Origin: a virus
Taxonomy: Duplodnaviria; Caudoviricetes
Length of the DNA: 64,000 nt
Reading direction: 5' to 3' (one strand)
IMG/VR virus record: IMGVR_UViG_3300032312_001958
This document shows, piece after piece, positions 1-64,000 of this stretch. The position numbers and the translations under genes were made by a program. Each line of letters begins with the position of its first letter. The first letter of the stretch is position 1. Below the pieces are notes generated by a model. That model ran no database searches. It saw only the letters and a program-made list of their open reading frames with translations, and was not told the origin of the DNA.

Positions 1-288
1 TTCAGACAAACTAAAAGATTCTGTTTGTGAATTTTTTTCCCAAATATTTGCTTGTAACTTTGAAAGACTTAATTTTTTTTCAACACACTCGTTAATTATT
101 TTTTGTTGTTTTTCTATAACAGGTCCAATTAAAGTCATGTCTTCAGGTTCTTTCATCATAGAAATCATTTTATTTTGAATTCTTAAAGCGGTTGACCTCT
201 GTTCAACTAATTCGTTGTAAATTTCTTGCATAAGCGCTTGTAGAGAATCTTTGGTAAAATTAATTTCTTTTTTTCTTGGTTTGGTCAT
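1..288 (-). CDS. Hypothetical helical/coiled-coil protein, partial (runs off window)
   Basis: Not in ORF track. ATG at 288, reads MTKPRKKEINFTKDSLQALMQEIYNELVEQRSTALRIQNKM..., open to window edge; TATTTAT motif immediately upstream. Confidence 0.8.
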   Translation of the reverse strand, partial: MTKPRKKEINFTKDSLQALMQEIYNELVEQRSTALRIQNKMISMMKEPEDMTLIGPVIEKQQKIINECVEKKLSLSKLQANIWEKNSQTESFSLSE

Positions 289-316
289 ATAAATAAATAT
301 AAAATTAACTATTTTA

Positions 317-1063
317 TTAATCTTCTTCAGTTTTGATTATATTATCATAAAGTATTTTATATTTTTTCATACTTGTTCTAATTTCTTTAGTTGAAAGATT
401 TGTCATTTCCCTTAGAGATAATAAAATTAAATTTTTATTAAATTTATTATTATCAGAAGTTTGAAAAATTTGTTTGTAGTTTTCTAAAATATCACATAAC
501 GCAACTCCTAATTTATATTCATTGGTACTTTCATGGAACTCATTTGATTTTTCCTTAACTATTTCTAATAGTTTAATTAAAATATTTTCTTTATTATCCT
601 CGTCTTCGTCTATGTAGTAGGCCATACTCGGGTTATTTTCTAAATCACCTGATATATCTTCGTATGAAATTTTTCTGTTCTGTTCTTTTTGGTCTTTTAA
701 AATTTGACCCATTAAATAATTTTTACAGATAGTACCAAAATACGAGTATGCTTTCTTTTCTTTTGACGGACTAAACTTTTCAATTTTAGTCATTAAAAAA
801 GAATGTGTGTCAGTATGAATTTCATAAAAATCCATATCTTTTCGATATAATTTATACCTTCGTATAATTGAAGATATCATTTTATCTAAAGGGTGTCTTA
901 AATAATCATTATAAATCTTGTTCTTTTCGTCAAAAGTAGAGGCGGTTAAAAACATTCTAACCGCCATCTCTTCTCGTTGGTCAAAGTAATTCTCATTTTC
1001 AGATTTACCTTTTTTACCCTTTTGAATGATTATTGTTGTTTGTCCTGAATAATCATTGGTCAT
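317..1063 (-). CDS. Phage RNA polymerase sigma-factor-like protein (region 2; gp55-like late sigma candidate)
   Basis: LMTKIEKFSPSKEKKAYSYFGTICKNYL resembles sigma region 2.3-2.4 and the gp55 FDPxKxxNxFAYFT segment; 248 aa. Confidence 0.6.
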   Translation of the reverse strand: MTNDYSGQTTIIIQKGKKGKSENENYFDQREEMAVRMFLTASTFDEKNKIYNDYLRHPLDKMISSIIRRYKLYRKDMDFYEIHTDTHSFLMTKIEKFSPSKEKKAYSYFGTICKNYLMGQILKDQKEQNRKISYEDISGDLENNPSMAYYIDEDEDNKENILIKLLEIVKEKSNEFHESTNEYKLGVALCDILENYKQIFQTSDNNKFNKNLILLSLREMTNLSTKEIRTSMKKYKILYDNIIKTEED

Positions 1064-1869
1064 TAAACTTCTTGTGGTTCGTATTTTATGTTTCGGTCTT
1101 CAATAAAAAAGTATTCTTTTTTCGCGGAATTAATCCAAAACTTAACCTCATCCTCCGATAATACGTTATCACCATTTTTGTAATTCCAAAAAATTCCTCC
1201 TTTTCGTAAATTCATATGTTTGTAACCTAATTTAGGTATTGTCATAATTTTTACTGAATTATATGTTAAACGTAAAAATAATTCGTACACAAAAGTTAAT
1301 TTCATTGATGGTTTAAATCCTCCAAAATCAATAAAAGTATCTTTTTTGATTACCATTCCTGATGTTTGAAAATTTTGGTAATTTTGTAAAGTTTCATTTG
1401 TTAAAAATCCCATTTCTTGACTGAAATTTGCTGCGAATGTTGCTTCATTAGTAAACCCCGCAAAAACCCCTTTATCATCAACATCAACAACAATAGGTAA
1501 AAAACAATTTACATCATCATAAACTTTTGAATATTTCTCAACATTTTTGAACCAAATTTTAGAATATTCATCGTCAAATTCAGCAATTGTTACCCATTTT
1601 GTTTTTGACTCTGCAACCCCTAAATTTACTTGTTCACAAAAATTAGGTTCTAAGTTCCATTCAATTTTTCTAACATTTAATGAACCAAAATCAAAAGATT
1701 TTAAATGTTCTACTAAAAGTGTTTCAGGGGTGTGTATAATTATTAATTCTTCGGGTTGAACTTCCTGATTCTGAATAGACTGTATTGATTTTTCAAAAAA
1801 TTCAGTGAAAAAGGGAGAAACCGCTGATTTGATTGGTAAAATTACCGTTAAGTCAATTTTGTTTTCCAT
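1063..1869 (-). CDS. Glycosyltransferase family 2 (GT-A)
   Basis: LTVILPI N-terminal strand, EFDD (DxD-like), FGGFKPS, YELFLRL. Confidence 0.8.
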   Translation of the reverse strand: MENKIDLTVILPIKSAVSPFFTEFFEKSIQSIQNQEVQPEELIIIHTPETLLVEHLKSFDFGSLNVRKIEWNLEPNFCEQVNLGVAESKTKWVTIAEFDDEYSKIWFKNVEKYSKVYDDVNCFLPIVVDVDDKGVFAGFTNEATFAANFSQEMGFLTNETLQNYQNFQTSGMVIKKDTFIDFGGFKPSMKLTFVYELFLRLTYNSVKIMTIPKLGYKHMNLRKGGIFWNYKNGDNVLSEDEVKFWINSAKKEYFFIEDRNIKYEPQEV

Positions 1870-1870
1870 A

Positions 1871-2929
1871 TTATGCTTCTACTTTAAATTTATTAATTTG
1901 TTGTGAAAAATACTCTTCTCTAGCTCCCAAATACCTATCAAAAAGGTCAATTACAGTAGTACTGAATTTTTTATGGTCTTGGTAAGATTTAGAAGTTTCT
2001 AACCCATTAGAATATAATTTTTCAGAAATATTATCCTCAATCCAATTTTGGATGTAATCTGCAGTGTAATCAATTAGTTTATCTGATTCAGTAACCCATA
2101 TTCCATTATCTTGATTTAACCAACTTGGAGTAATACTAGGTAAAAGCCCAATTACTGGACAATTTGAAGCCATAGATTCTAAAGGATATGTCCCAAAAGA
2201 ACTTTGATTGTCTATCCAAACCGAAAGACAAGACTCTTTTAATGTGTTTGAAAATTCTTCTTCAGATAATGCTCTCATATCTCTAAAAGTTACCCATCTG
2301 AATTGTGGGAATTTTAAATAGAATTTTTTAATAAAATTCACACCATCTCTTTGTTCTCTCGAATGTACCGCGACAATAGGTTTTGCGGGGAATTTAGATA
2401 CTGAGAATTTTTCAGAAATAACAGGCTCAATAATATCGTATGATACATTTTTCATTATTGGAGAGATGTAATCTTTTAACCACTCACTAGTGATAATACA
2501 TTTAGGAAATCCTAAAGATGACCAAGATTGTCCTGGTGATAATGTTTCAGTAATCCAATCCGCTGATTGACATAAAACAATTTTAGCACAAGGTAATTTT
2601 GTTATTTGAGGCATTATGTACCCAAAAATTTCAGGAATAATAACAAAATCTTCAGGAGAAATCTCCAATTGTTGTCCTTCTACTGATGTATGGGGTAATT
2701 CCATAAATTCGGAACCTAACCATTCTGAAACACCAATGTAATCTTTTTGTTCATGTAAAATAATAGGATTATAACCATTATTTTTTAACGTCATAGCGAT
2801 TCTATAAGTGTGGGCAACCGACGCTTTAGCGTTCCCTTTGGTGTCTTGAACAAAAAAATAAATTCTAACTGATTTATTTTTTAGGTTCTCAACAGACTTT
2901 TGTAATTTTTCTAAATTTGTTTGTTCCAT
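1871..2929 (-). CDS. GT-B (GT4-like) glycosyltransferase
   Basis: VIIPEIF; C-terminal SSFGTYPLESMASNCPVIG is a variant of E-x-F-G-x-x-x-x-E-A-M. Confidence 0.75.
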   Translation of the reverse strand: MEQTNLEKLQKSVENLKNKSVRIYFFVQDTKGNAKASVAHTYRIAMTLKNNGYNPIILHEQKDYIGVSEWLGSEFMELPHTSVEGQQLEISPEDFVIIPEIFGYIMPQITKLPCAKIVLCQSADWITETLSPGQSWSSLGFPKCIITSEWLKDYISPIMKNVSYDIIEPVISEKFSVSKFPAKPIVAVHSREQRDGVNFIKKFYLKFPQFRWVTFRDMRALSEEEFSNTLKESCLSVWIDNQSSFGTYPLESMASNCPVIGLLPSITPSWLNQDNGIWVTESDKLIDYTADYIQNWIEDNISEKLYSNGLETSKSYQDHKKFSTTVIDLFDRYLGAREEYFSQQINKFKVEA

Positions 2930-2942
2930 ATTTTATTTATTA

Positions 2943-3209
2943 TTAATATTTTTTTAATATTCCGATGTTTAATAACGTATTCCAAGCGAGTTTGTACGGA
3001 ATACTTACCGCACTTTTAGGTCCCAACGCTTCATCCGCGTCTTCTCTTTCAGTAATTAAAACATCAATCATAGTTTTAATCATTTCATATTTTACAACAG
3101 AAATATGTTGTTCAGTCTTACCCGACTCATCTGTAGTTGGTGCTAAATTTACTTGATTTTCAATAGATGAAATATCTAAGTAATAATGTTCATTAAATAA
3201 GGTCAACAT
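2943..3209 (-). CDS. Hypothetical protein
   Basis: 88 aa ORF tightly packed in the operon. Confidence 0.7.
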   Translation of the reverse strand: MLTLFNEHYYLDISSIENQVNLAPTTDESGKTEQHISVVKYEMIKTMIDVLITEREDADEALGPKSAVSIPYKLAWNTLLNIGILKKY

Positions 3210-3861
3210 ATTTTATGTCCTCAATTTTTTTAATTAAATTTTTTATTGTATCTATCTCACAATTTGCAATTACATCTTTGTTATATGAAGTTTTAAATTT
3301 TACACATTTTTTAGGGTATAATTTAATTAATTCAGGATTTGAAGTAATAACTACATCATAGTTAGAAAGTTTTTTTTGTAAATTGTTATTATTGTAAAAA
3401 ATAACCGAATCAATCAAACAACCAAACTTAGAAATAAAAAAAAGTGACGCTGGTTTTGATTTACCGGCACCTTTAGAAAAAATAGAAAACTCGTAATTTT
3501 CTTTATTACTCTCAATTAATTCATTCAAAACTACAAACGTATCCATCTCAGTTGACGGAGCGTGACCAAAAATTTGCATTACAAAATCTTCGTACAAAAA
3601 ATTATAAAAATCATACTCCGTTGGAAATTTAAAATGTTCTTTTAAATCTAAATTATTTATAGGATATGTCATTTCGTACCTAAATTCTTCTGTTAACTCG
3701 TTAAGTTCGGTATTACCTGATTCATCTAAAGTATATGTTTTAATAGGTTCTGAAAACTCATCAGAAAAATTTTCTAAATAATTTTTTTCATATACTTGAG
3801 ATATTTTTAAAAATGTATCTCTTAAAACTCCATCTAAATCTACCCCAACTTTAGTTTTCAT
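3193..3861 (-). CDS. HAD-superfamily 5'(3')-deoxyribonucleotidase-like protein
   Basis: N-terminal VGVDLDGVLRD HAD motif I; C-terminal motif looks degenerate. Confidence 0.6.
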   Translation of the reverse strand: MKTKVGVDLDGVLRDTFLKISQVYEKNYLENFSDEFSEPIKTYTLDESGNTELNELTEEFRYEMTYPINNLDLKEHFKFPTEYDFYNFLYEDFVMQIFGHAPSTEMDTFVVLNELIESNKENYEFSIFSKGAGKSKPASLFFISKFGCLIDSVIFYNNNNLQKKLSNYDVVITSNPELIKLYPKKCVKFKTSYNKDVIANCEIDTIKNLIKKIEDIKYVDLI

Positions 3862-4588
3862 ATCTTTTTAAAATTTTAGAAATTATAGGGTTTCGAACAA
3901 TGTCTTCGTCCCCAAAAACATGAATTGCAATATCGTCAACGTCTTTAAATTTATCCAACGCGTCAAATAACCCCGAATGTTTTTTATCTTTATATCTATC
4001 AGTCTGTTCAATATCACCTGATATAAAAAATTTACTACTAAACCCAATACGAGTTAATAATAATTTCATTTGACTTGGGGATGAGTTTTGAGCCTCTTCA
4101 AATATAAGAATTGAGTTGTCAATGTTCATCCCTCTCATGTAAGCCAAAGCAAACACTTCAATTACTTCTATTTGTTTTAATTTTTCTCTTTGTTCTTTAC
4201 CAATTATTTTATTTAATAAATAAAAAGATGGGAAAATATAAGGGTCTAATTTTTCTTCTAAATTTCCTGGTAAAGAACCTAATTTTTCCTCAGCTTCAAC
4301 CGCCGGTCTTACTATGATTATTTTTTCATATGGACTTCTTGGGTCTTGTAACAAATCAACCGCACATTTCATTGCAATAAAACTTTTACCAACACCTGCC
4401 GGACCTGAACAAATTGTAATTTGATTGTTAACTAATTTATCGTAATATTCTTCTTGTCCTTTTGATAAGAATTTATTTTTAGTCTTACCTTTAATAATTT
4501 GGCTAATTTGTTCCTTTTTACTAATCTTTGGTTTTACCTCTGTTTGAAAAGTTTGAGGTTCTTTAAGGGTTGTTTTTCTTCTAGTCAT
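3851..4588 (-). CDS. phoH: PhoH-like ATPase
   Basis: GPAGVGKS Walker A, RPAVEAEEKLGSLPG, AYMRG, EEAQN, GDIEQTD, RNPII. Confidence 0.95.
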   Translation of the reverse strand: MTRRKTTLKEPQTFQTEVKPKISKKEQISQIIKGKTKNKFLSKGQEEYYDKLVNNQITICSGPAGVGKSFIAMKCAVDLLQDPRSPYEKIIIVRPAVEAEEKLGSLPGNLEEKLDPYIFPSFYLLNKIIGKEQREKLKQIEVIEVFALAYMRGMNIDNSILIFEEAQNSSPSQMKLLLTRIGFSSKFFISGDIEQTDRYKDKKHSGLFDALDKFKDVDDIAIHVFGDEDIVRNPIISKILKRYEN

Positions 4589-5562
4589 ATTTTAATTGTA
4601 TAATATTCCATCCAGTAGTCAATCATTTCATCTAACATACTTTCAAAAGTGTATTCATGTGACCAACTTGTTTTTTCTATCAATTTTGATGAGTCCCCTT
4701 TTAAGTCATGTAATTCTTCAGGTCTTAAAAATTTCTCATCCTGAGTTACATACTCTCTATAGTCTAAACCTAAAGATGAGAATACGTAATCACAAAGTTC
4801 TCTTACTGAGTGTGATACCCCTGTCGAGCAAACAAAATCATCTGAATTATCTAATTGTAATATTTGCCACATTGCTTTAACGTAATCTTTAGCATGACCC
4901 CAATCACGAGTCGCGTCAAGGTTACCTAATTTTAATTCATTAGAAAAACCTAATTTTATTTTAACCGCTTCTTTACAAACTTTATTAGTTACAAAATTAG
5001 TTCCTCGTCTTGGTGATTCGTGATTAAATAAGATTCCATTAGATATGAACATACCATAAGAATTTCTATAATTACGACAAATGTTATAACTAAATACTTT
5101 TGCACATCCGTAAGGTGATACTGGATTCATTGGGGTAGTTTCTCTTTGATAACCATCAGAATCAATTGAATTACCAAACATTTCGGATGATGATGCTTGA
5201 TAAATTTTAGTATTAGGTTTAATTAATTTCACGGATTCAAGTAGATTTAAAGTACCTAAACCAGTAACATTAGATGTGTAGATTGGTTGGTCAAAAGAAA
5301 TTCTAACGTGAGATTGTGCCGCTAAATTATATATTTCATCAGGCATTACTTTTTGTATTACAGATATTAAAGATGAAATATCAGTTAAATCCGCATAATG
5401 TAATTTAACCTTATCATAAACATTCTCTAATCTTGAGGTTTGATTTTCCGCAACAGAGTTTCTTTTTAATGTACCATGGACTTCGTATCCCTTCTCAAGT
5501 AATAGTTCGGATAGGTAAGACCCATCTTGTCCATTTATACCTGTTATTAGTGCTTTTTTCAT
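4585..5562 (-). CDS. gmd: GDP-mannose 4,6-dehydratase
   Basis: ALITGINGQDGSYLSELLL, YNLAAQSHV, YQASSSEMFG, SPYGCAK, FNHESPRRG, GNLDATRDWGHAKDY. Confidence 0.97.
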   Translation of the reverse strand: MKKALITGINGQDGSYLSELLLEKGYEVHGTLKRNSVAENQTSRLENVYDKVKLHYADLTDISSLISVIQKVMPDEIYNLAAQSHVRISFDQPIYTSNVTGLGTLNLLESVKLIKPNTKIYQASSSEMFGNSIDSDGYQRETTPMNPVSPYGCAKVFSYNICRNYRNSYGMFISNGILFNHESPRRGTNFVTNKVCKEAVKIKLGFSNELKLGNLDATRDWGHAKDYVKAMWQILQLDNSDDFVCSTGVSHSVRELCDYVFSSLGLDYREYVTQDEKFLRPEELHDLKGDSSKLIEKTSWSHEYTFESMLDEMIDYWMEYYTIKI

Positions 5563-5574
5563 ATTTAAATTATT

Positions 5575-5649
5575 TTATAACCACCAAATTGAGGTTTTCC
5601 ATTCTTCTCTATCAGGATGTTCGTGTACTGAAAGTTTATCTAAAAATAA
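5575..5649 (-). pseudogene. Probable 3' gene remnant (LFLDKLSVHEHPDREEWKTSIWWL*)
   Basis: Start-less 24-codon open stretch with protein-like composition, in an otherwise gap-free operon. Confidence 0.4.
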
Positions 5650-6258
5650 TTATTTATTTTTTTCGAAAACAGAAAATCCATTTCTTTCGTCTAGTTTATC
5701 ATAAAGGGTAGTGAAATTATTACTATCTAATATTTCTTGTCTTATTTTATTTGTTTTTAAAATATTACTATCATCTAAAACAACAATTCGAGTTCTATCT
5801 TTTAACTTTACCCATTCAGGGTAAGTTGTATATTCCCCACCATCTAAAATTAATAAATCAATTTTTTCAGGTAATTTATCCAATATATTCTCAGCAGTTT
5901 TTAAATAATTCAAATCTTTTTCGTAGTATAGTTGAGCGTGGGCATCTGATTGAAAATCAATCGTTGAGTGGTCAAACCAATACACGTCGTCTAAATCTAT
6001 AATTCTACCATTTAATAAATTAACATAAGATGAATATGGTTCTAAAAATTTTTTAGCAATTTCGTACATTTCTGGATACAATTCTAAGGAATAGAATTCT
6101 TTAGTTTCACTTTTATCAATTAAAGACTGTATAACGCACATTGTTGAACCTTCTCCATTCCATGTACCTATTTCTACAATTGTTTTAACGTCTTCCCTAC
6201 TTGATAGATTATATATTAAGTCTCCCCAAGGTGTGCCTATATTAATTTGACCTGCCAT
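5650..6258 (-). CDS. Class I SAM-dependent methyltransferase (Methyltransf_24-like)
   Basis: IVEIGTWNGEGST motif I, LLILDGGE, VVLDD. Confidence 0.8.
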   Translation of the reverse strand: MAGQINIGTPWGDLIYNLSSREDVKTIVEIGTWNGEGSTMCVIQSLIDKSETKEFYSLELYPEMYEIAKKFLEPYSSYVNLLNGRIIDLDDVYWFDHSTIDFQSDAHAQLYYEKDLNYLKTAENILDKLPEKIDLLILDGGEYTTYPEWVKLKDRTRIVVLDDSNILKTNKIRQEILDSNNFTTLYDKLDERNGFSVFEKNK

Positions 6259-6276
6259 TTTTTAGTATATATTTTT

Positions 6277-6969
6277 TTATTCATTGGATAAGAATTGAGA
6301 ATACTCATCTTGATTGTCTTTAATCCAATTATGTTTGAAATTAAATATAGGATTTTCAGGTAATTCAATTCCTAAGATTGGATAAAATTCTTTTCTTACA
6401 AATATCATATTTCCGGTATGACAGACAAATTCATATCCTTTTTGCTTCCCTAAATTATACATCGCATAAAAAGATGTATTGAATTCTTTGTCATAGTTAT
6501 CGTTATTTTGATAATTTTTGAGTGGATTTATTCCTGAGTTTATTTCAATAATAACAATAATTGGTTTATAATTTTTTAGTGAGTCCCAATATTTATAATC
6601 TTCTGAATCAGTATCAATAGATAGTAATGTAAATTCTTCAGGTATTGTAGTTTCAGAAAGAATTTGGTCTAAACTATTATTATTTAAATCCACGTATTTA
6701 TTTATAGGGATTATATTTGGGTATTCTTTTGAGGTTTCTAATAATTCAATAAATTTACTTTCATCACCTTCAATCATCACAGAATTGAATCCTTCTTTTA
6801 CTAATTTTAGAGTGTTACTAGCATTTTTTCCGTCCCAAGCACCAAACTCACAACACCACTTATCTTCTAAATTCAATCGTTTCAAAAGTTCTTCAATAAC
6901 CCCATCTTCACCGTTTTGAGAGTTTATATTTTTATTATAGAGTTCATAAAAAAAATTTTCGTATTTCAT
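6277..6969 (-). CDS. FkbM-like methyltransferase
   Basis: SQNGEDGVI, CEFGAWDGKNASNT, LLSIDTDSEDY, IIIEIN. Confidence 0.8.
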   Translation of the reverse strand: MKYENFFYELYNKNINSQNGEDGVIEELLKRLNLEDKWCCEFGAWDGKNASNTLKLVKEGFNSVMIEGDESKFIELLETSKEYPNIIPINKYVDLNNNSLDQILSETTIPEEFTLLSIDTDSEDYKYWDSLKNYKPIIVIIEINSGINPLKNYQNNDNYDKEFNTSFYAMYNLGKQKGYEFVCHTGNMIFVRKEFYPILGIELPENPIFNFKHNWIKDNQDEYSQFLSNE

Positions 6970-6983
6970 AAGTCATCAATTAA

Positions 6984-7604
6984 TTATTTTTTTTTAAAAA
7001 AACCTTCACCAAAGTTACCTCCCCACCAAAATTGGTCAATACAGGTAAATCCATTGTCATTTAAGAACCTTTGGATATCCTCAAACAAAGGACACCCTTG
7101 ATATAGTTCATCGGAGTTTATCTCAACAACCAAATAATCAATATTTTTTAATGTTTTAATTGAGCCTTTAAGTACCTCTAATTCGTAACCCTGAACATCG
7201 ATATTCATCATATTATATAGAGAATAATCAAAATCCAAATCATCCAATCTATCCATCTCAACAACTTCTTTTTTATCAAAAACTATACTCGGAAATTGTC
7301 TTGTGTGTAGTTTCGGTTCCAAAATAGATGACGACATCCCATTATTATTCGATTCAACGAACATCTCAATTTGTTTTTTTTCATTACCTAAAGCCTTTTT
7401 AACTAAAATGGTTCCGTCTTCATTACCAACTTTTTCAACTAAAGTTCTAAAATTAGAGTTTAGTGGTTCAAAAAAAATTTTATTCTTCGCACCTAATTCA
7501 TTATATAATTCATTTTCTTGCCCAAAATGGGCACCAACGTGAATTACACCTTTTATTTGCACATCGTGTTTCATAATGAAACCTTTAAATTCTAAGTTAT
7601 TCAT
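6984..7604 (-). CDS. FkbM family methyltransferase
   Basis: VIHVGAHFGQE, FEPL, NIDVQGYELEVLKG, LVVEIN. Confidence 0.9.
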   Translation of the reverse strand: MNNLEFKGFIMKHDVQIKGVIHVGAHFGQENELYNELGAKNKIFFEPLNSNFRTLVEKVGNEDGTILVKKALGNEKKQIEMFVESNNNGMSSSILEPKLHTRQFPSIVFDKKEVVEMDRLDDLDFDYSLYNMMNIDVQGYELEVLKGSIKTLKNIDYLVVEINSDELYQGCPLFEDIQRFLNDNGFTCIDQFWWGGNFGEGFFKKK

Positions 7605-7639
7605 ACCATCTTTTTTTTGTTATTTTATTTTTTTTGATA

Positions 7640-8413
7640 TTAGATTAATTTTCTATCTTCTAAAAATTTATTTCCATAAAGAATATCTTTATGCTTTTCT
7701 AAGATTTTCGCAGCATTAGTATACATCAAGTCACTATGTAAGTTATGATTTTTCTGTCTTGAGGTCCCCCAATTTAAGTCTGATTCATAATCTATCCAAT
7801 ACAAACCTGAAACTTTATTTAATTCTTTAAACGCTCTCATTGAGATGTCCATATCATCATAATGTAACGGGGCGAAATATTCATCTAAATAATTTAATTT
7901 AACTACGTCACTATAATCATACATTAAAGGACCTCTGTTACCATATTCTCTTGCATAAAAAATATCTCTTTGAGATGAACTTTTTGGTGAGACATCTATA
8001 TAATTAATTTGTTTTGTATCCTCATTATATATGTTATTATGGGCAACAAAAGAAGTAACTGCAAAAACGTCATTAAAATTTTGAAATGGTTTTAACATCC
8101 TCAAGTCAAAATCTTTTTCTTTTACAACCATGTCATCTTGAATTAAAATAACGTAATCGTTTTCAACTAATTTTAATCCTGCGTTATTTGCTTTAGTTTC
8201 AAAAACGTCGTCCGTATAAACGTAATCAACCTTTTTATTATATTTTTTTAAAATATTTTTGGATAAACTTTCACTATTATCCGTACAACCATCAAACACA
8301 ACAATTATTTGTTCGTTTTTATCCGACAAGTTATCTACCAATCCTTGACAAACTTTTTCAATTAAAAAGTCTTTATTATGAACTGTTAATACAGTTGTAA
8401 TTTTTTTACTCAT
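7640..8413 (-). CDS. Glycosyltransferase family 2
   Basis: VLTVHNK, VFDGCTDNS, ANNAGL, IQDD, YDDMD. Confidence 0.85.
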   Translation of the reverse strand: MSKKITTVLTVHNKDFLIEKVCQGLVDNLSDKNEQIIVVFDGCTDNSESLSKNILKKYNKKVDYVYTDDVFETKANNAGLKLVENDYVILIQDDMVVKEKDFDLRMLKPFQNFNDVFAVTSFVAHNNIYNEDTKQINYIDVSPKSSSQRDIFYAREYGNRGPLMYDYSDVVKLNYLDEYFAPLHYDDMDISMRAFKELNKVSGLYWIDYESDLNWGTSRQKNHNLHSDLMYTNAAKILEKHKDILYGNKFLEDRKLI

Positions 8414-9081
8414 GGTTTGTATATATTATAACTAATTTGATTATCAAAGTAATTAGAAAAATTTAATTTATGTTTAATTATTAAATTTGTTAAAATACTT
8501 TGGTCATGTCTGTGGAATTGCCAATTTTCAAAATTTTTACCTAATTTAGAATCTTCATCATCTACAATCTGTTTTACACTACAATATTTCAAATATTCAT
8601 TCATTAAATTAGTGTTATCATCAGTTTTTTTAACAATAAAAAACCCAGCTTCAATTTGTGCGGTATTATGGTAGATTTCTGAATCACAATCCATCAATAT
8701 AAAACAATCTCTTTTAGTGTGATATTTCTGAGGAGTTCTGTAACCACCCCAGTTACTAAAATAATAATCGTTACTTTGAAAAAAGTCTAAAACATCATTA
8801 TAGTTTATATTAAGTATGTCTCCCGCGTCAGTGTAAATTACTATGTCATTTTGTTCTATAATATTAAAAGTATCTAAAATAATCTTAGGTTTCCAAAGCC
8901 AATATCCATCACCTACTTTACAATCTAAAACTTCTTTATTTTCCTCATAAAATTTATCTTTTTTTATATTTTCAGAATGGTATGGTAATACTATAAAACC
9001 TTTTTCTTCGTAGTATTTTTTTAAAAAATTTTCACGAACTCTAAATTTTTCGTTAGTGTAAAAACAAATATATACTTTCAT
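8410..9081 (-). CDS. Putative GT-A glycosyltransferase (GYWLWKP / HRHDQS type)
   Basis: GYWLWKPKII, YTDAG, HRHDQSILT motifs, typical of proteins in glycan-synthesis clusters. Confidence 0.6.
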   Translation of the reverse strand: MKVYICFYTNEKFRVRENFLKKYYEEKGFIVLPYHSENIKKDKFYEENKEVLDCKVGDGYWLWKPKIILDTFNIIEQNDIVIYTDAGDILNINYNDVLDFFQSNDYYFSNWGGYRTPQKYHTKRDCFILMDCDSEIYHNTAQIEAGFFIVKKTDDNTNLMNEYLKYCSVKQIVDDEDSKLGKNFENWQFHRHDQSILTNLIIKHKLNFSNYFDNQISYNIYKP

Positions 9082-9085
9082 ATTT

Positions 9086-10015
9086 TTAATATTTCATTTC
9101 GTTTAATAAAAATTTTACAGCGTTATCATACGTAGATGTAAAATTATTGTAAAGGTCATAAGATTGTTGAATGTTAAAATTATCCAAGTATTTTTTAATT
9201 TCGTACATAAATGAGTCAAAGTCTGACGTATATGTATGTTCAGGAATTAACTCATTTTCAGTTTTAATTGGTAAATGTTCATATAAAAATAATCTACACC
9301 CATTGGCAGTAGATTCCCCCAACCTAACAGGGTATTCTAACCAAACAGGAGTGGCGGATTCCGATAAAGTTATTTTACTATTTTTATAATAGTTAAAACA
9401 TTGTTCGGGACTAATAACTCCAACACTATCCCAACAATTAGTTAGTACGTTATATTTTTGACTAAGAATACCTAGTGCTCTGTTTACATTAGGTCTATTA
9501 TTGATGGTACCAAAATAACAAATATCAATATTTTTTTCAGAAACAAATTCTTCAGGTTTTTCTGATAATGAACAAGGTAAATAACAAAATTTTAAATTTT
9601 CAATTGGTTCTGACGAAAAATTTAATAAATTAACTCCTTCTTCACCTGACCTCATGTATTCAGGTCCATGATTTGTTACAAAATCATTAACTATTTTTTC
9701 ATCAAAAATGTTACTTTTATAAGCGCAAATAAAATTAACATCTCTTCTTTTTTCAGATAATTCCTTCAATTTTGGTATATCAAAACATCCCCAAATAATG
9801 TGATGTTTAATATTTATTGTGTTATAGTAATCTATATTTGATATTAAATAATTTAATGATAACTCTCCAAAAACTATATCGTATGATTTTTTAGTACATT
9901 TAGTTATATCTAAAACCCATTCCGTTTCTCCTATTTTTGAAAATGCGTTATAAAACCCTTCAATCTTTCTATGATTGAAATTTTCTTTACCTTCACCTAA
10001 AATTAATATATTCAT
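9086..10015 (-). CDS. Putative GT-B glycosyltransferase (CgeB/Glyco_trans_1_2-like)
   Basis: DICYFGT..NR, YYKNSKITL, RLGESTANGC. Confidence 0.6.
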   Translation of the reverse strand: MNILILGEGKENFNHRKIEGFYNAFSKIGETEWVLDITKCTKKSYDIVFGELSLNYLISNIDYYNTINIKHHIIWGCFDIPKLKELSEKRRDVNFICAYKSNIFDEKIVNDFVTNHGPEYMRSGEEGVNLLNFSSEPIENLKFCYLPCSLSEKPEEFVSEKNIDICYFGTINNRPNVNRALGILSQKYNVLTNCWDSVGVISPEQCFNYYKNSKITLSESATPVWLEYPVRLGESTANGCRLFLYEHLPIKTENELIPEHTYTSDFDSFMYEIKKYLDNFNIQQSYDLYNNFTSTYDNAVKFLLNEMKY

Positions 10016-11244
10016 ATTTTTTCTGATATTTTTTTTGATTGTATTACATTATCTTCTATTGAACAATAGGTCCATGAACCATACCTACCTATTGAATAAA
10101 TTCCGTTTGGATTCCACTCGTTTGACCACTTTTCATATTTTTCATTTGAGTATTTGTTAATATGTACATATGCGGGATTTAAAACCAACATTTTATGTTC
10201 TAAAACATTGTGTCCATTAATCAACCCTACTTTGTTTAAATCGGATAAAACTGACTCAAATAATATTTCTTCATTAACTTCCTCATGTGAGGGTAAGCCA
10301 ATTTCAACATATATACTCATCTTATCTGTTGACATGATATTGTCGTAAAATCCAACTCTGTAAAAAATTTCATCTCCCGGATAATAAATCCAGTGACTAT
10401 TAACCACTGACGGTTTATCAAACCCTATGTTAAAAACAACAACTTTGTTATGGTTAAAGTTTTCTGTACTTTCTCCATTAATTTCTAACAATTTTTTAAA
10501 TGGTATTGTAGATACCAATTTATCAAAGGTGTACGAGTTATTATTTGTTTTTAAAATTTTATTTTTTAAATCTATACGATTTACTCTTTCATTAATTTTA
10601 ATTTTATCTTCAGGAATATCTTTAAGAATTGATTTAATAAATTCAAACGCCCCTTCTTTTGGGTAGATAAAATTATCGTTATAAGATTTAAATGATTTAC
10701 CACCTAATCCACTCATAAATTCATTAAAATTTATGTTTGGAAAAAATCTTTTCATACAATCATAATCCAATAAATCTAAATTACATGAATATAATTTTTC
10801 ATTATATGGGATTATAAATTTGTTTGAAATTGATTCTCCTAAGTTACTATAGACATAATCTTTAAAGTTATTCACTTCTTTACTTTTTTCACAAAAAAAT
10901 AAATCCTTTAAACAATCTATAAATTCTTTTTTCTCTAATTGATGTATGTTGTATTGAAACGGGAAATCAATGTAACTATTATTATAAAAAATTTTAGATA
11001 TTTTTTTAACACTTAAAATTTCACATTCAATATTTGAAGTTAATTTGTCTTTTATTTCTTCATTATTAAAGTGAAAAAAATGACCTGAGTAATCCCAAAC
11101 AAAGTTCTCAGTTTTTATTGTTCTACAGTAACCCCCAACCTCTTCTTCTGATTCTAAAACTAAATAATCTCTGTCTTTTAAATATGATGCTAAAGATAAT
11201 CCTGAAATACCTCCACCAATTATTATAATTTCTTTATGTGTCAT
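10012..11244 (-). CDS. FAD-dependent oxidoreductase (protoporphyrinogen oxidase / UDP-galactopyranose mutase-like)
   Basis: IIGGGISGLS, GGYCRT, DYSGHFFH, PYNEKLY, GRYGSWTY. Confidence 0.85.
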   Translation of the reverse strand: MTHKEIIIIGGGISGLSLASYLKDRDYLVLESEEEVGGYCRTIKTENFVWDYSGHFFHFNNEEIKDKLTSNIECEILSVKKISKIFYNNSYIDFPFQYNIHQLEKKEFIDCLKDLFFCEKSKEVNNFKDYVYSNLGESISNKFIIPYNEKLYSCNLDLLDYDCMKRFFPNINFNEFMSGLGGKSFKSYNDNFIYPKEGAFEFIKSILKDIPEDKIKINERVNRIDLKNKILKTNNNSYTFDKLVSTIPFKKLLEINGESTENFNHNKVVVFNIGFDKPSVVNSHWIYYPGDEIFYRVGFYDNIMSTDKMSIYVEIGLPSHEEVNEEILFESVLSDLNKVGLINGHNVLEHKMLVLNPAYVHINKYSNEKYEKWSNEWNPNGIYSIGRYGSWTYCSIEDNVIQSKKISEKI

Positions 11245-11245
11245 T

Positions 11246-12019
11246 TTATATTATAATCCAATTTTTATTATAAATGTCTTCAATATCTTTTGGACCTGAT
11301 GGACCAAACCAAAAACTAGGAGCAATAATTAATCCATTATTTTGATTGAGGTAAGACCCCCACCAACTAAAACTACTATTAGATATTATATTATTATCAC
11401 TTTGTACCATTAAATTTAAATCAAAAATTTCAGAATTAAACTCAGAAAAAAATATATTGTCTCCTTTAAATTTTTTTTTACACCATTCAATATCATCTGA
11501 AATTATAACAAAGATTGAATCCTCAATTTTATTCATTGAGACATTATAGTACCCTAAAGGACAAGAAATATGATAGTTAGGATTGTTTAAATAATCTCCT
11601 CGTCTAACGTGAACAGATGTTATTTTTTTATTATTTCTAATACTATTCAAAAATGAGGTAACTTGGTTTTTGACATCTTCATCAAAATAAAATAGATTTT
11701 TAATATCATCTTTATATTCTTCAAAATATTTTTCACTTTGGAAATATCCGTCTAAATATATATTATTTTTGATTGGTAATTTTGTATAACTAAATTTTGG
11801 TTCAAGGTACCCTTCTAATTCTGAAAAATTAATTTTTTTGTTAGGTATTTTTTTAAAAAAATTATCTTTATACCTATTTGACTCAAATCCTTGAGCTGGA
11901 GTATAACAGTCCTCAAAGTCAAAAAAACAATCAGTATTTACATCTTTACTTAACGCAAAAGTTGCGGCGATTTGAAACATTTGGTTACCTAATCCACCCT
12001 TTAATTTACAACTTATCAT
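11246..12019 (-). CDS. Alpha-1,2-fucosyltransferase (GT11)
   Basis: GGLGNQMFQ, GYFQSEKYF, VHVRRGDY, SNSSFSWWG. Confidence 0.92.
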   Translation of the reverse strand: MISCKLKGGLGNQMFQIAATFALSKDVNTDCFFDFEDCYTPAQGFESNRYKDNFFKKIPNKKINFSELEGYLEPKFSYTKLPIKNNIYLDGYFQSEKYFEEYKDDIKNLFYFDEDVKNQVTSFLNSIRNNKKITSVHVRRGDYLNNPNYHISCPLGYYNVSMNKIEDSIFVIISDDIEWCKKKFKGDNIFFSEFNSEIFDLNLMVQSDNNIISNSSFSWWGSYLNQNNGLIIAPSFWFGPSGPKDIEDIYNKNWIII

Positions 12020-12719
12020 ATTTAGTCTTACTTCTAATTTTTAGGGCAATATCATTAACTAATGATAAATCTATTTTATGGTCATTTAAAGGATTTGTGT
12101 CATTATATATGTAATTTATCTCAGGCATAAAATGGTAATGTTCTTCCCCTGACATTTCAAGCATCGGAAACATAAATGATAAATCTCCAGTTACTTTCCA
12201 ATAATTTCCATTCTCATCTTTTAAATCTTCTTGTTTTATTTTTCTCCATAAAAACGCTCTCCAAGTTCTCATATGAGTCGCGGTAAATCTTGAGTTTCTT
12301 AAATCATTAAAATTCTCTTGTCTTTGTGAAAAACCGTTAACTCCATTCGGATATTTAAATGACCCGTTTGCAATCCAAACATTTTCATTTTTATATACAT
12401 TATTAACTCGCTCAAACACTTTAGAATCGGGTAACCAATCATCACCATCAACCTCTATTACTATTTCATTATCTCCAATATTTGTATAATTTCTTAAAAC
12501 ATTATCGTAATTACCAGGTTGATATAACTTTGTTTTATTTTCAATCAGAATAAATCTATCATCATTTTTTATTATTTCTTTTATAATATTAACTGAATTA
12601 TCCGTAGATAAATCATCAGTAATATAACATTTAAAATCTTTGAAAGATTGTGACATTATACTAAATAGAGATTTTTGAATATAGTTCTCACAATTGTATA
12701 CAGTTGTTAATATAACCAT
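12006..12719 (-). CDS. Glycosyltransferase family 2
   Basis: YNCENYI, DDLSTDNS, VDGDDWL. Confidence 0.88.
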   Translation of the reverse strand: MVILTTVYNCENYIQKSLFSIMSQSFKDFKCYITDDLSTDNSVNIIKEIIKNDDRFILIENKTKLYQPGNYDNVLRNYTNIGDNEIVIEVDGDDWLPDSKVFERVNNVYKNENVWIANGSFKYPNGVNGFSQRQENFNDLRNSRFTATHMRTWRAFLWRKIKQEDLKDENGNYWKVTGDLSFMFPMLEMSGEEHYHFMPEINYIYNDTNPLNDHKIDLSLVNDIALKIRSKTKYDKL

Positions 12720-12721
12720 AA

Positions 12722-13468
12722 TTAAAAAACTTTAACTCGTTTATTTAAATAGGATTTGTAATCCTCAATATGTTCATTTTCACTCATTAACACATAAAGG
12801 GTTAATCCATTTTTTTTATTAAAATCACTTAGTCTTTCGGCCCTTAATTTTTGTTTGTATAGATGTAAATTAATACCTAAAAATTTATAATGTAACATTT
12901 TTAAATCTTCTCCATTATATATTTTTACTTCACCAATTGGGTTACAGGTATGGGCTCCAAAAGAATAATTTATTTCTTTTATTTTATTACAGTCAAACAT
13001 CATCATTTTATCTAACACAGAAGTTCTGACCCCATATTTAATTTTTTCTAAAAAGTTATCTTCTGAATTTGGACTATACTCTAAATCTGCGACCATATGA
13101 AAACCATTTGGTTTAAACAGAGTAAATCCTTCGTTTTTAGATTTTATTAAAAAATCATTCATATTTGGATGGTATAGGAACTCATCAGAGTCCCCAATAA
13201 TTACGTAATCTGCAACACCAACACTATTTTTCCAAACTTGATTTTTAACTAAAACATGTATTCCATCATTAAATTGATTATTAGTTTCAAAGTTAACGAC
13301 TTCGACATTATTAAATGATTTGGCAACTAAAATGCTATTGTCTGTCGAACCATTATCAACAATTGTTATTTTTTCACAAAATGTTGAGTAGTATTTTATT
13401 AAATGAGGTAAAATTTCCTCTTCATTAAAACATAAAAAAAATGCGTGTACTATAGGTTTTTTATTCAT
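12722..13468 (-). CDS. Glycosyltransferase family 2 (Glyco_tranf_2_4-like)
   Basis: FNEEEIL, VDNGSTDNS, GDSDEFL, GAH, LHYK. Confidence 0.85.
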   Translation of the reverse strand: MNKKPIVHAFFLCFNEEEILPHLIKYYSTFCEKITIVDNGSTDNSILVAKSFNNVEVVNFETNNQFNDGIHVLVKNQVWKNSVGVADYVIIGDSDEFLYHPNMNDFLIKSKNEGFTLFKPNGFHMVADLEYSPNSEDNFLEKIKYGVRTSVLDKMMMFDCNKIKEINYSFGAHTCNPIGEVKIYNGEDLKMLHYKFLGINLHLYKQKLRAERLSDFNKKNGLTLYVLMSENEHIEDYKSYLNKRVKVF

Positions 13469-15461
13469 TATTCATTAATTTAATCCATTTATCTAAAATT
13501 TCTTTGTTTGTTAGAGTTACATCAGGATTATTAGTTACTTCATTTCCGTAAAATTTAACACCTGTTAACTCACATTCATCTTTAACTAAAGTTGCAACTT
13601 CACTGTTAGATGACAAGTATGCTCTACCTATCATATCATATATTTCTTGTTTATTTTCTAAAAATCCTTTTAAAACTACTTTATCACTTAATAATGGTCT
13701 AACTTTATTTTCAAAATATTCGGTATTAGGTTCCCCAAAAAGATAAACTTTTTGACACCCATCAGATAACGCCCTTTCAATTGAAACGTGAGTTTGTTTA
13801 TTTTCATCAAATGAGCCAATAACTCCAGCAATTAATTCTAATCCTTTTTTATCTTTTTTAATTAATTTTTGCTTTAAATTAGGGATTATTGAGTATTCTC
13901 CATTATATAAGTTATGGTATTCTCTATGACTATCATTCAAAAATACCACTTCGTCCCAAAATTGGGTAATTTTTCCAACTTCAAATAAATCCTTTTCGTG
14001 ACAAGAAAGTATTACTTTTCTTACATTAGGTCTTGACGGTAAATTTATAAAATGTGTAATTAATATGTCACTTGTGTCAAGTTTTAAATTATCTAATTTA
14101 TCTGATTTACATTTATTTAAGTGCCAATCATGGGGACCATAAAATGTTACATCGTAACCTAATTTATTTAATTCGTTTGTTAGATTAATAAAAGCAACTG
14201 TAGAACCACCTCGATTAGACCACCCACTTACAATTTTTATTTTTTTTATTTTTGGTCTTGGTACGTTAATCGATAACTCTGGAATTTCTATTTTTTCAAT
14301 ATCAATTGAGTAGTATTTAGATAGACTATCTTTTATCATCTCATCAAATACTACATATTTAATGACACTTGGGTCAATGACAGGAGTTTCTAAAATTTCT
14401 TGAAAATCAGTTATTACAGGTATTAATTCAGTATTTTGATAAAGTCTACTAATATGATTGTATACTTCTTTTTTATTAAAAATAATTAAGTCAAAACTAA
14501 CATCTTTAATTTTATATAATGTATTTGGTTTTGAAACTTCTTTAACATTTCCTGAATTAAAAATCCATTTCCCGTCCCCAATTCTTAAACCTGGAGGTTC
14601 ATTAATTGAGGTAAAATTAATCTTATTTCTTAAAGTTTCCTCTATGGTTTCTGGTTTAATATTTGAAGAAACTGTTATGTTATAATTGTCATTTAGTAAT
14701 TGATTAACAACTAAATAAAAATACTTTTCAAAATCTTTAGACTCAAAAGTGTCAAAACATATAATGGCCCTTAAAATTTCTCCTTTTCTTCTTACTTTTT
14801 GTAAAGTTACAGGTAAATTATCTTTATATTTTTCAGAAAATTGAATTCTGTTTTTTTCCCATTTGTCATTTGTCATTCCAATTGATTTGTGGTTAACCCT
14901 AATTAAAGTAGTTACACCATTTTTCACTCCCGATATAAAATTTTCAAAACAAAAAGACACGTCATAAAAATGAAACCCCTCAAATTCAATATCAAATTCT
15001 TTTTTAATTTTTGTTTTGTCAATACCAAAAAATAATCCATCAACAACTATAGTCTCTTCAATAACTTGATTTAAATCAGGTGAATATTCTGATAACCAAG
15101 TTTTACCTTCATGGGTATGTAAAACTTTACCATACATTTTTGACCTATCTTCCCACCACATACCACTTTGAGGAATGTGTTTAGTACCGGCAACTCCAAT
15201 AATACCAAATTCAGGGTTTCTTAAAAATAACTTAACTAATTTTTGTCCCCATTGTTTTGTTTCAACTGTAATATCATCATGACAAAAAACGATAATATCA
15301 TTTTCTGATTCTTGTAAGATTTCGTTATAAACAGTTGTTAAACCCTTTTCACCATTATTAACCTTTTCAATAATTTGAGCCTTAGGAAACCCACAAGATT
15401 TTTTAAGATATTCTTGAAATTCAGGGTCACTTTTTCTTGTACTATATCCAATTGTTATCAT
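13461..15461 (-). CDS. Multidomain glycosyltransferase (N-terminal GT-A Glyco_tranf_2_5-like; C-terminal GT-B-like)
   Basis: FCHDD, GIIGVAG, VVDGLF, FHFYDVSFC in the N-half; SGWSNRGGSTVAF and GSFDENK in the C-half. Confidence 0.75.
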   Translation of the reverse strand: MITIGYSTRKSDPEFQEYLKKSCGFPKAQIIEKVNNGEKGLTTVYNEILQESENDIIVFCHDDITVETKQWGQKLVKLFLRNPEFGIIGVAGTKHIPQSGMWWEDRSKMYGKVLHTHEGKTWLSEYSPDLNQVIEETIVVDGLFFGIDKTKIKKEFDIEFEGFHFYDVSFCFENFISGVKNGVTTLIRVNHKSIGMTNDKWEKNRIQFSEKYKDNLPVTLQKVRRKGEILRAIICFDTFESKDFEKYFYLVVNQLLNDNYNITVSSNIKPETIEETLRNKINFTSINEPPGLRIGDGKWIFNSGNVKEVSKPNTLYKIKDVSFDLIIFNKKEVYNHISRLYQNTELIPVITDFQEILETPVIDPSVIKYVVFDEMIKDSLSKYYSIDIEKIEIPELSINVPRPKIKKIKIVSGWSNRGGSTVAFINLTNELNKLGYDVTFYGPHDWHLNKCKSDKLDNLKLDTSDILITHFINLPSRPNVRKVILSCHEKDLFEVGKITQFWDEVVFLNDSHREYHNLYNGEYSIIPNLKQKLIKKDKKGLELIAGVIGSFDENKQTHVSIERALSDGCQKVYLFGEPNTEYFENKVRPLLSDKVVLKGFLENKQEIYDMIGRAYLSSNSEVATLVKDECELTGVKFYGNEVTNNPDVTLTNKEILDKWIKLMNNE

Positions 15462-16057
15462 ATCCCTGTACTCCCAAACCCGTTTTCTCCACGGTCTTTA
15501 TCATTTATTTTTTCAACCTTAACTAAATTAACATTTCTGCCGGGGTAACATTTTGACAAAACTGCCTGAGCAATTTTCATACCCTTATTTATTTTAAACT
15601 GTTCTTTATTTGTGTTAAAAATTATGACCTGAACTTCACCAGTATAACCCTCGTCAACAGTTCCAGGACTATTAAGTACCATTAGACCTTGTTTAAGTGC
15701 CAAGCCACTTTTAGACCTTACTTGAATCTCAAAACCTTCAGGAATTTCAAATCTAATTCCGGTAGGTACCAAAGACCTACCAAATCCTTCTATCAAAATA
15801 TCCTGAGTTGAATATAAATCAAATCCACTATCTGAAATGTAATTATAATTTAAATCTAAATTAGACTCAGAAGAATACGACAAATCAACTTTATTCATTG
15901 ATTCTGCCATATGATTTTCAAAATCTTTTAAGTCAATACCATAATCATCATAAATCTGTTTATATAAATTTATATCTGATTCTTTATCTAAAGAATCTTG
16001 AATTTTTTTCATTTCTTTATACAAATCAAAATCCTCGTCGTTAATATCTAAACTCAT
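15458..16057 (-). CDS. dut: Trimeric dUTPase with acidic N-terminal extension
   Basis: SGFDL, VRSKSGLALK, NSPGTVDEGYTGE, KIAQAV, RGENGFGSTG. Confidence 0.95.
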   Translation of the reverse strand: MSLDINDEDFDLYKEMKKIQDSLDKESDINLYKQIYDDYGIDLKDFENHMAESMNKVDLSYSSESNLDLNYNYISDSGFDLYSTQDILIEGFGRSLVPTGIRFEIPEGFEIQVRSKSGLALKQGLMVLNSPGTVDEGYTGEVQVIIFNTNKEQFKINKGMKIAQAVLSKCYPGRNVNLVKVEKINDKDRGENGFGSTGI

Positions 16058-16755
16058 TTTAAATTTTTAATTTTTTTAACAACATTTATTAATACCTCAA
16101 CGTCTTTTTCACAATAATCTTGTATTTCTTGGTATTTGTTTTCATTCCAAAAATAATAATGTACTTTATTTCCGGTCACTTCCATATTTTTAGAAGATTC
16201 GACCCCTAAAGAAATGCACATTAATTCTAAAGAACTAATTGCTCCAAATTGACCAAACTGCCAAATATCTTTAGTGTCAACCGCTTTAATTTCCCATGGC
16301 TTAGTATCGGGAGTTGGTAAAATTGATGATGGTAATATACCATTAATAATCATTCTTTTACCTAACACAGGAATATCAAAATTTTTGATGTTATGACCAC
16401 AAAGTACAAACCCTAATTTGTCAACACGATTTAATAGTGTGTTTACATCCTTCAATAGTTGAGTTTCATCTGAATTAAAAAAAGTTTGTTTTTTAATTGT
16501 GTCATCAGGTCCTACAAATCCTACTGAAACACAAATTATTTTACAAAATTCAGGTACTAAAGCAGCTCGGTTAACAAATATATCTTCTTTTGATTTATCT
16601 GAATCTTCAGTAAATCTTTTTTGAAACCAATCTAAATAATTATCAAATTGATAACAAAGAGACGGGTAGTCTCTTTTGAAAGTATCGTAATTACTTGAAA
16701 CCCCGACAGTCTCAATATCTATAAATAATAGTTTGTTTAATGGGTACTGTATCAT
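16054..16755 (-). CDS. 3'-5' exonuclease, PolB-exonuclease-related (DEDD)
   Basis: FIDIETV, GHNIKNFDIP, YCEKDV. Confidence 0.88.
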   Translation of the reverse strand: MIQYPLNKLLFIDIETVGVSSNYDTFKRDYPSLCYQFDNYLDWFQKRFTEDSDKSKEDIFVNRAALVPEFCKIICVSVGFVGPDDTIKKQTFFNSDETQLLKDVNTLLNRVDKLGFVLCGHNIKNFDIPVLGKRMIINGILPSSILPTPDTKPWEIKAVDTKDIWQFGQFGAISSLELMCISLGVESSKNMEVTGNKVHYYFWNENKYQEIQDYCEKDVEVLINVVKKIKNLK

Positions 16756-16758
16756 AAA

Positions 16759-17976
16759 TTATTTTAATAAACTGAAATAAAGTTCTTTTCTATCTTTTGT
16801 TACGTTATTTAAATCGTATGTTTTTGAAACTGTCTCGTATAATCTTTCACCTAAATCAACAATCATATTTGGATTATCGACTAATTTTTTGATGTGTTTT
16901 GACCAATCAGAATGGTTACGAGTCTCTTCAACCAATAAAGCATTACCGTCAACAAATTCACCATTTTTAAGAGCGTGTTTTAAATCAATTGTGTAAGGAC
17001 CAATATTAGATGCGATTAAAGCTTTCTTATAGAACCCTGCTTCAATAACCTTCAACTGTGACTTAACTCTATTAAAAATATGGTTTTTAATTGGCGCTAA
17101 AGATATATCAAATTTAGAATAATTCTTAGCATAAGATGTTGTTGGTAAGGTCCAAACTCTTCTATAACCCTCATTTAATTCGTTGAAGTAAGACTCATCT
17201 TTGAATTTCATAAGATGTGTTTTATACTCATCACCTACAGTCTTATAATTGTTTGTGAAAATTTCTTCATATTTCACCCAAACTGTTTCGTCAGGTCTAA
17301 TAGGTCTGACTTTTTTCTCACCTGTGTCTTTATTATACTCGGTCATACTACCACGTGTGTCAAATCCGCACAAGACATATTGAATTTTATCATTTAAACT
17401 ACCTAATTTACTTACCATTCCGTCTAAAAGATATAAGTCATGTAAGTGAGATGAACCTCCAAGCCACCCAACTCTGATTCTGTCCGATTCTAAAGTTTTT
17501 TCTTTAAACTGTGGTTCATTAGGGTCAATTGCGTTTGGTAATACTGAAACATTTTTATTTACTTTAGATACCTCAGATGCAAATACTGAAGTAGTTGTTG
17601 TTACATGTTTTGCAGCTCTTATCTGAGCAATAATTTTCTCATTTATTTTTTCTTGAAGAATAATAGTGTGTAGAGGATGTTCTTTTGTTGGTAACCAATA
17701 GTCGTCAATGTCACAAATAGTTACCACACCTTGTTTATTAAGTTTTTCAATCAACTCAACTGATTTTTCATAATCTTGACCAATTAGTCTATGAAAATGT
17801 ACTATATCGTACTTTTGCCAAAATTTATCATCATCGTAATTAATATCAAATTCTATATCTACATGAACTTCATTTGGATACAATTTTTGAAGACATACGT
17901 GAGGGTCAATCGACCTAAATTTACCTACACCACTTCTATCTGAAGGTAATACTAAAATATTAATTTTTTTACTCAT
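16759..17976 (-). CDS. GT-B glycosyltransferase
   Basis: DIDDYW, PNAID, GWLGGSSHLHDL, DISLAP, FNRVKSQLKVIEAG; start reassigned to ATG at 17976 (MSKKINIL). Confidence 0.8.
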   Translation of the reverse strand: MSKKINILVLPSDRSGVGKFRSIDPHVCLQKLYPNEVHVDIEFDINYDDDKFWQKYDIVHFHRLIGQDYEKSVELIEKLNKQGVVTICDIDDYWLPTKEHPLHTIILQEKINEKIIAQIRAAKHVTTTTSVFASEVSKVNKNVSVLPNAIDPNEPQFKEKTLESDRIRVGWLGGSSHLHDLYLLDGMVSKLGSLNDKIQYVLCGFDTRGSMTEYNKDTGEKKVRPIRPDETVWVKYEEIFTNNYKTVGDEYKTHLMKFKDESYFNELNEGYRRVWTLPTTSYAKNYSKFDISLAPIKNHIFNRVKSQLKVIEAGFYKKALIASNIGPYTIDLKHALKNGEFVDGNALLVEETRNHSDWSKHIKKLVDNPNMIVDLGERLYETVSKTYDLNNVTKDRKELYFSLLK

Positions 17977-17983
17977 AGAAACA

Positions 17984-18012
17984 ATTATAGTTATTAAACT
18001 ATAACATTTCAA
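17984..18012 (-). promoter_or_regulatory. Sigma70-like early/middle promoter of the long leftward operon
   Basis: TTGAAA-17 nt-TATAAT on minus strand, with 7 nt between the -10 box and the ATG at 17976. Confidence 0.65.
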
Positions 18013-18021
18013 CCCATAAGA

Positions 18022-18054
18022 AATAAAAAACCCTACCGAAGTAGGGTTATTTTT
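18022..18054 (-). terminator. Rho-independent terminator with C(UUCG)G tetraloop
   Basis: Minus strand AACCCTAC-TTCG-GTAGGGTT followed by TTTTATTT; T-run on the other side too. Confidence 0.9.
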
Positions 18055-18634
18055 ATTTTAGTTTTTTAATTTTGGTTATCTTACCTTCAAAAATGTGGTC
18101 ACCAACTTTTATTTGGACCGATTGTTGTGATTTTTGTTCACTTTCATGAATTATACCTTTTTCAGTTAGAACTTCAGTCACTACTTCTTTTAACATTTTT
18201 CTCAAATCTGAATTAATAGGTTGTTGTGGTACAGTTTGTTTCTTTTGGTTTACTGTTTCAACAATGGTTTCCTTACCCTGATTCATTAGTCTTGCTGCCT
18301 TTTCAATGATTTCATTAGATATTGTTGGAGTATTTTGTTGAGGTTGTTGTATAGGATGTTCAATCATTAATTGTTTTATTGCGTCAGGTAATTTAGAGTT
18401 TAAAATTTTATCTTTTGTGTTGGTAAATTGTTTGGTCTGAACAGGTTTGTTTTCAACCATCAAATCTTGAGGTATATTATATTTTGCTTGAGGTGCGCTA
18501 AACTCTTCGACACCTACTGGTGATTCCGAATAGTTTGATTCATTTATAGAGCTAACTTCTCCTCGTTTAATGTTATCACTCTTATCCATGATTTTTTTAG
18601 AAATCATGAGTTTTTGTATTAAATCTTCTGTCAT
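18053..18634 (-). CDS. Hypothetical protein (possible head-internal/scaffold-type)
   Basis: 193 aa, Q/E/K-rich, several (I/L/V)-x-E motifs. Confidence 0.7.
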   Translation of the reverse strand: MTEDLIQKLMISKKIMDKSDNIKRGEVSSINESNYSESPVGVEEFSAPQAKYNIPQDLMVENKPVQTKQFTNTKDKILNSKLPDAIKQLMIEHPIQQPQQNTPTISNEIIEKAARLMNQGKETIVETVNQKKQTVPQQPINSDLRKMLKEVVTEVLTEKGIIHESEQKSQQSVQIKVGDHIFEGKITKIKKLK

Positions 18635-18644
18635 AATTTTTATA

Positions 18645-19028
18645 TTAAGTAAACTTTGCTAAAATGTCAATTGATACCATTCTTTTATCTCCATTTGGAT
18701 TAAACCCAGGTCTAACCTCTGAGAATTCTTCTTCTGTTGGGCTTACACTTAAAATATCTTTAACTTTAAAATACCTCCAACCTGGCATAGGTCTTTTTCT
18801 TAAAAATCCTCTATGTGAGGCACCTTCTCTTTCCCAAGCGCATAATACTTGGTTACCTTTTTTATTGATTCCTAAACAAACAGGTTCAATCACTCTAATA
18901 CCTTTACCACCAGGTTCATCACCATTATAAGTAATATATATTACTTTACGTTGTGATACTGCGTCCCTTATATCACGTAAAGTAACAGTCTCTAATAATA
19001 GTGATTTAAATGATTCTAATAACTTCAT
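18645..19028 (-). CDS. Stand-alone WYL-domain protein
   Basis: IRDAVSQRKVIYITY...RVIEPVCLG...LCAW...WRYFKVKDILSV matches the WYL Sm-like fold pattern. Confidence 0.75.
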   Translation of the reverse strand: MKLLESFKSLLLETVTLRDIRDAVSQRKVIYITYNGDEPGGKGIRVIEPVCLGINKKGNQVLCAWEREGASHRGFLRKRPMPGWRYFKVKDILSVSPTEEEFSEVRPGFNPNGDKRMVSIDILAKFT

Positions 19029-19330
19029 TATACTGATGGGGTAGTGTAAGGAACTTGTGCTTTATAGTAATTAATTGCAATTTCTGAAGCTCTTTCTTGT
19101 ACATCTTTATTATTACCTGCGATAAAATCATACGCATTTAATAAACCGTCGGTTCCTGTACCTTTACCCTGAGCGTCTCCTGTCGCTAACGCGTCAGGAT
19201 GCGTTGAGCTATACGGATTTGTTTGGAAATAATCATTAGTCGGAATTAAAGCTCCTCTTTGTTGAACACCAACTTGACCTAATTGGTTTAATTGTTGTTG
19301 CTCGAAATTAATTGGAATGTAACTTGGCAT
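19028..19330 (-). CDS. Hypothetical protein
   Basis: 100 aa, G/Q/T-rich, stop/start overlap with neighbour. Confidence 0.7.
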   Translation of the reverse strand: MPSYIPINFEQQQLNQLGQVGVQQRGALIPTNDYFQTNPYSSTHPDALATGDAQGKGTGTDGLLNAYDFIAGNNKDVQERASEIAINYYKAQVPYTTPSV

Positions 19331-19334
19331 AATT

Positions 19335-19799
19335 TTAAATTATTATTTTTATTATTTCGTTTATTCTTTCGATATCTTCAAATATTGAAGATGCGTGTTT
19401 AAAACTTGTTTTTTTGTGACTCAAAGATGGTCTAACACCATTCAATGGGTTTTTAGTATGGGTTTTTATAAAAGAATTAGATAAACCTGAGTCCATTCTA
19501 TGTTTTTTAGAAGTTTTAAGTGATTGTCTATCTTGGTTTAATATCATATTAACCCAATTTTTCATTCTATCTCCACCCATTAATTCATATCTTTCTTTAC
19601 TTAAATTTCCACTTTCAAATTTGTTTTTATAATTTTTTAAAAGTTGATATGATATTTTTTTATTGTTTCTTAAATTTATATTTTTTTTATAACCTGAAGT
19701 ATTATAAAACCTAGTACTATGCTCATCAAACCCTTTTTGTAAAGATTCAATAACATCACTTGGGATATCGTACTCTTTATTATATAAATCTTTATTCAT
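19335..19799 (-). CDS. Hypothetical basic protein
   Basis: 154 aa; C-terminal IFEDIERINEII. Confidence 0.7.
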   Translation of the reverse strand: MNKDLYNKEYDIPSDVIESLQKGFDEHSTRFYNTSGYKKNINLRNNKKISYQLLKNYKNKFESGNLSKERYELMGGDRMKNWVNMILNQDRQSLKTSKKHRMDSGLSNSFIKTHTKNPLNGVRPSLSHKKTSFKHASSIFEDIERINEIIKIII

Positions 19800-20652
19800 C
19801 CTTTTTTATCATCTTAACTAATTCACCTAAACTAATCCCTTCTTTATCCGCCATCTTTTTTAAAGATTTTAGATTATTTAAAAAAGTTTTAGACATTTTA
19901 GTTTCTTTTTTTGTTATATCTGAATCTTTTTTATTTTTTTGTACCAAAATATCCTCAATTAATTTCCTAGCATCCTCATTCCTTTTTTCTTCAATTTTCC
20001 TTTTTTCAAAAAGATTAAAAGTCCCAATAAAAGATTTTTTATTTTTAATTTTATTAGGAGTATTTGTTTCTTTTTTATCTTTTATGTCTTTACCAAATTT
20101 TTCAGTTCTGTCTTTCGCGTCTTCAGGTTCCATCCCCATGTTTTTTACAAGATATTTGAATGTTTTCTTACCATCCATATTTTTAGTTTCATCCCAACCA
20201 AACGCACCATCCATATCAATTTCAAGTATAGGTCCATCCTCAATAGACTCTCCATAATAAACTCGATAACCTCTTGTTACAGGATTATTGGTTTGTCTTG
20301 TCGCCACAACTTCTTGGTCAGTAGTTTTAATTGGTGAAAGTTTTGGATTAATAATTGGAATTTTTGAACTTAAAAATGTTCCATCATAATCAACTAATTC
20401 TCCAATTTCCCCTTTAAAATTTTTTAAATGAGATTTCATCTCATCTGTATTTTTAAATTTTTTTACTTTTTGAATTTTTTTAATTTCTTGTTTTACTTTT
20501 GGTAAATTTTTCTTTTCAAACAATATAACTTTATCGTTTTTTCTGGCCTCACTTAAAGTATTTGAAACTGAATAATATAACGCAATATCATCTTCTCTTT
20601 CCTTTAAAAAGAAATAATAATTGTTAGAAAAAGTCTCAATTTTATTATTCAT
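19792..20652 (-). CDS. Hypothetical protein
   Basis: Start reassigned to ATG at 20652 (MNNKIETF), preceded by TATTTATA; avoids overlap with the divergent gene. Confidence 0.7.
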   Translation of the reverse strand: MNNKIETFSNNYYFFLKEREDDIALYYSVSNTLSEARKNDKVILFEKKNLPKVKQEIKKIQKVKKFKNTDEMKSHLKNFKGEIGELVDYDGTFLSSKIPIINPKLSPIKTTDQEVVATRQTNNPVTRGYRVYYGESIEDGPILEIDMDGAFGWDETKNMDGKKTFKYLVKNMGMEPEDAKDRTEKFGKDIKDKKETNTPNKIKNKKSFIGTFNLFEKRKIEEKRNEDARKLIEDILVQKNKKDSDITKKETKMSKTFLNNLKSLKKMADKEGISLGELVKMIKKDE

Positions 20653-20697
20653 AATGTTTTTACCTATAAATACTTTGATTATTGTATTTATTAAAAG

Positions 20698-23658
20698 ATG
20701 AGTCAACAGAATATTAATCAATATGTCTTTAACAAATGGAAATTAAACCCAAGTTGGAATAATTTGGATATGTCATTGGCGTCCGATGAAACAGATTTTA
20801 ATGAGGAAGTTGTTTTTTCAACTCAATTAATTGGAATAAATAATGGTAATAGATTACCAATTTATTTTGATTTAAATAATTCAAATTCGTCCCAAAAACC
20901 TACCCTTAATTATGGGGACTATCTTACAGGTAATACTTTAGTATCATTAAATTATTATAATCCAAATAATGAAAATTTATCTTGTTTTACAGGTGATAGT
21001 TTATGTGATATAGGTTTAACAGGTATTGATAATGGATTAGTTCCTGAAATGTCAGGTGAGACAATATATTTTAGTATGGGGTTATATACAGGTACCACAA
21101 AATGGGACAGGTATCACTTTGACAGAAGGACTAAATTAATACCAATAAAATCGTATACTACAAATACTAATCGTTTTTCAGGTAATACAAAAGAAACAAT
21201 TTATAATATTGTATCAAAAACTGGTGATACAACAGGAGTTTATAATCAACTATATGGTGGGTTTAACCAAGGATTTTTTAAATTATTTGGATATGATTAT
21301 GAAACATTTCCAAATAGATGTAATAAAGGATGGTCAGTTGAGATGTTACTACGAGCAAGACAGGAGGACCAGTTTTACCCAACATCTGCAGAAACCACAT
21401 TAAATTTAACATATTCAGGTAACGAAAATACCTTTTTTTATTTGGGGACAAGAGCTGAAAATAAATTCTATCATCACGCGTCTGGGTCACCTGAATCTGA
21501 TTCAGGGTACACAAGAGTTACTGAAGTATTATCAGAATGTTTAAAAACATGTGCTTGTTCAAACTCTGGAGTAACAAACTCAAGATGTTTAGATGATATA
21601 TATGAACCATTAGTTTATACTTCACAACATAATGTAAATTGTAATTGTGGATGTTCGGAAAATGTAGTTGTAAATCCGGATAAAGACCCATTACTTGACT
21701 CAATGTCAAATACATTTTCATTAAGACTATCAGGTGACACTAAAAATCCGATAGTCTGTGTGAAAGTTTTAAAATTTACAGGAGGTTGCGAGACTACAGG
21801 TAGTTGTGAAACAACAGGTATAACATATACCACGGGATACACAATAAGTGAGTATTGTTCAACTAATAGGATATTTGAATATTGTGCTAGTAGTACTGAT
21901 TATATCAACAAAGAACATTGGTTTTTAATTGATTGTGTTTGGGAAAGAAACTCGTATTTTGACACTTGTGATTTATTATATCGTGGAGGTTTAGATTCAA
22001 TAACAAATACATATTATGTAAACTCTTTAGCCGGTAATTCTGTTAGTTTAATTACCGTACCATATACCCAATCAGGAGCAACTCCGGCAGAACAAGTTGA
22101 GATTGTTAATCTAAATGAGGAATGGTTAATTGAGAAGGATTATAGGCTAGGGTCTTTAAAAATATATGTTAATGGTCGATTGTTTTATGTAATTAATGGA
22201 TTTGAAGAAGTAATACCTCGAGGTTTAAATACTGAAAAAGAAAAACAAATTGGGGTTCCATTTAATATTTCATGGGGAGGGGGAACACAAGGATTGAGAG
22301 AAAGTTTAACGTTTAAATCTTGTTCACCTAGTGATTTTATTTCAGGATTATATGTTAATGACTTTAACACCATTCTTGGAAATAGTAATGAAGAAAATTT
22401 GTTAAAGTCATTTGTTGATACCCATAATTTTAATACGGTATATTATTATGATTTAACTGGAATTTTAGATAATAATATACAAATAGATAACTTAAAAAGT
22501 TTTAACACGTCAATCAGATTATCCGGAGTAACGACAATTGGAGGTATTGGGGGTAGTTACCAAACATTAGCGGGTTCGGGGACGACAGGTAATAATTCAA
22601 GATTATATTATAATACGGGATGTACTGAAGATAGTCAGAAATTTGATGTGTTAAATTTGGAAAATGAGTTTTGGAATTATAACAATCCTGGAACTGTTGA
22701 TTTCGCAACTTACTATGGATATTTACAATCAGTAAATTCATCAACAACATTAACTTTTGATTCATATATTGGTCAAATTGATGACCCAACTTCAGCTTAT
22801 ACCCCAACACAAATTGCATCTAATTTAGTTTCAGAATTAGATAGAATATTGGTCGCATGTTACATTACAACTAATCAATTCACAGGGTCAACTAACTATG
22901 GGTTGAATACAGTTGATGAGGAATTAATACTAATTGGTGACGCCGCTATAAGTCAAAATAAAGTTCAGGATGTGATTATTATATTCCATGGAGGTAATTC
23001 ATACATGTATAATTATTTTAATGAATTTGGTTTCCAAGAAGCGTTCAATAATTTCAAAGAATCGTATGACAACTGGAATAACTCTTCCAAATTAGGTATT
23101 AATCTTAAAGGGTATTTTATTTATGGTTATCAACAAGTTAAGAATATTACACAAGTAAGTTCAGGGTCAAGTATTGGTTATTTTGAATATCAACAAGACC
23201 CTGAATGTATGCCAAATCAAACATTATCTGGAACATCATTGTCCGCATTAACGACTAACATATATATTGAACCTCAATTTGGGGGGTCATTTGATGGCGC
23301 AATTTCACAATTTAGAATGTATACCGAACCATTAACATACCCTGAAGTAGTTCATAATTTTGACATACTTAAAGGTCAATGGGAATTGTTTGACTATAAA
23401 TGTCCTAGTTGTTCTGATATTGTAATTAATGATATAATCGGAACTCAATCCGGTACGGATATTATTTTTAGTTCAGAGTTTTTCTCAGGAAATACATTTA
23501 ATTTATATTATTACAAAGATTCGGGAGAACCAAGATATGTTGTTACTGAAAATGAAACTTTTCCGTATACCATGGACACAACTTTGGTCCCAAATTGCTG
23601 TGGTAATAATTTTTATTTTTATATTATAGAATTAGACCAAACATTCCTTTACACATAA
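20698..23658 (+). CDS. Large Cys/Thr/Gly-rich virion protein; LamG/concanavalin-like fold with an inserted TIM-barrel-like domain
   Basis: WSVEMLLR, LKIYVNGRL, FDGAISQFRMYTEPLTYPEV (LamG-like); insert begins GLYVNDFNTILGN. Confidence 0.6.
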   Translation: MSQQNINQYVFNKWKLNPSWNNLDMSLASDETDFNEEVVFSTQLIGINNGNRLPIYFDLNNSNSSQKPTLNYGDYLTGNTLVSLNYYNPNNENLSCFTGDSLCDIGLTGIDNGLVPEMSGETIYFSMGLYTGTTKWDRYHFDRRTKLIPIKSYTTNTNRFSGNTKETIYNIVSKTGDTTGVYNQLYGGFNQGFFKLFGYDYETFPNRCNKGWSVEMLLRARQEDQFYPTSAETTLNLTYSGNENTFFYLGTRAENKFYHHASGSPESDSGYTRVTEVLSECLKTCACSNSGVTNSRCLDDIYEPLVYTSQHNVNCNCGCSENVVVNPDKDPLLDSMSNTFSLRLSGDTKNPIVCVKVLKFTGGCETTGSCETTGITYTTGYTISEYCSTNRIFEYCASSTDYINKEHWFLIDCVWERNSYFDTCDLLYRGGLDSITNTYYVNSLAGNSVSLITVPYTQSGATPAEQVEIVNLNEEWLIEKDYRLGSLKIYVNGRLFYVINGFEEVIPRGLNTEKEKQIGVPFNISWGGGTQGLRESLTFKSCSPSDFISGLYVNDFNTILGNSNEENLLKSFVDTHNFNTVYYYDLTGILDNNIQIDNLKSFNTSIRLSGVTTIGGIGGSYQTLAGSGTTGNNSRLYYNTGCTEDSQKFDVLNLENEFWNYNNPGTVDFATYYGYLQSVNSSTTLTFDSYIGQIDDPTSAYTPTQIASNLVSELDRILVACYITTNQFTGSTNYGLNTVDEELILIGDAAISQNKVQDVIIIFHGGNSYMYNYFNEFGFQEAFNNFKESYDNWNNSSKLGINLKGYFIYGYQQVKNITQVSSGSSIGYFEYQQDPECMPNQTLSGTSLSALTTNIYIEPQFGGSFDGAISQFRMYTEPLTYPEVVHNFDILKGQWELFDYKCPSCSDIVINDIIGTQSGTDIIFSSEFFSGNTFNLYYYKDSGEPRYVVTENETFPYTMDTTLVPNCCGNNFYFYIIELDQTFLYT

Positions 23659-23693
23659 TTTAATTGTAGTATTTTTTGGATAAAAATATTAAT

Positions 23694-24938
23694 ATGAAAA
23701 TTTTTATCCAAATTGCGTCTTATCGAGACCCACAATTAATACCAACAATTAAGTCCGCATTAGAAAATGCTAAACATCCTGAAAATTTAGTTTTTGCAAT
23801 CGCAAGACAATTTTACCATGAAGATGGGTTTGATAATTTAGACGAATACAGAAATGATGATAGATTTAGAATTTTAGATATACCTTATGAGGAATCAAAA
23901 GGTGCATGTTGGGCTAGAAATCAAATACAACAACTTTATCAAAAAGAAGAGTACACTCTTCAAATAGATTCTCATATGAGATTTGCGGAAAATTGGGATG
24001 TTGAAATGATTGGGATGATTAAACAATTACAAAAGAAAGGACATAAAAAACCTTTATTAACAGGATACGTACCATCCTTTGACCCTGATGATGACCCTAA
24101 CTCAAGAGTAATGGAACCATGGAGAATGGTATTTGATAGGTTTATACCTGAAGGTGCTGTGTTTTTCTTACCTGAGGTAATACCTGGATGGCAAAATATG
24201 ACAGAACCAGTACCTGCAAGATTTTATTCTGCACATTATTGTTTTACTTTAGGTAAATTTTCAAAAGAAGTTCAACACGACCCTGAATTTTATTTTCATG
24301 GGGAAGAAATATCAATTGCCGCTAGAGCTTATACCCATGGATATGATTTATTTCATATCCATAAAATTTTAATTTGGCATGAATATACAAGAAAGGGTAG
24401 AACTAAACAATGGGATGATGATAAAGATTGGGTGAGTAAAAATGATTATTGTCACAAGAAAAATAGGAGTTTATTTGGGATGGATGGTGAAGAACCAATG
24501 AACCATGGAAAGTATGGATTTGGTAAAAAAAGAAGTTTAAAAGACTATGAAAAATATTCAGGATTACTTTTTTCCAAACGAGCCATCCAACAATGGACAA
24601 TAGATAAAAACTATCCTCCTAATCCGTATAATTTTAATACTGAAGAAGAATGGATGAATTCGTTCTCATCAATATTTAAACATTGTATTGATTTACAATA
24701 TTCACAAGTACCTGAAAAAGATTACGATTTTTGGGTTGTTGCATTTCATGATGAAAATGATGAAACACTCTTTAGAAAAGATGCCGATAAATCTGAAATT
24801 AATCGTATGATGAATGACCCAGATGGTTACGTTAAAGTATGGAGAGAATTCAATATGGTTAAACAACCAAAATATTGGGTAGTTTGGCCTCATTCTGAAT
24901 CAAAGGATTGGTGTGAAAGAATATCAGGTAATTTATAA
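23694..24938 (+). CDS. GT60-like polypeptide N-acetylglucosaminyltransferase (Skp1 GlcNAc-transferase family)
   Basis: IFIQIASYRD, GACWARNQIQ, LQIDSHMRFAENWD, FHGEEISIAARAYTHGYD, WHEY; ATG at 23694. Confidence 0.8.
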   Translation: MKIFIQIASYRDPQLIPTIKSALENAKHPENLVFAIARQFYHEDGFDNLDEYRNDDRFRILDIPYEESKGACWARNQIQQLYQKEEYTLQIDSHMRFAENWDVEMIGMIKQLQKKGHKKPLLTGYVPSFDPDDDPNSRVMEPWRMVFDRFIPEGAVFFLPEVIPGWQNMTEPVPARFYSAHYCFTLGKFSKEVQHDPEFYFHGEEISIAARAYTHGYDLFHIHKILIWHEYTRKGRTKQWDDDKDWVSKNDYCHKKNRSLFGMDGEEPMNHGKYGFGKKRSLKDYEKYSGLLFSKRAIQQWTIDKNYPPNPYNFNTEEEWMNSFSSIFKHCIDLQYSQVPEKDYDFWVVAFHDENDETLFRKDADKSEINRMMNDPDGYVKVWREFNMVKQPKYWVVWPHSESKDWCERISGNL

Positions 24939-24941
24939 AAA

Positions 24942-25013
24942 ATGAATAAAGTTATAAAGTACTGGAATAAGGATTTAGTTTCCCAACATATTACTGACAA
25001 AATAAATTTTTAA
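24942..25013 (+). pseudogene. 23-codon mini-ORF, possible internally deleted gene relic
   Basis: MNKVIKYWNKDLVSQHITDKINF* fills the gap between two genes. Confidence 0.35.
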
Positions 25014-25024
25014 TACTTAAAATT

Positions 25025-25663
25025 ATGAAAAAAATAATTAGTTTTTCTTTATACGGTAATGACCCAAAGTATACTTTTGGGGCTTTATGTAATGCTGAAT
25101 TAAGAAAAGAAATTTATCCTGATTGGATTTGTAGATTTTATTGTGGAACAAGTGTTCCTCAAGAAATAATAGAAAATCTTTTAAATTATAGTAATACTGA
25201 AGTAATTATGATGGACGAGACTCAAAAATATTCATTTAGAATGTGGAGATATTTACCAATGATTGATAAAGAAGTATCTATATTTTTATCTAGAGACGCC
25301 GATTCAAGACTATCATTCAGAGAAAAAAAATGTGTCGATATTTTTATAGAATCGGATAGTTTAATACATTCAATACAGGATAATTTTAATCACCCTGATT
25401 TTATGGCAGGTATGTGGGCAATGAAAAAAAGTATTGATATTGACCTAATTAGACTATTTGAGGAGTGGGGAGAAGAAAAAACCTACGACTCTGACCAACT
25501 TTTTTTAAGAGAGAAAATTGTACCTTTATTTGGTGATAAAAAATTAATTCATTGCTCAACATTTGATAAAACATTCCCAAATGTTGATGAAACTAATCAT
25601 TTTGTAGGTGAGGTTTTTCCTTGGGATAATCATGGTAGACCTAAAAATTATATTTTTTATTGA
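25025..25663 (+). CDS. Putative GT-A glycosyltransferase-like protein
   Basis: IISFSLYG..PKY..GA..NA, WRYLP, SRDADSR, AGMW, DQLFL. Confidence 0.6.
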   Translation: MKKIISFSLYGNDPKYTFGALCNAELRKEIYPDWICRFYCGTSVPQEIIENLLNYSNTEVIMMDETQKYSFRMWRYLPMIDKEVSIFLSRDADSRLSFREKKCVDIFIESDSLIHSIQDNFNHPDFMAGMWAMKKSIDIDLIRLFEEWGEEKTYDSDQLFLREKIVPLFGDKKLIHCSTFDKTFPNVDETNHFVGEVFPWDNHGRPKNYIFY

Positions 25664-26556
25664 TGAAGTTATTAATACAGCACAATTTTATAACAGGGTT
25701 AGGTGATATGTACGTATCGGTTACCCAATATTTAGAATTTGCAAATGAATATAAAAATAAAGGATATGAAACTGAGCTTGTAGTTTGTTTTAGAGAAAAC
25801 AAATATATTGATATGATTGATTTTTCAGAAATATTTGATATGGAATATTTTAGTGTTTTTGATAAAATTTCATATGTGAAAAAACCAATTTTAAAAAAGA
25901 AATATGAAGAGTTAACTTATGTGTTTACCGCCAATTTAACAGTCGACCCAAAACCAGGACAGCAAGATTGGGACGTATTTTTATCAGAATCAAACGAAAA
26001 ATTAATAATACCAAATTCAACAACTTACAGATTATTAGTCGATAATAATCAACCAAAAATTAAACCAAAATTTTCTAAAGACATTATTAACAAATCAGAT
26101 ATAATCTCCCGACAAATAGGTGATGATTACAATTATTTACAAATTAGAATGAATGATGAAAAAAGACTAACAAAAGATGACTATAAAATGTTAGAGTTAT
26201 TTCATAATAAAATTATTCAAACTAATGAGGTTTTTCATATAGGTTCAAATAGTCACGAAGTTTTAAATTTCTTTAACAATAAAAAAAATGTTTTTACATA
26301 TGGATTTAAATCTAGTTGTGAATTTGATAGTAATCACAATTATTTTGGTCACACTAATTTAACAAATGAGGAGTATATACAAAGATTAAAAGACAACATT
26401 GTTGAAATGGTTAGTATAAAAAACGCTAAAAAAATTTATCAATACTCTGAAATTTTTTGGATTTCACAATTTTTGTTTTACTCATTTGTTGAGAACATAG
26501 GAAATATAAATTTTTATAGAGTTAATAATCAATTTGAAACAATAAGTTATATTTAA
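25660..26556 (+). CDS. Putative fucosyltransferase-like (GT11/GT23/O-FucT-type) protein
   Basis: HNFITGLGD N-terminal motif, LQIRMND, SQF; weak similarity. Confidence 0.45.
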   Translation: MMKLLIQHNFITGLGDMYVSVTQYLEFANEYKNKGYETELVVCFRENKYIDMIDFSEIFDMEYFSVFDKISYVKKPILKKKYEELTYVFTANLTVDPKPGQQDWDVFLSESNEKLIIPNSTTYRLLVDNNQPKIKPKFSKDIINKSDIISRQIGDDYNYLQIRMNDEKRLTKDDYKMLELFHNKIIQTNEVFHIGSNSHEVLNFFNNKKNVFTYGFKSSCEFDSNHNYFGHTNLTNEEYIQRLKDNIVEMVSIKNAKKIYQYSEIFWISQFLFYSFVENIGNINFYRVNNQFETISYI

Positions 26557-26596
26557 AAATCATCATTATTTAATATATTAATAAAAAACTATAAAC

Positions 26597-26968
26597 ATGG
26601 AATACCCAATAAGTGAAATTTTAGATAGATATTCTATCGCTATTTTAAAAAAAGAAAGATTAGATATTGATAATCAAAAAGAAATTAATGATTTAAAAGT
26701 TGTTATAGAATCTTATAAAGATGAGAATTTTGAATTTATTGAATCCTATATAACTAAATTAATAGATATAAATGGAAAAATATGGGATTTAGAATCGGAT
26801 ATTAGAAAAGGTAAAGAAGGAGTGTTAGGATTAGAAGAAGTTGGTAGAAGAGCAATTCTTATTCGAGAAAATAATAAAATAAGAGTTGGATATAAAAACG
26901 AAATTGTTGAATATTTTGGAGTTGGTTATTTAGACATAAAAATGAATCACGTTAGTTCCAATGGATAA
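26597..26968 (+). CDS. DUF6165-like helical protein
   Basis: PISEILDRYSIAILK, INGKIWDLESDIR, NKIR..YKNEI; paralog at 46084. Confidence 0.6.
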   Translation: MEYPISEILDRYSIAILKKERLDIDNQKEINDLKVVIESYKDENFEFIESYITKLIDINGKIWDLESDIRKGKEGVLGLEEVGRRAILIRENNKIRVGYKNEIVEYFGVGYLDIKMNHVSSNG

Positions 26969-28550
26969 GATAGTTATAACCCTTACAACCGTACCCCAAA
27001 GACTTTCTTACAATGTCGATGATGGATTTAAATTGGTTTTAAAATCACTTTGTGAACAAAACCATGAAAATTATGAGGTTCATTTAAATTTACCGTATTT
27101 TTATAATGTTACAGATGAAGAGTATATTATACCTGATTGGTTAAATGAATATAGTCAAAAATACAGTCATTTTAAAATTTTTAGAACTCCCGATTATGGA
27201 CCCCCAACTAAAGTTGTCCCAACAATAAAGAGAGAAAGTAAAAATACTTTAATGATTATTGTTGATGATGATTTAATTTATCATCCAGACATGATTAACG
27301 AACATTTAAAATATCATGACTTGCTTGACGACTCAGTAATTTTATATGACGGTAGAAGTTTAGTTTATCCTAAATTTGGTGATTTAAGAGATGCTTGGGT
27401 TTTAACTGTAAATGAAATATTAAGAGTTAAAGAATTACAACATTATAAATCCGCGTCATATTTTGTCAAATATTTTGAGGATGATTTTTTCAGAGATTTT
27501 GTTGGTCATACTAAATCAGATGATGTTTTAATGTCTTATTATTTTAGATATAAAGATATACCAATGTATGTTGTTCCTTATGAAGAAGAAGCAAAATTAA
27601 TATTTGATTACGATAGTTGGCATAAAACTCAACGGGTTGAAACTTTTCCAGTAATTAGACCCTCAAATAGTTTAATGGACACTGGATGTAATCACCCTGA
27701 TATATTAAAAAATGAACCAAAATTTTTTATACCTGATAGTTTTAAACATGTGGACCAAAAACCATTTATCAGTAAACATGAAAATATTATAGGTACAAAT
27801 AATAAAAAAACTATTGAAGTACCGATTCAAAATAGAACACTAAATAACAAATTAGAAATCCATAGAGTTAGAGATTTAATTTTAAAAATTAGCGAAGATT
27901 TTAATAAGATTGATAAGAAATTTTGGGACACAATTCATTTAACAGGTGAAGAACACGATTTCCAAAGAAGTAAGCCCGCTCCTTACATAAAAAAAACTTG
28001 TGAGATTGGAAAAATTTTAGGATTAAAAACTGTGGTTGAAATTGGTGCAACTAGACATGGAATAACTCCTAATTGTGTTAATTATTTTTACAATTCTAAT
28101 AATCCATTTGTATCACCTACATGTTGTGCGGATGGTCACGGAGGAATATTTTTCTCATTAGAAGGATTTGAAACTTACTCAGTTGATATTGATGAAAATT
28201 GTGAGACACATATTAGATGGTCATACGAATCTATTGGTAGGGAAATCCCAAGTAACCTAAATTTATTCATACCTAAAGACGGGATAGAATTTTTAAATGA
28301 ATTTGAAGGTAATATTGATATTTTATTTCTTGATGGTTGGGATGTTGGTACTCATGAATATGCTGAAAATCATTTAAAGGCATTTGAAGTCTCTAAAGAA
28401 AAGTTATCCGATATTCATTTAATTTTAATTGATGATACTGATTTTACAATGAGTGAGGGTAAAGATGTTTTATTGTCACCACATTTAATATCATTAGGTT
28501 ACACTTTATTATTCGATGGTAGACAAAAACTTTATATAAATAAAATTTGA
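26961..28550 (+). CDS. Glycosyltransferase (GT-A) + SAM methyltransferase fusion
   Basis: N-terminal ITLTTVPQR, DYGPPTK, VDDDLIY, SDDV; C-terminal VVEIGATR, FLDGWD, LIDDTD. Confidence 0.7.
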   Translation: MDKIVITLTTVPQRLSYNVDDGFKLVLKSLCEQNHENYEVHLNLPYFYNVTDEEYIIPDWLNEYSQKYSHFKIFRTPDYGPPTKVVPTIKRESKNTLMIIVDDDLIYHPDMINEHLKYHDLLDDSVILYDGRSLVYPKFGDLRDAWVLTVNEILRVKELQHYKSASYFVKYFEDDFFRDFVGHTKSDDVLMSYYFRYKDIPMYVVPYEEEAKLIFDYDSWHKTQRVETFPVIRPSNSLMDTGCNHPDILKNEPKFFIPDSFKHVDQKPFISKHENIIGTNNKKTIEVPIQNRTLNNKLEIHRVRDLILKISEDFNKIDKKFWDTIHLTGEEHDFQRSKPAPYIKKTCEIGKILGLKTVVEIGATRHGITPNCVNYFYNSNNPFVSPTCCADGHGGIFFSLEGFETYSVDIDENCETHIRWSYESIGREIPSNLNLFIPKDGIEFLNEFEGNIDILFLDGWDVGTHEYAENHLKAFEVSKEKLSDIHLILIDDTDFTMSEGKDVLLSPHLISLGYTLLFDGRQKLYINKI

Positions 28551-28551
28551 T

Positions 28552-30231
28552 ATGGATAGTAATATTACTTTAGTAACAGGACTTTGGGATTTAAAAAGAG
28601 AAGAACTAAGTGAAGGATGGGCTAGGTCTTTCGAGAACCATTATCTTGAAAAATTTAAACAACTTTTAACAGTAAAAAATAATTTAATTATTTTTGGAGA
28701 TTCAGAACTTGAAAAGTTTGTGTGGGAATTTAGGTCACATGAAAATACCCAATTTATTAATCGAGATTTAATTTGGTTTAAAAATGAATTTTACGATAAG
28801 ATACAGTTAATAAGAAATAACCCAAATTGGTATAATCAATCAGGTTGGTTATCTGAATCCACTCAAGCAAAATTGGACATGTATAACCCATTGGTGATGT
28901 CTAAAATTTTTTTACTTAATGACGCAAGAATTTTAGATAAATTTGAATCTGAAAAATTATTTTGGATAGATGCAGGTATAAGTAATACTGTTCACATTGG
29001 GTACTTCACACATGATAATGTTTTAGAAAAATTAGATAAAAAAATTACAAAATTTTCTTTTGTTTGTTTTCCATATAATGCGGAAAATGAAATTCATGGA
29101 TTTTCATACCCAATGATAAACAATTGGGCGGAAGACGATGTTAAATTAGTGGGTAGAGGAGGTTTTTTTGGAGGACCAAAAAAAACAATTGGTGAAATAA
29201 ATTCAATATATTATGGATTATTATCTGACACTCTAAACCAAGGGTATATGGGGACTGAAGAATCTATTTTTTCAATCATGGTTTATAAATACCCTAATTT
29301 AATAGATTATTTTGAAATTGAAGGTAATGGATTATTAAGTACGTTTTTTGAAAACGCTAAAAATGAAACTTTAGAAGTTAAAAATCAAAAAAAGACAAAT
29401 CAAAAAAATAGTTTTGATATTGATAAAACTTCATTATATGTAATTGGATTTAACAGTCCTAATCAATTAGAAACTTTAATTAAATCAATGATTTCTTATG
29501 ATGAGGATTTTATAAATAAACCAAAAAAATACTTGTTAAATAATTCAACAGATAGAAGTACAGATGAAAAATATGTTGAAATTTGTAATCTACACAATTT
29601 TGAAATTATTTGGTCTAAAGAAAATCTTGGTATATGTGGAGGTAGACAATTTATTGCCGAACATTTTGATAAAAGTGAAAATGATTATATGTTTTTCTTT
29701 GAGGATGATATGTTTTTCTACCCTAAAGAGGGTGAAGTTTGTAGAAATGGATTTAACAGATATGTTAAAAATTTATATCAAAAATCTTTAAACATAATTA
29801 AAAATTATAATTTTGATTTTTTAAAATTGAATTATAGTGAGTTTTTTGGGGATAACGGAACACAGTGGAGTTGGTATAACGTACCTCAATCTTTTAGAGA
29901 ACAACATTGGTCTGAAAAATCAAAATTACCTGAATTTGGTACTGACCCTAATTCTCCTAAAACTAAGTTCACTTCAATAACTTCATATGATGGTGTACCT
30001 GTTGCAACAGGTGAAATATTTTATTGTAATTGGCCTCAAGTAGTGTCAAAAAACGGAAACGTAAAAATGTTTTTAGAAACAACTTGGGCTCATCCTTATG
30101 AACAAACATGGATGAGTCATATGTTTCAAGAAACAATTAAAGGTAATTTAAATCCTGGTTTGTTATTACTGACACCAACAGAACACAATCGTTTTGAACA
30201 TTACGACGGAAAACTAAGGAAAGAAAGTTAA
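28552..30231 (+). CDS. HtrL/YibB-like glycosyltransferase fused to a second GT-A domain
   Basis: ITLVTGLWDL..W.RSF..YL..F, FWIDAG, GGFFGG, TEE; C-terminal NLGICGGRQ, FFEDDM. Confidence 0.7.
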   Translation: MDSNITLVTGLWDLKREELSEGWARSFENHYLEKFKQLLTVKNNLIIFGDSELEKFVWEFRSHENTQFINRDLIWFKNEFYDKIQLIRNNPNWYNQSGWLSESTQAKLDMYNPLVMSKIFLLNDARILDKFESEKLFWIDAGISNTVHIGYFTHDNVLEKLDKKITKFSFVCFPYNAENEIHGFSYPMINNWAEDDVKLVGRGGFFGGPKKTIGEINSIYYGLLSDTLNQGYMGTEESIFSIMVYKYPNLIDYFEIEGNGLLSTFFENAKNETLEVKNQKKTNQKNSFDIDKTSLYVIGFNSPNQLETLIKSMISYDEDFINKPKKYLLNNSTDRSTDEKYVEICNLHNFEIIWSKENLGICGGRQFIAEHFDKSENDYMFFFEDDMFFYPKEGEVCRNGFNRYVKNLYQKSLNIIKNYNFDFLKLNYSEFFGDNGTQWSWYNVPQSFREQHWSEKSKLPEFGTDPNSPKTKFTSITSYDGVPVATGEIFYCNWPQVVSKNGNVKMFLETTWAHPYEQTWMSHMFQETIKGNLNPGLLLLTPTEHNRFEHYDGKLRKES

Positions 30232-30258
30232 TCTGTATATTTATTGTAAAAACAATAA

Positions 30259-30627
30259 ATGGAATTTTATATTGGTCAAAATAGTAATTTACCTATTTTA
30301 AAGATGCAAGTCATTAAAGACGGTAAACATGATATTGATTCAATGTTAGAACTTTTAGAAGAATCTGTTTTATATTTCTCAATGAAGGATATTAAAAATG
30401 GAAACTATAAAATATTAAATTCTTCAGCTGGTTTTGTCGAAAAAATTTTTTTAGAACCAAATTCTGATGTTGAGTATTATCTTTATTATAAATTTTCAAA
30501 AAGTGACACCTCTAAATCAGGAAGATTTGAAGGTGAGTTTTTATTAAAGTCTGAGAATGGAACACTTTTATTGCCAATAAGAGATAAATTATTCATAAAC
30601 GTTACCGAATCAACAATTATCACTTAA
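30259..30627 (+). CDS. BppU-N-like virion attachment domain protein
   Basis: FYIGQNSNLPIL...YKFSKSDTSKSGRFEGEF...LP; paralog of the N-terminus of the next gene. Confidence 0.55.
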   Translation: MEFYIGQNSNLPILKMQVIKDGKHDIDSMLELLEESVLYFSMKDIKNGNYKILNSSAGFVEKIFLEPNSDVEYYLYYKFSKSDTSKSGRFEGEFLLKSENGTLLLPIRDKLFINVTESTIIT

Positions 30628-32180
30628 TGGAATTTTTCATAAAAAAAAATGCAACTTTACCATTATTAAAGTTTGAAGTATTTCAAGATGGTAGAAGTGA
30701 TTTTAATAATTTACAAAATCTGAGTGGGACATCATCAAGTTATTTGACTTTAATTGACCCAACAAATTCTGAAATAAAATTTGCTAGTAGACCGTGTTCG
30801 ATTGTAACCGGACAATCAGAGTACGACGAATCAAAAATAATTTATTTTGTTCAGTATCAATTTAAAAATACTGAAACAAAAAAATTAGGTAGATATGAAA
30901 TAGAACTTTCAATGATTGATACAAATGGTACAGTTATTTTACCATTAAGGGATAAAGTTTTTGTTAATATAATTGATAGTTTTTCAATAGACGGATTTTC
31001 ATTCCCAAACAATTATGAAGTTGATTATCCGTGTTGTGAAGGGGCTCAACCTAACCCGACTCCGGCAAATTCACCAACACCATCTATTTCTTCTACACTC
31101 ACACCAACAAAAACAAAAACACCGACACCAACACCGACACCTAATCAGTCATCTTCGGTAACACCTACACCAACCACTACCCCAACTGTAACACCTACAA
31201 TTTCAGTAAGTCCAACAATAACTAAAACACCTACAAATACACCGACTCAAACTACAACAACTACGACAACAATAACTCCGACTAATACCGTCACACCAAC
31301 AATAACTCCAACTAATAGTCAGACACCTGCAGTTAGTCCATCGGTAACACCAACAAAAAGTATTACACCAACAAAAACAAAAACACCAACTGTTACACCA
31401 ACAAACTCATTAACACCAACTATTACACCAACTACTACAATAACACCAACTGTGAGTCCTTCATATATTCCTCCGTCAATTATTGTAAATTCGGTTGATA
31501 ATGATGGAGTTGTATATTCTTACAATTTTGGAACAGGTGTTGTTACTAATGTAACTCCTCCTCAAAATTCATCTATTACTAGTAAAAGTTGGATTGGAAA
31601 ATACAATAACATTTGGTGGACATTTGACGGATATTCAACTTTATACAGACAAGATGGATTGTCTAATGCTCCTGTAAATAAACCAACTGGTGCACTTACA
31701 GACCCAGGTATATGTGTATTAGATTCTAATAATGTATTATTTGTAAGAACACCTATGTCAGGTCCTAATAGAAATATAATTTTAGGTCCATATGTAAGTT
31801 TATCATTTAGTTATATATTTTGTGGAAGTCTACCTGTGAATAGATTTGCCACAGGAGGTATGATAAAAACAACGACAAATAAGTTAATAATAATAACAAC
31901 TAATTTTTCAAATACATCAGTTTATTTGAATCAATACCCATACGTAAATAACACTACTTCAGTGTTAACAAGTGAAGTTGAAGTTAATTTAACAAATATT
32001 ATATCAAACCCTAGAGGAATATTTGTTGCAAGTAATCAATTTTATATTGTAAATGCGTCAGGAGAAATCTACCAGATTCAAAAAACATCACCGTACACTG
32101 TCAGTTATGTTACGTCTATCGGAAGAACGGTTAAAGGAATTGCTCAAGACTCAACAAATTGGAATGTAAATTTTAGTTAA
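30627..32180 (+). CDS. Putative virion fibre/appendage: BppU-like N-terminus, Pro/Thr mucin-like stalk, beta-propeller-like C-terminus
   Basis: N-terminus paralogous to 30259; about 140 aa of TPTxTPT repeats; beta-rich C-terminal domain. Confidence 0.65.
   Translation: MEFFIKKNATLPLLKFEVFQDGRSDFNNLQNLSGTSSSYLTLIDPTNSEIKFASRPCSIVTGQSEYDESKIIYFVQYQFKNTETKKLGRYEIELSMIDTNGTVILPLRDKVFVNIIDSFSIDGFSFPNNYEVDYPCCEGAQPNPTPANSPTPSISSTLTPTKTKTPTPTPTPNQSSSVTPTPTTTPTVTPTISVSPTITKTPTNTPTQTTTTTTTITPTNTVTPTITPTNSQTPAVSPSVTPTKSITPTKTKTPTVTPTNSLTPTITPTTTITPTVSPSYIPPSIIVNSVDNDGVVYSYNFGTGVVTNVTPPQNSSITSKSWIGKYNNIWWTFDGYSTLYRQDGLSNAPVNKPTGALTDPGICVLDSNNVLFVRTPMSGPNRNIILGPYVSLSFSYIFCGSLPVNRFATGGMIKTTTNKLIIITTNFSNTSVYLNQYPYVNNTTSVLTSEVEVNLTNIISNPRGIFVASNQFYIVNASGEIYQIQKTSPYTVSYVTSIGRTVKGIAQDSTNWNVNFS
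31048..31478 (+). repeat. Pro/Thr/Ser low-complexity coding repeat (TPTxTPT)
   Basis: Repeated acaccaaca/actccaact units; ACACCAACAAAAACAAAAACACC occurs twice. Confidence 0.9.
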
Positions 32181-32214
32181 TTGTTAAAAACAATGTAATT
32201 ATATATAAAAGATT

Positions 32215-32538
32215 ATGGAACAATTTTCAACAATTCATGTATTTGGTTATGGTGAAACTCAAATTATCGGAAAAACTAATAATGGTAAAGTTCAATCATC
32301 ATCATTAACAACTTTGACGCCATTTGTAGACCACGTAAAAACATTTTTACCTGAAAGTGGTGTTACATTAACTGACTATCACGTTATTCATATTTTTAAC
32401 GGTATGGATATTAGATATTTAGGTCAAGGTGTTGAAGACAGAACAGTAGAAACGTCTTTTTTAGTTGGGCTTGACCAAATTGACCAATCATTATTAACCT
32501 CATTGGTCGATGAAATCATTTCACTAATACAATCGTAA
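32215..32538 (+). CDS. Hypothetical protein
   Basis: 107 aa ORF downstream of the fibre-like gene. Confidence 0.7.
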   Translation: MEQFSTIHVFGYGETQIIGKTNNGKVQSSSLTTLTPFVDHVKTFLPESGVTLTDYHVIHIFNGMDIRYLGQGVEDRTVETSFLVGLDQIDQSLLTSLVDEIISLIQS

Positions 32539-32547
32539 CGATATTGT

Positions 32548-32576
32548 TTGACTTATATTTTTTATTTGATTAAACT
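32548..32576 (+). promoter_or_regulatory. Sigma70-like promoter of DNA polymerase
   Basis: TTGACT-17 nt-TAAACT. Confidence 0.65.
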
Positions 32577-32637
32577 TACTCAATAAGGTAAACTCCGACC
32601 TATGATTCGGAAGCTAATACACCAAAAAGTTTAATTT

Positions 32638-35433
32638 ATGATATCAAATGAAGAGATTGAGAATTTCCTACAAGGAAATGATGATGAAAAATATATAATC
32701 GGTGTTGAATACGATTATGTTAAAGATTGTGTTTGGAAAATCCTCGAACACCCAATCCACGGAAAACAAATTAAAAAAGATACATTCATCCCATTTGCTT
32801 GGGTTGGTGACTTACGTGGACTAAACTTTTATCAGTCATCAAAATCATTACAAAAAGAAGCGATGACAAAACATAAAATTGTTATTGAAAAATTACGAAC
32901 TGACGGTAATGAAAGATTGGAAAAAGGTTTAACGTTTATGGTTAAATCATTAAATGGGTACCGTTCATTAATACAGTTTTTTAGAGATGGTGGGGTTGAC
33001 CCTTGGGGTGAAAAAACTAAAGGATTGATTCTTATCCTACCTCCTGTTGAACAATTCTTGGTCACAAAGGAGAAAAGACTTTTCAAAGGATTTGATGATT
33101 ACAACAGTATCACAAGGTTTGTATTTGACTTGGAGACGACAGCATTAGAACCAAAGGATGGTCGTATTTTTATGATAGGGATGAAAACCAATAAAGGTTT
33201 TAGTCAGGTAATTGAGTGTTCAACTGAAGAACAAGAAAGAGAAGGTATTATCAAATTTTTTAATACAATAGATGAACTTAAACCAAGTATTATTGCATCT
33301 TACAATGGATTTAACTTTGACTGGTTTTGGATATTTGAAAGAGCCAAAGCGTTAAAATTGGACATTAAAAAGGTTGCTAAAACTTTAAATCCAATTAACC
33401 CAATCAAACAATCAGAATCAATGTTAAAACTCGCAAATGAGGTTGAGAGGTTTAATCAGACATCTATGTGGGGGTATAATGTTGTGGATACTTTACACGC
33501 AGTTAGAAGAGCTCAAGCGATTAACTCATCTATTAAATCTGCGGGTTTGAAGTATATTACCCAGTACATTAAAGCCGAGGCTACTGACCGTGTTTATATT
33601 GACCACACAGATATTGGTCCGTTCTATGCTAAGAAAGAAGAATATTGGTTAAACATACAAAACGGAAAATATAAAAAAGTGGGAGTTGACCCCACAATTG
33701 ACGAAGCGTGTTCAAAACACTCAAATGTTTATATTAAAACAACAGGTGATGATTTGGTTGAACGATATCTTGACGATGACTTAGAAGAAACTTTAACGGT
33801 TGATGAAGAATTCAATCAGGGTTCTTTCCTACTTGCGTCTTTGGTTCCAACAACATATGAAAGGGTTTCTACTATGGGAACTGCAACATTATGGGAAATC
33901 CAAATGAGAGCTTGGTCATACAAACATATGTTAGCAATTCCTAAAAAGAATGAAAAGACAGAGTTTGTAGGAGGATTATCTCGACTACTTAAAGTAGGAT
34001 TCTCTACTGATGTATTGAAACTTGACTTCTCCTCACTTTACCCATCAATACAACTTGTTCACGATGTATTCCCAACTTGTGATATTACAGGAGCGATGAA
34101 AGGCATGTTAAATTACTTCCGTAATACTCGTATTAAATATAAAAATTTGGCGAAAGAATATCAGGATATAGATAAAAAACAAGCAACATCTTACGACAGA
34201 AAACAATTACCGATTAAGATTTTCATTAACTCAATGTTTGGGGCATTATCCGCCCCTCAGGTGTACCATTGGGGTGATATGTATATGGGTGAACAGATTA
34301 CCTGTACAGGACGACAATACCTTCGTCAGATGTTACGTTTCTTTATGAAACGAGGTTATACCCCACTTGTATGTGATACGGATGGTATGAACTTCTCATT
34401 ACCTGAAGGTGGTGTGGATGATAGAAGATATATCGGCAAAGGTAAGAATTGGTTAGTTAAAGAAGGTAAAGAATACAAAGGTTACGACGCTGATGTTGCG
34501 GAGTTTAACGATATGTTTATGAAAGGTGCGATGGGACTTGATTGTGATGGAACTTGGAAATCCTGTATGAATATCGCTCGTAAGAACTACGCAACGATGG
34601 AACACAATGGTAAAATTAAACTTACGGGTAATTCAATCAAGAGTAAGAAACTACCACTTTATATTGAAGACTTTTTGGATAAGGGAATTAAGATGTTGTT
34701 AGAAGGTGACGGACAATCATTTGTTGAGTGGTATTACGAATACTTGGAAGTTATCTTTAATCAACAAATTCCATTAATGAAGATTGCTCAAAGAGCGAAG
34801 GTTAAATTATCAATTGATGATTATAACAAACGTTCAAAAGAAAAGACCAAAGCAGGTAATGAAATGTCTCGTATGGCTCATATGGAATTAGCAATGAGAG
34901 ATGGAATTGCAGTTAGTTTAGGGGATGTAATATTCTATGTCAATAATGGGGTTAAAGCATCACACGGAGATGTTCAAAAGGTTAATAAACCTAAAAAAGG
35001 GTGGTCACAATCTGATTTGGATAATATGATGGAAGGATATGGTAAAATACCTCTTGAAATGGTTGAATCGTATGTAAAACTTAATTGTTATCGTCTTAAC
35101 CCATCTGAATTGGAGTCAAATCCTAATATGACGGGAGAATATAACGTGGCAAGAGCGGTTGTTACATTCAATAAGAGAATTGAACCATTGTTGATTGTAT
35201 TTGGTGAAGAAGTTAGAAATAATTTAATTATTACTGACCCTAAAGACAGAGGTTTGTTTACCAAAGAACAATGTAAACTAATTAACGGTGTTCCATTTGA
35301 ACCAAGTGACCAAGATAGTATTGAGGACTTGTTAACTATTACTGAACAAGAAAAGATATATTGGGAAAAACGAGGAGTTGACCCTGAATACATTTATGAA
35401 CTTGCTGAAGAAGGGTGGGAAGAAATGGTGTAA
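32638..35433 (+). CDS. Family B DNA polymerase
   Basis: Exonuclease motifs FDLETT and YNGFNFDW; polymerase motifs LDFSSLYPSI, KIFINSMFG, CDTDG, RKNYA. Confidence 0.95.
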   Translation: MISNEEIENFLQGNDDEKYIIGVEYDYVKDCVWKILEHPIHGKQIKKDTFIPFAWVGDLRGLNFYQSSKSLQKEAMTKHKIVIEKLRTDGNERLEKGLTFMVKSLNGYRSLIQFFRDGGVDPWGEKTKGLILILPPVEQFLVTKEKRLFKGFDDYNSITRFVFDLETTALEPKDGRIFMIGMKTNKGFSQVIECSTEEQEREGIIKFFNTIDELKPSIIASYNGFNFDWFWIFERAKALKLDIKKVAKTLNPINPIKQSESMLKLANEVERFNQTSMWGYNVVDTLHAVRRAQAINSSIKSAGLKYITQYIKAEATDRVYIDHTDIGPFYAKKEEYWLNIQNGKYKKVGVDPTIDEACSKHSNVYIKTTGDDLVERYLDDDLEETLTVDEEFNQGSFLLASLVPTTYERVSTMGTATLWEIQMRAWSYKHMLAIPKKNEKTEFVGGLSRLLKVGFSTDVLKLDFSSLYPSIQLVHDVFPTCDITGAMKGMLNYFRNTRIKYKNLAKEYQDIDKKQATSYDRKQLPIKIFINSMFGALSAPQVYHWGDMYMGEQITCTGRQYLRQMLRFFMKRGYTPLVCDTDGMNFSLPEGGVDDRRYIGKGKNWLVKEGKEYKGYDADVAEFNDMFMKGAMGLDCDGTWKSCMNIARKNYATMEHNGKIKLTGNSIKSKKLPLYIEDFLDKGIKMLLEGDGQSFVEWYYEYLEVIFNQQIPLMKIAQRAKVKLSIDDYNKRSKEKTKAGNEMSRMAHMELAMRDGIAVSLGDVIFYVNNGVKASHGDVQKVNKPKKGWSQSDLDNMMEGYGKIPLEMVESYVKLNCYRLNPSELESNPNMTGEYNVARAVVTFNKRIEPLLIVFGEEVRNNLIITDPKDRGLFTKEQCKLINGVPFEPSDQDSIEDLLTITEQEKIYWEKRGVDPEYIYELAEEGWEEMV

Positions 35434-35435
35434 TA

Positions 35436-35768
35436 TTAATCTTTTACACCATCAGATGAAATAATGTACCATGTGTTGAAAACAAAACATAATTCAACAC
35501 TGGCACCTTTCCCTATAACCATATCGTCGTATTCTCTATCGATTTTGTACATATCGGGTACAATTTTGGTTTCAGTTAAAGCTTTAATAATTACGTGGTC
35601 ACATAGATTAGAATTTAATCTAATTAAAACTTGGTCGGAATCTGCAGTTATAACTAAAAACTCACCACTAGGTGTGTATTCAGGTTCGTTAGTTATTACT
35701 TTTGTTGACACTAATTTTTCAACTCCGTTAATTATTCTCTTTTCAGGTTGTGTTTTTAAAGTTCCCAT
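35436..35768 (-). CDS. Hypothetical (small beta-rich virion) protein
   Basis: 110 aa, co-oriented with the neck gene. Confidence 0.65.
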   Translation of the reverse strand: MGTLKTQPEKRIINGVEKLVSTKVITNEPEYTPSGEFLVITADSDQVLIRLNSNLCDHVIIKALTETKIVPDMYKIDREYDDMVIGKGASVELCFVFNTWYIISSDGVKD

Positions 35769-35771
35769 AAA

Positions 35772-36893
35772 TTAAATTACATATATTTGTCTTGGGAAAG
35801 CTCTAAACTTCATTTGTTTGTTTAAATTTTCAGCAGTTAACGCTTCCCTTTCCATCACTTTGTCAGGTTTTAATCTTGTTAAAATACCTTCAGCACCAAT
35901 TAATTCTTCAATTAATTTTAATTTTTCATCTTTTCCTTCAGTAGCTAAAGAAGTATAATCCATTGTCAATTCAGAGTCAGGTGTTTTTAAGTTACCTGAA
36001 TATTTTCCTCTGACTTTTGATAAAGTTTCTTTACAACTAGAAATAAAATATCTTCTAACCCATTGTTTTGCGGGATTATTTAAATCCACCCAAGACATGT
36101 CATCTTGAGGAACATCTGATGGTAATCTGATAATGTCTGGATTTTGTTTAAGACATTTATCCCTATCTGCCGGACCGACATCATAATACCAATACCATAC
36201 TTTACCTCTCATTAAGGTAGCGTTACCAAAATCAAATTTACCTCCAGGAGTTTGCATTAAATGTACCGCCTTTTTACCTTCAGGTAAAGCTGTTATTCTA
36301 TAAGTTAAATCACCTGCAATAATTCTTCTTTGAATATTAATTTCCTGCATTCTTAATAACATATCAAATGCTGGCATCATAAAATATGAACCTGAATATC
36401 CCATTTGAGAATACCCCCCAGGTCCACCCAAACCAACACCACCTAAAGCTCCAAAACTCCATGGGTCAAATAACATATTAGTTAATTCAGCCGGTGTAAA
36501 CCAAAGTAATTCATTAATTTCTCTATTGGCAGGAATTTCATAAATTTGTTGTCCGGGAGATAACTGTATATAATCTTTTTTTAATACATCATCTCCACCC
36601 GCTTGTAAACCAACAATTTTAGAATATGCGTATGAATATCTTTGTTCTAAATTAAAATCTTTAGTAACAAATGCTCTTGATAATGATTGGGTGTCTAAGT
36701 TTAATCCCCATAATTGAGCCCATTGAGACTCAATCAAAAAATTTTGTACGTATTGTGAATAATCACCTATCGCGAATTCTAATAGGGTATCCATTTGTTC
36801 ATCCTCAAGTTCTATAGAACGTAAAGGTGCTCCAAGTACGTGACGTACTTTAGTATATAAATCACTTCTTTGTGGTTCTTCAATTACTGCCAT
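35772..36893 (-). CDS. Neck / head-tail adaptor protein (T4 gp13-like)
   Basis: VRHVLGAPLRSIELEDEQM at N-terminus; WVRRY...KETLSKVRGKY at C-terminus. Confidence 0.7.
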   Translation of the reverse strand: MAVIEEPQRSDLYTKVRHVLGAPLRSIELEDEQMDTLLEFAIGDYSQYVQNFLIESQWAQLWGLNLDTQSLSRAFVTKDFNLEQRYSYAYSKIVGLQAGGDDVLKKDYIQLSPGQQIYEIPANREINELLWFTPAELTNMLFDPWSFGALGGVGLGGPGGYSQMGYSGSYFMMPAFDMLLRMQEINIQRRIIAGDLTYRITALPEGKKAVHLMQTPGGKFDFGNATLMRGKVWYWYYDVGPADRDKCLKQNPDIIRLPSDVPQDDMSWVDLNNPAKQWVRRYFISSCKETLSKVRGKYSGNLKTPDSELTMDYTSLATEGKDEKLKLIEELIGAEGILTRLKPDKVMEREALTAENLNKQMKFRAFPRQIYVI

Positions 36894-36911
36894 AGTTTTT
36901 ATTTATAAATA

Positions 36912-37622
36912 TCAATCTGACTTTTTAGTTTTAGATAAATAAAGTTCATTTATAAACTTCCAATTAATAGCATCCCAAAAATTTATAATGTATTCATCTC
37001 TTTTGTTTTGGTATTTTAGATAATAAGCATGTTCCCATAAATCTAACGCTAATATTGGAAATCCACCTCTGTCAAATATATTCATTAGTGGATTGTCTTG
37101 ATTTTGAGTAGACATTACTTTTAACTTACCACTTTTTGTAATTACTAACCAAACCCACCCTGAACCAAATCTGTTTTTTGCAACAGATTCAAATCTTTCT
37201 TTGAATTCTCTATATGAACCAAAATCTTTTTTTATTTTTTCTAAAATCTCACCGAATGGTTTTTGAGGTGTCGGGGATAACATCTTCCAAAATAATGCGT
37301 GGTTAAACGCTCCACCAGCATTATTTCTGATTATTGTATTGTATTTTGAAATTTGTCTAACAATTTTTTCTAGCTCAACGTCCCCGTAATCTTTTTTTCT
37401 TAATGCTGAATTTAATTTTTTTACGTAACCTTTGTAGTGTTTTTGATAATGAAACTTCATAGTTTCAGGGTCAATAAATCTACGTAATGACGCATATCCA
37501 TAAGGTAACTTATCAATACCTATGGTTTTCATTTCATTTATAAAATATTTTGTTTCAGGTAAGACAATCTCACCTGTTATTTTTTTATGTAAAGATTCTG
37601 ATAATAAATTTAATGATTTCAT
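36912..37622 (-). CDS. sod: Fe/Mn superoxide dismutase (Mn-type signature) with N-terminal extension
   Basis: LPYGYASL, HYQKHYKGY, NNAGGAFNHALFW, FGSGWVWL, NQDNP, DLWEHAYY; start reassigned to ATG at 37622. Confidence 0.95.
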   Translation of the reverse strand: MKSLNLLSESLHKKITGEIVLPETKYFINEMKTIGIDKLPYGYASLRRFIDPETMKFHYQKHYKGYVKKLNSALRKKDYGDVELEKIVRQISKYNTIIRNNAGGAFNHALFWKMLSPTPQKPFGEILEKIKKDFGSYREFKERFESVAKNRFGSGWVWLVITKSGKLKVMSTQNQDNPLMNIFDRGGFPILALDLWEHAYYLKYQNKRDEYIINFWDAINWKFINELYLSKTKKSD

Positions 37623-37635
37623 CAATAATAAATAC

Positions 37636-39393
37636 TTACTTATTATTGATTTCGTTAAGTATTTGTTCAACAATATCTGAGGATGTACCGTCGTCACCCA
37701 TTACAGTCCCTATTATTTTTTTCTTACTATCTAATATATCGTAGATTACCCCTTCAATTGTATTTTCAAAAATTGGGTAATAAACTGATACTGAATTTTT
37801 TTGTCCATATCGATAAGCTCTATCTTCCGCTTGTGAGTGGTCTGCAGGTACAAATGACAAATCATTCATAATCACTGCCTCAGCAGCGGTTAAAGTTAAA
37901 CCAACCCCCGCAGCTTTCATATTACCACAAAAAACTTGGATTTTGTCACTTTCTTGGAATTTATCCACAGCATCCTGTCTTGCAGGTTTTGTAGTTGACC
38001 CATCTAAGTACACAGATTTTTTACCAAAATGTTCATGTATTTTTTTTAAAGGCTCGGTAAAATTACTAAAAATTATGACTTTTTTACCTTGTTCTAAAAT
38101 ATTTTCAGCTAACTCAATTGTTGTGGATATTTTTTCTTCGGCGATAACTTGTCTTACTTTCATTAATTTTGTAAATTGTATTGAAAGTGATTTAGATTCT
38201 TCTTGTCTATTATTATACCAATCATAATACTCACCCATTAACCCTTCATAAAATTTTGATTTTAATCTTAGATAAACGGGAGTCATAATTTTTTCAGGTA
38301 AATCTAAAACATCAGTTTTTAACCTTCTTAAAATTTGACGAGAAGTTCTCTCTCTAAGTTCTTCTAAATTTGAAGCTCCTGTAACGTTCCAAACTTTTTT
38401 ACTGCCAACCCTAAATTGATATCCATTACAATATCGGATAGCGTACGCCATCCAATTTTGACTAACAGGACTATCTATTAATTTTAAAAGATTATAATAG
38501 TTCATCGGTCTTGATGTCATCGGAGTACCTGTTAATAACCAAAGTTTATTAATACTCTTGGTTAAATCCATTATAATTTTTGTCCTTTGAGCCTGAGCGT
38601 TAGAAACATAGTGAGCCTCATCAATAATAATTAAATCAAAATTAGATTTTAATATTAATGAATTTTCTTTGTCTTTTGGGTCGTGGAAATTTTTTAAAAT
38701 GTCATAATTTGCGATAATATAATCTGAATCCTCAAACTTTTTACCTTCACAGATATAAACACTTTTTTCAGTATAATTACGAATTTCTCTTTCCCAATTT
38801 ATTTTTAAAGATGCTGGACAAATAATCAAAACTTTTTTTGCTCCACTTTCTAAACTAGCAATTACTGTTGATGTGGTTTTACCTAAACCCATATCATCGG
38901 CCAAAATAAACTTGTCGTTTTTTAAAAGTTTCTCAATTGCTTCTTTTTGATGAGATAATGGAGGTCGATTACCATATTTAGAATAATCAACTTCAACAAA
39001 ATTTTCTTTATACTGTTTTACTATTGCGGCTTTTGGGACCCAAAAATCGTGAATAGTTTCACCACTATGTACCTTACCCCAAATATGGTATGATTTATCT
39101 TTATCTATTAAAATTTTCTCAACGTAAATTTTATCAGGTTCTTTAATGAATGGGTTATCTTCAACAAGTTTTTTTGAAAAGTAAGAATCAATATCAACCC
39201 ATTTTTTCGCAACTTTAGGTGTTGTGTTTGAATAATTTATAACATACTCACACTGAGACCTCGTTGGGATATGTTTTTTGTTAGACTCGCACTGTTTTTT
39301 TATTTTTAAAATATAGTTATTTGACCCTTCGTATTTTTCTAAAATACTGAGAGCTTTTTGTTCAATACTAATATTTTGTAAATTGTTTTCCAA
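37636..39393 (-). CDS. SNF2-family helicase (SMARCAL1/HARP-like)
   Basis: LADDMGLGKT, CPASLKINW, DEAH, LTGTP, GVGLTLT, QAEDRAYRYGQ. Confidence 0.92.
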   Translation of the reverse strand: MENNLQNISIEQKALSILEKYEGSNNYILKIKKQCESNKKHIPTRSQCEYVINYSNTTPKVAKKWVDIDSYFSKKLVEDNPFIKEPDKIYVEKILIDKDKSYHIWGKVHSGETIHDFWVPKAAIVKQYKENFVEVDYSKYGNRPPLSHQKEAIEKLLKNDKFILADDMGLGKTTSTVIASLESGAKKVLIICPASLKINWEREIRNYTEKSVYICEGKKFEDSDYIIANYDILKNFHDPKDKENSLILKSNFDLIIIDEAHYVSNAQAQRTKIIMDLTKSINKLWLLTGTPMTSRPMNYYNLLKLIDSPVSQNWMAYAIRYCNGYQFRVGSKKVWNVTGASNLEELRERTSRQILRRLKTDVLDLPEKIMTPVYLRLKSKFYEGLMGEYYDWYNNRQEESKSLSIQFTKLMKVRQVIAEEKISTTIELAENILEQGKKVIIFSNFTEPLKKIHEHFGKKSVYLDGSTTKPARQDAVDKFQESDKIQVFCGNMKAAGVGLTLTAAEAVIMNDLSFVPADHSQAEDRAYRYGQKNSVSVYYPIFENTIEGVIYDILDSKKKIIGTVMGDDGTSSDIVEQILNEINNK

Positions 39394-39417
39394 TCTATCA
39401 ACTTTCCATTATGTCTA

Positions 39418-39446
39418 ATAATAAGTAAAATAAAGATATTTATCAA
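39418..39446 (-). promoter_or_regulatory. Sigma70-like promoter of the helicase gene
   Basis: TTGATA-17 nt-TATTAT on minus strand; overlaps the TATTTAT motif of the divergent gene. Confidence 0.45.
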
Positions 39447-39447
39447 T

Positions 39448-39963
39448 ATGTCACAGAGAAATGTACCAATAACAAGGTTAGGAAAATTTTTTGGAGCTGA
39501 AGATTTTAGTTTAGATGTCGGTATGGGGAGAGAATGGCTAGAAGGGGACATGAACTTTACATTAGTATTATATAAAGTCGACAAAAGAAAAACTGATTTA
39601 GATGATGTCTATGGAGAGGCGTTAAAGAATGGTATTAAATTTTTACCTCCTGTTGAATTTAAAGCTTACGTACAGGTGATGGCTCCTGAAAACAAAAATA
39701 TTGGTAACAGTAAGATTAATCAATTTGAACCTGGTAATATGAGAATATCGGTTTATCAAAAACAGTTAGATGAACTCGGTATTGATATTGATTATGGTGA
39801 CTACATTGGGTATTATGAAAAAGAAAATAGAGTTAGATACTATGTAATTAATAATGACGGTAGGGTTACTTCCGATAATAAACATACTTATGCGGGTTAC
39901 AAACCTTTTTACAGGACTATGATGGCATCCGCAGTAGGACCTAACGAATTTAATGGTTTATAA
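39448..39963 (+). CDS. Putative head-closure/neck protein (gp14-like)
   Basis: DDVYGEA, DIDYGDYI; position before tail terminator and sheath genes. Confidence 0.5.
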   Translation: MSQRNVPITRLGKFFGAEDFSLDVGMGREWLEGDMNFTLVLYKVDKRKTDLDDVYGEALKNGIKFLPPVEFKAYVQVMAPENKNIGNSKINQFEPGNMRISVYQKQLDELGIDIDYGDYIGYYEKENRVRYYVINNDGRVTSDNKHTYAGYKPFYRTMMASAVGPNEFNGL

Positions 39964-39964
39964 A

Positions 39965-41002
39965 ATGGGTTTACCAAAAAAAATAAAAAAAGATATTAAT
40001 CTAATTCCTAAAAAAGAAGGATTACCTCGTAGAATAGAAATGCTTGATATGATTAATGAGCATGGAACATTTTTACCAAAATCTATATTACATGAAGATT
40101 TAGACAGGGGTTTTTTAGATTTTGTTAAAAATGATTTGGAGACAATTTCTGAAGGTCAAAAGATTCCTGTTATTGACATAATCATGACAACTCAAAATTG
40201 GTCAAATTTTACAAAGACATGGGAGTTTCAAAATCTTGATAAGAATCCTGAACCCCCCTTTGTCACAACAATTAGAAACCCTGAAGTGAAGTACGGTTCT
40301 TTACCTTCTCTTTTATGGACCATACCAAACAGAAGACAATATTATTACGCATCAGTTCCAACATGGGACGGAGAAAGAAAAGGGTACGATGTTTACACTA
40401 TCCCACAACCTGTACCTGTAGACATTACATACTCAGTTAAAATAGTTTGTAATCGAATGAGAGAACTTAATAAGTTTAATAAAAAAGTAATTGAAAAATT
40501 TTCGTCTCGTCAGGCTTACACAAATGTAAAAGGTCACTATATACCGATTATTATGAATGAAATTTCAGATGAATCAGTTATGGATATAGAAAAAAGAAGG
40601 TATTATATACAAAGTTATGGCTTTACACTAATGGGATTTTTAATTGACGAGGATGAATTTGAGGTTAAACCGGCAGTTAATAGAGTATTACAGTTAATTG
40701 AAACGGACACAAAAAAAGTGAAATCTAAGAAGATTAAAAATGAAACTTTACCGTCACCAAGTTTTGTATTTAATTTTGAAAATAATGAGGTGTCCACTTC
40801 CCAACAATTAAAGTATACTGCAAATTTAACAGTTGAATCTAAAATTAATATAACAAGTTATTACGTATATATTAATGGATTATTTTATGGTTCAAATTCA
40901 ACAATAATTCAAGTTAATAACGGGGACACATTACAGATTGATATACAAAAACTTACTATTGGTGAGTCTTCACAAATGAATTTGGCGATTGAGTTAATTT
41001 AA
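39965..41002 (+). CDS. Putative tail terminator / sheath stabiliser (gp15-like)
   Basis: PQPVPVDITYSVKI...MRELN...FTLMG; position before the sheath gene. Confidence 0.55.
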   Translation: MGLPKKIKKDINLIPKKEGLPRRIEMLDMINEHGTFLPKSILHEDLDRGFLDFVKNDLETISEGQKIPVIDIIMTTQNWSNFTKTWEFQNLDKNPEPPFVTTIRNPEVKYGSLPSLLWTIPNRRQYYYASVPTWDGERKGYDVYTIPQPVPVDITYSVKIVCNRMRELNKFNKKVIEKFSSRQAYTNVKGHYIPIIMNEISDESVMDIEKRRYYIQSYGFTLMGFLIDEDEFEVKPAVNRVLQLIETDTKKVKSKKIKNETLPSPSFVFNFENNEVSTSQQLKYTANLTVESKINITSYYVYINGLFYGSNSTIIQVNNGDTLQIDIQKLTIGESSQMNLAIELI

Positions 41003-41149
41003 TTACTCTCCGTAAATATCATTTTTATTTGTACAGTTTTTTTTAATTAACATTTCAACAAACTTATTTATTTTAAGACCGTGTTTATCGCAATGTTTTT
41101 TTAATAAATCATGATGATATTCTGATATTTTTAAATTTTTAATTTTCAT
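41003..41149 (-). CDS. Small ribbon-helix-helix-like DNA-binding protein (48 aa)
   Basis: Not in ORF track. MKIKNLKISEYHHDLLKKHCDKHGLKINKFVEMLIKKNCTNKNDIYGE: beta strand, helix, G turn, helix. Confidence 0.6.
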   Translation of the reverse strand: MKIKNLKISEYHHDLLKKHCDKHGLKINKFVEMLIKKNCTNKNDIYGE

Positions 41150-41266
41150 AGGATAAAAAAGTAGAAAAAATTCATACTAAATAATAAATAGATTAAATTA
41201 TGTAAAGTTTTTTGAAAAACCTGAAAGTATTTATATAAAAATAAATTATAAAAAAACTTACATTAA

Positions 41267-44200
41267 ATGGCTAAATCAAACACAGTTTACGTTTCTCCGG
41301 GTGTGTATACATCTGAAAGAGATTTGAGTTTTGTGTCTCAAAATGTCGGTGTAACTACTTTAGGTATTGTTGGGGAAACGGTTAAAGGTCCCGCCTTTGA
41401 GCCGATTTTCATCACAAATTATGATGAATTCCAACTTTACTTTGGTGGAACAACACCTGAAAAATTTGTGAACACACAAATACCTAAGTATGAGGCCGCA
41501 TATATTGCGAAATCTTACCTACAACAATCTAATCAACTTTTTGTAACTCGTGTATTAGGATTATCGGGTTATGATGCGGGGCCTTCGTGGTCTATCAGTA
41601 CTGTTGCAAATGTTGATTGTAATACTGTTGGATTCAATAATACATCAGTTAACTACTCATTTACATTTATAGGAACTACTGCTTCAACATCTACAATTTC
41701 GTTTTTGAGTAACCCTCCTTCAGTAATTAACGCTAATTTTACTGAAAATTATACAACATTTAACGGAGGAACGTCAACAATTTCAGACGATGTTAAATCC
41801 TTGTTGTTAAACATTATGAGAACGCCAGCATCTTCAGCATATACTGCGAGTGTTTGGGGTACTATCCCTTCAAGTGAGTATGTAACATTTGCATCCATTT
41901 ATACTGGAATAACTAACGAATTTGGAGTAACTAGTTTATCGGCAATTACATGTAACGCGAATAACGACCCATGGTTTTATTCAAATTTTGATTTAACTAC
42001 AGGTAATTCATACTCAGGTTATTCGTTCAATGGGGCAGTTAGGTCTTTATCTGGTAATTCTTCAGGGCAATTCTCAGGAAGTGTATCAGGTACTTACTAT
42101 ACATTAACAGGTACTGCTTTTTCAAATTATAATAATATTGTTGTAACAACCCTTCGCTCAAGAGGATTAGCTGATTACGCTAATGATGCGGGTCCAGTTT
42201 ATCAGGTATCAGGAACTTCTAATTTAAATATGATTTGTTCAGGAGCGTATTCAGGTGTTACTAAAAATCCGTTTACAACTTTCTTGTTGTCGGGAGTTAC
42301 TATTGAAAATACAAACTTCACTTATGAAGTTAACTTACTTGAGACAAGTCCAAACTACATTTCAAAAGTGCTTGGAGTTTCAAATTTTGGAAAACCAAGA
42401 ACAACTTTCCCATTATTTGTTGAAGAAACTTATTCTACTTTGTTAAATTATGCATATAACAAAGGTTACATTAGAGGATTAAATTGTACATTAGATACTA
42501 CAAGTAAAGCTAGAGATTTGACAGCCGATTCTTTAGGATGGTATTTGGAACAATATCAAAGTGCTGAGTCTCCTTGGGTAGTATCAGAATTAAGAGGTAA
42601 TAAAGTGTATGAATTATTTAAATTTTTTACAATTGCCGATGGTAATAATTCAAATACTCAAGTAAAAGTCACAATTGCGAATATTTCGTTTACAAATGGA
42701 ACATTTGATGTTGTGGTTAGAGATTTTTATGATACCGATAGTAATCCTGTTGTAGTTGAAAAATTCTCAAACTGTAGTATGGACCCAGGTTTGAATAATT
42801 ATATCGCTAAAAAAATTGGTACGTCTGATGGAGAATTCCAATTAAATTCTAAATATATCATGTTAGAAGTTAATATGGATGCACCAATTGACGCATTACC
42901 TTGTGGATTTGAGGGATACATCAATAGAGAATATCCTTCAGCGTCACCATCTTACCCTGTTTATAAGACTAAATACTATATTCCAGGTGAGACAATATAT
43001 GACCCTCCTTTTGGTAATTCCGCAGGAACTAATAATGACACCCAAAGTTCAGGTGATAATGTTAGAAGAAGTTATTTAGGTTTTTCAAGTCAGTTTGGTG
43101 TTGATGAATCATTATTGATTTACAAGGGAAAACAAAACCCTGTAAGTGATTTCTGTGATGCGACAACTGGTTCTGATTGGGCATATCTTTCTAAAGGTTT
43201 CCACATGGATAGTGGAGCTACCGCTATTACAATTTCACAACTTAATCCTAATTATGGAGGTTTAGTGACATCAGGTAATCAAGCATTTGACTGTGGTGTC
43301 GCATCTTTCAATTCAGAACCAACATCTGAAACAAACCCATATTATAGATTATTCTCACGTAAATTTACTATGGTTCTCCAAGGAGGTTTTGATGGATGGG
43401 ATATCTATACAGAAAGAAGAACAAATTCAGATAGATTTGTATTAGGAAGAAGTGGATATTTGGCAGGAGCATGTGTATCAACAACATATCCATTAGCTAC
43501 AGGTACAGGAATGTTTAAACAAATCACTGTAGGTGAAAATAGTGTGGATTGGGCAAACACTGACTACTACGCATACTTGCTAGGTCAACAAACCTTCTCA
43601 AATCCTGAGGCAGTTAACATCAATGTGTTTGTTACACCTGGTATTGACATTGATAACAACAGTAATCTTGTAGAATCAGCAATTGACATGATTGAGAATG
43701 ACAGAGCTGACTCAATATACATTACAACAATTCCTGACTTCAATTTGTTACAACCATCAACATCTATGGATAATTTATACTATCCACAAGAGGTTGTAGA
43801 TATTTTAGAAACTGCAGGTATTGATTCGAACTATACCGCAACTTACTATCCTTGGGTATTAACTCGTGATACTGTTAATAACACACAAATTTATCTTCCA
43901 GCAACTGCTGAAGTAACAAGAAACTTGGCATTAACGGATAACATTGCATTCCCATGGTTCGCAGCCGCAGGTTACACAAGAGGATTGGTAAACGCTATCA
44001 AAGCTCGTAAAAAGTTAACTCAAGAAGACAGAGACACATTGTACAAAGGTAGAATTAATCCTATCGCAACTTTCAATGATGTAGGGACTGTTATTTGGGG
44101 TAATAAAACTCTTCAAATTAGAGAGTCAGCATTAGATAGAATTAACGTTAGAAGATTGTTGTTACAAGCACGTAAGTTGATTTCAGCGGTGGCGGTAAGA

Positions 44201-44446
44201 TTATTGTTTGAACAAAACGACGCGGTAGTTAGACAACAATTCTTAGATTCGGTTAATCCAATCTTAGATTCTATTCGTAGAGACAGAGGTTTATATGACT
44301 TTAGAGTTACAGTTCAAAACACTCCTGAAGATTTAGATAGAAACCAAATGATAGGTAAGATTTACATCAAACCAACTAAAGCTCTTGAATTTATTGATAT
44401 TGAGTTCTTAATTACTCCAACTGGAGCTTCTTTTGAAAACATCTAA
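41267..44446 (+). CDS. Contractile tail sheath protein (gp18-like) with large insertions
   Basis: VSPGVYTSERDLS, GETVKGP, YYPW, PWFAAAGYTRG, RINPI, WGNKTL, RINVRRL, IKPTKALEFI. Confidence 0.95.
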   Translation: MAKSNTVYVSPGVYTSERDLSFVSQNVGVTTLGIVGETVKGPAFEPIFITNYDEFQLYFGGTTPEKFVNTQIPKYEAAYIAKSYLQQSNQLFVTRVLGLSGYDAGPSWSISTVANVDCNTVGFNNTSVNYSFTFIGTTASTSTISFLSNPPSVINANFTENYTTFNGGTSTISDDVKSLLLNIMRTPASSAYTASVWGTIPSSEYVTFASIYTGITNEFGVTSLSAITCNANNDPWFYSNFDLTTGNSYSGYSFNGAVRSLSGNSSGQFSGSVSGTYYTLTGTAFSNYNNIVVTTLRSRGLADYANDAGPVYQVSGTSNLNMICSGAYSGVTKNPFTTFLLSGVTIENTNFTYEVNLLETSPNYISKVLGVSNFGKPRTTFPLFVEETYSTLLNYAYNKGYIRGLNCTLDTTSKARDLTADSLGWYLEQYQSAESPWVVSELRGNKVYELFKFFTIADGNNSNTQVKVTIANISFTNGTFDVVVRDFYDTDSNPVVVEKFSNCSMDPGLNNYIAKKIGTSDGEFQLNSKYIMLEVNMDAPIDALPCGFEGYINREYPSASPSYPVYKTKYYIPGETIYDPPFGNSAGTNNDTQSSGDNVRRSYLGFSSQFGVDESLLIYKGKQNPVSDFCDATTGSDWAYLSKGFHMDSGATAITISQLNPNYGGLVTSGNQAFDCGVASFNSEPTSETNPYYRLFSRKFTMVLQGGFDGWDIYTERRTNSDRFVLGRSGYLAGACVSTTYPLATGTGMFKQITVGENSVDWANTDYYAYLLGQQTFSNPEAVNINVFVTPGIDIDNNSNLVESAIDMIENDRADSIYITTIPDFNLLQPSTSMDNLYYPQEVVDILETAGIDSNYTATYYPWVLTRDTVNNTQIYLPATAEVTRNLALTDNIAFPWFAAAGYTRGLVNAIKARKKLTQEDRDTLYKGRINPIATFNDVGTVIWGNKTLQIRESALDRINVRRLLLQARKLISAVAVRLLFEQNDAVVRQQFLDSVNPILDSIRRDRGLYDFRVTVQNTPEDLDRNQMIGKIYIKPTKALEFIDIEFLITPTGASFENI

Positions 44447-44463
44447 TATTAAACAATAATTAT

Positions 44464-44489
44464 AAAAACCCCCTTATTGGGGGTTTTTT
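44464..44489 (+). terminator. Rho-independent terminator
   Basis: AAAAACCCCC-TTATT-GGGGGTTTTTT after the sheath gene. Confidence 0.85.
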
Positions 44490-44512
44490 ATTTTAAACAA
44501 TATTTATATAAT

Positions 44513-45355
44513 ATGAAAAGAATTTTTGAAGGTTTCACAGAAGAGGGTACTCCTGATTTAAAATATTATGCATTTGATTGGGATGATAATATAATGTATA
44601 TGCCAACTAAAATTATCTTAAAAGAAAAAAATGGTAAAGAGGTTGGTATGGGTACTCATGATTTTGCCAAATACCGTACATTAATTGGAAAAGAAGAGTT
44701 TGAATATAATGGTAATACTATTGTAGGATTTTCAGATGACCCGTTTAGATATTTTGGAGAAAAAGGTGATGAAGAATTTTTGATTGGTTGTTTGATGGCA
44801 AAAAAAGGACCTGCTTGGAGTGATTTTGTAGAAGCAATAAACGGGGGGTCAATTTTTTCAATTATTACCGCAAGAGGTCATCACCCAAATACATTAAAAA
44901 GGGCAGTTAAACAATTGATTGACGGTGAAATTGATGGTATTTCTAAACAAGAAATTGTTAAAAATTTAAAAAAATATAGAGATAAAGTTAAAGGACTCCC
45001 AACTGAAAAGTTAGATGACAATACACTTATAAATTTATATTTAGAAATGTGTCAATTTTATCCTGTTACACATGGTGAAGGAAGTGCGACAAGTCCTGAA
45101 GATGGTAAAGTTAAAGCTATGAGAAAATTTATATCATATGTCAGACAACAGGCAAAACTTTTACAAAAAGACGTAGAAATGATTGACGATGTATCTAATT
45201 CGTTTGTACCACAAATAGGTTTTTCAGATGATGATGAAAGAAATTTACAAGCAATGATTAATAAATTATCAGATGATGAAGAAAAATCTTTAAAAATGTA
45301 TACTACTAAAACTGGTGAAAAAAAGAAATTCCAAGGAACTAGTAATGAAGACTAG
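44513..45355 (+). CDS. HAD-superfamily phosphatase-like protein
   Basis: AFDWDDN (motif I), IITARGH (II), K (III), GFSDDD (IV); ATG at 44513. Confidence 0.7.
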   Translation: MKRIFEGFTEEGTPDLKYYAFDWDDNIMYMPTKIILKEKNGKEVGMGTHDFAKYRTLIGKEEFEYNGNTIVGFSDDPFRYFGEKGDEEFLIGCLMAKKGPAWSDFVEAINGGSIFSIITARGHHPNTLKRAVKQLIDGEIDGISKQEIVKNLKKYRDKVKGLPTEKLDDNTLINLYLEMCQFYPVTHGEGSATSPEDGKVKAMRKFISYVRQQAKLLQKDVEMIDDVSNSFVPQIGFSDDDERNLQAMINKLSDDEEKSLKMYTTKTGEKKKFQGTSNED

Positions 45356-45422
45356 TACAAGTATTTTAAAAAAAAAACAAAAGTAAATACATTTTTTTTT
45401 CAATTCAGTTATATTATATAAT

Positions 45423-46082
45423 ATGATATATATTTTTTCACACTTAGGTTTAGGTGACCATATAATATGTAACGGAATTGTTAGATATTATTCTGAAATT
45501 TACGAAAAAGTTTTTGTATTTGTTAGACAACACAATTTTAGTAATGTTAGTTATATGTACAGAGACAATCCAAATATTATTCCCATTGTTGCTGGGGATG
45601 AGTTTGAAATTGAAAATTACATTGAAGAAAATAAACTTTTAGACAAGGTAATTAAAGTTGGATATGATGGGTTAACATTTAATGAAGAAACTACATTTGA
45701 TGTTGAATTTTATAAAACAATTGGTTTAGATTTTTCATTAAGGTTTGATAAATTTTATTTTTTAAGGGATTATCAAATAGAGTCTGACATTTTGAAAAAA
45801 CTTAACCCAAATAATGAAAAATATATCTTTACACATGGGGTCGACCATGATAGGATAAGTACTGAATATAAAATAATTACAAACCCTATTGAATATAAAG
45901 TTTTTGATTTATTGACATTGATTGAAAATGCTGAAGAAGTTCACATTATGGAATCAAGTATAAAAAATATAATAAACTCATATAAATTTAAAAAACCAAA
46001 AATTTATTTTCATACTTATAGTCGAGGATATTCAAATTATTACCATTCAGTTGGTCTAAATGACTTTATATATATTGATTGA
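45423..46082 (+). CDS. Putative glycosyltransferase-like protein
   Basis: HLGLGDHIICNG N-terminus; LIENAEEVHIMESS resembles a GT9/GT11-like C-terminus. Confidence 0.5.
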   Translation: MIYIFSHLGLGDHIICNGIVRYYSEIYEKVFVFVRQHNFSNVSYMYRDNPNIIPIVAGDEFEIENYIEENKLLDKVIKVGYDGLTFNEETTFDVEFYKTIGLDFSLRFDKFYFLRDYQIESDILKKLNPNNEKYIFTHGVDHDRISTEYKIITNPIEYKVFDLLTLIENAEEVHIMESSIKNIINSYKFKKPKIYFHTYSRGYSNYYHSVGLNDFIYID

Positions 46083-46083
46083 A

Positions 46084-46467
46084 ATGAATGAAGAAACAAT
46101 AAGTGTTAGTATTGGGGAATTATTAGATAAATTATCCATTTTAAAAATTAAAAAAAATAAAATAAAAGATTGTTTAAAATTAAGATATATAAATTCAGAA
46201 TTTTTACATATTAACGAAAAAAGTACTGAGTATTTAAAAAACCCAAAAGTAAAAAAATTGTTTAAAAAAATTTACAAAACAAATAAAATTTTATGGGATT
46301 TAGAGGATAAAATCAGAAAAAAAGAAAAACAAAATAAATTTAACAATAAATTTATAGAAATATCTATTAAAATTTGTGAAACGAATGATTTAAGGTTTGT
46401 TATAAAAAATAAAATTAACCAAATCACTAATTCAAAATATAAAGAACAAAAAGATTATTCTGTATAA
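46084..46467 (+). CDS. DUF6165-like protein
   Basis: VSIGELLDKLSILKIK, NKILWDLEDKIR, NDLRF.IKNKIN...EQK; start may be 46060 or 46084. Confidence 0.7.
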   Translation: MNEETISVSIGELLDKLSILKIKKNKIKDCLKLRYINSEFLHINEKSTEYLKNPKVKKLFKKIYKTNKILWDLEDKIRKKEKQNKFNNKFIEISIKICETNDLRFVIKNKINQITNSKYKEQKDYSV

Positions 46468-46560
46468 ACTAGTATTTATAATAAAAAAAGAAAAGTAAAT
46501 AGATTTTTCTTTTGTGATATATTTATAAGAGAATAAAACAGAAAAAAACAAAAAGAAACT

Positions 46561-47049
46561 ATGGCTGATTTGCTGATGAAAATGCCTATTCCCTACGAAC
46601 CGAAAAGGCAGAATAGATTTATATTAAGATTTGATTCTTCTTTGGGAATCAATGAATGGTTTGTAGAATCTACAAGTAGACCACACATCACAATCGGTGC
46701 TACTGAGATTCAATTCCTAAACACATCTACATTCGTAGCAGGTAGATTTAACTGGCAAACAATTAACGTAACATTCCGTGACCCAATTGGACCTTCTGCA
46801 GCTCAGGCACTTATGGAATGGGTTCGTTTACACGCGGAATCTGTAACAGGTCGTATGGGTTACGCTGCGGGTTATAAGAAAAACATTGACTTAGAAATGT
46901 TAGACCCGACAGGTGTTGTTGTTGAAAAATGGTTGTTACAAGATACATTCTTAACTGACGTTAACTTTAACCAATTATCTTACTCACAAGATGGATTGGC
47001 AACTATCACGGCAACTTTAAGACCTGATAGATGTATCTTAGTTTACTAA
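46561..47049 (+). CDS. Tail tube protein (gp19-like)
   Basis: EPKRQNRF, GRFNWQTINVTFRDPI, LMEW, YKKNIDLEMLDPTGVVVEKWLL. Confidence 0.88.
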   Translation: MADLLMKMPIPYEPKRQNRFILRFDSSLGINEWFVESTSRPHITIGATEIQFLNTSTFVAGRFNWQTINVTFRDPIGPSAAQALMEWVRLHAESVTGRMGYAAGYKKNIDLEMLDPTGVVVEKWLLQDTFLTDVNFNQLSYSQDGLATITATLRPDRCILVY

Positions 47050-47067
47050 TATAAAAAAATATTTTTT

Positions 47068-47094
47068 AAAAACCTCACATATGTGGGGTTTTTT
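47068..47094 (+). terminator. Rho-independent terminator
   Basis: AAAAACCTCAC-ATAT-GTGGGGTTTTTT after the tube gene. Confidence 0.8.
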
Positions 47095-47146
47095 GTTTAC
47101 TATGAATTAATATTAGATTATTTTAATTAATAAAATACAAACAAAT

Positions 47147-47899
47147 ATGGACTCAAGAGAAGCCGGACAAATGAATTTTAATTTACCTCACGATATAGTG
47201 ACACTACCAAGTGGAGGTAAATTTTATAAAAATAAAAAGAAAAGTGTTAAAGTTGGATTTTTAACTGCTTCAGATGAAAATCATTTAGTTAATATTAAAA
47301 AAGCTGATTCACAATCTATCATAAACGCAATTGTTAGAAACAAACTTTATGAGCCTGATATGAAACCAGAACAAATGTTAGATGGGGATATCGAAGCAGT
47401 TTTGGTATTTCTTAGAAACACTTCATTTGGTCCTAATTATAGTATACCTGCAATTGACCCTGCAACTGGAGAGTCATTTATTGCTAATATCGACCTATCT
47501 GAGTTAGATATTAAAAAAACTAAAGAAGAACCTGATGGTGAGGGTTTGTTTGTTACAACATTACCTAAAAGTAATGTATCCGTTAAATTAAAACTTTTAA
47601 CGTTTGGTGAAGATTTAGAAATTGAAAGACAACTAGAAGGTTACCCACAAGGACTTACTCCACCAAGAATTACAAAAAGACTATTAGAACAGATTGTTGA
47701 ATTAAATGGTACAAGAGATAAAGGTGAAATATCTAAGTCAATTGAAAAAATGCCAATTACTGACTCAAAATATATTCGTAATTTTTTGAGTGAAAACGAG
47801 CCAAGATACGATTTAACAAAAGAAGTTATCGCCCCGTCCGGAAAAAAGGTATCCTTGAGGATAGCCTTTGGGGTGGAGTTTTTTCGGCCTTTCTTCTGA
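47147..47899 (+). CDS. Baseplate hub assembly / tail assembly chaperone (T4 gp26-like)
   Basis: VTLPSGGKFY, GDIEAVLVFLRNTSFG, TLPKS; lies between tube and tape measure genes; ends GVEFFRPFF. Confidence 0.75.
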   Translation: MDSREAGQMNFNLPHDIVTLPSGGKFYKNKKKSVKVGFLTASDENHLVNIKKADSQSIINAIVRNKLYEPDMKPEQMLDGDIEAVLVFLRNTSFGPNYSIPAIDPATGESFIANIDLSELDIKKTKEEPDGEGLFVTTLPKSNVSVKLKLLTFGEDLEIERQLEGYPQGLTPPRITKRLLEQIVELNGTRDKGEISKSIEKMPITDSKYIRNFLSENEPRYDLTKEVIAPSGKKVSLRIAFGVEFFRPFF

Positions 47900-48041
47900 T
47901 TACTACGAAGTACAGATGAATGAGTTTCTTTTATTATCAATGAAACTCAATATGTCCTACGAAGATTTCTTACTTATACCCGTATTCCAAAGAAGGTATT
48001 TAATTAATAAATTAGTTGAAATGAATACGCCTAAGGAATAA
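47886..48041 (+). CDS. gp51-like / chaperone C-terminal extension in the +1 frame (own ATG at 47916 possible)
   Basis: Not in ORF track. GLSSDYYEVQMNEFLLLSMKLNMSYEDFLLIPVFQRRYLINKLVEMNTPKE*; this frame is open from 47865. Confidence 0.7.
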   Translation, partial: GLSSDYYEVQMNEFLLLSMKLNMSYEDFLLIPVFQRRYLINKLVEMNTPKE

Positions 48042-48067
48042 AAATTTTTTTTTAGTTATTTATATGT

Positions 48068-50086
48068 ATGGGATTTTTAGAAGATTTAGGTTCAGGTCTT
48101 AAAGATGTATTAGATGCATTTGTTGGCTCATTAGGAAGTTCTCTTAAAGAAAGTATAAGTACTGATGTTATATTAGACAACTTAGATAGAGTTGACGTAG
48201 GTATGACTCAGATTATAGGAGGGATGGGTGCTGGTCGAGAATTATCCCATTTAATAAAGTCAAATATTGCCGGTGCGTACACCAACGTCAAACTTTTAGG
48301 TGGTGATTTAGAAAACATTGTACAACAACAACAAAATCTAAATGACAGTACTGGTAGACAATTAATATTACAAAGAGAATATCACGACGATTTATTTGCG
48401 ACAACTAAAGTAACTGAACAATCCGCTCACGAATTGATTACCGCATTTGATAATGCTGGTAAGTCAGTTTATGACATTAAAAATACAATGGAAGGTGTTG
48501 TAAATCAGTCAAGGTCATTAGGATTAAACGCAACCGAAGTATCAACACGAATGGTTGCTAATCTTGAAAAGATGAACATGTACGGATTTGAAAGAGGTGT
48601 TGAAGGTTTGAGTAGGATGGCTGCTAAATCCGCAATGTTTAAGCTTGACATGAGTTCAACATTTAATTTGGCGGATAAATTAATAAGTCCTGAACAAGCT
48701 GTTGAGTTTTCTGCAAGATTACAATCTTTAGGTATACAAAGTGAACTTATTGACCCATTTAGAGCTATGGATTTGGCGACGAATGATATGGAAGAGTTAC
48801 AAAACCAAATGATTGAGTTAGGTAAGGGGATGACTTACTATAACGAACAAACAGGAAAAGTAGAAATATTCAAAGAAAAAAGAGGGGTTATTAAAGAGTT
48901 AGCAGCTGCGGCTGGAATGACTTCTACAGAATTTAGTCGAATGATAGTTCAGAGTGAAACTTTGAACAGGAAAATGGCTGAAATTAAAATGCCTAATTTA
49001 AATATTACTGAAGACCAAAAAACTATGATTGCTAATTTAGCGGCAATGAAGGACGGTCCACAAGGTAAAGGATATTATGTACAAATAGAAAAAGACGATG
49101 GTACAACTACGGAAAAACTTGTATCTTCACTAGACGACAAAGACATACAAAAATTAGCCGACCAAGTTGCGAATCCAAAAACTATGGAAGAATTGGCTCA
49201 AGACCAAGTAGATTTCTTGTCAAGAATGGCAAATAGTTTAGACGCCATTAAAAACGGACCAAGTATGGGTATTGCAGGTTCTAAATTAGGTGAAGGTGTG
49301 GTTGATTTAACAATCGCGGCAGATGCTTTAGTTTATAAACCTTTGGCTAAAGCAATGGATTCAGGTAAAATTTCTGATATTATTGATAAATCAGGTGATG
49401 ATTTAAAAAAAATATATGAAAGTATAACTACTTCGGCAAGCGGATTTGACGGTACTATTGCAGGATTTAAATCGTTACTAAACACAGGTCTTGATGGTAT
49501 TACTAATGCGACACTTGATGCGGCACTTGAATTCCAAAACAATTTAAAGCAAGTTAAAAGATTAGGTACTTTTGCAAATTATGGTGAGGTTTTAGATAAG
49601 GCGAATGTTAATGAATATAAAGTTGGCGAAATTAATGACGGGTTTGTATATGGTCAGGGAAATAATAAACAAATAGTACAAACACATCCTGATGATAATG
49701 CGTTTTTCGCTCAAAGACAAGGAATGGTTGCTGCGATGGGAGGTATGGACATTCTTCAAAAAGTTAAAGAAACTATCATAAGTGCTAACGCACCTACAAA
49801 CAATAATAACAATTATTTTGAACAATTCCAAAGTATGGTGATGAACCAAAATAATACTAAAGAAGTTAACCATAAAATGGACCCTATAAAACATGAGGGG
49901 GAATTAAAATTTTCGATTGATATAAACGCACCTGCTGGCGTAGATACAAGGGCGTTAAATGAAATATTTAAAAATAATAGAGGTTTTATGGAAAATTTAG
50001 TTGTTCAATTTAATAAACAAATGGATAACAATTATTTCACAAAGGCACCTACTGATGCTAATAGAACTTATATTAATGCGGGATAA
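48068..50086 (+). CDS. Tape measure protein
   Basis: Helical, A/G/M-rich, 672 aa, directly after the chaperone. Confidence 0.75.
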   Translation: MGFLEDLGSGLKDVLDAFVGSLGSSLKESISTDVILDNLDRVDVGMTQIIGGMGAGRELSHLIKSNIAGAYTNVKLLGGDLENIVQQQQNLNDSTGRQLILQREYHDDLFATTKVTEQSAHELITAFDNAGKSVYDIKNTMEGVVNQSRSLGLNATEVSTRMVANLEKMNMYGFERGVEGLSRMAAKSAMFKLDMSSTFNLADKLISPEQAVEFSARLQSLGIQSELIDPFRAMDLATNDMEELQNQMIELGKGMTYYNEQTGKVEIFKEKRGVIKELAAAAGMTSTEFSRMIVQSETLNRKMAEIKMPNLNITEDQKTMIANLAAMKDGPQGKGYYVQIEKDDGTTTEKLVSSLDDKDIQKLADQVANPKTMEELAQDQVDFLSRMANSLDAIKNGPSMGIAGSKLGEGVVDLTIAADALVYKPLAKAMDSGKISDIIDKSGDDLKKIYESITTSASGFDGTIAGFKSLLNTGLDGITNATLDAALEFQNNLKQVKRLGTFANYGEVLDKANVNEYKVGEINDGFVYGQGNNKQIVQTHPDDNAFFAQRQGMVAAMGGMDILQKVKETIISANAPTNNNNNYFEQFQSMVMNQNNTKEVNHKMDPIKHEGELKFSIDINAPAGVDTRALNEIFKNNRGFMENLVVQFNKQMDNNYFTKAPTDANRTYINAG

Positions 50087-50125
50087 AATTTCTTTTCAAT
50101 CTATTTATTAAAAAAATAGATATAA

Positions 50126-53100
50126 ATGCCAGAAGTACCATTATCATATTTAAGTACTCAAACTTTAAGGGATTCATTATTGTCAAGAAACTTACAACCC
50201 TATGCGGTTCAAGGTAATTTTAATCCAAACGTACAAAATCAAACTCCTGAATACATTCAATCAAACTCAAGTGTGGTTGATTCACCGTCAATAACTACAA
50301 ATATTGACTCCCCAATGTATCAGTCAAGATTATTAGGTGCGTTAAATGAATATGGACCTGTAAATACTCAAGACGGTGCTGAACTAATTAGTACTTTACA
50401 AACCTACAATGTTACTCAAACTACCGATGACCAAGGTAATCCTATTAGTGTAATTGGTAATTTTAATGAATATGATTTAAGTGATGAAAAATTACCATTA
50501 ATAACTTCTGACTTCTATAGATTATCAGTTGGTGTTAATAAATTTAAAAGTACTGGAGACGGGTTATTATATTTTGTAACCACAGTTATTTTACCATCTT
50601 TAGGACAACCTTATTACACAAACATTGTTGGTGGAGTCTCTTCATATTCACTTTATTCAATATTAACCGAAGATAACCCAACAGGTAGTATTGGGCCAAT
50701 GTCTAATGATACCGTTTTGGTTAAAATTGGTGCTCAAAAATTAAAAGATTATTTCACAGAAAGAATTAATAGAGAAATTTCCGATGCTTTAAATCCAATA
50801 AATCAAGACGCATTAAATAATCCTTTTGCATTATTAACAGGTGTTGAACCTTTAATTGATAGAGACTATAGAATAACGGTAGGACCACTAAGAATAGTAT
50901 CAACTTTAGAAAGAATTTCAGGTACGTATTTTCCAGTTTCAATAATACCTGGAAATTATTTAACAAACCCTGATAGTCAGCAAGCTTTTTTTGGACAAAT
51001 TGTAAATGCGTTTAATCAAACGGGACTTGGAAAACTTGCCGCAAAATTATTTAGAACAAATCAAGACACTCCTTCTGAGTTATTTTTAGAAAGTACGGGT
51101 GGAGCTCAAAAATCCTTTTTATTTAAAAATTTAGACTACAACATATATAAACCTTATTACAAAAGACCAATTTTAGGTAGAATATTAGACGCAATAAATC
51201 CGTTTGATAATGAGTCGAGTGTTGGGTATTATTACATTGGGTCCAAAGATGTTAATGTAAGTACTTTAACTTCACCATCAGGAGAACTACCCGAAGATGC
51301 TCAAGGTAATGAGTTATCGGCGATTGTTTACGGTCAAGACATTGTTTCCGAAACGTTTGAAGGTAAAAGAATATCAAGTATTGATTTTGGATTGAAGGGT
51401 AAGGCCACCTATGACTCAACCGCAAATGTTGACGGAGGGTTCTTATGGTCATCAACTAAAACATTAGAAAGTGCCGGTAAGAGAGCTGGATTGTCAGGGG
51501 GGACTAGAAGTGAAGACCCTGAATACAGAATCATTGAAAACGTTATCCAAGGACACGCTTCTCAAAACCTATTAGTTTCAACAAATTCCGATTTTGTTAG
51601 AGACAATAGTCTTTTAGTTAAAACTCAACAGTTAATTGATTCTGCTGATAAAGTTGAAGGTGAAAGAAAACTTAAACACGCTGGTAATGCGATAAATCAA
51701 ATAAGTAAAGTTTTTCATGATGGATATAAAATCATGACTAAAGGTTCACAGGTCATGACATACACTGACTCAAATATTAACCCAATTGGTATTGAGTATT
51801 GTAGAGTTTTTACTAAAGATACACCGTACTATACATTTAACGATTTACAAAAAACAACGGCAAGAATTGACGGTTCAGAAATTGATGGAAATATAAGAAA
51901 ATCAACATATTCAGTTTTAGATTCCACATTTAATTTAAATATTGCACCATGGAGAGGAGATAGTTCTACAAATATATTTAATCCAGGACGTGAAGATGCT
52001 TATGTTAAAAAATACATGTTCTCAATTGAAAATTTGGCATGGGCTGGTTCAAAAAGAAAGGGATTCACTTACAATGATTTACCTGTATGTGAAAGAGGAC
52101 CAAATGGAGGTAGAGTTATGTGGTTTCCACCATATGGGTTAACCTTCACTGATTCATCTACTGCTAATTTTCATTCAAATAGTTTTTTAGGTAGACCAGA
52201 ACCAATATACACTTATAAAGATACATCAAGAAGTGGAACTTTATCTTGGAAAATAATTGTTGACCACCCGTCAATAACTAATCTTTTAGTTGATAAAGTT
52301 TATAAAAGTTTAGATGATAAGGTGTTAAATAAAGTGATGGATTCATTTTTTTCAGGGTGTAAAAAATATGATTTATATGAATTGGCAAGTAGTTATAATT
52401 TTTTCCCTATAGATTTCTTTTTTGAAGTACAAACAGTTTTAGAGGGGGGAGGTGTTGAAGTTCATGAAATAGAAAGAATTGTACAAGAACAAATACCAAC
52501 AGTTGTACCAAATCCTGTTCCACCACCAGGACCCGCATTTGATAGTTCTAAATACGAAGGTAAATATGGTTTTTATTATGAAAATGATTATCCTGACCCT
52601 GATACTACTCAAACAACAACTACAACTAATTATCAAAATTTATATGACACATATATACAACAAAAAGATTTATATCTTGGATATGCTAATGAAGACAAGA
52701 GAGAAGGTGTAGAAAAAATGTTTAGTGTTATTGAATGGAATTGGACTAAAGTTAAGGAAATGATGACTGAACTTTATCAGGATATGACTGATGGAAAAAT
52801 TACACAATGTATAATATATCTTGACGGAACAACATCGGCATCTGCAAGTGTATCATATAATAAAAAATTGGCGGAAAGAAGGGTTAGTAATGTGAAAAAT
52901 ATGTTTAGTACTTTTTCATTTGATGGTACTAATACATTTGCTCAATTAATTAATGACAATAAATTGTTAATTCAAACAAAAGCTTTAGGAGAAGTTGCAA
53001 CTGTTAATGTTGTAGGACCAGATTTCAATTCTACATTTGTTTGTAATGATGTTACTTTACAACAACCACCAACAGACAGTTGGTATTCTGCTAATGCTAT

Positions 53101-55018
53101 GGGATGTAGAAGAGTAGGTATAAGAGAGATAAAGGTAACTCCTGCAGAAAATGAACCCCAACCTGATAATGGAGAACAAATCATTTTAGTACCGACAGAA
53201 GTACCTGTTACTGATAGAGTTGAAATACAAATTCCTCAGACAAGTAGAACTACACAAAAACCATATGATAAAATTGCAAAAAAATTCATTAGATTTCTTT
53301 TGAGCGAATGTGATTATTTTGATATGATTAAAGGTTCTGACCCAATTTTTTATGATAGTTTTAGTCAAAAAATAAAACATTTTCATCCTGCGTTTCACTC
53401 AATGACTCCTGAAGGATTGAATTCAAGATTAACTTTCTTAAATCAATGTGTGAGACCTGGTGATACAATACCAACTTATGATTCTGACTCCAAAAGTTTT
53501 GTTCAAAATGATGCAATAAACACTTCTTTTGGTACCCCACCAGTTTTAGTATTAAGGGTTGGTGACTTTTATAATACTAAAATCATCCCAAACAGTCTTA
53601 GTTTTACTTATGAAAATTTAGATATAAATCCTGAAGGTATTGGGGTTCAACCAATGATTGCTAATGTTACTTTGAATTTCAACATAATAGGTGGAATGGG
53701 ACTTAAAGAACCCGTAGATAGATTACAAAATGCGTTATCATTCAACTTTTACGCTAATACTGAAATGTATGATGATAGAGCTGAAGAAACTGAAAATACA
53801 GACGCTTTAGATGAAAGTATAATTGCGGCAATTTTTGAGAAAAAACCAATTAATCCAATTCTTAATAACGGATTACCTCAAACTAATGGAGGCACAACAA
53901 TTGGGGAAATTCAGTCAAAATTTTACACTAGTAGTGGAATTACCGGTACTACAAATTATAAACAAATAATGAATACATTGTTAGACCAAACTATTGGTTA
54001 TTATGAAATTGTTTATAACAGTGTTAACAAAATGATTACTGATTATGGATTTGGAGCATTTCAAGCTGTAACAAAATACAATAATTGTTACACTGGTGAA
54101 ATTAGAAGATTTAGTACTCCTCAAACAGTTATAATTGCAGGTAAGTACGTCGATTACCAACAGATATTTGATAATTTGGCAACTAATTTAATTGATAATA
54201 TTGACACCAATTATATGGTCGTTAGTATGGAAGATGCTGGATTTAGGAATTCTGATATTCGTAAATTTAAAAATAATTTAAAATCTTTTATAACCGAATC
54301 TAAAAACAACACATTACAAGGATTAAATTCTATAATTAATGATTTAACCTCTTTTCAAGAAAATTACGTTCAAACTTTTAGAAAATTAAATTATGTTGAT
54401 TTATTAAATGATGGTTATCTTTTGTCGGACAATAAAACGGTTGTTTATGATATAGACGGGTCATCGACTGAGTTTATTAATTTAAGATTAAACTACGACC
54501 AAGTTGGTACTGATTTAACAGATTATTTAAACCAATATAAAAATACTTATGGGTTTTTAAATAATGATTATGACACATCAACTTTTGAAATATCTCCTGA
54601 TTATTTTTTAGATACGGATTTACAATTTCAAAAAATGGGGACAATATTTTGGAGTACTTATAAGTCTTCATCAAATGTTGAAGATATAATTGATAAATTA
54701 ACTATTGGAATTAACGATGTAACTAATCCTCAAAATCTTTACAATTTTGTTAAAGATGTGTTTTTTTATGTTATGGAACAATATGGTATTGGTCAAGAAG
54801 AAGTATTAAGTGCATTAGATGGTTTAGGTATTCTTTATAGTGAAGATTATGATAAAGATTCATATACTCCTTATAATAAAGACGTTGATGTTATTGTTGA
54901 CTTTACTGAAACACTATCACCAACAACACAACAATCAATCGAACTTCAGAATATATATAAAACAGTAAATTTGACTGAAGAACTATTAACTTTTAACGAT
55001 AAAATAAAATTTATATAA
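50126..55018 (+). CDS. Large baseplate/tail protein with internal OmpA-like domain
   Basis: FLGRPEPIYTY..TSRSG.LSW and PPVLVLRVGDFY...LSFTY...PMIANVTLNF (tube-initiator/gp48-54-like); YNKKLAERR (OmpA-like). Confidence 0.65.
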   Translation: MPEVPLSYLSTQTLRDSLLSRNLQPYAVQGNFNPNVQNQTPEYIQSNSSVVDSPSITTNIDSPMYQSRLLGALNEYGPVNTQDGAELISTLQTYNVTQTTDDQGNPISVIGNFNEYDLSDEKLPLITSDFYRLSVGVNKFKSTGDGLLYFVTTVILPSLGQPYYTNIVGGVSSYSLYSILTEDNPTGSIGPMSNDTVLVKIGAQKLKDYFTERINREISDALNPINQDALNNPFALLTGVEPLIDRDYRITVGPLRIVSTLERISGTYFPVSIIPGNYLTNPDSQQAFFGQIVNAFNQTGLGKLAAKLFRTNQDTPSELFLESTGGAQKSFLFKNLDYNIYKPYYKRPILGRILDAINPFDNESSVGYYYIGSKDVNVSTLTSPSGELPEDAQGNELSAIVYGQDIVSETFEGKRISSIDFGLKGKATYDSTANVDGGFLWSSTKTLESAGKRAGLSGGTRSEDPEYRIIENVIQGHASQNLLVSTNSDFVRDNSLLVKTQQLIDSADKVEGERKLKHAGNAINQISKVFHDGYKIMTKGSQVMTYTDSNINPIGIEYCRVFTKDTPYYTFNDLQKTTARIDGSEIDGNIRKSTYSVLDSTFNLNIAPWRGDSSTNIFNPGREDAYVKKYMFSIENLAWAGSKRKGFTYNDLPVCERGPNGGRVMWFPPYGLTFTDSSTANFHSNSFLGRPEPIYTYKDTSRSGTLSWKIIVDHPSITNLLVDKVYKSLDDKVLNKVMDSFFSGCKKYDLYELASSYNFFPIDFFFEVQTVLEGGGVEVHEIERIVQEQIPTVVPNPVPPPGPAFDSSKYEGKYGFYYENDYPDPDTTQTTTTTNYQNLYDTYIQQKDLYLGYANEDKREGVEKMFSVIEWNWTKVKEMMTELYQDMTDGKITQCIIYLDGTTSASASVSYNKKLAERRVSNVKNMFSTFSFDGTNTFAQLINDNKLLIQTKALGEVATVNVVGPDFNSTFVCNDVTLQQPPTDSWYSANAMGCRRVGIREIKVTPAENEPQPDNGEQIILVPTEVPVTDRVEIQIPQTSRTTQKPYDKIAKKFIRFLLSECDYFDMIKGSDPIFYDSFSQKIKHFHPAFHSMTPEGLNSRLTFLNQCVRPGDTIPTYDSDSKSFVQNDAINTSFGTPPVLVLRVGDFYNTKIIPNSLSFTYENLDINPEGIGVQPMIANVTLNFNIIGGMGLKEPVDRLQNALSFNFYANTEMYDDRAEETENTDALDESIIAAIFEKKPINPILNNGLPQTNGGTTIGEIQSKFYTSSGITGTTNYKQIMNTLLDQTIGYYEIVYNSVNKMITDYGFGAFQAVTKYNNCYTGEIRRFSTPQTVIIAGKYVDYQQIFDNLATNLIDNIDTNYMVVSMEDAGFRNSDIRKFKNNLKSFITESKNNTLQGLNSIINDLTSFQENYVQTFRKLNYVDLLNDGYLLSDNKTVVYDIDGSSTEFINLRLNYDQVGTDLTDYLNQYKNTYGFLNNDYDTSTFEISPDYFLDTDLQFQKMGTIFWSTYKSSSNVEDIIDKLTIGINDVTNPQNLYNFVKDVFFYVMEQYGIGQEEVLSALDGLGILYSEDYDKDSYTPYNKDVDVIVDFTETLSPTTQQSIELQNIYKTVNLTEELLTFNDKIKFI

Positions 55019-55019
55019 C

Positions 55020-55343
55020 ATGGCACTTCAATACTACAACAGATATAAAGGATTTTTAGTTAATGGAGTTCAAAATATTGTTCCTTACGTTAGGTTAACT
55101 TCTAAATCTTCTGATAAAAGATACATTTACAGGTCAGGAAGGACAAGATTAGACAAAGTCTCACAACAAATATACGGTACTCCTTATTTTGGTTGGTTAA
55201 TTTTACAGGCAAACCCACAGTTTGGTGGGTTAGAAAATAATATACCCGATGGATACTCGTTAAGAGTACCATTTCCTTTAGACACAAGTTTATTAGATTA
55301 TAAAAATCAGTTAGACAATTATTTTTTCTATTATGGCAGATAA
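55020..55343 (+). CDS. Baseplate wedge / LysM-like (gp53 / tail X-like) protein
   Basis: RLDKVSQQIYGTPYFGWLILQANP...IPDGYSLRVP. Confidence 0.75.
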   Translation: MALQYYNRYKGFLVNGVQNIVPYVRLTSKSSDKRYIYRSGRTRLDKVSQQIYGTPYFGWLILQANPQFGGLENNIPDGYSLRVPFPLDTSLLDYKNQLDNYFFYYGR

Positions 55344-58300
55344 ACCAATCTACGTTGAATTCGATTACGAAAATATATTTTTAGTTGACCCAAACTCAGT
55401 TACTACAGATGACGGAGGAAGGGAAGACAGATACGTTAAACAAGAATCACTAATAATGTATGCGAACTTGGAGTGTAAATTAAGTCCAAGAAGTAAATTA
55501 ACATATGGTGTTGCAAATGGTCAAGTTGGTTCTGAAACTGTTACAATAGGTAAAATTAATTTTTTAAAACCTAATGATAAAGATTTTTTAGAAAACAATT
55601 ATTTGGGGGAACTTTTAGGTACAGATGAAAAAGTTAATGCTGCAAGAAGTAAAAATTATGCCCAACAGTCAAGAGAATTTTTTAATTTTGATGATAATAT
55701 AACGAATAATAATAGTATTATTGATAATGGTTTTTTAGGTATAACAAATATACAAGTAAGAACTAATTCCGCATTTGTACCTACAGTAACAATTACTTTA
55801 GTTGATGTTAGGGGCAGGGCAATGTTTGAACAAGGTAATAATTCACCTTATGCTGCATTTTTTTCATTACCATACCCAATATTTTATTTAACACTTAAAG
55901 GTTATTACGGTAAGGCTGTACAATACCCTTTATTGTTACAAAAATTCAATTCATCGTATGATTCATCTTCTGGTAATTTTATTGTATCTCTAACATTCAT
56001 AACTTACAAGTATGGTCCGTTTGGAGACATAACTATGGGAGAAATAATGGCGTTACCTCATATGTACACCACTAAATTTACAACAACAAGTCAAACAAAT
56101 AATTCAAACTCAAGTGATAGTCGAGTTGTCGAAACCCAAACCTCCCAAAGAGGGTACCAAAGGTTGGTAGAATTATATGACAAATATAGAAATAGTGACC
56201 CACCATTAATTACAGATTTACCAAATATTACTATACAGGAGTTAATGTATAAATTAGATAAATTTGTACAAGACATATTAAATAACTCAGGTAAAGTAGA
56301 TTTACAACCACTTACAAATTGTGACTTGTTTTTAACAAATTTAGAAAAGTTCCAAGGTGATGTTTATTTTTATAGAGGTGAATCTTGGTTTGATAAGTAC
56401 ATTAATACTATAAATTTTTATATATCTAAAACAGATGGAAAAAAATATTATACGTTTAAAGAAGATAAAGAACTTGACCAACAAACTAAAATTGATTCTA
56501 TTGCGGAATTAAAAAAAATCATAGTTCAATATAATGACTCATTGGCGAAATGTAATATTGGATTAACCTCTGATGTTGATATATCAAATTTTTTAGTTTC
56601 ATTGTCACCTGACGAGGTTGACCCAGTTGCGACTTATAAAGCAAGAAACAATAAAGCCCCAACACCTGATGAACTAACAGGATTTACACAATCATTAAAT
56701 CAATTAGTTAAAGGTGCGGTGACCATAAACAGTGATGGTACAAATTTTCAGACTAATCAATTTTTTATTTTTGAAGGTGTCCCAAATGACGAAACCTTTA
56801 TTACAAAAACAAGTAATCTAAAAAAACGAGCAATTGAGATTAGAGAAGAAAATGAAAAAAAATTCTCAGAAGAATTAGTTAAAATTTTAGAAAATCCGCA
56901 AACTGGTATTGGGTTTAAACCGACAATTAGAAATATCATTTCAATCTTTGTTGTTTCTGTTGAAGCGTTTTATTCATTACTTGATGATGTTCATACAAAG
57001 GCTTATGATAAAAGGTATGATAACGCAAGAAAATCTGAATTTACTGAAAATGATTATAATTGTTTAGAAACATCCCAAACAATTGATGAAGCCGTAGTAT
57101 ATCCATGGCCGCTTTTTACAGTTAAAAAAAATAATACTTCAGGTGATACAAGTTATGAAATTGCGTATCCTGGAGATAGGAAGTATCAAAATGTTGTTAA
57201 ATCATATGATTACAGTGTTTGGCCTGAAGTTGAGTTTGTCGAAGAGTTTGCAAATGCTTTTGCTCAAAGAGAGTCGGTACCAAATCCATATACTTCAAAC
57301 CGAAATGAAAACAAAGATGTTTATAGATTATCTTTGTCTACTTTTGACGCACCAATTAAAAATATCATATTTTCAAATAAAGAAATTACAAAATTTTTAT
57401 ACGAAATAATTGAGAGAATTATTTTGAATACGAATTACCAAGGACTACAAAGAGATACTGCAAAAAAAACACAAATTATAAATTTTATTTCAGATGCTAT
57501 AAGTAAAAGTATTAAAGAAAGTATAGGTACTGGTAGTCCTGACTTGTTAAATCTTTTTTCAAATTATAAAATAGACGTTGCGTCCTTCAATGAATTTTTA
57601 AAAACAATATCAAATAATGGTAATGGTGAATCTTACAACAAATATATTAGAGATTATTTTGTCACACAAGAAATAGAAAAAATAATACAAACCCCAACAA
57701 TAATTTATAAAGATTTTTTAACAGAATTTTCAAAACCTAACTTAGACTTTAAAAATGTTGAACAACTTTTTGGAATTTATACAGGTACTACAAGTAATAC
57801 TTACTATTTTTTTGATACATTACCTTACATAAGTGATAATTGGTTATCTTCAAATGTAACAAATGGGAAAACAATTACAAATTATGAGTTGTTTAACAAT
57901 ACAACCAAATCAATAATGTTCAACCCATATTATAAAACTACAACAAATTTTGAATCATTTACAAATGTTGATGTAAATCGACCAGTTACTAATTTTAATG
58001 TAAGAGCATCACAACAAATTAATACAAACAATTTTTCAAATGAATTTTATACTAATCTTCTAACTGACAATACCCAACTTTTAACGACTGTGGGTAGTGT
58101 TTATTATAGTAGTTATAATAATTTAATGACACAAGCTCAGTGTACTTCAATTTTTAACACTCCGTTTTTTGTAAATGCTATACAAAATGGTGTTAATAAT
58201 GAAAAATCAGGAGCTCCGTATCCGTATACTGAGGCGGCTTATTTGTTGTTAAATAGTTTACCATTGGCAACTTTGAGTCAAAGATTTAAAGACTATCAAC

Positions 58301-61300
58301 CAAATAATGGTAATAGTACTCCAAATAAAAATTTTACAGAATTAGATTACATTGCATCAACATTTAGAAAATTTGGGGCTCTTCATAAAATACCATATGC
58401 GTGGATTTTAAAATATGGTTCTATATGGTATAGATATAAAAACTATGTAAATAATAATGTCGATATTTTAGATAAATGTTGGGTACCATTTAATTATCAA
58501 ACAAATTATGACCCAATTAATTCGGACATTTCAAGAAATTATCAAATCACATCAACAACTACAAATTTTGATATAACTTTAAAAAAAGTTGATACAACTT
58601 CAATACCTAATATCACATATGAAGATGTATCTGTTGGGTTTTATCCTAAAGTAATTAATGACTTTAATTACTTTTATAATGGTTTTGATTTAGTTACCCA
58701 ATACTCAACAGTAAGTCAATCTTTTTCTTATTATAGAAATGATGGTACATTAAAGATATTATCACCAATATCTACAAAAATAAGTAGTAGTGAGAGTACA
58801 TATGACCCGGCATTGTATTTAACAATTTCTAACTATTCTTGTCTATTAAAAAACACTTTAAAAAATGATGAGACATTCTACGTTACCCCATCTTTTGGTT
58901 CACCTGTAAATCAATTATTTTATGAATTTTTTAATTCACAAACAAACGATTTACAAAAAAATTATGATGTACCAGGAACTTATAATGGGTCTATTAGATT
59001 AGATTGGTCAAATCCACATTTTGGATATTTTGACCCTACTAATATGGTTAAACCAAGTTATAATGAGTATCTATGTAAGATAAATTCAGAAACGGATAAT
59101 CAGCAAGAATTTACTTTCTTACATCAAAATGGATATTCAAAAATTGAAGATATATTTGGGGTTTTTACAAAAGAAGAATTGGACATATTTGAGAAAGAAT
59201 TTTTAAATTTTTCTAAATCTGAAAAAAATTATAATGAGGAAACTGCAAATAAAAATATGATATCAGAATACAACAATTTTCAAATGTTGTATAAAATAAT
59301 TAATAAAGTAAATTCGGTTAGCGGATTAGATGATTTAAGTATTATTAAGAATGTTCAACAGTCTCAATTCTCTAACAAAAACCAAACTATTTCACAATTT
59401 TTAAATAAAGATGTTGTACTAAAAAGGGCAAACCCTTACGACTATAATAGAAAAACTTTTCTTTCATTTTTAAGCACTCCTACGCAACAACTTACAGTTG
59501 ACCCAATAAATTTTGGTTCATATCAGGTATCAACACCTAATGCGGTACCAATACCTAATAATAACGTAACAACATCGTCTTCTAAAATAGCATATCCAAA
59601 CGAGTGGAAAACACTCCAAGAGTATGTTGGATTCTCAACTTTTGAAGGAATTAATTACGCAGAATCTGGAAGTACAATTACAGACTTCTTTCCTGTTTTT
59701 GATATACCGTTTACGTCTAATAATATAATTTTATTATCCCCAATTATAAAATTATATTCATCTTACAAATATAAAAACCCAAATGGTAATCGAGAAGGAT
59801 TTTTAACTGAGTTAACATTAGATAACGCTTTAAAATTAAATTTAACTAACAATGTATTAAATAATACATTATTAATATTACAAAAAGAATTACCAAAAAT
59901 TCAAATAGAAAGTATTAAAACAAATTCTACAAATGTCATTGGTGAGGATTTGAAAGTTGAGTATTATGATATGTTTAAAGTGTTAAATGATAAATGGGTT
60001 TCAGGAAATAATTTCTCAGAAGATACATTTTTAGAATCATTTTTATTTTTAGATAAAGCCAGTAGGGATATTGGAGACGATGTTTTAGTTGATATTTTTA
60101 AAGTTAAAACTAAAATTTCAAATGTTGACCCTGCAACTTCTGTATATACAGTTATTGCTGAAATTCTTAAAGACCACCATTTTGTTACATTTACAATGCC
60201 TTCATACATCAATTTTTATAATAGAAGAAATAATGAAGGACCCCAAGAGATGGCTCAATTAATGTTTGGTACTTACTCTGAAGTGGATTACTCTGAAACG
60301 TCGACTAAGTTTGTAAATATATTATCTACTGACCCATCGACTAATACTTTAGTTGAAAGTAAACATAATGGATACTGTGATGATGGATTTGAATTAGGTA
60401 GGTCTCAAAACAATCCTAATGTTAGATTAAATACTTCGACAGACGAAAGGTCAAATAAAGTAGTCGGATTCTCAGTTGACTTTGGAATTCAAAGACAACA
60501 AATGTTCCATAATTTAAATTTAGCTCAAGATGTTGGTAAATCAACATCTGAATCATTATTAATGGAATATAATTTGGCTCAGTTAACATCTGGTAAAAAG
60601 TCACAAACTCAAAATGTTAGTCTTTTTAATCTGTATAAAAATAGAAGTTATTCTTGTACAGTTCAATCTATGGGTAACGCAACAATACAACCAACAATGT
60701 ATTTTACATTAAGGAATGTACCGATGTTTAACGGACCGTACCTAATATTAGAAGTTAACCATTCTATTTCTCCCGGGTCATTTGAAACCACTTTTCAGGG
60801 AGTGAGACAAAAAATATTTACATTAAAACAAAGTGAAAACTTTTTAGCGTCTATCAAAATGGAATTAGGTAAAAATTTCTATTCTGAAATTAAACGACAA
60901 AAAGAACAATTGAGTAAATCTGCAACTACAGTTACTCAACAAAATACCGAAACGACAAATTCAATAAATGAAACCCCTGTAAATAAAAATAATGAAAATT
61001 GTCAACCAAACGAGGCGTATAATGATTTCATTAAAATTACTGGTGAATCAAAGACATTATCATATTCACGAATAATTGAGGAGGTTGGATTTATTGTTGG
61101 AAATGATTTACAAAAAAGAGCTGCATTATTTACCCTAATTTATATATCTAATGACTCAAATGGAAATATAAAATTATTTAATAATAATTTAACTAATGTT
61201 AATTTAAAACGAAAATGGGCTGGAGACTTACCAAGTAAGTTCAATAAAGAATATACATGTTTAAACTTTGGTACTGAATTAATACCAATTGTTAAATTCC

Positions 61301-61989
61301 CAAATATTACTTATAATTTGGAATTCATGAATCTTTATTTAAAAAATTTCTACCCTGATTTAAATTTTGCTACAGATGTTACTATAGTTGAAGAACTAAC
61401 TAAATTTTATATTAAATATTGGTCATTACAATCAAAACAAGAGGACGCTTATTATGATGAATATATAAGTAAAAATGCTGGTGAGTATGCGGCAATTTTG
61501 GAAAAAGTTAAAAAGGCTTATGTTATTTTAAACCCTGTTAATTTGAACCCAGCCCCAACAGGAGGTACTCAAACAAATACTGGTACTACACTAACTAATA
61601 ACATACAAACACCACCTTTAACTTCCGATTATCAATATACAATATCTAATCCACCAATGTTTGAAGAATTAACAGTTAGTGTTAATCCTAGTATTGATGG
61701 ATTAAGAAATATATTCTTAGTTGAATATGGGTATAATATTACTGCGAGTTGTGCCGAAGGGTCGGCGACTGGACAACAGTTCTCGACTAATTATATTTCT
61801 TCAAACGGACAAACATTTAATATAAATGCTGAAGATTTATTACAGGAGGTGGATTGTACTGGTTCAGGGTCTAGCGGGGTTTATGAATTCCAAATTACAA
61901 TTTTTACAAAACCTGTATTATCTAATGGTCAAATAGATACTACAAGGTCAGATTATTATAAATCATATCCTGTTACTATGACATTTTAA
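55333..61989 (+). CDS. Very large baseplate hub-type structural protein (2218 aa)
   Basis: N-terminal LGITNIQV...PTVTITLVDVRG; C-terminal SYSCTVQSMGNATIQPTMYF...GPYLILEVNHSISPGSFETTFQGVR (gp27/late control D-like). Confidence 0.65.
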   Translation: MADKPIYVEFDYENIFLVDPNSVTTDDGGREDRYVKQESLIMYANLECKLSPRSKLTYGVANGQVGSETVTIGKINFLKPNDKDFLENNYLGELLGTDEKVNAARSKNYAQQSREFFNFDDNITNNNSIIDNGFLGITNIQVRTNSAFVPTVTITLVDVRGRAMFEQGNNSPYAAFFSLPYPIFYLTLKGYYGKAVQYPLLLQKFNSSYDSSSGNFIVSLTFITYKYGPFGDITMGEIMALPHMYTTKFTTTSQTNNSNSSDSRVVETQTSQRGYQRLVELYDKYRNSDPPLITDLPNITIQELMYKLDKFVQDILNNSGKVDLQPLTNCDLFLTNLEKFQGDVYFYRGESWFDKYINTINFYISKTDGKKYYTFKEDKELDQQTKIDSIAELKKIIVQYNDSLAKCNIGLTSDVDISNFLVSLSPDEVDPVATYKARNNKAPTPDELTGFTQSLNQLVKGAVTINSDGTNFQTNQFFIFEGVPNDETFITKTSNLKKRAIEIREENEKKFSEELVKILENPQTGIGFKPTIRNIISIFVVSVEAFYSLLDDVHTKAYDKRYDNARKSEFTENDYNCLETSQTIDEAVVYPWPLFTVKKNNTSGDTSYEIAYPGDRKYQNVVKSYDYSVWPEVEFVEEFANAFAQRESVPNPYTSNRNENKDVYRLSLSTFDAPIKNIIFSNKEITKFLYEIIERIILNTNYQGLQRDTAKKTQIINFISDAISKSIKESIGTGSPDLLNLFSNYKIDVASFNEFLKTISNNGNGESYNKYIRDYFVTQEIEKIIQTPTIIYKDFLTEFSKPNLDFKNVEQLFGIYTGTTSNTYYFFDTLPYISDNWLSSNVTNGKTITNYELFNNTTKSIMFNPYYKTTTNFESFTNVDVNRPVTNFNVRASQQINTNNFSNEFYTNLLTDNTQLLTTVGSVYYSSYNNLMTQAQCTSIFNTPFFVNAIQNGVNNEKSGAPYPYTEAAYLLLNSLPLATLSQRFKDYQPNNGNSTPNKNFTELDYIASTFRKFGALHKIPYAWILKYGSIWYRYKNYVNNNVDILDKCWVPFNYQTNYDPINSDISRNYQITSTTTNFDITLKKVDTTSIPNITYEDVSVGFYPKVINDFNYFYNGFDLVTQYSTVSQSFSYYRNDGTLKILSPISTKISSSESTYDPALYLTISNYSCLLKNTLKNDETFYVTPSFGSPVNQLFYEFFNSQTNDLQKNYDVPGTYNGSIRLDWSNPHFGYFDPTNMVKPSYNEYLCKINSETDNQQEFTFLHQNGYSKIEDIFGVFTKEELDIFEKEFLNFSKSEKNYNEETANKNMISEYNNFQMLYKIINKVNSVSGLDDLSIIKNVQQSQFSNKNQTISQFLNKDVVLKRANPYDYNRKTFLSFLSTPTQQLTVDPINFGSYQVSTPNAVPIPNNNVTTSSSKIAYPNEWKTLQEYVGFSTFEGINYAESGSTITDFFPVFDIPFTSNNIILLSPIIKLYSSYKYKNPNGNREGFLTELTLDNALKLNLTNNVLNNTLLILQKELPKIQIESIKTNSTNVIGEDLKVEYYDMFKVLNDKWVSGNNFSEDTFLESFLFLDKASRDIGDDVLVDIFKVKTKISNVDPATSVYTVIAEILKDHHFVTFTMPSYINFYNRRNNEGPQEMAQLMFGTYSEVDYSETSTKFVNILSTDPSTNTLVESKHNGYCDDGFELGRSQNNPNVRLNTSTDERSNKVVGFSVDFGIQRQQMFHNLNLAQDVGKSTSESLLMEYNLAQLTSGKKSQTQNVSLFNLYKNRSYSCTVQSMGNATIQPTMYFTLRNVPMFNGPYLILEVNHSISPGSFETTFQGVRQKIFTLKQSENFLASIKMELGKNFYSEIKRQKEQLSKSATTVTQQNTETTNSINETPVNKNNENCQPNEAYNDFIKITGESKTLSYSRIIEEVGFIVGNDLQKRAALFTLIYISNDSNGNIKLFNNNLTNVNLKRKWAGDLPSKFNKEYTCLNFGTELIPIVKFPNITYNLEFMNLYLKNFYPDLNFATDVTIVEELTKFYIKYWSLQSKQEDAYYDEYISKNAGEYAAILEKVKKAYVILNPVNLNPAPTGGTQTNTGTTLTNNIQTPPLTSDYQYTISNPPMFEELTVSVNPSIDGLRNIFLVEYGYNITASCAEGSATGQQFSTNYISSNGQTFNINAEDLLQEVDCTGSGSSGVYEFQITIFTKPVLSNGQIDTTRSDYYKSYPVTMTF

Positions 61990-62019
61990 TTTATTAGTAT
62001 ATTTATATAAAAAATAATT

Positions 62020-62244
62020 ATGAATACTAAAGAAGCATTAGATAGATACCTTGGTAAGAACACAAGAATAACTGAAACCGATAAGGGTAATGGTTATAAA
62101 GAAGTTTGTGACTTAGATACTGGAGATTGTTACACAATTAGAATGAAAGATGGTTTAATTGAAAGAGTTAACAATACAATGACAATTAATAAAAAAATCA
62201 ATGTTGAAACAATACAGGGATATAAACAACTTTTAAATGGGTAA
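62020..62244 (+). CDS. Hypothetical protein
   Basis: 74 aa, EVCDLDTGDCY; TATTTATA upstream. Confidence 0.7.
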   Translation: MNTKEALDRYLGKNTRITETDKGNGYKEVCDLDTGDCYTIRMKDGLIERVNNTMTINKKINVETIQGYKQLLNG

Positions 62245-62920
62245 GGAAATGGATTTATCTAAAAAATTATTAGAGGAATTAAAAAAACATAATAAAATTA
62301 ACAATTATATTTTTGAACAAGATGCTCCACCACCACCTGATGATTTAGCTCTTGGAACACCTCCTCCCACACCTGAAGCAGGAGCATTACCTGCGGCACC
62401 TGAGGCAGGAGCTCCACCTACATCACCTGCGGCTGAACCATCAGCACCTATTGACGTTGAATCTGACCCAGATGTTGAAAAAATTGGTGATGAAACATCA
62501 GGAGATTCAGAGACTGAAGAGTTAGATATTACAGAACTTGTAACATCACAAAAAAATATGGAGGAAAAACAAAATGAATATTTCCAAAATCTTTTTTCAC
62601 AAATACAAAACCTTGAAAGTAAATTATCTGAGATGGATAAAATCATGGATAAAATAAATAGTATTGAGACTAAGATTGAAAAATATCGTGAAAAAACTCC
62701 ACAAGAAAAATTAGAATTAAGAAGTTTAGATTCAGGTCCTTTTAATCAAAAATTGACACAATTTTTTGATGACAAATTACAGGATATTGAAAAATCAGGT
62801 AAGAATGAGTATGTAATTACTCCTGATGATGTTGAAAACTATTCACAAGCTGGAATAAAAAACAGTTTTAACAATTTGGATAGTGAAGAAGATGATACTA
62901 ATACTTACACTTATAGATAA
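62237..62920 (+). CDS. Hypothetical acidic protein with Pro/Ala-rich linker and coiled coil
   Basis: PPPPDD..PAAPEAGAPP then heptad region; start may be 62249. Confidence 0.75.
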   Translation: MGKEMDLSKKLLEELKKHNKINNYIFEQDAPPPPDDLALGTPPPTPEAGALPAAPEAGAPPTSPAAEPSAPIDVESDPDVEKIGDETSGDSETEELDITELVTSQKNMEEKQNEYFQNLFSQIQNLESKLSEMDKIMDKINSIETKIEKYREKTPQEKLELRSLDSGPFNQKLTQFFDDKLQDIEKSGKNEYVITPDDVENYSQAGIKNSFNNLDSEEDDTNTYTYR

Positions 62921-62927
62921 TTTTTGT

Positions 62928-62956
62928 TTGACTATTACGGCTGACACACTTATACT
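62928..62956 (+). promoter_or_regulatory. Sigma70-like promoter of SSB
   Basis: TTGACT-17 nt-TATACT; same TGTTTGACT context as the polymerase promoter. Confidence 0.7.
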
Positions 62957-62985
62957 TGTTTATTAACTAATAATTTATATATATC

Positions 62986-63831
62986 ATGGCGACAAATTCA
63001 CTAGATGCTGTACTCGCTCAGTATGAAAAAGCGAAAGGTGGCTCAAACGGAGCTAACAAAATGTCTCAAGAAGACAGAATGAAAAAATATTTTGCGGCGA
63101 TTTTAACGCAAAATGAAACATCGGGACAAAAACGTCTTCGTATTTTACCAACACCTGACGGTTCATCACCTTTTAAAGAGGTATGGTACCACGAGGTTCA
63201 AGTTGAGGGTAAATGGAATAAAATCTATGACCCAGGTAAAAATGATAATGAGCGTTCACCGTTGACTGAAATTCACGACGAATTAATGTCAACAGGTAAA
63301 GAGTCCGATAAGGAACTTGCTAAATCTTACAAACCACGTAAATTCTACATCGTTAAGGTTATTGACCGTGATAACGAAGCAGATGGGGTTAAGTTTTGGA
63401 GATTTAAACACAATTACAAGAACGAAGGTATTCTTGACAAAATCATCCCAATTTGGAAAGCTAAAGGTGATATTACTGACCCTGTTAATGGTCGTGATTT
63501 GATTATCGAGTTGGCAAAGGCTAAGACTCCAAAAGGGGCGACTTATACAGTTATTCAAACTGTAATGCACGATGACCCATCTCCTGTTCACACAGATGCG
63601 GAAACTGCTAAAACTTGGACTGAAGACCCACTTACTTGGGCCGATGTTTACTCTAAAAAACCTGTTGAATATTTGGAAGCGATTGCTCGTGGAGAAACTC
63701 CAAGATGGTCATCTGATTTAGGTAAATATGTTTACGGAGACGCGGCATCTGAAATGAGTGTTGGTGGTGGAAACATGTCAATTGTTGACCCACAAGCAGG
63801 TGACGAACCTGATGGTGATTTACCATTCTAA
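62986..63831 (+). CDS. Single-stranded DNA-binding protein (T4 gp32-like)
   Basis: RLRILP, WYH, FYIVKVIDR, GVKFWRF, GDITDPVNGRDLII, acidic C-terminal DGDLPF. Confidence 0.85.
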   Translation: MATNSLDAVLAQYEKAKGGSNGANKMSQEDRMKKYFAAILTQNETSGQKRLRILPTPDGSSPFKEVWYHEVQVEGKWNKIYDPGKNDNERSPLTEIHDELMSTGKESDKELAKSYKPRKFYIVKVIDRDNEADGVKFWRFKHNYKNEGILDKIIPIWKAKGDITDPVNGRDLIIELAKAKTPKGATYTVIQTVMHDDPSPVHTDAETAKTWTEDPLTWADVYSKKPVEYLEAIARGETPRWSSDLGKYVYGDAASEMSVGGGNMSIVDPQAGDEPDGDLPF

Positions 63832-63838
63832 TTTATAC

Positions 63839-63877
63839 GGATGGACACTTTGACTATGATAGTGTCCATCCTTTTTT
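63839..63877 (+). terminator. Rho-independent terminator / hairpin
   Basis: GGATGGACACT-11 nt-AGTGTCCATCC-TTTTTT. Confidence 0.85.
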
Positions 63878-63912
63878 ATTTTTATACTAACAATTTAAAC
63901 ACATAGACATTT

Positions 63913-64000
63913 ATGGCTATAAAGAAAAAAGAATTTTCATTAGATGCAATCAAAAATAAGTATTCTACGAAAACTAAATACAAAGATACGGAGTTCTATG
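63913..64000 (+). CDS. Start of next gene (partial; possibly a RecA/UvsX-like recombinase by synteny)
   Basis: MAIKKKEFSLDAIKNKYSTKTKYKDTEFY...; no diagnostic motif within the window. Confidence 0.4.
   Translation, partial: MAIKKKEFSLDAIKNKYSTKTKYKDTEFY

What the first reader, a model, noticed from the sequence alone, without database searches (positions are those of the whole stretch)
1063..32180. Probable phage-encoded virion (protein) glycosylation system
Seen: about 15 glycosyltransferase-like genes, Gmd, GT11 and four methyltransferase domains in two clusters. The second cluster (23.7-30.2 kb) lies directly between two putative virion surface proteins. It starts with a GT60-like enzyme and is followed by a protein with a ~140 aa Pro/Thr mucin-like stalk. 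Established: characterised GT60 enzymes (Dictyostelium Skp1 GlcNAc-T, trypanosome mucin GlcNAc-T) put the first sugar on protein hydroxyl groups; Gmd begins GDP-fucose/GDP-rhamnose synthesis; FkbM-type enzymes O-methylate. Inference: this is an initiating + elongating + capping pathway that coats the phage particle with a fucosylated, methylated glycan. No flippase, Wzy, undecaprenyl transferase or obviously membrane-spanning protein is visible, which argues against host O-antigen conversion.
Basis: partly seen in the sequence, partly recalled or inferred. Interest (0 to 1): 0.85.

Follow-up and report, generated by a model that had tools for sequence, protein, structure and literature searches.

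The report
Phage sugar-coating genes beside Thr/Pro stalk
An uncultured, AT-rich T4-like giant phage carries about a dozen soluble sugar-transferase genes, one related to the enzymes that start mucin-type sugar chains, next to a tail-fibre-like protein with a 146-residue Thr/Pro stalk, so it probably sugar-coats its own particle, though no sugar has been measured.

Summary
The window is a low-GC T4-like jumbo phage. It holds Gmd, GT11, a strong GT60/PF11397 enzyme, two methyltransferases (not four) and 11-12 recognisable glycosyltransferase genes (not 15). None has a membrane segment. The 517-aa protein after the second cluster has a tail-anchor-like Ig domain, a 146-aa Thr/Pro/Ser stalk and a beta-propeller head.

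Comparative evidence links GT60 to Thr/Pro-rich proteins.
- Most of 102 related loci keep the order GT60, 0-10 variable genes, HtrL/GT2 enzyme, anchor-domain protein(s).
- 63 of 110 anchor-domain proteins carry a Thr/Pro tail.
- In one 99%-complete relative the GT60 gene lies elsewhere, and 38 of the genome's 41 Thr-Pro repeat hits lie around it.
- A second GT60 subfamily shows the same pairing (p 7e-10, not phylogenetically independent).
- Cultured phage XacN1 has the same GT60 plus HtrL/GT2 pair and Schiff-positive virion proteins.

The best reading is cytoplasmic mucin-type O-glycosylation of the phage's own fibre stalks (about 0.55). Whether the first cluster (1-18 kb) feeds the same glycan is less sure. 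In bacteria the pairing is much weaker (8 of 75 loci). No glycan has been measured. This scan has already noted the same pairing in at least 92 other genomes. I found no published description for phages.

The parts
1063..1869 (-). GT2-like glycosyltransferase (weak)
   Evidence: PF00535 E 0.002, 18.5 bits, below the cut-off. No hydrophobic segment.
1871..2929 (-). Possible GT-B (GT4-like) glycosyltransferase (weak)
   Evidence: The C-terminal 110 residues match NCBIfam VpsD and SdgA glycosyltransferases at E 1e-3 to 4e-3, far below the cut-offs.
4585..5562 (-). GDP-mannose 4,6-dehydratase (Gmd)
   Evidence: PF16363 E 7e-116, full length. Homologues at 64-65% identity lie in the same island of relatives L165 and L166.
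5650..6258 (-). SAM methyltransferase (Methyltransf_24)
   Evidence: PF13578 E 1.2e-5, just above the cut-off.
6984..7604 (-). FkbM-type methyltransferase
   Evidence: PF05050 E 3.5e-17. A homologue lies inside the GT60 cassette of relative L009.
7640..8413 (-). GT2 glycosyltransferase
   Evidence: PF00535 E 1.7e-11.
10012..11244 (-). FAD-dependent oxidoreductase of the PRK07208 / amine-oxidase type; possibly a sugar mutase or oxidase
   Evidence: PF01593 E 1.6e-14, NAD_binding_8 E 1.2e-11. NCBIfam PRK07208-type E 1e-28, below the cut-off. The function is inferred only.
11246..12019 (-). GT11 alpha-1,2-fucosyltransferase family enzyme
   Evidence: PF01531 E 1.7e-33. Homologues lie inside the GT60 cassette of L009 and L027.
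12006..12719 (-). GT2 glycosyltransferase
   Evidence: PF00535 E 4.6e-18.
12722..13468 (-). GT2-like glycosyltransferase (Glyco_tranf_2_4)
   Evidence: PF13704 E 7.5e-11.
13461..15461 (-). 666-aa multidomain enzyme with an N-terminal GT2_5 domain
   Evidence: PF13712 E 2.2e-29 over residues 38-212. It is split into two genes in L164. Only 43% identical in the close relative L002, whose neighbouring genes are 87-95% identical.
16759..18012 (-). Clade-conserved GT-B-like glycosyltransferase between the exonuclease and the gene at 18053; acceptor unknown
   Evidence: phrog_7162 'glycosyltransferase' E 1.3e-42. 50-88% identical in relatives. Homologues lie in a four-transferase cluster beside the primase/helicase of Phapecoctavirus phages.
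20698..23658 (+). 986-aa clade-core protein: conserved first ~550 residues, variable C-terminal part, LamG-like signature; putative virion or host-interaction protein
   Evidence: More than 1000 homologues, all unnamed, with only the first ~56% conserved. Laminin_G_3 in 7 of 29 family members. Atlas lead to LamG plus GH18/GH85 at 0.86. Relatives carry Thr/Pro runs. TATAAATA and TATTTAT lie upstream.
23676..24938 (+). GT60-like (PF11397) soluble glycosyltransferase; proposed initiating polypeptide O-glycosyltransferase (likely start ATG at 23694, 414 aa)
   Evidence: PF11397 E 4.4e-65. More than 7400 homologue clusters, typically 414 aa. D92-S93-H94 and WHEYTR are invariant in 17-22 divergent homologues. 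45-48% identical to XacN1 ORF334 and its relatives.
25025..25663 (+). 212-aa cassette protein of unknown family
   Evidence: No Pfam, PHROG or NCBIfam match. Weak homologues occur in the cassettes of L004, L029 and L032.
25660..26556 (+). 298-aa protein, fucosyltransferase-like (NodZ/FUT8/O-FucT superfamily) by a lead only
   Evidence: Atlas feature scores 0.94-0.97, with 180-208 shared features, to clusters in which a share of members carries NodZ, FUT8_N_cat or O-FucT. No Pfam hit.
26961..28550 (+). 529-aa protein with a weak N-terminal GT2 domain
   Evidence: PF00535 E 3.8e-4, below the cut-off. NCBIfam EpsD E 5e-4.
28552..30231 (+). Bifunctional HtrL_YibB + GT2 enzyme, the conserved partner of GT60
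   Evidence: PF09612 E 6e-16, plus weak GT2 over residues 297-403. Found downstream of GT60 in 85 of 102 phage loci. 42% identical in XacN1 ORF330. Adjacent to GT60 in 43 of 80 bacterial loci.
30259..30627 (+). 122-aa stand-alone Ig-like anchor domain, paralogue of the N-domain of the next gene
   Evidence: 35% identical to residues 1-118 of the 30627 product, E 1e-23. Model pLDDT 85. The best fold matches include phage baseplate, neck and BppU N-domains, Z 7.2-8.5. TATTTAT lies 21 nt upstream.
30627..32180 (+). 517-aa fibre-like protein: anchor Ig domain (1-135), Thr/Pro/Ser stalk (~140-285), six-bladed beta-propeller (~286-517); proposed glycan acceptor
   Evidence: Translation. Model: the N-domain is confident (block pLDDT mostly 72-96), residues 135-279 are disordered, the C-domain is all-beta. 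Foldseek matches to Pizza, YWTD and Kelch propellers at E 7e-8 to 1e-5. Stalk composition.

Best explanation
The cassette at 23.7-30.2 kb is a cytoplasmic, mucin-type protein O-glycosylation system for the phage's own appendages.

Proposed steps:
1. Late in infection the soluble GT60-family enzyme (23694-24938) puts a first sugar on Thr/Ser hydroxyls of the 146-residue Thr/Pro/Ser stalk of the fibre-like protein 30627-32180. By analogy with protist GT60 enzymes that sugar is probably GlcNAc from UDP-GlcNAc.
2. The conserved two-domain HtrL/GT2 enzyme (28552-30231) extends it.
3. The variable genes between them diversify the chain. Here these are a fucosyltransferase-like protein, a GT2-like protein and two unknowns.
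4. Cluster 1 probably supplies GDP-6-deoxyhexose through Gmd. It probably also supplies more extending enzymes (GT11 and several GT2) and O-methyl caps (FkbM, Methyltransf_24).

The fibre sits on the tail, baseplate or neck through its BppU-like Ig domain. It presents a beta-propeller head on a stiff, protease-resistant, glycosylated stalk.

Shown here: the gene families, the absence of membrane parts, the domain architecture and the conserved gene linkage.
Inferred: the donor sugar, the acceptor, the timing, the part played by cluster 1 and the virion location.
For: 1. Family. PF11397 scores 220.9 bits, and the DSH and WHEYTR motifs are invariant. Characterised GT60 enzymes are polypeptide alpha-GlcNAc-transferases that start mucin-type O-glycans on Ser/Thr-rich domains in Dictyostelium and T. 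cruzi (PMC8724618).

2. Linkage in the clade. Of 102 distinct GT60 loci, 85 have the HtrL/GT2 gene downstream, with 0-10 genes between. A Thr/Pro/Ser-rich ORF lies within 6 kb on either side in 37 of 45 loci with both flanks. The anchor-domain family directly follows the cassette, and 63 of its 110 distinct members carry a Thr/Pro/Ser run, most of them starting right after the domain.

3. Co-translocation. In G006 (99% complete) the usual site has no GT60 and only a bare 117-aa anchor protein. A 38%-identical GT60 lies at 63 kb, between two Thr/Pro-rich ORFs. 38 of the 41 TPTPTP-coding hits in the 292-kb genome lie at 57.8-64.3 kb.

4. Second subfamily. 32 of 48 loci have a Thr/Pro-rich ORF within two genes. 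40 of 137 near ORFs are Thr/Pro-rich against 13 of 237 far ORFs, p 7e-10.

5. All the enzymes are soluble, and no lipid-carrier or export gene is present.

6. The acceptor looks like a virion fibre. Fold matches to the N-domain include 80alpha, TP901-1 BppU, NF5, Douge and T5 baseplate or tip proteins and the Sf14 neck. It also has a propeller head and no signal peptide.

7. TATTTAT lies upstream of the sheath, tube, adaptor-like and giant-protein genes, and also of 20698 and 30259. That is 9 of 54 genes against 2.65 expected.

8. XacN1 has GT60 plus HtrL/GT2 beside baseplate genes. Its virions show at least two Schiff-positive proteins (PMC5852040, Suppl. Fig. S4).

9. Fucose and methyl genes sit inside the cassette in relatives: GT10, GT11, FkbM and a SAM methyltransferase. 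The window's own cassette has a fucosyltransferase-like gene.
Against: - No glycan has been measured on any phage of this clade.
- No cultured phage has a homologue of the stalk protein, its anchor domain or the 986-aa protein.
- The fold matches of the anchor domain are middling (Z 7-8.5), and generic Ig domains score about 7.
- Thr/Pro-coding runs are spread over at least 8 regions of a complete relative, so some proximity is expected by chance.
- 8 of 45 loci with both flanks have no Thr/Pro-rich neighbour.
- The statistics count related loci, not independent events.
- In bacteria only 8 of 75 GT60 loci have a Pro+Thr-rich ORF within two genes, so the enzyme pair need not act on such tracts.
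- Cluster 1 keeps its place in G006 although GT60 is about 60 kb away. It lies among early-type genes without the TATTTAT motif.
- The window has no GDP-fucose synthase.
Confidence: 0.55

Rival explanations
1. Host surface glycan remodelling. Some or all of the transferases, above all the hypervariable cluster 1 with Gmd, GT11 and the methyltransferases, change the infected cell's capsule, LPS or S-layer glycan. This would block superinfection or stop progeny from sticking to debris. The Thr/Pro stalks would then be plain flexible linkers.
For: - Jumbo-phage sugar-gene clusters have been read this way (PMC7824862).
- Cluster 1 lies on the strand and among the genes of nucleotide metabolism: PhoH, NT5C-like, dUTPase, exonuclease. 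It lacks the TATTTAT motif.
- It stays in place in a relative whose GT60 is elsewhere.
- HtrL is named after a gene of the E. coli LPS-core region (Pfam description).
- GT60 plus HtrL/GT2 pairs are common in bacteria without Thr/Pro-rich neighbours.
Against: - The transferase and methyltransferase genes have no membrane segment, and 1-32 kb has no flippase, polymerase, polyprenyl-phosphate transferase or Gtr-type gene.
- A lytic T4-like phage has little time for surface conversion.
- This reading does not explain why GT60 and Thr/Pro-rich ORFs move together.
Confidence: 0.2
2. DNA hypermodification. Part of the transferase set glycosylates modified bases in phage DNA to evade restriction, as T4 alpha- and beta-glucosyltransferases and other phage enzymes do. 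The best candidate is the clade-conserved GT-B-like gene 16759-18012, which lies beside the exonuclease and dUTPase genes.
For: - Phage transferases that hypermodify DNA with diverse glycans are known (Pyle et al. 2024, cited in PMC12619734).
- 16759-18012 is conserved while its neighbours in the island vary. It sits among DNA-metabolism genes.
- Its homologues in Phapecoctavirus lie beside the primase/helicase.
Against: - The window has no hydroxymethylase or T4-type AGT/BGT family.
- A ThyA-family gene occurs in only one of two near-complete relatives, and it looks like an ordinary thymidylate synthase (E 1e-96).
- Gmd, fucosyltransferases, FkbM and a dozen transferases are far more than any known DNA glycan needs.
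- GT60 enzymes are known only on proteins.
Confidence: 0.07
3. The glycosylated Thr/Pro proteins are not parts of the particle. The cassette would modify phage-encoded soluble or lysis-released proteins, or host proteins. Possible roles are decoys, adhesins that bind debris, or matrix-binding factors.
For: - No virion proteome exists for this clade.
- Many family members are just the anchor domain plus a short Thr/Pro tail, 170-280 aa, with no distal domain.
- The Ig-fold matches are not decisive.
Against: - The Ig domain's best matches are concentrated on phage baseplate, tip and neck anchor domains.
- In the second subfamily the neighbours are strings of large adhesin- or fibre-like proteins with SprB and YadA-type repeats.
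- In XacN1 the cassette abuts the baseplate wedge genes and a 3313-aa ORF, and glycoproteins are found in purified virions.
Confidence: 0.1

Closest known systems
CAZy GT60 polypeptide alpha-GlcNAc-transferases of protists (Dictyostelium and Trypanosoma cruzi mucin-type initiating enzymes; Skp1 hydroxyproline GlcNAc-transferase Gnt1)
   Same: Same Pfam family, PF11397, at 220.9 bits. The DSH motif is conserved. The proposed acceptor is a Thr/Pro-rich mucin-like tract, as for the protist mucin-type enzymes.
   Different: Here the enzyme is encoded by a bacteriophage and is soluble, with no membrane anchor. It is paired with an HtrL/GT2 enzyme that is not part of the protist pathways. Donor and acceptor are untested, and identity to the protist enzymes was not measured here.
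Xanthomonas jumbo phage XacN1 (and Xoo-sp13, Stenotrophomonas phages CM1 and RAS14)
   Same: ORF334 is 48% identical to the window's GT60 and ORF330 is 42% identical to its HtrL/GT2 enzyme. Both sit in one five-gene cassette beside baseplate genes. Schiff staining shows glycoproteins in virions, and the authors proposed that the phage's transferases make them.
   Different: The hosts are Gammaproteobacteria with high GC. The middle genes include a carbamoyltransferase. No homologue of the anchor-domain or stalk protein was found. The glycoproteins were not identified, and the link to GT60 and Thr/Pro tracts was not drawn.
Mycobacteriophage virion glycosylation (Freeman et al. 2023, Cell Host Microbe; known to me through its citation in PMC12619734)
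   Same: Phage-encoded transferases beside structural genes modify the phage's own virion proteins in the cytoplasm.
   Different: There, glycans are reported at the C-termini of capsid and tail-tube subunits, and as far as I know the transferases belong to other families. There is no GT60, no mucin-like stalk, no Gmd, fucosyltransferase or methyltransferase toolkit, and no hypervariable island. I could not read the paper itself.
Chlorovirus PBCV-1 capsid glycosylation
   Same: A virus-encoded, cytoplasmic, host-independent glycosylation machinery that includes a viral GDP-mannose 4,6-dehydratase and yields fucose- and methyl-sugar-containing glycans. This rests on established knowledge and on the citation in PMC5852040.
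   Different: PBCV-1 is a eukaryotic giant virus. Its glycans are N-linked on the major capsid protein. No GT60 initiator or Thr/Pro stalk is involved.

Membership tests
CAZy GT60 / Pfam PF11397 (GlcNAc transferase) | Sequence match to the family model above the curated threshold | tested here: met
   220.9 bits against a cut-off of 21, E 4.4e-65, two stretches covering most of the model. The same family is precomputed on all 120 listed homologues.
CAZy GT60 / Pfam PF11397 (GlcNAc transferase) | Conserved GT-A type metal/nucleotide-binding acidic motif (DxD or DxH) | tested here: met
   Q90, D92, S93 and H94 are invariant in 17 sequences down to 35% identity and conserved in at least 21 of 22 in a wider set. 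That this is the catalytic DxH is an inference by analogy with GT27 enzymes.
CAZy GT60 / Pfam PF11397 (GlcNAc transferase) | Transfers GlcNAc from UDP-GlcNAc to a protein Ser/Thr/Hyp hydroxyl | not testable with these tools
   Needs an enzyme assay. The only support is gene linkage with Thr/Pro-rich ORFs.
Phage virion protein glycosylation systems | Transferase genes linked to genes of virion proteins | tested here: met
   The cassette is directly followed by proteins with a BppU-like anchor domain in more than 130 loci. In XacN1 it lies beside the baseplate wedge genes.
Phage virion protein glycosylation systems | Glycan demonstrated on virion proteins | not testable with these tools
   The only evidence is the Schiff stain of XacN1 virions in the literature. 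There is nothing for this clade.
Host O-antigen / capsule conversion modules (Gtr, Wzx/Wzy, polyprenyl-phosphate dependent) | Membrane-embedded flippase, polymerase, GtrA/B-type or initiating polyprenyl-phosphate transferase | tested here: not met
   No 19-residue window with mean hydropathy of 1.6 or more in any transferase or methyltransferase gene. The only ORFs in 1-32 kb that reach 1.6 are the exonuclease (one window) and the overextended 5' end of 19792-20721. No such Pfam family in 1-32 kb.
Phage DNA glycosylation (T4 alpha/beta-glucosyltransferase type) | Hydroxymethyl-pyrimidine synthesis gene and a DNA glucosyltransferase family member | tested here: inconclusive
   None in the 64-kb window by Pfam. 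A ThyA-family gene occurs in one of two near-complete relatives. The rest of this phage's genome is not available.
BppU-type N-terminal baseplate anchor domain | Ig-like beta-sandwich superposable on TP901-1 BppU N-domain and its relatives | tested here: inconclusive
   VIA Z 8.4 (4v96_AA, 97 residues, rmsd 2.8), 7.3 (3uh8_A) and 8.5 (80alpha, 6v8i_BJ). Foldseek's best hit is the DT57C baseplate at E 6e-4. Generic Ig domains score about 7. No sequence match to PDB.
GDP-mannose 4,6-dehydratase | Full-length match to the family model | tested here: met
   PF16363 E 7e-116, profile positions 1-332 of 332.
GDP-L-fucose pathway | GDP-4-keto-6-deoxymannose epimerase/reductase (Fcl/GMER) alongside Gmd | tested here: not met
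   Gmd is the only short-chain dehydrogenase/epimerase in the window. Relative G001 has a second epimerase-family gene near its Gmd, while G006 has only Gmd. The host enzyme, or a different 6-deoxyhexose, may be used.

The most novel reading that the evidence does not exclude
A very abundant clade of freshwater jumbo phages, probably of Bacteroidota, builds a true mucin-type glycocalyx on its tail or neck fibres. A prokaryote-virus member of the GT60 family starts the chains in the cytoplasm on Thr/Pro stalks. A conserved HtrL/GT2 partner extends them. Hypervariable gene islands, swapped even between phages with 95% identical flanking genes, diversify them into phage 'glycan serotypes'. The same two-enzyme module in many bacterial phyla would then mark an undescribed prokaryotic cytoplasmic O-glycosylation pathway related to the one that starts mucin-type glycans in protists.
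Probability: 0.4. Interest if true: 0.85.

Novelty: new variant of a known kind. Interest (0 to 1): 0.7.

Why it matters
Glycosylated phage particles are known from only a few cases, and none uses a mucin-type initiating enzyme.

If this reading holds:
- A large and abundant group of lake phages (more than 7400 clusters of the GT60 gene at 90% identity) coats its appendages with complex, rapidly diversifying glycans. That would affect host recognition, resistance to proteases and grazers, stickiness to organic matter, and how phages are seen by lectins or antibodies.
- GT60 plus HtrL/GT2 would be a prokaryotic protein O-glycosylation module that needs no membrane carrier. Such a module is attractive for glyco-engineering.
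- It would bear on where the protist mucin-type pathway came from.

The idea can be tested now, because XacN1, Xoo-sp13, CM1 and RAS14 are cultured and carry the same two enzymes.

Tried and rejected
- PHROGs on 20 unassigned ORFs named only three: a transferase, an unknown family and an adaptor.
- tblastn against 50,697 cultured-phage records found nothing for the stalk protein, the 986-aa protein, the 122-aa anchor protein or the 18053-18634 product. No proteomic evidence can therefore be borrowed. The 'sigma factor' label that another first-reader note gave to 18053-18634 is not confirmed.
- Sequence searches of PDB found nothing for GT60, HtrL/GT2 or the anchor-domain profile.
- The profile of the 986-aa family hit only low-complexity stretches (8zvk, sigma-factor N-terminal regions), which I disregard.
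- The whole-protein model of the stalk protein gave only propeller matches. I therefore folded the anchor domain separately.
- The 273-aa gene that follows GT60 in the second subfamily is not detectably HtrL-like (E 0.06). I do not claim the pair is conserved there.
- The window's own genome is not held, so absences refer to the 64 kb only.
- Freeman et al. 2023 could not be read.
- A search for 'GT60' with 'phage' in the paper library gave no relevant paper.
- It is unclear whether this clade is the published 'moraphage' lineage, which has four core transferase groups and predicted Bacteroidota hosts (PMC12619734).
- I ran no complex prediction of enzyme with stalk, because enzyme-substrate pairs are outside what that test resolves.
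- I rejected a giant-virus origin, despite PolB, SOD and Gmd, because of the T4-type sheath, tube, baseplate and gp32 genes.

Full report
WHAT THE WINDOW IS

The 64-kb window has about 29% G+C. It encodes a tail sheath with large insertions (41267-44446), a gp19-type tube protein, a T4 baseplate protein, gp32, a family-B DNA polymerase, an SNF2 helicase, PhoH and an Fe/Mn superoxide dismutase.

The sheath is only about 29% identical to its best cultured match, Microcystis phage Mel-JY01. The window is therefore an uncultured, distant T4-like myovirus. No whole genome is held for it. IMG/VR holds many relatives, on contigs up to 321 kb with terminal repeats, so it belongs to a jumbo-phage clade.

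CHECK OF THE OBSERVATION

Pfam confirms these genes:
- Gmd at 4585-5562, E 7e-116.
- GT11 at 11246-12019, E 1.7e-33.
- GT2-type enzymes at 7640, 12006, 12722 and 13461.
- An FkbM methyltransferase at 6984-7604 and a Methyltransf_24 enzyme at 5650-6258.
- A PF11397 (GT60) enzyme at 23676-24938, 220.9 bits.
- A two-domain HtrL_YibB plus GT2 enzyme at 28552-30231.

PHROGs adds 16759-18012 as a glycosyltransferase.

Three further genes (1063, 1871, 26961) have only sub-threshold transferase signals. One (25660-26556) is fucosyltransferase-like by a language-model lead only.

Five ORFs of the clusters remain without a family. Cluster 1 is interrupted by PhoH, an NT5C-like protein, a dUTPase and a PolB-type exonuclease.

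A hydropathy scan found no membrane-type segment in any of these enzymes, and no export or lipid-carrier gene is present. The product of 30627-32180 does carry a mucin-like stalk: 146 residues with 56 Thr, 32 Pro and 17 Ser. It is the only ORF of the window with such a run.

THE FLANKING PROTEINS

I folded the 517-aa protein with a 92-sequence alignment. The model shows:
- a confident N-terminal beta-sandwich;
- a disordered segment at residues 135-279;
- an all-beta C-terminal domain, which Foldseek matches to six-bladed propellers (Pizza, YWTD, Kelch; E 7e-8 to 1e-5).

The small gene just before it (30259-30627) is a paralogue of the N-domain (35% identity, E 1e-23). Folded alone it has pLDDT 85. 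Its best structural matches include:
- the 80alpha baseplate (Z 8.5);
- TP901-1 BppU (Z 8.4; its isolated N-domain, Z 7.3);
- the NF5 and Douge baseplates;
- the Sf14 neck;
- T5 and DT57C tip proteins.

These scores are middling, and ordinary Ig domains reach about 7. I read the domain as a probable tail-anchor domain, not a proven one.

The 986-aa protein upstream (20698-23658) has more than 1000 unnamed homologues. Only their first ~550 residues are conserved. Seven of 29 members give weak Laminin_G_3 hits, and others carry papain-like or fibrinogen-C modules. The Atlas points to LamG with a GH18/GH85-like insert at a score that is only a lead. Its modular build fits a host-interaction protein. 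Its place in the virion is not shown.

COMPARATIVE EVIDENCE FOR A GT60 / THR-PRO LINK

First, in the clade itself:
- 85 of 102 distinct GT60 loci have the HtrL/GT2 gene downstream on the same strand, with 0 to 10 genes between.
- The anchor-domain proteins follow.

The anchor-domain family has 110 distinct members in these loci. Sixty-three of them carry a Thr/Pro/Ser-rich run, in most cases starting right after the domain. Total lengths run from 170 to over 2000 residues.

The middle genes are replaced wholesale even between close relatives. In L002 the flanking genes are 87-96% identical, but all five middle genes differ and the stalk protein is only 65% identical. Where they can be named, the replacements are sugar enzymes: a GT10 fucosyltransferase, a SAM methyltransferase, and GT11 and FkbM homologues.

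Second, a natural rearrangement. In G006, a 292-kb contig rated 99% complete:
- The usual site reads PolB, bare 117-aa anchor protein, 241-aa ORF, 986-aa homologue. It has no GT60.
- A 38%-identical GT60 lies at 63 kb, between a 170-aa and a 541-aa Thr/Pro-rich ORF. Its neighbours are large proteins with SprB and YadA-type repeats.
- 38 of the genome's 41 hits to a TPTPTP-coding pattern lie at 57.8-64.3 kb.

Third, that second GT60 subfamily has 48 distinct loci. In 32 of them a Thr/Pro-rich ORF lies within two genes. 40 of 137 nearby ORFs are Thr/Pro-rich, against 13 of 237 ORFs four or more genes away (Fisher p 7e-10).

Caveats:
- These loci are related, so the p-values overstate independence.
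- Thr/Pro-coding runs occur in at least eight regions of a complete relative, so they are a genome-wide habit of these phages.
- 8 of 45 loci with both flanks available have no such neighbour.

BEYOND THE CLADE

Cultured jumbo phages XacN1, Xoo-sp13, CM1 and RAS14 have GT60 homologues at 45-48% identity. XacN1 and RAS14, the two I examined further, also have HtrL/GT2 homologues at 39-42% identity. In XacN1 the five-gene cassette lies convergent with the baseplate wedge genes and a 3313-aa ORF.

The XacN1 paper reports at least two Schiff-positive proteins in purified virions. It suggests that the phage's transferases, ORF328 and ORF334, make them. ORF334 is the GT60 homologue (PMC5852040).

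In bacterial genomes the GT60 gene is widespread, with 479 confirmed stretches. The closest matches are in Saprospiraceae and other Bacteroidota bins. An HtrL/GT2 homologue lies next to it in 43 of 80 loci, so the two enzymes form an old module. A Pro+Thr-rich neighbour within two genes occurs in only 8 of 75 bacterial loci. That is enriched over more distant genes (12 of 264 against 2 of 311, p 0.0045) but far from the rule.

Earlier notes of this scan say the pairing recurs in 'many bacteria' (e1-5808239) and that the enzyme occurs 'almost always' with Thr/Pro-tract proteins (e1-5651917). My count supports only a weak enrichment among immediate neighbours.

EXPRESSION HINTS

TATTTAT occurs within 60 nt upstream of 9 of 54 genes, against 2.65 expected (3 of 2000 shuffles reach this). 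These are the sheath, tube, adaptor-like, 48068 and 50126 genes, plus 39448, 20698, 30259 and 19792. The last of these shares the divergent intergenic region with 20698. None of the cluster-1 genes has the motif.

This fits late expression of the 20698-to-32180 block together with the structural genes. Cluster 1 would then be expressed earlier. It is a motif count, not a measurement.

MECHANISM I THINK MOST LIKELY

The GT60 enzyme starts O-glycans on the stalk of the fibre-like protein in the cytoplasm. The HtrL/GT2 enzyme extends a common core. The variable cassette genes and probably cluster 1 then build a strain-specific, deoxyhexose-containing and methylated outer part.

The link between the two clusters rests on three points:
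- the cassette has a fucosyltransferase-like gene (a lead), while Gmd sits in cluster 1;
- GT11, GT10 and FkbM genes lie inside the cassette in relatives;
- no other GDP-sugar source is present.

Three points weaken it:
- cluster 1 stays put in G006;
- it sits in an early-type context;
- the window has no GDP-fucose synthase (relative G001 has a second epimerase-family gene near its Gmd).

I put the cassette-acts-on-stalk reading at about 0.55, and the single-pathway reading lower.

RIVALS

- Host surface remodelling (0.2) fits cluster 1 best, but it lacks any membrane machinery.
- DNA glycosylation (0.07 as a whole) could still hold for the conserved GT-B-like gene 16759-18012.
- The acceptor proteins might not be virion parts (0.1).

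COMPARISON WITH WHAT IS KNOWN, AND NOVELTY

Characterised GT60 enzymes are protist polypeptide alpha-GlcNAc-transferases that start mucin-type glycans (PMC8724618). The window's enzyme is a clear family member by sequence. Its activity is untested.

Virion glycosylation by phage enzymes is known in mycobacteriophages and was proposed for XacN1. Chloroviruses have a viral Gmd and cytoplasmic capsid glycosylation. What differs here:
- the mucin-type initiator next to Thr/Pro stalks;
- the conserved HtrL/GT2 partner;
- the size and turnover of the glycan gene islands;
- the abundance of the clade.

I found no paper that describes this for phages.

This scan has noted the same pairing in at least 92 other genomes. 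That is not independent evidence, and it means the present window is one more instance rather than a first sighting.

I rate it a new variant of a known kind, with interest 0.7.

Noticed in passing
L232-L311 (bacterial genome contigs); window 23676-24938 and 28552-30231: GT60 and the two-domain HtrL/GT2 enzyme form a conserved adjacent pair in 43 of 80 bacterial loci. The loci come from Bacteroidota, Gemmatimonadota, Acidobacteriota, Verrucomicrobiota and Proteobacteria. This looks like an uncharacterised two-enzyme module much older than the phage clade.
   Followed up: partly
L169 (G006 50000-69900), ORFs 14791-17097 and 6707-8293: Large proteins next to the translocated GT60 carry SprB repeats, a Bacteroidota gliding-adhesin repeat. 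The closest bacterial GT60 homologues (66-68% identity) are in Saprospiraceae bins. Both point to Bacteroidota hosts. Some of those bin contigs may be mis-binned phage DNA.
   Followed up: partly
window 13461-15461 and 25025-28550 compared with L002: In a relative whose flanking genes are 87-96% identical, the GT2_5 enzyme is only 43% identical and all the cassette's middle genes are replaced by unrelated ones. The glycan islands turn over like O-antigen loci.
   Followed up: partly
window 16054-18634: The order exonuclease, GT-B-like transferase, small unassigned gene (18053-18634) recalls from memory T4's gene 47, alpha-gt, gene 55 order. However, 18053-18634 has no detectable similarity to any sigma factor or to any cultured-phage protein. 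A G+C-rich hairpin followed by a T run lies between 18053 and 18012.
   Followed up: partly
L312 (Escherichia phage ESCO13, 102052-110921): Homologues of 16759-18012 sit in a row of four annotated glycosyltransferases beside the primase/helicase of Phapecoctavirus phages. I do not know their acceptor.
   Followed up: no
window 20698-23658 family (A3): The variable C-terminal parts of this core protein family include a papain-like peptidase in one member and a fibrinogen-C lectin-type domain in another. The window's copy has a ~275-residue insert that the Atlas associates with GH18/GH85 TIM barrels.
   Followed up: partly
window 36912-37697: An Fe/Mn superoxide dismutase with an N-terminal extension of about 60 residues lies between the adaptor-like gene and the SNF2 helicase. 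Relatives L068 and L072 have 407-450-aa versions.
   Followed up: no
window 19792-20721: The listed TTG start overlaps the divergent gene at 20698 and gives a hydrophobic N-terminus. Relatives align only from residue ~24-29, so the true start is probably further in and the hydrophobic stretch is not translated.
   Followed up: partly

Follow-up and report, generated by a model that had tools for sequence, protein, structure and literature searches.

An over-represented [ST]-G-x-[ST] motif in a LamG-like protein and the tail sheath of a jumbo-phage clade: a candidate O-glycosylation acceptor

The window analysed here is a stretch of 64,000 nucleotides from a virus of the Caudoviricetes (IMG/VR record IMGVR_UViG_3300032312_001958). 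It encodes a 986-aa protein in which the motif [ST]Gx[ST] recurs, a tail sheath, several glycosyltransferases (GTs) and a block of sugar-metabolism genes (Table 1). Structural modelling indicates a LamG/ConA-like jelly roll for the 986-aa protein, interrupted by an inserted domain. The AF2 model of aa 1-545 (pLDDT 70, pTM 0.72) was aligned by VIA-align to CBM and lectin jelly rolls with Z of 9.0-9.9 over 170-190 residues, and the tailspike of cyanopodophage Pan3 could be superposed in the same Z range. Foldseek returned weak matches only, in the same fold class as the jelly roll, with nothing below E = 0.001 in the PDB. In the shorter family members (about 640-710 aa), aa ~551 joins aa ~831 directly, and aa 831-986 aligns with their C-termini. 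The latter region also matches Laminin_G_3 weakly (E = 0.01; 16.4 bits with a cut-off of 27.6; profile positions 108-150 of 151). The Atlas feature matches all carry Laminin_G_3, with scores below 0.9 that make them a lead only. Pfam and PHROGs gave no family for the whole protein, and Pfam gave none for the inserted domain. A tblastn search of cultured phages found no homologue; more than 1000 homologues were found on contigs of uncultured phages. The protein is probably exposed on the virion.

Table 1. Positions of the genes and domains discussed in the text (observed vs expected numbers of [ST]Gx[ST] sites where given).
Feature	Coordinates	Strand	Remarks
986-aa modular LamG/ConA-like protein	20698..23658	+	19 [ST]Gx[ST] sites, 16 of them [ST]GxT
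Main part of LamG jelly roll with large beta-hairpin insertions, aa 1-545	20698..22332	+	12 sites vs 1.6, P = 1e-7
Domain inserted in LamG fold, aa 546-830	22333..23187	+	5 sites vs 0.9
Closing LamG strands and Cys-rich tail, aa 831-986	23188..23658	+	2 sites
GT60-type polypeptide GlcNAc-transferase homologue, directly downstream of the 986-aa gene	23676..24938	+	PF11397 E = 4e-65; phrog_24687 E = 2e-172
417-aa glycosyltransferase, six genes upstream of the LamG gene	16759..18012	-	phrog_7162 E = 1e-42
666-aa GT2_5-family glycosyltransferase with long C-terminal extension	13461..15461	-	PF13712 E = 2e-29
Variable sugar-metabolism block	4585..13468	-	Pfam
Tail sheath, 1059 aa	41267..44446	+	Phage_sheath_1 and 1C at aa 779-1047; phrog_23 E = 1e-57
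Sheath segment aa 213-345, outside the conserved sheath core	41903..42301	+	7 of 9 sheath sites
2218-aa tail/baseplate-region protein	55333..61989	+	weak excess, 8 vs 3.0

The initial annotation had counted 19 sites by hand in the 986-aa protein, with a rough expectation of about 3. The exact count returned the same list, at aa 77, 98, 119, 131, 161, 175, 269, 290, 345, 373, 379, 459, 609, 627, 640, 729, 822, 844 and 930, and composition-shuffled controls gave 2.85 ± 1.6 sites (z = 10, Poisson P = 2e-10). The sites are dispersed along the protein and not in tandem, as had been described, and their spacing is partly regular, with 21 residues between aa 77, 98 and 119 and also from aa 269 to aa 290. 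[ST]GxT alone was found 16 times vs 1.46 expected, and in an exhaustive scan of a-b-x-c patterns SGxT ranked first (9 vs 0.7) and TGxT second (7 vs 0.76). The half-motifs were at chance level, with 11 vs 12 for [ST]Gx[^ST] and 9 vs 12 for [^ST]Gx[ST], and the two flanks of the Gly were coupled (hypergeometric P = 5e-5). More than 200 homologues and the sheath family showed the enrichment again; in this jumbo phage and its relatives the over-representation is 7- to 11-fold in the lectin-like protein and about 3-fold in the sheath. The motif behaves as a unit enriched by selection.

The logo of the family sites refined the motif to hydrophobic-[Ser/Thr]-Gly-x(not Pro)-Thr-hydrophobic, with the hydrophobic residues at -1 and +4. 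Pro was all but excluded at x (0.03x), the Thr:Ser ratio at position 4 was 84:16, and Asp and Glu were depleted at -2 and -1. Proteoglycan xylosylation sites consist of Ser-Gly-x-Gly with acidic neighbours. The suggested resemblance to such sites did not fit, as only the Ser-Gly dipeptide is in common, whereas position 4 of the phage motif is Thr (16 of the 19 sites; 84% of the family sites), -1 is hydrophobic and acidic residues are depleted. The codons used for Ser, Thr and Gly vary from site to site, so that the signal lies at the protein level and a DNA-level motif was ruled out. Base composition was also ruled out, the GC content being 33-35% in motif-poor loci and 26% in one motif-rich locus, as was amino-acid composition: the homologues P0197 and P0203 match the G/S/T content of the query, yet carry 1 and 3 sites.

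For the sheath, which has large extra domains, about nine sites lying mostly in insertion domains had been noted, and this was confirmed: nine sites were found vs 2.9 in the shuffled controls (P = 0.003), and seven of these are in aa 213-345, where 1.2 are expected (P = 3e-4). Among sheath homologues (n = 120) the mean is 10.1 sites vs 2.8, with positions partly conserved and partly turned over; outgroup sheaths are not enriched (1 vs 1.7 and 3 vs 1.2). In the AF2 model of the sheath (pLDDT 61), the confidently modelled sites are at hairpin turns or strand ends, and three sites fall within or beside low-confidence stretches. DSSP assignment of the aa 1-545 model likewise placed the sites at strand starts and hairpin turns, several of them in low-confidence stretches.

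Five related IMG/VR contigs (G001, G002, G003, G006 and G007) were examined whole. Enriched families made up roughly 10-20 of about 540 in the contigs of four relatives and the window, and outside them the O/E was 1.08 for 524 ORF groups from the window and G001-G003. The unrelated enriched families in the same phages include the sheath and groups of proteins about 398, 750-800 and 500 aa long; Pfam and PHROGs were also negative for four enriched families besides the 986-aa protein. Summed over its remaining 51 ORFs, the window has 18 sites vs 15.2; its 1630-aa beta-rich protein is at chance (3 vs 2.9), and the DNA polymerase, stated to have about one site, has 1 vs 0.7 expected. Recurrence of the motif had also been claimed for the ORFs at 30627 (2 vs 1.9), 32215 (1 vs 0.4) and 50126 (3 vs 2.9), which proved to be at chance level. 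For the ORF at 55333 the claim held as far as a weak excess (P = 0.009), which was not significant over 54 ORFs and did not replicate in its orthologues (observed/expected 3/2.7, 6/3.2, 2/3.4 and 7/4.1). Among 23 T4 virion and control proteins there was no general enrichment, with gp18 at 0 vs 1.3. A generic trait of beta-rich virion proteins of phages was ruled out by the T4 proteins, the outgroup sheaths and three proteins encoded in the window (1630, 672 and 517 aa). The LamG homologue of contig G006 carries 3 sites vs 1.3 expected, a chance level, but its sheath and other families are still enriched; a loss of the motif throughout the genome, which would have suggested a lost enzyme, was not seen in the marine lineage. 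Across the five contigs, the motif densities of different families showed no joint rise or fall. From these counts, the enrichment is confined to one phage clade and a few protein families.

In a tree of more than 100 homologues of the 986-aa protein, the motif-rich state was ancestral and collapsed to chance level at least two times independently, with the fold kept, and sites turned over. Because at least two independent lineages contain homologues that share the fold but carry just 0-3 sites, the comparison indicates that the LamG fold does not require the motif. For example, P0155, which is 36% identical and has the same domain order, has 0 sites, and P0156 at a similar distance has 17; the Gly of the motif is mostly swapped for Asn or Glu in P0155. 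A site is present in some member in 61 alignment columns. Sporadic lineage-specific sites amount to 51 instances vs 14-33 for five composition-matched control patterns, and the sites q119 and q379 are present in 29 of 32 family members. In LamG-type family proteins (52-59% identity) the inserted domain has 4-6 sites, whereas homologues of it that are distant or stand alone have 0-2, which indicates that it gained the motif only in these phage proteins.

About ten ORFs of the window have GT-family matches, several of them below the Pfam cut-off, in addition to GDP-mannose 4,6-dehydratase (GMD) and methyltransferases. The sugar block consists of GMD, FkbM and other methyltransferases, GT2 genes, GT11 and a flavin-dependent oxidoreductase of the amine-oxidase family. 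BLAST against the relative G001 matched GT11 and one GT2, with no match for GMD and the compared ORFs at 5650-11244; because these genes are unmatched in G001, the motif does not depend on most of the block. A co-occurrence of motif enrichment with specific GT genes was tested and did not emerge for the GT60 gene, which does not track the motif. Only 17 of 82 loci have it at a distance of up to 10 kb, and it is absent from the motif-rich contigs G001, G003, G006 and G009 (66-89% complete) and adjoins a motif-poor homologue (L026/L175), and GT60 was therefore ruled out as the required reader. The 417-aa GT is present in 71 of the 82 loci and in 5 of 5 contigs examined whole, motif-poor lineages included; the 666-aa GT is present in 60 of the 82 loci and again in 5 of 5 contigs, motif-rich or motif-poor. 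As both are found in all relatives, co-occurrence is uninformative on either as the reader. The two genes adjoin dUTPase and exonuclease genes. Searches of cultured phages with the 417-aa GT and the sheath gave distant relatives only, too far for co-occurrence. No GT was found to co-vary with motif density across the relatives. Of the proposal that the signal is read by the phage's own GTs, a selected and fold-independent motif stood and the GT co-variation did not.

We tentatively favour the explanation that the motif is an O-glycosylation acceptor on the folded protein, the modification itself being one that we infer; a structural turn is a close rival. One of the phage's own soluble GTs would add an O-glycan to the folded LamG protein and to the sheath, and the motif would serve as a "structural sequon": the enzyme would recognize the Gly-containing turn and the Thr after it. 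The reader would be other than the adjacent GT60, with the clade-wide 417-aa and 666-aa transferases as the likeliest candidates. It is possible, with more reservation, that an uncultured aquatic jumbo-phage clade O-glycosylates folded virion surface domains at hydrophobic-[ST]-G-x-T with a conserved phage GT as the reader, and that sites are gained and lost like those of the glycan shields of enveloped animal viruses.

Several results argue for O-glycosylation: the strong enrichment specific to the full motif with varying codons; the fold independence, repeated collapse and excess of sporadic sites; the presence of the motif in the inserted domain only in the phage context; the several unrelated enriched families together with the clade specificity; the heavy investment in glycan-synthesis genes; and the precedent of SgtA and the GSS/GTS fibres of the relatives, both described below. 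Other results count against it. No GT co-varies with motif density, the loss in G006 is protein-specific and thus unlike the loss of a shared enzyme, and the densities of different families do not change in step among the five contigs. Encoded beside dUTPase and exonuclease, the 417-aa and 666-aa GTs could equally serve DNA modification, and the logo fits a plain type II turn with a G1 bulge. If the motif is an acceptor, glycosylated virion proteins would be predictable from sequence across thousands of environmental jumbo-phage contigs, the many transferase genes of these phages would be accounted for, and a simple experimental handle would be available. O-glycosylation across the jumbo-phage clade, if true, would provide the first defined sequon for phage virion glycosylation.

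The type II beta turn with a G1 beta bulge is a classical motif of protein structure. Judged from the classification of beta bulges rather than from computed phi/psi angles, the phage motif may be such a turn, with Ser/Thr at turn position 2, a left-handed Gly and the beta-branched Thr as the first strand residue. It is plausible, if less so than O-glycosylation, that the motif is only a structural dialect of this turn that starts a strand with nothing attached, and that the hairpin-rich surface domains of the clade happen to reuse it. The likeness is a small polar residue followed by an obligatory Gly, with a hydrophobic residue before and a strand after, and it is consistent with the hairpin turns and strand starts or ends at which most confidently modelled sites lie in both AF2 models, and with the hydrophobic -1 and +4, the exclusion of Pro at x and the preference for Thr over Ser. 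The nearly family-wide conservation of several sites (q119 and q379), the frequent replacement of Gly by Asn in P0155, which would keep the turn geometry, the lack of a co-varying reader enzyme and the protein-specific loss in G006 point the same way. However, a generic motif would not be enriched 7- to 11-fold in a few families of one clade and stay at chance level in homologues elsewhere. Further beta-rich proteins of these phages are at chance, and so are the virion proteins of T4 and the sheaths of outgroups. The fold is also kept with 0-3 sites, entire sets of sites disappeared jointly on two or more occasions, the acquired inserted domain took up the motif in the phage setting only, and a neutral preference leaves unexplained why unrelated families of one clade share it. 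If the motif is a structural turn only, it would be a cautionary case of a clean 10-fold enrichment with turnover that arises without modification.

Less probably, the motif is recognized by something other than a GT, in phosphorylation, acylation, binding of an assembly factor or contact with a host surface polymer. The same comparative evidence of a selected, fold-independent and clade-specific motif would suit this, as it does not specify the reader and no GT co-varies. However, Pfam found no Ser/Thr kinase or acyltransferase in the 30 ORFs scanned at 317-30627, whereas genes for GTs and sugar nucleotides are abundant there. One could cite the post hoc choice of the motif by eye and the regular 21-residue spacing of some sites in favour of chance, amino-acid composition, a repeat at the DNA level or hidden tandem repeats, but these are very improbable given the Poisson P value, the top ranks in the exhaustive scan, the replication in homologues and the sheath family, the differing codons, the higher GC of motif-poor loci and the 1-3 sites of composition-matched homologues.

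To our knowledge, experimentally shown glycosylation of phage-particle proteins comes mainly from mycobacteriophages, and we know of no acceptor rule for it; a [ST]GxT sequon in phages was not found described in the literature. The SgtA enzyme of Clostridioides difficile adds O-GlcNAc to Thr or Ser in T-G-A-T-G and G-P-T-G peptides, its substrate being the collagen-like BclA3 (PMC7157674). The likeness to SgtA/BclA3 lies in the acceptor-type context T-G-x-T / G-x-T-G, to be compared with the 16 [ST]GxT sites of the 986-aa protein, and in a soluble GT encoded beside its surface-fibre substrate. Relatives of the phage have collagen-like fibres, (GSS/GTS)n ones among them. Glycosylation of the GPT repeats of Bacillus BclA is similar to that of BclA3. 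The fibre genes of the relatives contain hundreds of G-S-S/G-T-S triplets, which repeat the same local pattern; runs of at least 6 Gly-X-Y triplets are present only in the relatives G001 and G007 and in no protein of the window. Unlike the tandem collagen triplets and short peptides that are substrates of SgtA, the phage sites are dispersed at turns of globular beta-domains, and the residue after Thr is hydrophobic in the phage motif and Gly in the SgtA substrates.

Virion glycosylation by phage-encoded GTs was described in mycobacteriophages (Freeman et al. 2023, as cited in PMC12619734). As reported there, transferases encoded by a tailed phage act on the capsid and tail-tube proteins of that phage, which is the likeness; mass spectrometry showed the glycans, which sit on C-terminal extensions, whereas the present candidate motif is internal and dispersed and belongs to a different phage group. 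The major capsid protein Vp54 of chlorovirus PBCV-1 is glycosylated at atypical sequons (reviewed in PMC9614988). Virus-encoded GDP-sugar enzymes including GMD are common to PBCV-1 and the phage, and the non-canonical sequons of a PBCV-1 virion protein would have a counterpart in the candidate phage motif. The virus-encoded glycosylation machinery of PBCV-1 is cytoplasmic, with GDP-sugar enzymes such as GMD, and Vp54 is N-linked on Asn. PBCV-1 differs in that its glycosylation is N-linked, belongs to a eukaryotic virus and is experimentally established. GT60 (PF11397) is the family of polypeptide alpha-GlcNAc-transferases that includes Dictyostelium Gnt1 and the mucin transferase of T. cruzi, and the gene directly downstream of the 986-aa gene encodes a true member, whose presence does not track the motif. 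GT60 homologues are also found in Xanthomonas phage XacN1.

The window comes from a jumbo phage and is AT-rich (28-33% GC); its genes include long ones of the tail module as well as those for a sheath and a DNA polymerase. All 19 [ST]Gx[ST] sites that the initial annotation listed were exactly present in the ORF of the 986-aa LamG/ConA-like protein, and the proposed excess held against shuffled controls, with two thousand shuffles giving 2.85 ± 1.6 sites (z = 10) and an analytic expectation of 2.81 (Poisson P = 2e-10). When every residue-residue-x-residue pattern in this protein was ranked exhaustively, SGxT came first (9 observed, 0.7 expected) and TGxT second (7 and 0.76). The half-motifs were not enriched ([ST]Gx[^ST], 11 against 12 expected; [^ST]Gx[ST], 9 against 12), and permuted patterns such as [ST]xG[ST] remained at chance level. 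Among the 80 glycines, 19 had Ser/Thr at both -1 and +2, where 10.5 were expected (P = 5e-5). The signal in this protein is specific, and since codons vary from site to site, it lies at the protein level. The enrichment was carried by [ST]GxT (16 against 1.46) and [ST]GxS was hardly enriched (3 against 1.35); the true motif is [ST]GxT.

The sheath also carried the 9 sites counted initially (2.9 expected, P = 0.003), and 7 of the 9 were in aa 213-345, beyond the conserved core at aa 779-1047. The recurrence claimed for ORFs 30627, 32215 and 50126 was at chance (2 against 1.9, 1 against 0.4 and 3 against 2.9, respectively). ORF 55333 did show a weak excess (8 against 3.0), but its orthologues did not share it. 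The remaining 51 ORFs of the window pooled to 18 sites, with 15.2 expected.

Five related IMG/VR contigs (210-297 kb, 66-99% complete) were analyzed whole. In about 540 orthologous families from the window and three contigs, enrichment was limited to roughly 10-20, namely the LamG and sheath families, fibres, and groups with proteins of about 398 aa, 750-800 aa and 500 aa; the other 524 orthogroups together had 276 sites against 256 expected. The same families were enriched in two further contigs. The 120 sheath homologues listed (57-94% identical) averaged 10.1 sites against 2.8. No general excess was found in 23 T4 proteins, mostly of the virion (gp18, 0 against 1.3; gp34, 1 against 3.2), in the Microcystis phage Mel-JY01 sheath, which matches 94% of the query's length (1 against 1.7), or in the sheath of a 484-kb uncultured phage used as a control (3 against 1.2). 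Fibre proteins (contig G002, 68218-72240; contig G003, 112485-115811) contain repeats of about 35 aa (PLSGGTVTGATIFTDGLTANTISATTYQNLPATPF) with two motif matches each; here the tetrapeptide comes from repeats, a source distinct from the dispersed sites.

The 986-aa protein matched no Pfam or PHROG family and no homologue was found among cultured phages; more than 1000 homologues were present on uncultured phage contigs. For aa 1-551, an AlphaFold model with 32 homologues as input (pLDDT 70, pTM 0.72) superposed on LamG/ConA-like lectin jelly rolls over about 175 residues (Z 9-10); among these were a cyanopodophage tailspike, carbohydrate-binding modules and lectin subdomains of clostridial toxins. 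By itself, Foldseek returned no more than weak matches of the same fold class. Since short family members (about 640-710 aa) join aa ~551 directly to aa ~831, and the C-terminal 156 aa weakly match the end of the Laminin_G_3 model, the jelly roll is split by an inserted 285-aa domain. Homologues of this domain elsewhere stand alone (about 300 aa) or are fused to a papain-like peptidase C1 (P0074, P0191), and an Atlas structure search with it returned only a DUF7916-like hint. The inserted and C-terminal modules differ among family members (e.g., papain-like peptidase or LRR), a variability typical of exposed, host-facing proteins. The protein is a putative virion component. With its listed TTG start, a divergent 309-aa ORF shares 24 bases with the beginning of the 986-aa gene; the true start of the ORF is probably more internal, in which case the two genes would have a short divergent control region in common.

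Nearly all close homologues were enriched (z 4-11), and representatives at 50% clustering summed to 1206 sites against 274, with 0 to 24 in single members. Homologue P0155 had no site, yet it is 36% identical to the query across the whole N-terminal portion; at the query sites its Gly was mostly replaced by Asn or Glu and Ser/Thr were gone. Homologue P0156 (39% identity) had 17 sites, some of them new. P0197, P0187 and P0203 had only 1, 2 and 3 sites, respectively, although the Gly/Ser/Thr content of P0197 and P0203 matches the query's; the GC of their loci was higher than that of a motif-rich locus. A tree was built by maximum likelihood (quick search) with SH-aLRT support and a midpoint root for drawing only. 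Motif-rich sequences lay on either side of the root, and the motif had collapsed independently at least twice, in P0137/P0155, which branch from among sequences with 10-13 sites, and in P0187/P0197/P0203, sister to P0168 (12 sites). A 32-sequence alignment had 61 columns bearing a site in at least one member, 20 of them common to at least five sequences, and 51 sporadic instances compared with 14-33 for five composition-matched control patterns. The inserted domain had 4-6 sites within LamG-type family proteins (52-59% identity) and 0-2 in distant or stand-alone homologues.

The neighborhood of the 986-aa gene is rich in glycan genes (Table).

Table. Features of the window discussed in the text
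Feature	Position	Strand	Remarks
Glycan block	4585-13468	-	GMD, GT11 (fucosyltransferase family), GT2s, two methyltransferases (FkbM-type included); also a flavin-dependent amine-oxidase-family oxidoreductase
309-aa ORF	19792-20721	-	Divergent
986-aa protein	20698-23658	+	LamG/ConA-like
Inserted domain, 285 aa	22333-23187 (aa 546-830)	+	No assigned family
GT60/PF11397 enzyme	23676-24938	+	4e-65; directly downstream of the 986-aa gene
Transferase-like block	25025-30231		Variable; 3' of the GT60 gene, followed by a 517-aa protein with 17% Thr
Sheath	41267-44446
Two further large GT-like proteins		+
417-aa GT		-	phrog_7162
666-aa GT2_5 protein		-

BLAST matched neither GMD nor the compared ORFs at 5650-11244 to anything in the syntenic relative G001, so the glycan block looks mostly like a variable cassette. 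The GT60 gene encodes a polypeptide GlcNAc-transferase homologue and shares 45-48% identity with genes of Stenotrophomonas phages (CM1, RAS14) and Xanthomonas phages (XacN1, Xoo-sp13). In a relative (locus L002), an IS605 OrfB/TnpB (Cas12f-like) gene (13389-14606, - strand) lies two genes 3' of the LamG-protein gene.

The initial annotation proposed that the phage's own glycosyltransferases read the motif, but co-occurrence singled out no such enzyme. Of 82 loci, only 17 had GT60 at a distance of 10 kb or less. The gene was missing from contigs G001, G003, G006 and G009, where LamG or sheath proteins are motif-rich, whereas at L026/L175 it adjoined a homologue poor in the motif. Both the 417-aa and the 666-aa transferase occurred in all contigs analyzed whole and in nearly all checked loci with long enough flanks, motif-poor lineages included. 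In G006 the LamG homologue was at chance (3 against 1.3). Since the sheath (12 against 4.5) and other families there remained enriched, the collapse is protein-specific, and therefore not the genome-wide loss expected after losing an enzyme.

Confidently modeled sites in both structural models were mostly in hairpin turns or at first strand residues, and several others fell in low-confidence stretches. The family-wide logo has a hydrophobic residue at -1, Ser or Thr equally at 0, Gly, any residue but Pro, Thr at position 3 (84%), Ile/Leu or Arg/Lys at position 4 and then an alternating strand pattern. Judged from the logo, this sequence would suit a type II turn that carries a G1 bulge. The suggested analogy to Ser-Gly proteoglycan sites fails against the logo.

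The comparative data argue that selection acts on the motif as a whole, for some role other than folding, because it is fold-independent, collapses, was gained in an acquired domain and is common to protein families of one clade that are not related to each other. Tentatively, the most natural candidate role is O-glycosylation by a transferase of the phage, favored because of the glycan gene content. A precedent exists in C. difficile, where SgtA acts on Thr or Ser of T-G-x-T/G-x-T-G peptides as a glycosylating enzyme (PMC7157674). A close rival, nearly as probable, is that the motif is purely structural; no enzyme co-varies with the motif, its loss is confined to single proteins and a beta turn would give such a logo. 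Also counted toward O-glycosylation were collagen-like fibres reduced to (GSS/GTS)n in relatives. In G001 (IMGVR_UViG_3300020165_000007; locus L085), three adjacent fibre-like genes (755-4960, 5043-6590 and 6595-9516, all - strand) encode 314, 92 and 128 uninterrupted Gly-X-Y triplets, respectively, nearly all GSS, GTS or GES. Collagen-like fibres of the (Gly-Ser-Ser)n type, which lack Pro, are unusual, and their stability may depend on glycosylation. Three fibre genes of the canonical collagen-like kind occupy the syntenic region of the relative G007 (30629-43677).

What the first reader, a model, noticed from the sequence alone, without database searches (positions are those of the whole stretch)
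47862..48041. Candidate +1 programmed ribosomal frameshift in the tail chaperone (GGAG UUU UUU CGG)
Seen: the gp26-like ORF ends GGG GTG GAG TTT TTT CGG CCT TTC TTC TGA. The +1 frame is open from 47865 and reads FFGLSSDYYEVQMNEF...IPVFQRRYLINKLVE to TAA at 48041. tRNA-Phe can re-pair from UUU to UUC, the next codon CGG is rare in this AT-rich genome, and an SD-like GGUGGAG lies 3 nt before the slip codon. The area is locally GC-rich. Established: tailed phages make a G/GT chaperone pair by frameshift between tube and tape measure genes (usually -1; -2 in Mu); UUU_CGN is a known +1 shift site in influenza PA-X; prfB uses an SD 3 nt upstream. Inference: products of 250 aa and about 297 aa, meaning gp26/gp51-like sequences fused by an atypical +1 (or -2) shift.
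Basis: partly seen in the sequence, partly recalled or inferred. Interest (0 to 1): 0.75.

Follow-up and report, generated by a model that had tools for sequence, protein, structure and literature searches.

The report
+1 frameshift in phage tail chaperone
One tail-assembly gene of this uncultured AT-rich jumbo phage very probably makes a 250-residue and a 297-residue protein because some ribosomes slip forward one base at a conserved UUU-UUU-CGG site; phage T4 makes the same pair from two genes (26 and 51), and the chaperone family and its back-slipping relatives were already published in 2022.

Summary
The 250-aa ORF 47147-47899 belongs to Pfam PF12322 (T4 gp26/gp51). It lies between the tail tube gene and a probable tape measure gene.

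In 39 distinct relatives (57-100% protein identity), TTT TTT CGN CCT TTC is invariant and the +1 frame is always open across it. The 50-54-codon +1 tail has no conserved start codon. It still evolves as coding sequence upstream of any possible start. So it must be reached from the gp26-like frame.

A broad profile of such +1 tails matches cyanophage gp51 (E 3e-6) and the C-terminal tail of T4 gp51 (E 4e-4).

Distant phages share only an in-frame UUU followed by C or U. Some have just three T's, and two carry no tRNA genes. This favours a ribosomal +1 slip of tRNA-Phe with a slow A-site codon. CGG makes up 2 of 20,630 codons here.

A conserved GC-rich hairpin lies just upstream. It could equally support transcriptional slippage, which I cannot exclude.

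This scan has noted the same device many times on other DNA. Vladimirov et al. 2022 already identified the T4-like chaperone genes, so the new elements are the +1 direction and the site.

The parts
46561..47049 (+). Tail tube gene (gp19-like), directly upstream of the chaperone gene.
   Evidence: It matches phrog_4542 'tail tube protein' at 6.5e-26 and weakly matches Pfam Phage_T4_gp19.
47147..47899 (+). Short chaperone form of 250 aa (TAC-N, gp26-like), read in the 0 frame and ending ...FGVEFFRPFF*.
   Evidence: It hits PF12322 T4_baseplate at 38.1 bits (cut-off 24.5) and phrog_150 'baseplate hub' at 8e-14. There are 3517 homologues in 90%-identity clusters, and the best 120 are 201-259 aa, nearly all 248-259. 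In nearly all of the best 150 representatives at 50% identity, the match runs to within 0-4 residues of the protein's C-terminus.
47831..47874 (+). Conserved GC-rich upstream hairpin. The outer helix pairs GCCCCG (47831-36) with UGGGGU (47869-74). The inner helix pairs 47846-50 with 47864-68. The 3' arm ends 7 nt before the slip codon.
   Evidence: RNAalifold predicts this consensus. In one search, 97.2% of cells are paired, against 40-64% in slid controls. One inner pair covaries (AU 16, GC 15, other 1). None of 500 shuffles reached the observed covariation score. The helix uses rare codons (GCC, CCG, GGG) that are fixed at synonymous sites.
47875..47878 (+). SD-like GGAG, ending 3 nt before the P-site slip codon.
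   Evidence: It is present in the window. The Glu codon is GAG in 26 and GAA in 13 of 39 distinct relatives, while GAG makes up only 18.7% of Glu codons in the window. It is enriched but not invariant.
47879..47887 (+). Proposed shift site UUU UUU CGG. tRNA-Phe on UUU 47882-84 re-pairs with UUC 47883-85 while the rare CGG sits in the A site. The next codon read is GGC at 47886.
   Evidence: TTT TTT CGN is invariant in 39 distinct loci, and the Arg codon is never AGR. In four loci the +1 frame opens only two codons before the shift point. Distant phages keep only an in-frame UUU followed by C or U.
47886..48041 (+). The +1-frame tail (gp51-like C-terminal extension, 51 codons plus TAA). The long form is join(47147..47884, 47886..48041) and has 297 aa.
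   Evidence: Entropy by codon position is 0.85, 0.64 and 1.30, the pattern of coding sequence. In tail codons 8-16 of the 25 relatives that have no start codon before codon 17, 57% of single-base codon differences are synonymous in the +1 frame, against 16% and 9.5% in the other two frames. The same stretch has 0 stops in the +1 frame against 25 and 26. hhalign against gp51 tails supports homology.
48068..50086 (+). Probable tape measure protein of 672 aa, directly downstream.
   Evidence: Pfam and PHROGs give no hit. In the ESM Atlas, 18 of 30 feature look-alikes are PF10145 tape-measure clusters, and others carry TMP_3, at a score of 0.91. This is a lead only. In Bacillus phage HSE3 the gene in this position is annotated as tape measure.

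Best explanation
The gene at 47147-47899 encodes a tail or baseplate-hub assembly chaperone of the T4 gp26/gp51 family.

Most ribosomes terminate at UGA 47897 and make the 250-aa short form. A minority slip forward when tRNA-Phe sits on the second UUU (47882-84) in the P site and the very rare CGG codon waits in the A site. The tRNA re-pairs one base forward on UUC, and the ribosome reads GGC and then the +1 frame to TAA 48039-41. The result is a 297-aa long form that carries a gp51-like tail.

The conserved GC-rich hairpin just upstream, and perhaps the GGAG 3 nt before the slip codon, probably set the efficiency.

By analogy with lambda G/GT, the shared domain would hold the tape measure protein and the tail would recruit a second partner.

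Shown here: the conserved site, the absence of a start codon for the tail, its coding signature, and its homology to gp51 tails. Inferred: the ribosomal +1 mechanism, the role of the hairpin, the ratio of the two products, and the binding partners.
For: **Site and frame**
- TTT TTT CGN CCT TTC is invariant, and the +1 frame is open, in 39 distinct loci with 57-100% protein identity.
- There is no conserved start codon. The first ATG, GTG or TTG falls at tail codons 4 to 31, and one relative has no ATG at all.
- The stretch upstream of any start codon has a coding signature in the +1 frame only, with no stops.
- None of the 120 nearest homologues carries the tail in frame. Nearly all of the 150 representatives end at the motif.

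**Homology to gp26/gp51**
- T4 gp26 (208 aa, ending ..EFFELL) and gp51 (249 aa, the same domain plus a tail) both belong to PF12322.
- The +1 tail profile matches cyanophage gp51 tails at E 3.2e-6. It matches T4 gp51 tails at E 4e-4. The cyanophage tails match T4 gp51 tails at E 8.8e-10.

**Mechanism**
- CGG is 2 of 20,630 codons.
- Microcystis phage Mel-JY01, Bacillus phages HSE3 and SP-15, Streptococcus phage GXN1, huge phage LR756508 and a second jumbo-phage clade all have the +1 layout. All have an in-frame UUU followed by C or U. Three of them have only TTT, not T6.
- SP-15 and HSE3 have no tRNA genes.
- UUU_Ynn is described as especially prone to +1 shifting in bacteria (PMC5009743).

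**Chaperone role**
- The gene order is sheath, tube, this gene, probable tape measure.
- The three best fold matches out of 48,161 chains are 3fgx, 3klu (YqbN) and 2ob9. 2ob9 is the HK97 tail assembly chaperone. I recall the other two as TAC-family structures but did not check this. Z is 5.6-6.1.
Against: - No protein or RNA data exist.
- The T6 run is strictly kept in this clade and is T7 in the second clade. A hairpin followed by a U run is also the signature of stem-loop-stimulated transcriptional slippage.
- The A-site codon is not uniformly rare across lineages (CGU, UGG, CAC, CUA).
- GGAG is not invariant.
- The hairpin is not found in the same form in the second clade. The window's own fold is no more stable than shuffled sequence (z -0.44).
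- Between the U run and the 0-frame stop the two frames overlap. Conservation there cannot locate the shift to the nucleotide.
- The fold matches are weak (Z below 8), and Foldseek found nothing.
Confidence: 0.68

Rival explanations
1. Transcriptional slippage. RNA polymerase, helped by the nascent hairpin just upstream, drops one U in the U6 run. Standard translation of the U5 mRNA then gives the same 297-aa protein.
For: T6 is invariant in this clade and T7 in the second clade. When the last U is added, a conserved GC-rich hairpin ends right at the edge of a 10-nt RNA-DNA hybrid, GGAGUUUUUU. In Roseiflexus IS630, a hairpin 5'-adjacent to U5C5 yields transcripts that lack one base (PMC5009743). 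Only a small percentage of long form would probably be needed.
Against: Six U's fill only part of the hybrid, and the GGAG part would mispair after realignment. HSE3, GXN1 and LR756508 keep the +1 layout with only three U's. Slippage would not explain why the base after the run is always C or U, nor why Arg is always CGN and never AGR.
Confidence: 0.13
2. A -2 ribosomal frameshift. tRNA-Phe on the second UUU slips back two bases within the U6 run. UUC is then read as an extra Phe, giving a 298-aa product with the junction EFFFGLSS.
For: The frame reached is the same. Re-pairing on UUU is perfect within U6. From my own recollection, phage Mu uses a -2 shift for its tail chaperone.
Against: It is impossible in the relatives that have TTC TTT CGT or AAC TTT CTA. 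A rare A-site codon and a C or U after the codon are hallmarks of +1 shifting, not -2.
Confidence: 0.06
3. The +1 step is driven by a phage-encoded tRNA with an enlarged anticodon loop that reads a Phe codon plus one base.
For: A complete 294-kb relative with the same site carries an extra tRNA (L118:9909-9983). The Rfam model places an 8-nt loop, UUAGAAAU, in it: a Phe-type GAA with an extra A. Two jumbo phages of the second +1 clade carry tRNAs with 4-base anticodons of the same 'extra A before G34' type.
Against: The window has no tRNA genes, and its whole genome is not held. Exact-pattern scans found this tRNA only in that one phage. A 242-kb relative shows no homologue. SP-15 and HSE3 have the +1 layout and no tRNA genes at all. 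The tRNA is not a close copy of the phage's own tRNA-Phe.
Confidence: 0.04
4. There is no fusion. The small ORF is translated on its own from ATG 47916 as a 41-aa protein, and the conserved T run only encodes the Phe-Phe of the gp26 C-terminus.
For: An ATG exists in this phage at 47916. GenBank records annotate the corresponding small ORFs as separate genes.
Against: The ATG is not conserved, and 25 of 39 relatives have no start codon before tail codon 17. The residues upstream of it are conserved and evolve as coding sequence. No SD-like sequence is visible before 47916.
Confidence: 0.04

Closest known systems
Phage T4 gp26 (208 aa) and gp51 (249 aa), identified as the tail assembly chaperones of T4-like phages by Vladimirov, Gautam and Davidson, Virology 2022;566:9-15 (pmid 34826709). 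The paper is not held in the library. I know it only through citing papers PMC10885494 and PMC12846349.
   Same: The Pfam family is the same (PF12322). There is a short form ending at the ..EFF.. motif and a long form made of the same domain plus a tail of about 50 aa. The tail is homologous by profile comparison.
   Different: T4 encodes the two forms as two separate, diverged genes on opposite strands. This phage uses one gene plus a frame change. Pairwise similarity to the T4 proteins is not detectable.
gp26 plus short 'gp51' of cyanophage-type T4-like phages (P-SSM2, Melnitz, OLIVR5, PhiW-14). Sullivan et al. 2010 (PMC3037559) noted that cyanophage gp51 is about 20% of the T4 length. PMC12846349, citing Vladimirov 2022, calls poly-T sequences known -1 signals in TAC-N genes of T4-like phages.
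   Same: The layout is one gene plus an overlapping tail ORF. A T6 run sits at the ..FF.. motif a few codons before the stop, and the tail is homologous.
   Different: In those phages the run lies as T_TTT_TTC, a canonical -1 heptamer, and the tail is in the -1 frame. Here it lies as TTT_TTT_CGG and the tail is in the +1 frame.
Lambda gpG/gpGT and the conserved tail-chaperone frameshift of long-tailed phages (Xu, Hendrix and Duda 2004; Fig. 4 of PMC5009743).
   Same: The gene lies between the tube and tape measure genes. Two products share an N-terminus through recoding near the 3' end. The model gives weak matches to TAC structures.
   Different: The direction is +1, not -1. There is no X_XXY_YYZ heptamer. 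The protein is about 250 aa rather than about 140 aa, and it belongs to a different sequence family.
+1 frameshift sites of the UUU_Ynn or UUU_CGN type and prfB. These include the bacterial +1-prone UUU_Ynn site and Yersinia YopN-TyeA, influenza PA-X UCC_UUU_CGU (all from PMC5009743), and RF2 CUU_UGA with an SD 3 nt upstream (from my own recollection).
   Same: A P-site tRNA can re-pair one base forward, the A-site codon is slow, and in this phage a GGAG sits 3 nt upstream.
   Different: The slow codon is a rare sense codon, not a stop. The SD-like element is not invariant. The conserved stimulator appears to be an upstream hairpin.
Roseiflexus IS630 stem-loop-stimulated transcriptional slippage (PMC5009743).
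   Same: A GC-rich hairpin lies immediately 5' of a short U run, and the outcome is equivalent to a one-base deletion, that is the +1 frame.
   Different: The hairpin here is 4 nt from the run and has a large interior. The run is U6 followed by a single C, not U5C5. Distant relatives have only U3.

Membership tests
Pfam PF12322 T4_baseplate (T4 gp26/gp51 hub assembly chaperones) | The sequence matches the family HMM above the curated cut-off. | tested here: met
   The score is 38.1 bits against a cut-off of 24.5, E 1.7e-9, covering residues 20-233. T4 gp26 and gp51 score 215.6 and 177.5 bits against the same model.
Pfam PF12322 T4_baseplate (T4 gp26/gp51 hub assembly chaperones) | The long form carries a gp51-type C-terminal tail. 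| tested here: met
   A profile of 96 +1 tails matches cyanophage gp51 tails at Prob 88%, E 3.2e-6. It matches T4 gp51-family tails at Prob 35%, E 4e-4. The cyanophage tails match T4 tails at Prob 96.5%, E 8.8e-10. The window clade alone was not significant. T4 gp51 homologues carry PF28602, a family absent from the local Pfam copy, so I could not scan for it.
Tail assembly chaperone with programmed frameshift (lambda G/GT type) | The gene lies between the tail tube gene and the tape measure gene. | tested here: met
   The tube gene 46561-47049 is identified by PHROG. The downstream 672-aa ORF resembles tape measure clusters, as a lead only. The same order is seen in Mel-JY01, SP-15 and HSE3.
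Tail assembly chaperone with programmed frameshift (lambda G/GT type) | Two products share an N-terminus, the longer one made by recoding near the 3' end. | not testable with these tools
   Comparative evidence is strong: there is no start codon, the tail has a coding signature, and the site is invariant. No protein data exist.
Tail assembly chaperone with programmed frameshift (lambda G/GT type) | A -1 slippery heptamer X_XXY_YYZ. | tested here: not met
   In the 0 frame the run reads GAG TTT TTT CGG, and the tail is in the +1 frame. The -1 frame closes after 14 codons.
Tail assembly chaperone with programmed frameshift (lambda G/GT type) | The TAC fold. | tested here: inconclusive
   The AF2 model has pLDDT 86.3. 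The top three VIA-align matches are 3fgx (Z 6.1), 3klu YqbN (Z 5.7) and 2ob9, the HK97 TAC (Z 5.6), followed by Z 4.2. Foldseek gave no hit at E <= 1e-3.
prfB-type +1 programmed frameshift | The P-site codon allows re-pairing one base forward, next to a slowly decoded A-site codon. | tested here: met
   UUU moves to UUC for tRNA-Phe(GAA). CGG is 2 of 20,630 codons. Whether decoding is actually slow was not measured.
prfB-type +1 programmed frameshift | A Shine-Dalgarno sequence 3 nt upstream of the shift codon. | tested here: inconclusive
   GGAG is at the right distance in the window. The Glu codon is GAG in 26 and GAA in 13 of 39 relatives, against 18.7% GAG usage.
Stem-loop-stimulated transcriptional slippage (Roseiflexus IS630 type) | A nascent RNA hairpin directly 5' of a short slippery run, giving one-base-deleted transcripts. 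| not testable with these tools
   A hairpin is present and conserved, 4 nt from the U6 run. No transcript data exist. Relatives with U3 argue against this model.

The most novel reading that the evidence does not exclude
The forward step is not a spontaneous slip. It is promoted by a dedicated phage tRNA with an 8-nt anticodon loop: a Phe-type GAA anticodon with an extra A before position 34. Such a tRNA is present in a complete 294-kb relative that has the same site. Two jumbo phages of the second +1 clade carry analogous Val-like and Ser-like tRNAs with the same extra A. On this reading these phages would encode natural frameshift-promoting tRNAs.
Probability: 0.04. Interest if true: 0.85.

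Novelty: new variant of a known kind. Interest (0 to 1): 0.5.

Why it matters
Tail assembly chaperones of long-tailed phages are the textbook case of a conserved programmed frameshift, almost always -1.

This locus shows the gp26/gp51 family solving the same problem in three ways:
- two genes in T4;
- a -1 slip on T_TTT_TTC in cyanophage-type relatives;
- a +1 step on TTT_TTT_CGG or TTT_TTT_TGG in large clades of freshwater jumbo phages, and in Bacillus, Streptococcus and Microcystis phages.

All three use essentially the same T-rich codons of the ..EFF.. motif.

This gives a natural comparison for asking what sets the direction of a slip on a U run. It also gives a compact bacterial +1 cassette (hairpin, GGAG, UUU_UUU_CGG) that can be tested in reporters.

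In practice, hundreds of small 'gp51' or 'hypothetical' ORFs after PF12322 genes should be annotated as the 3' part of a joined CDS.

Tried and rejected
**Searches that found nothing**
- DNA search of the region against 50,697 phage records found no match.
- Pairwise BLASTP of the fused protein against T4 gp51 was not significant.
- hhalign of the window clade's full-length fused alignment against the T4 gp51 family gave E 0.17, even over the shared Pfam domain.
- hhalign of the window clade's tails alone was weak, E 0.032 and 0.21. Only a broader tail profile connected the groups.
- Foldseek against the PDB gave nothing at E <= 1e-3.

**Genome-wide CGGN four-base reading** (a lead from earlier scan notes): rejected for this window. 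The only other in-frame CGG, at 27633, lies inside an intact 529-aa ORF, and no gene is broken at a CGG.

**Special tRNA**
- The window has no tRNA genes, and no whole genome is held.
- One IMG/VR scan was wasted on a wrong gap length. The corrected scan found the odd tRNA only in one phage.

- A scan with P0268 found nothing.
- The upstream hairpin of the window clade was not recovered in the second +1 clade or in single distant genomes.
I repeated it using references.
- The key paper, Vladimirov 2022, is not held, so I could not check whether it already describes +1 cases.

Full report
**Observation.**
- The ORF 47147-47899 (250 aa) ends GGG GTG GAG TTT TTT CGG CCT TTC TTC TGA.
- The +1 frame is open from 47865, just after TAG 47862-64, to TAA 48039-41.
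- The first ATG in that frame is at 47916.
- Reading through with a one-base forward step gives a 297-aa protein.
- CGG occurs in frame twice in 20,630 codons of 55 window ORFs, and once is here.
- Positions 47826-47895 are 48.6% GC in a 29.4% GC window, the 99.5th percentile.

**What the gene is.**
- The 250-aa protein hits Pfam PF12322 T4_baseplate (38.1 bits, cut-off 24.5) and phrog_150 'baseplate hub'.
- The gene upstream is the tail tube (phrog_4542, 6.5e-26). The tail sheath gene lies at 41267-44446 and a family-B-type DNA polymerase at 32638-35433.
- The 672-aa ORF downstream has no family hit, but its feature look-alikes are tape measure clusters. This is a lead only.
- The order is therefore sheath, tube, this gene, probable tape measure, as for tail assembly chaperones.
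- An AlphaFold2 model (pLDDT 86.3) has no Foldseek match.
- With the independent aligner, the three best of 48,161 chains are 3fgx, 3klu (YqbN) and 2ob9, at Z 5.6-6.1, with the next at Z 4.2. 2ob9 is the HK97 tail assembly chaperone. I recall the other two as members of the same structural family but did not check this. The support is weak but points in one direction.

**Comparative test of the frameshift.**
- IMG/VR gave 80 loci with 57-100% protein identity, of which 39 are distinct around the site.
- All keep TTT GGG GNN GAR TTT TTT CGN CCT TTC. Both Phe codons are always TTT. Arg is always CGG, CGT or CGC and never AGR.
- In all of them the +1 frame is open from before the run to a stop 50-54 codons later. 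The +1 peptide is conserved.
- The window's ATG is Leu or Ile in most relatives.
- The first ATG, GTG or TTG falls anywhere from tail codon 4 to 31. It is at codon 17 or later in 25 of 39, and one relative has no ATG at all.
- I examined tail codons 8-16 in those 25 sequences. These codons lie after the 0-frame stop and before any start codon. There, 57% of single-base codon differences are synonymous in the +1 frame, against 16% and 9.5% in the other two frames. There are 0 stops in the +1 frame, against 25 and 26.
- The tail is therefore translated in the +1 frame without its own start. Translation must enter from the gp26-like frame.
- In four loci the +1 frame opens only two codons before the shift point. 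The change of frame must then occur within the eight codons E F F R P F F stop.
- None of the 120 nearest homologues has the tail in frame. Nearly all of the 150 best representatives in 1.84 billion proteins end at the motif, although many have long N-terminal extensions.

**Relation to T4.**
- In T4, gp26 (208 aa, ending ..KEFFELL) and gp51 (249 aa) both match PF12322. gp51 has about 48 extra C-terminal residues.
- Sullivan et al. 2010 noted that cyanophage gp51 is only the C-terminal fifth of T4 gp51 (PMC3037559).
- In P-SSM2, Melnitz, OLIVR5, PhiW-14 and 80 P-SSM2-like loci, gp26 ends with T_TTT_TTC or T_TTT_TTT. The small gp51 ORF lies in the -1 frame and is open back across that heptamer.
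- A profile of 96 +1 tails matches the cyanophage -1 tails (Prob 88%, E 3.2e-6) and T4 gp51-family tails (E 4e-4). The cyanophage tails match T4 tails at E 8.8e-10.
- So the window phage makes from one gene what T4 makes from genes 26 and 51.

**Which mechanism.** The +1 layout is widespread. It occurs in:
- Microcystis phage Mel-JY01 (TTT TTT TGG);
- a second large jumbo-phage clade (TTT TTT TGG CCT, with tails of 83-90 aa);
- Bacillus phage SP-15 (TTT TTT CAC);
- Bacillus phage HSE3 and Streptococcus phage GXN1 (TTC TTT CGT);
- huge phage LR756508 (AAC TTT CTA).

The only common feature is an in-frame UUU followed by C or U. That is what tRNA-Phe needs to re-pair one base forward, and UUU_Ynn is described as especially +1-prone in bacteria (PMC5009743). 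Three of these phages have only three T's, which argues against both a -2 slip and polymerase slippage as the general mechanism. SP-15 and HSE3 have no tRNA genes, so a phage tRNA cannot be a general requirement. In the window the A-site codon is the rarest Arg codon together with CGC.

**Upstream element.**
- The window clade has an invariant GCCCC(G) at 47831-36 that can pair with (U)GGGG(U/C) at 47869-74. An inner helix has one pair that covaries (AU 16, GC 15, other 1 of 32 rows).
- Overall 97.2% of cells pair, against 40-64% for slid controls, and no shuffle reaches the observed covariation score.
- The helix uses codons that are rare here: GCC 8.6% of Ala, CCG 9.1% of Pro, GGG 14.5% of Gly.
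- Its 3' arm ends 7 nt before the slip codon.
- From memory, upstream hairpins that refold behind the ribosome have been reported to stimulate +1 shifting. I did not check that paper.
- The same arrangement, a GC hairpin followed by a U run, also resembles the Roseiflexus IS630 signal for one-base-deleted transcripts (PMC5009743). I keep transcriptional slippage as the main rival at about 13%.
- The hairpin was not recovered in the second clade.
- GGAG is enriched but not fixed (26 GAG, 13 GAA).

**tRNA lead.**
- An earlier scan note hinted at four-base decoding.
- The window has no tRNA genes, and its genome is not held.
- A complete 294-kb relative with the same site has about 29 tRNA hits, including one that default ARAGORN misses. 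The Rfam model gives that one an 8-nt anticodon loop, UUAGAAAU.
- Exact-pattern scans found that tRNA only in that phage.
- Two complete genomes of the second clade have tRNAs with 4-base anticodons, again with an extra A before G34.
- This is intriguing but unconnected to the site by any test, so I give it 4%.
- A genome-wide CGGN reading is excluded for this window.

**Prior art and novelty.**
- Full-text searches for gp26, gp51 and frameshift found nothing directly.
[quoted passage not shown]'.
- Citing papers say that some T4-like phages carry one short and one long fused gene (PMC10885494). They also say that poly-T sequences are known -1 signals in TAC-N genes of T4-like phages (PMC12846349).
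- The paper itself is not held.
- The chaperone identity and the -1 version are therefore published. Earlier notes of this scan that say 'no published report' are too strong.
- A +1 shift has also been proposed for the archaeal myovirus HSTV-2, apparently in its tail assembly genes (PMC5009743; I saw only part of the passage).
- What appears new is the +1 version on TTT_TTT_CGG or TTT_TTT_TGG in this family, its breadth, and the upstream hairpin.
- This scan has already noted the same device many times on other DNA, including one +1 case.

**Verdict.** It is a new variant of a known kind, of moderate interest.

Noticed in passing
L118:9909-9983 (= G001:C1:253809-253883, IMGVR_UViG_3300027804_000038; the same sequence is in G003): This is a tRNA-like gene (Rfam 52 bits) that default ARAGORN misses. 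The covariance model gives it a 5-bp anticodon stem and an 8-nt loop, UUAGAAAU: a Phe-type GAA with an extra A. It has A73 and no long variable arm. The same phage also has a normal tRNA-Phe.
   Followed up: partly
L363 complement 5320-5393 (G009) and L370 13035-13120 (G010): Two complete jumbo phages of about 365 kb from the second +1 clade carry tRNAs that ARAGORN calls with 4-base anticodons, AGAC and AGGA. Both again look like a normal G34 anticodon (Val GAC, Ser GGA) with an extra A after U33.
   Followed up: no
L365 complement 351-424 (G009); L369 4305-4380 (G010); L368 267-340 (G010): Both of those jumbo phages have tRNA(CUA) amber-suppressor-type genes. One also has a tRNA called with a 2-base anticodon (6-nt loop). 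This may indicate stop-codon recoding in that clade.
   Followed up: no
window 27633-27635: This is the only other in-frame CGG in 55 window ORFs. It lies inside an intact 529-aa ORF (26961-28550). CGC is equally rare, with one occurrence.
   Followed up: yes
L283-L362 (second clade, P0242 type): The +1 tails in this clade are 83-90 aa. Beyond the gp51-like part they carry a conserved basic C-terminal extension ending ..ISGDALK..MK.G.IP... There is also a separate conserved upstream nucleotide block containing GGAGGTGG.
   Followed up: partly
proteins P0225-P0367: Many distant homologues have N-terminal extensions of 60-200 aa in front of the PF12322 domain, but they still end at the ..FF.P.. 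motif.
   Followed up: no
T4 gp51 homologues P0124-P0215: The precomputed annotation gives these proteins a second Pfam family, PF28602, besides PF12322. It presumably covers the gp51 tail. It is absent from the local Pfam copy, so I could not scan the window's tail against it.
   Followed up: no
window 47100-47146 and 48042-48067: The stretches before the start codons of the chaperone gene and of the 672-aa gene are A/T-rich with no visible Shine-Dalgarno sequence. Most relatives have a TATTTAT motif after the tail's stop. This suggests a host with little SD use and a late-promoter-like motif.
   Followed up: no
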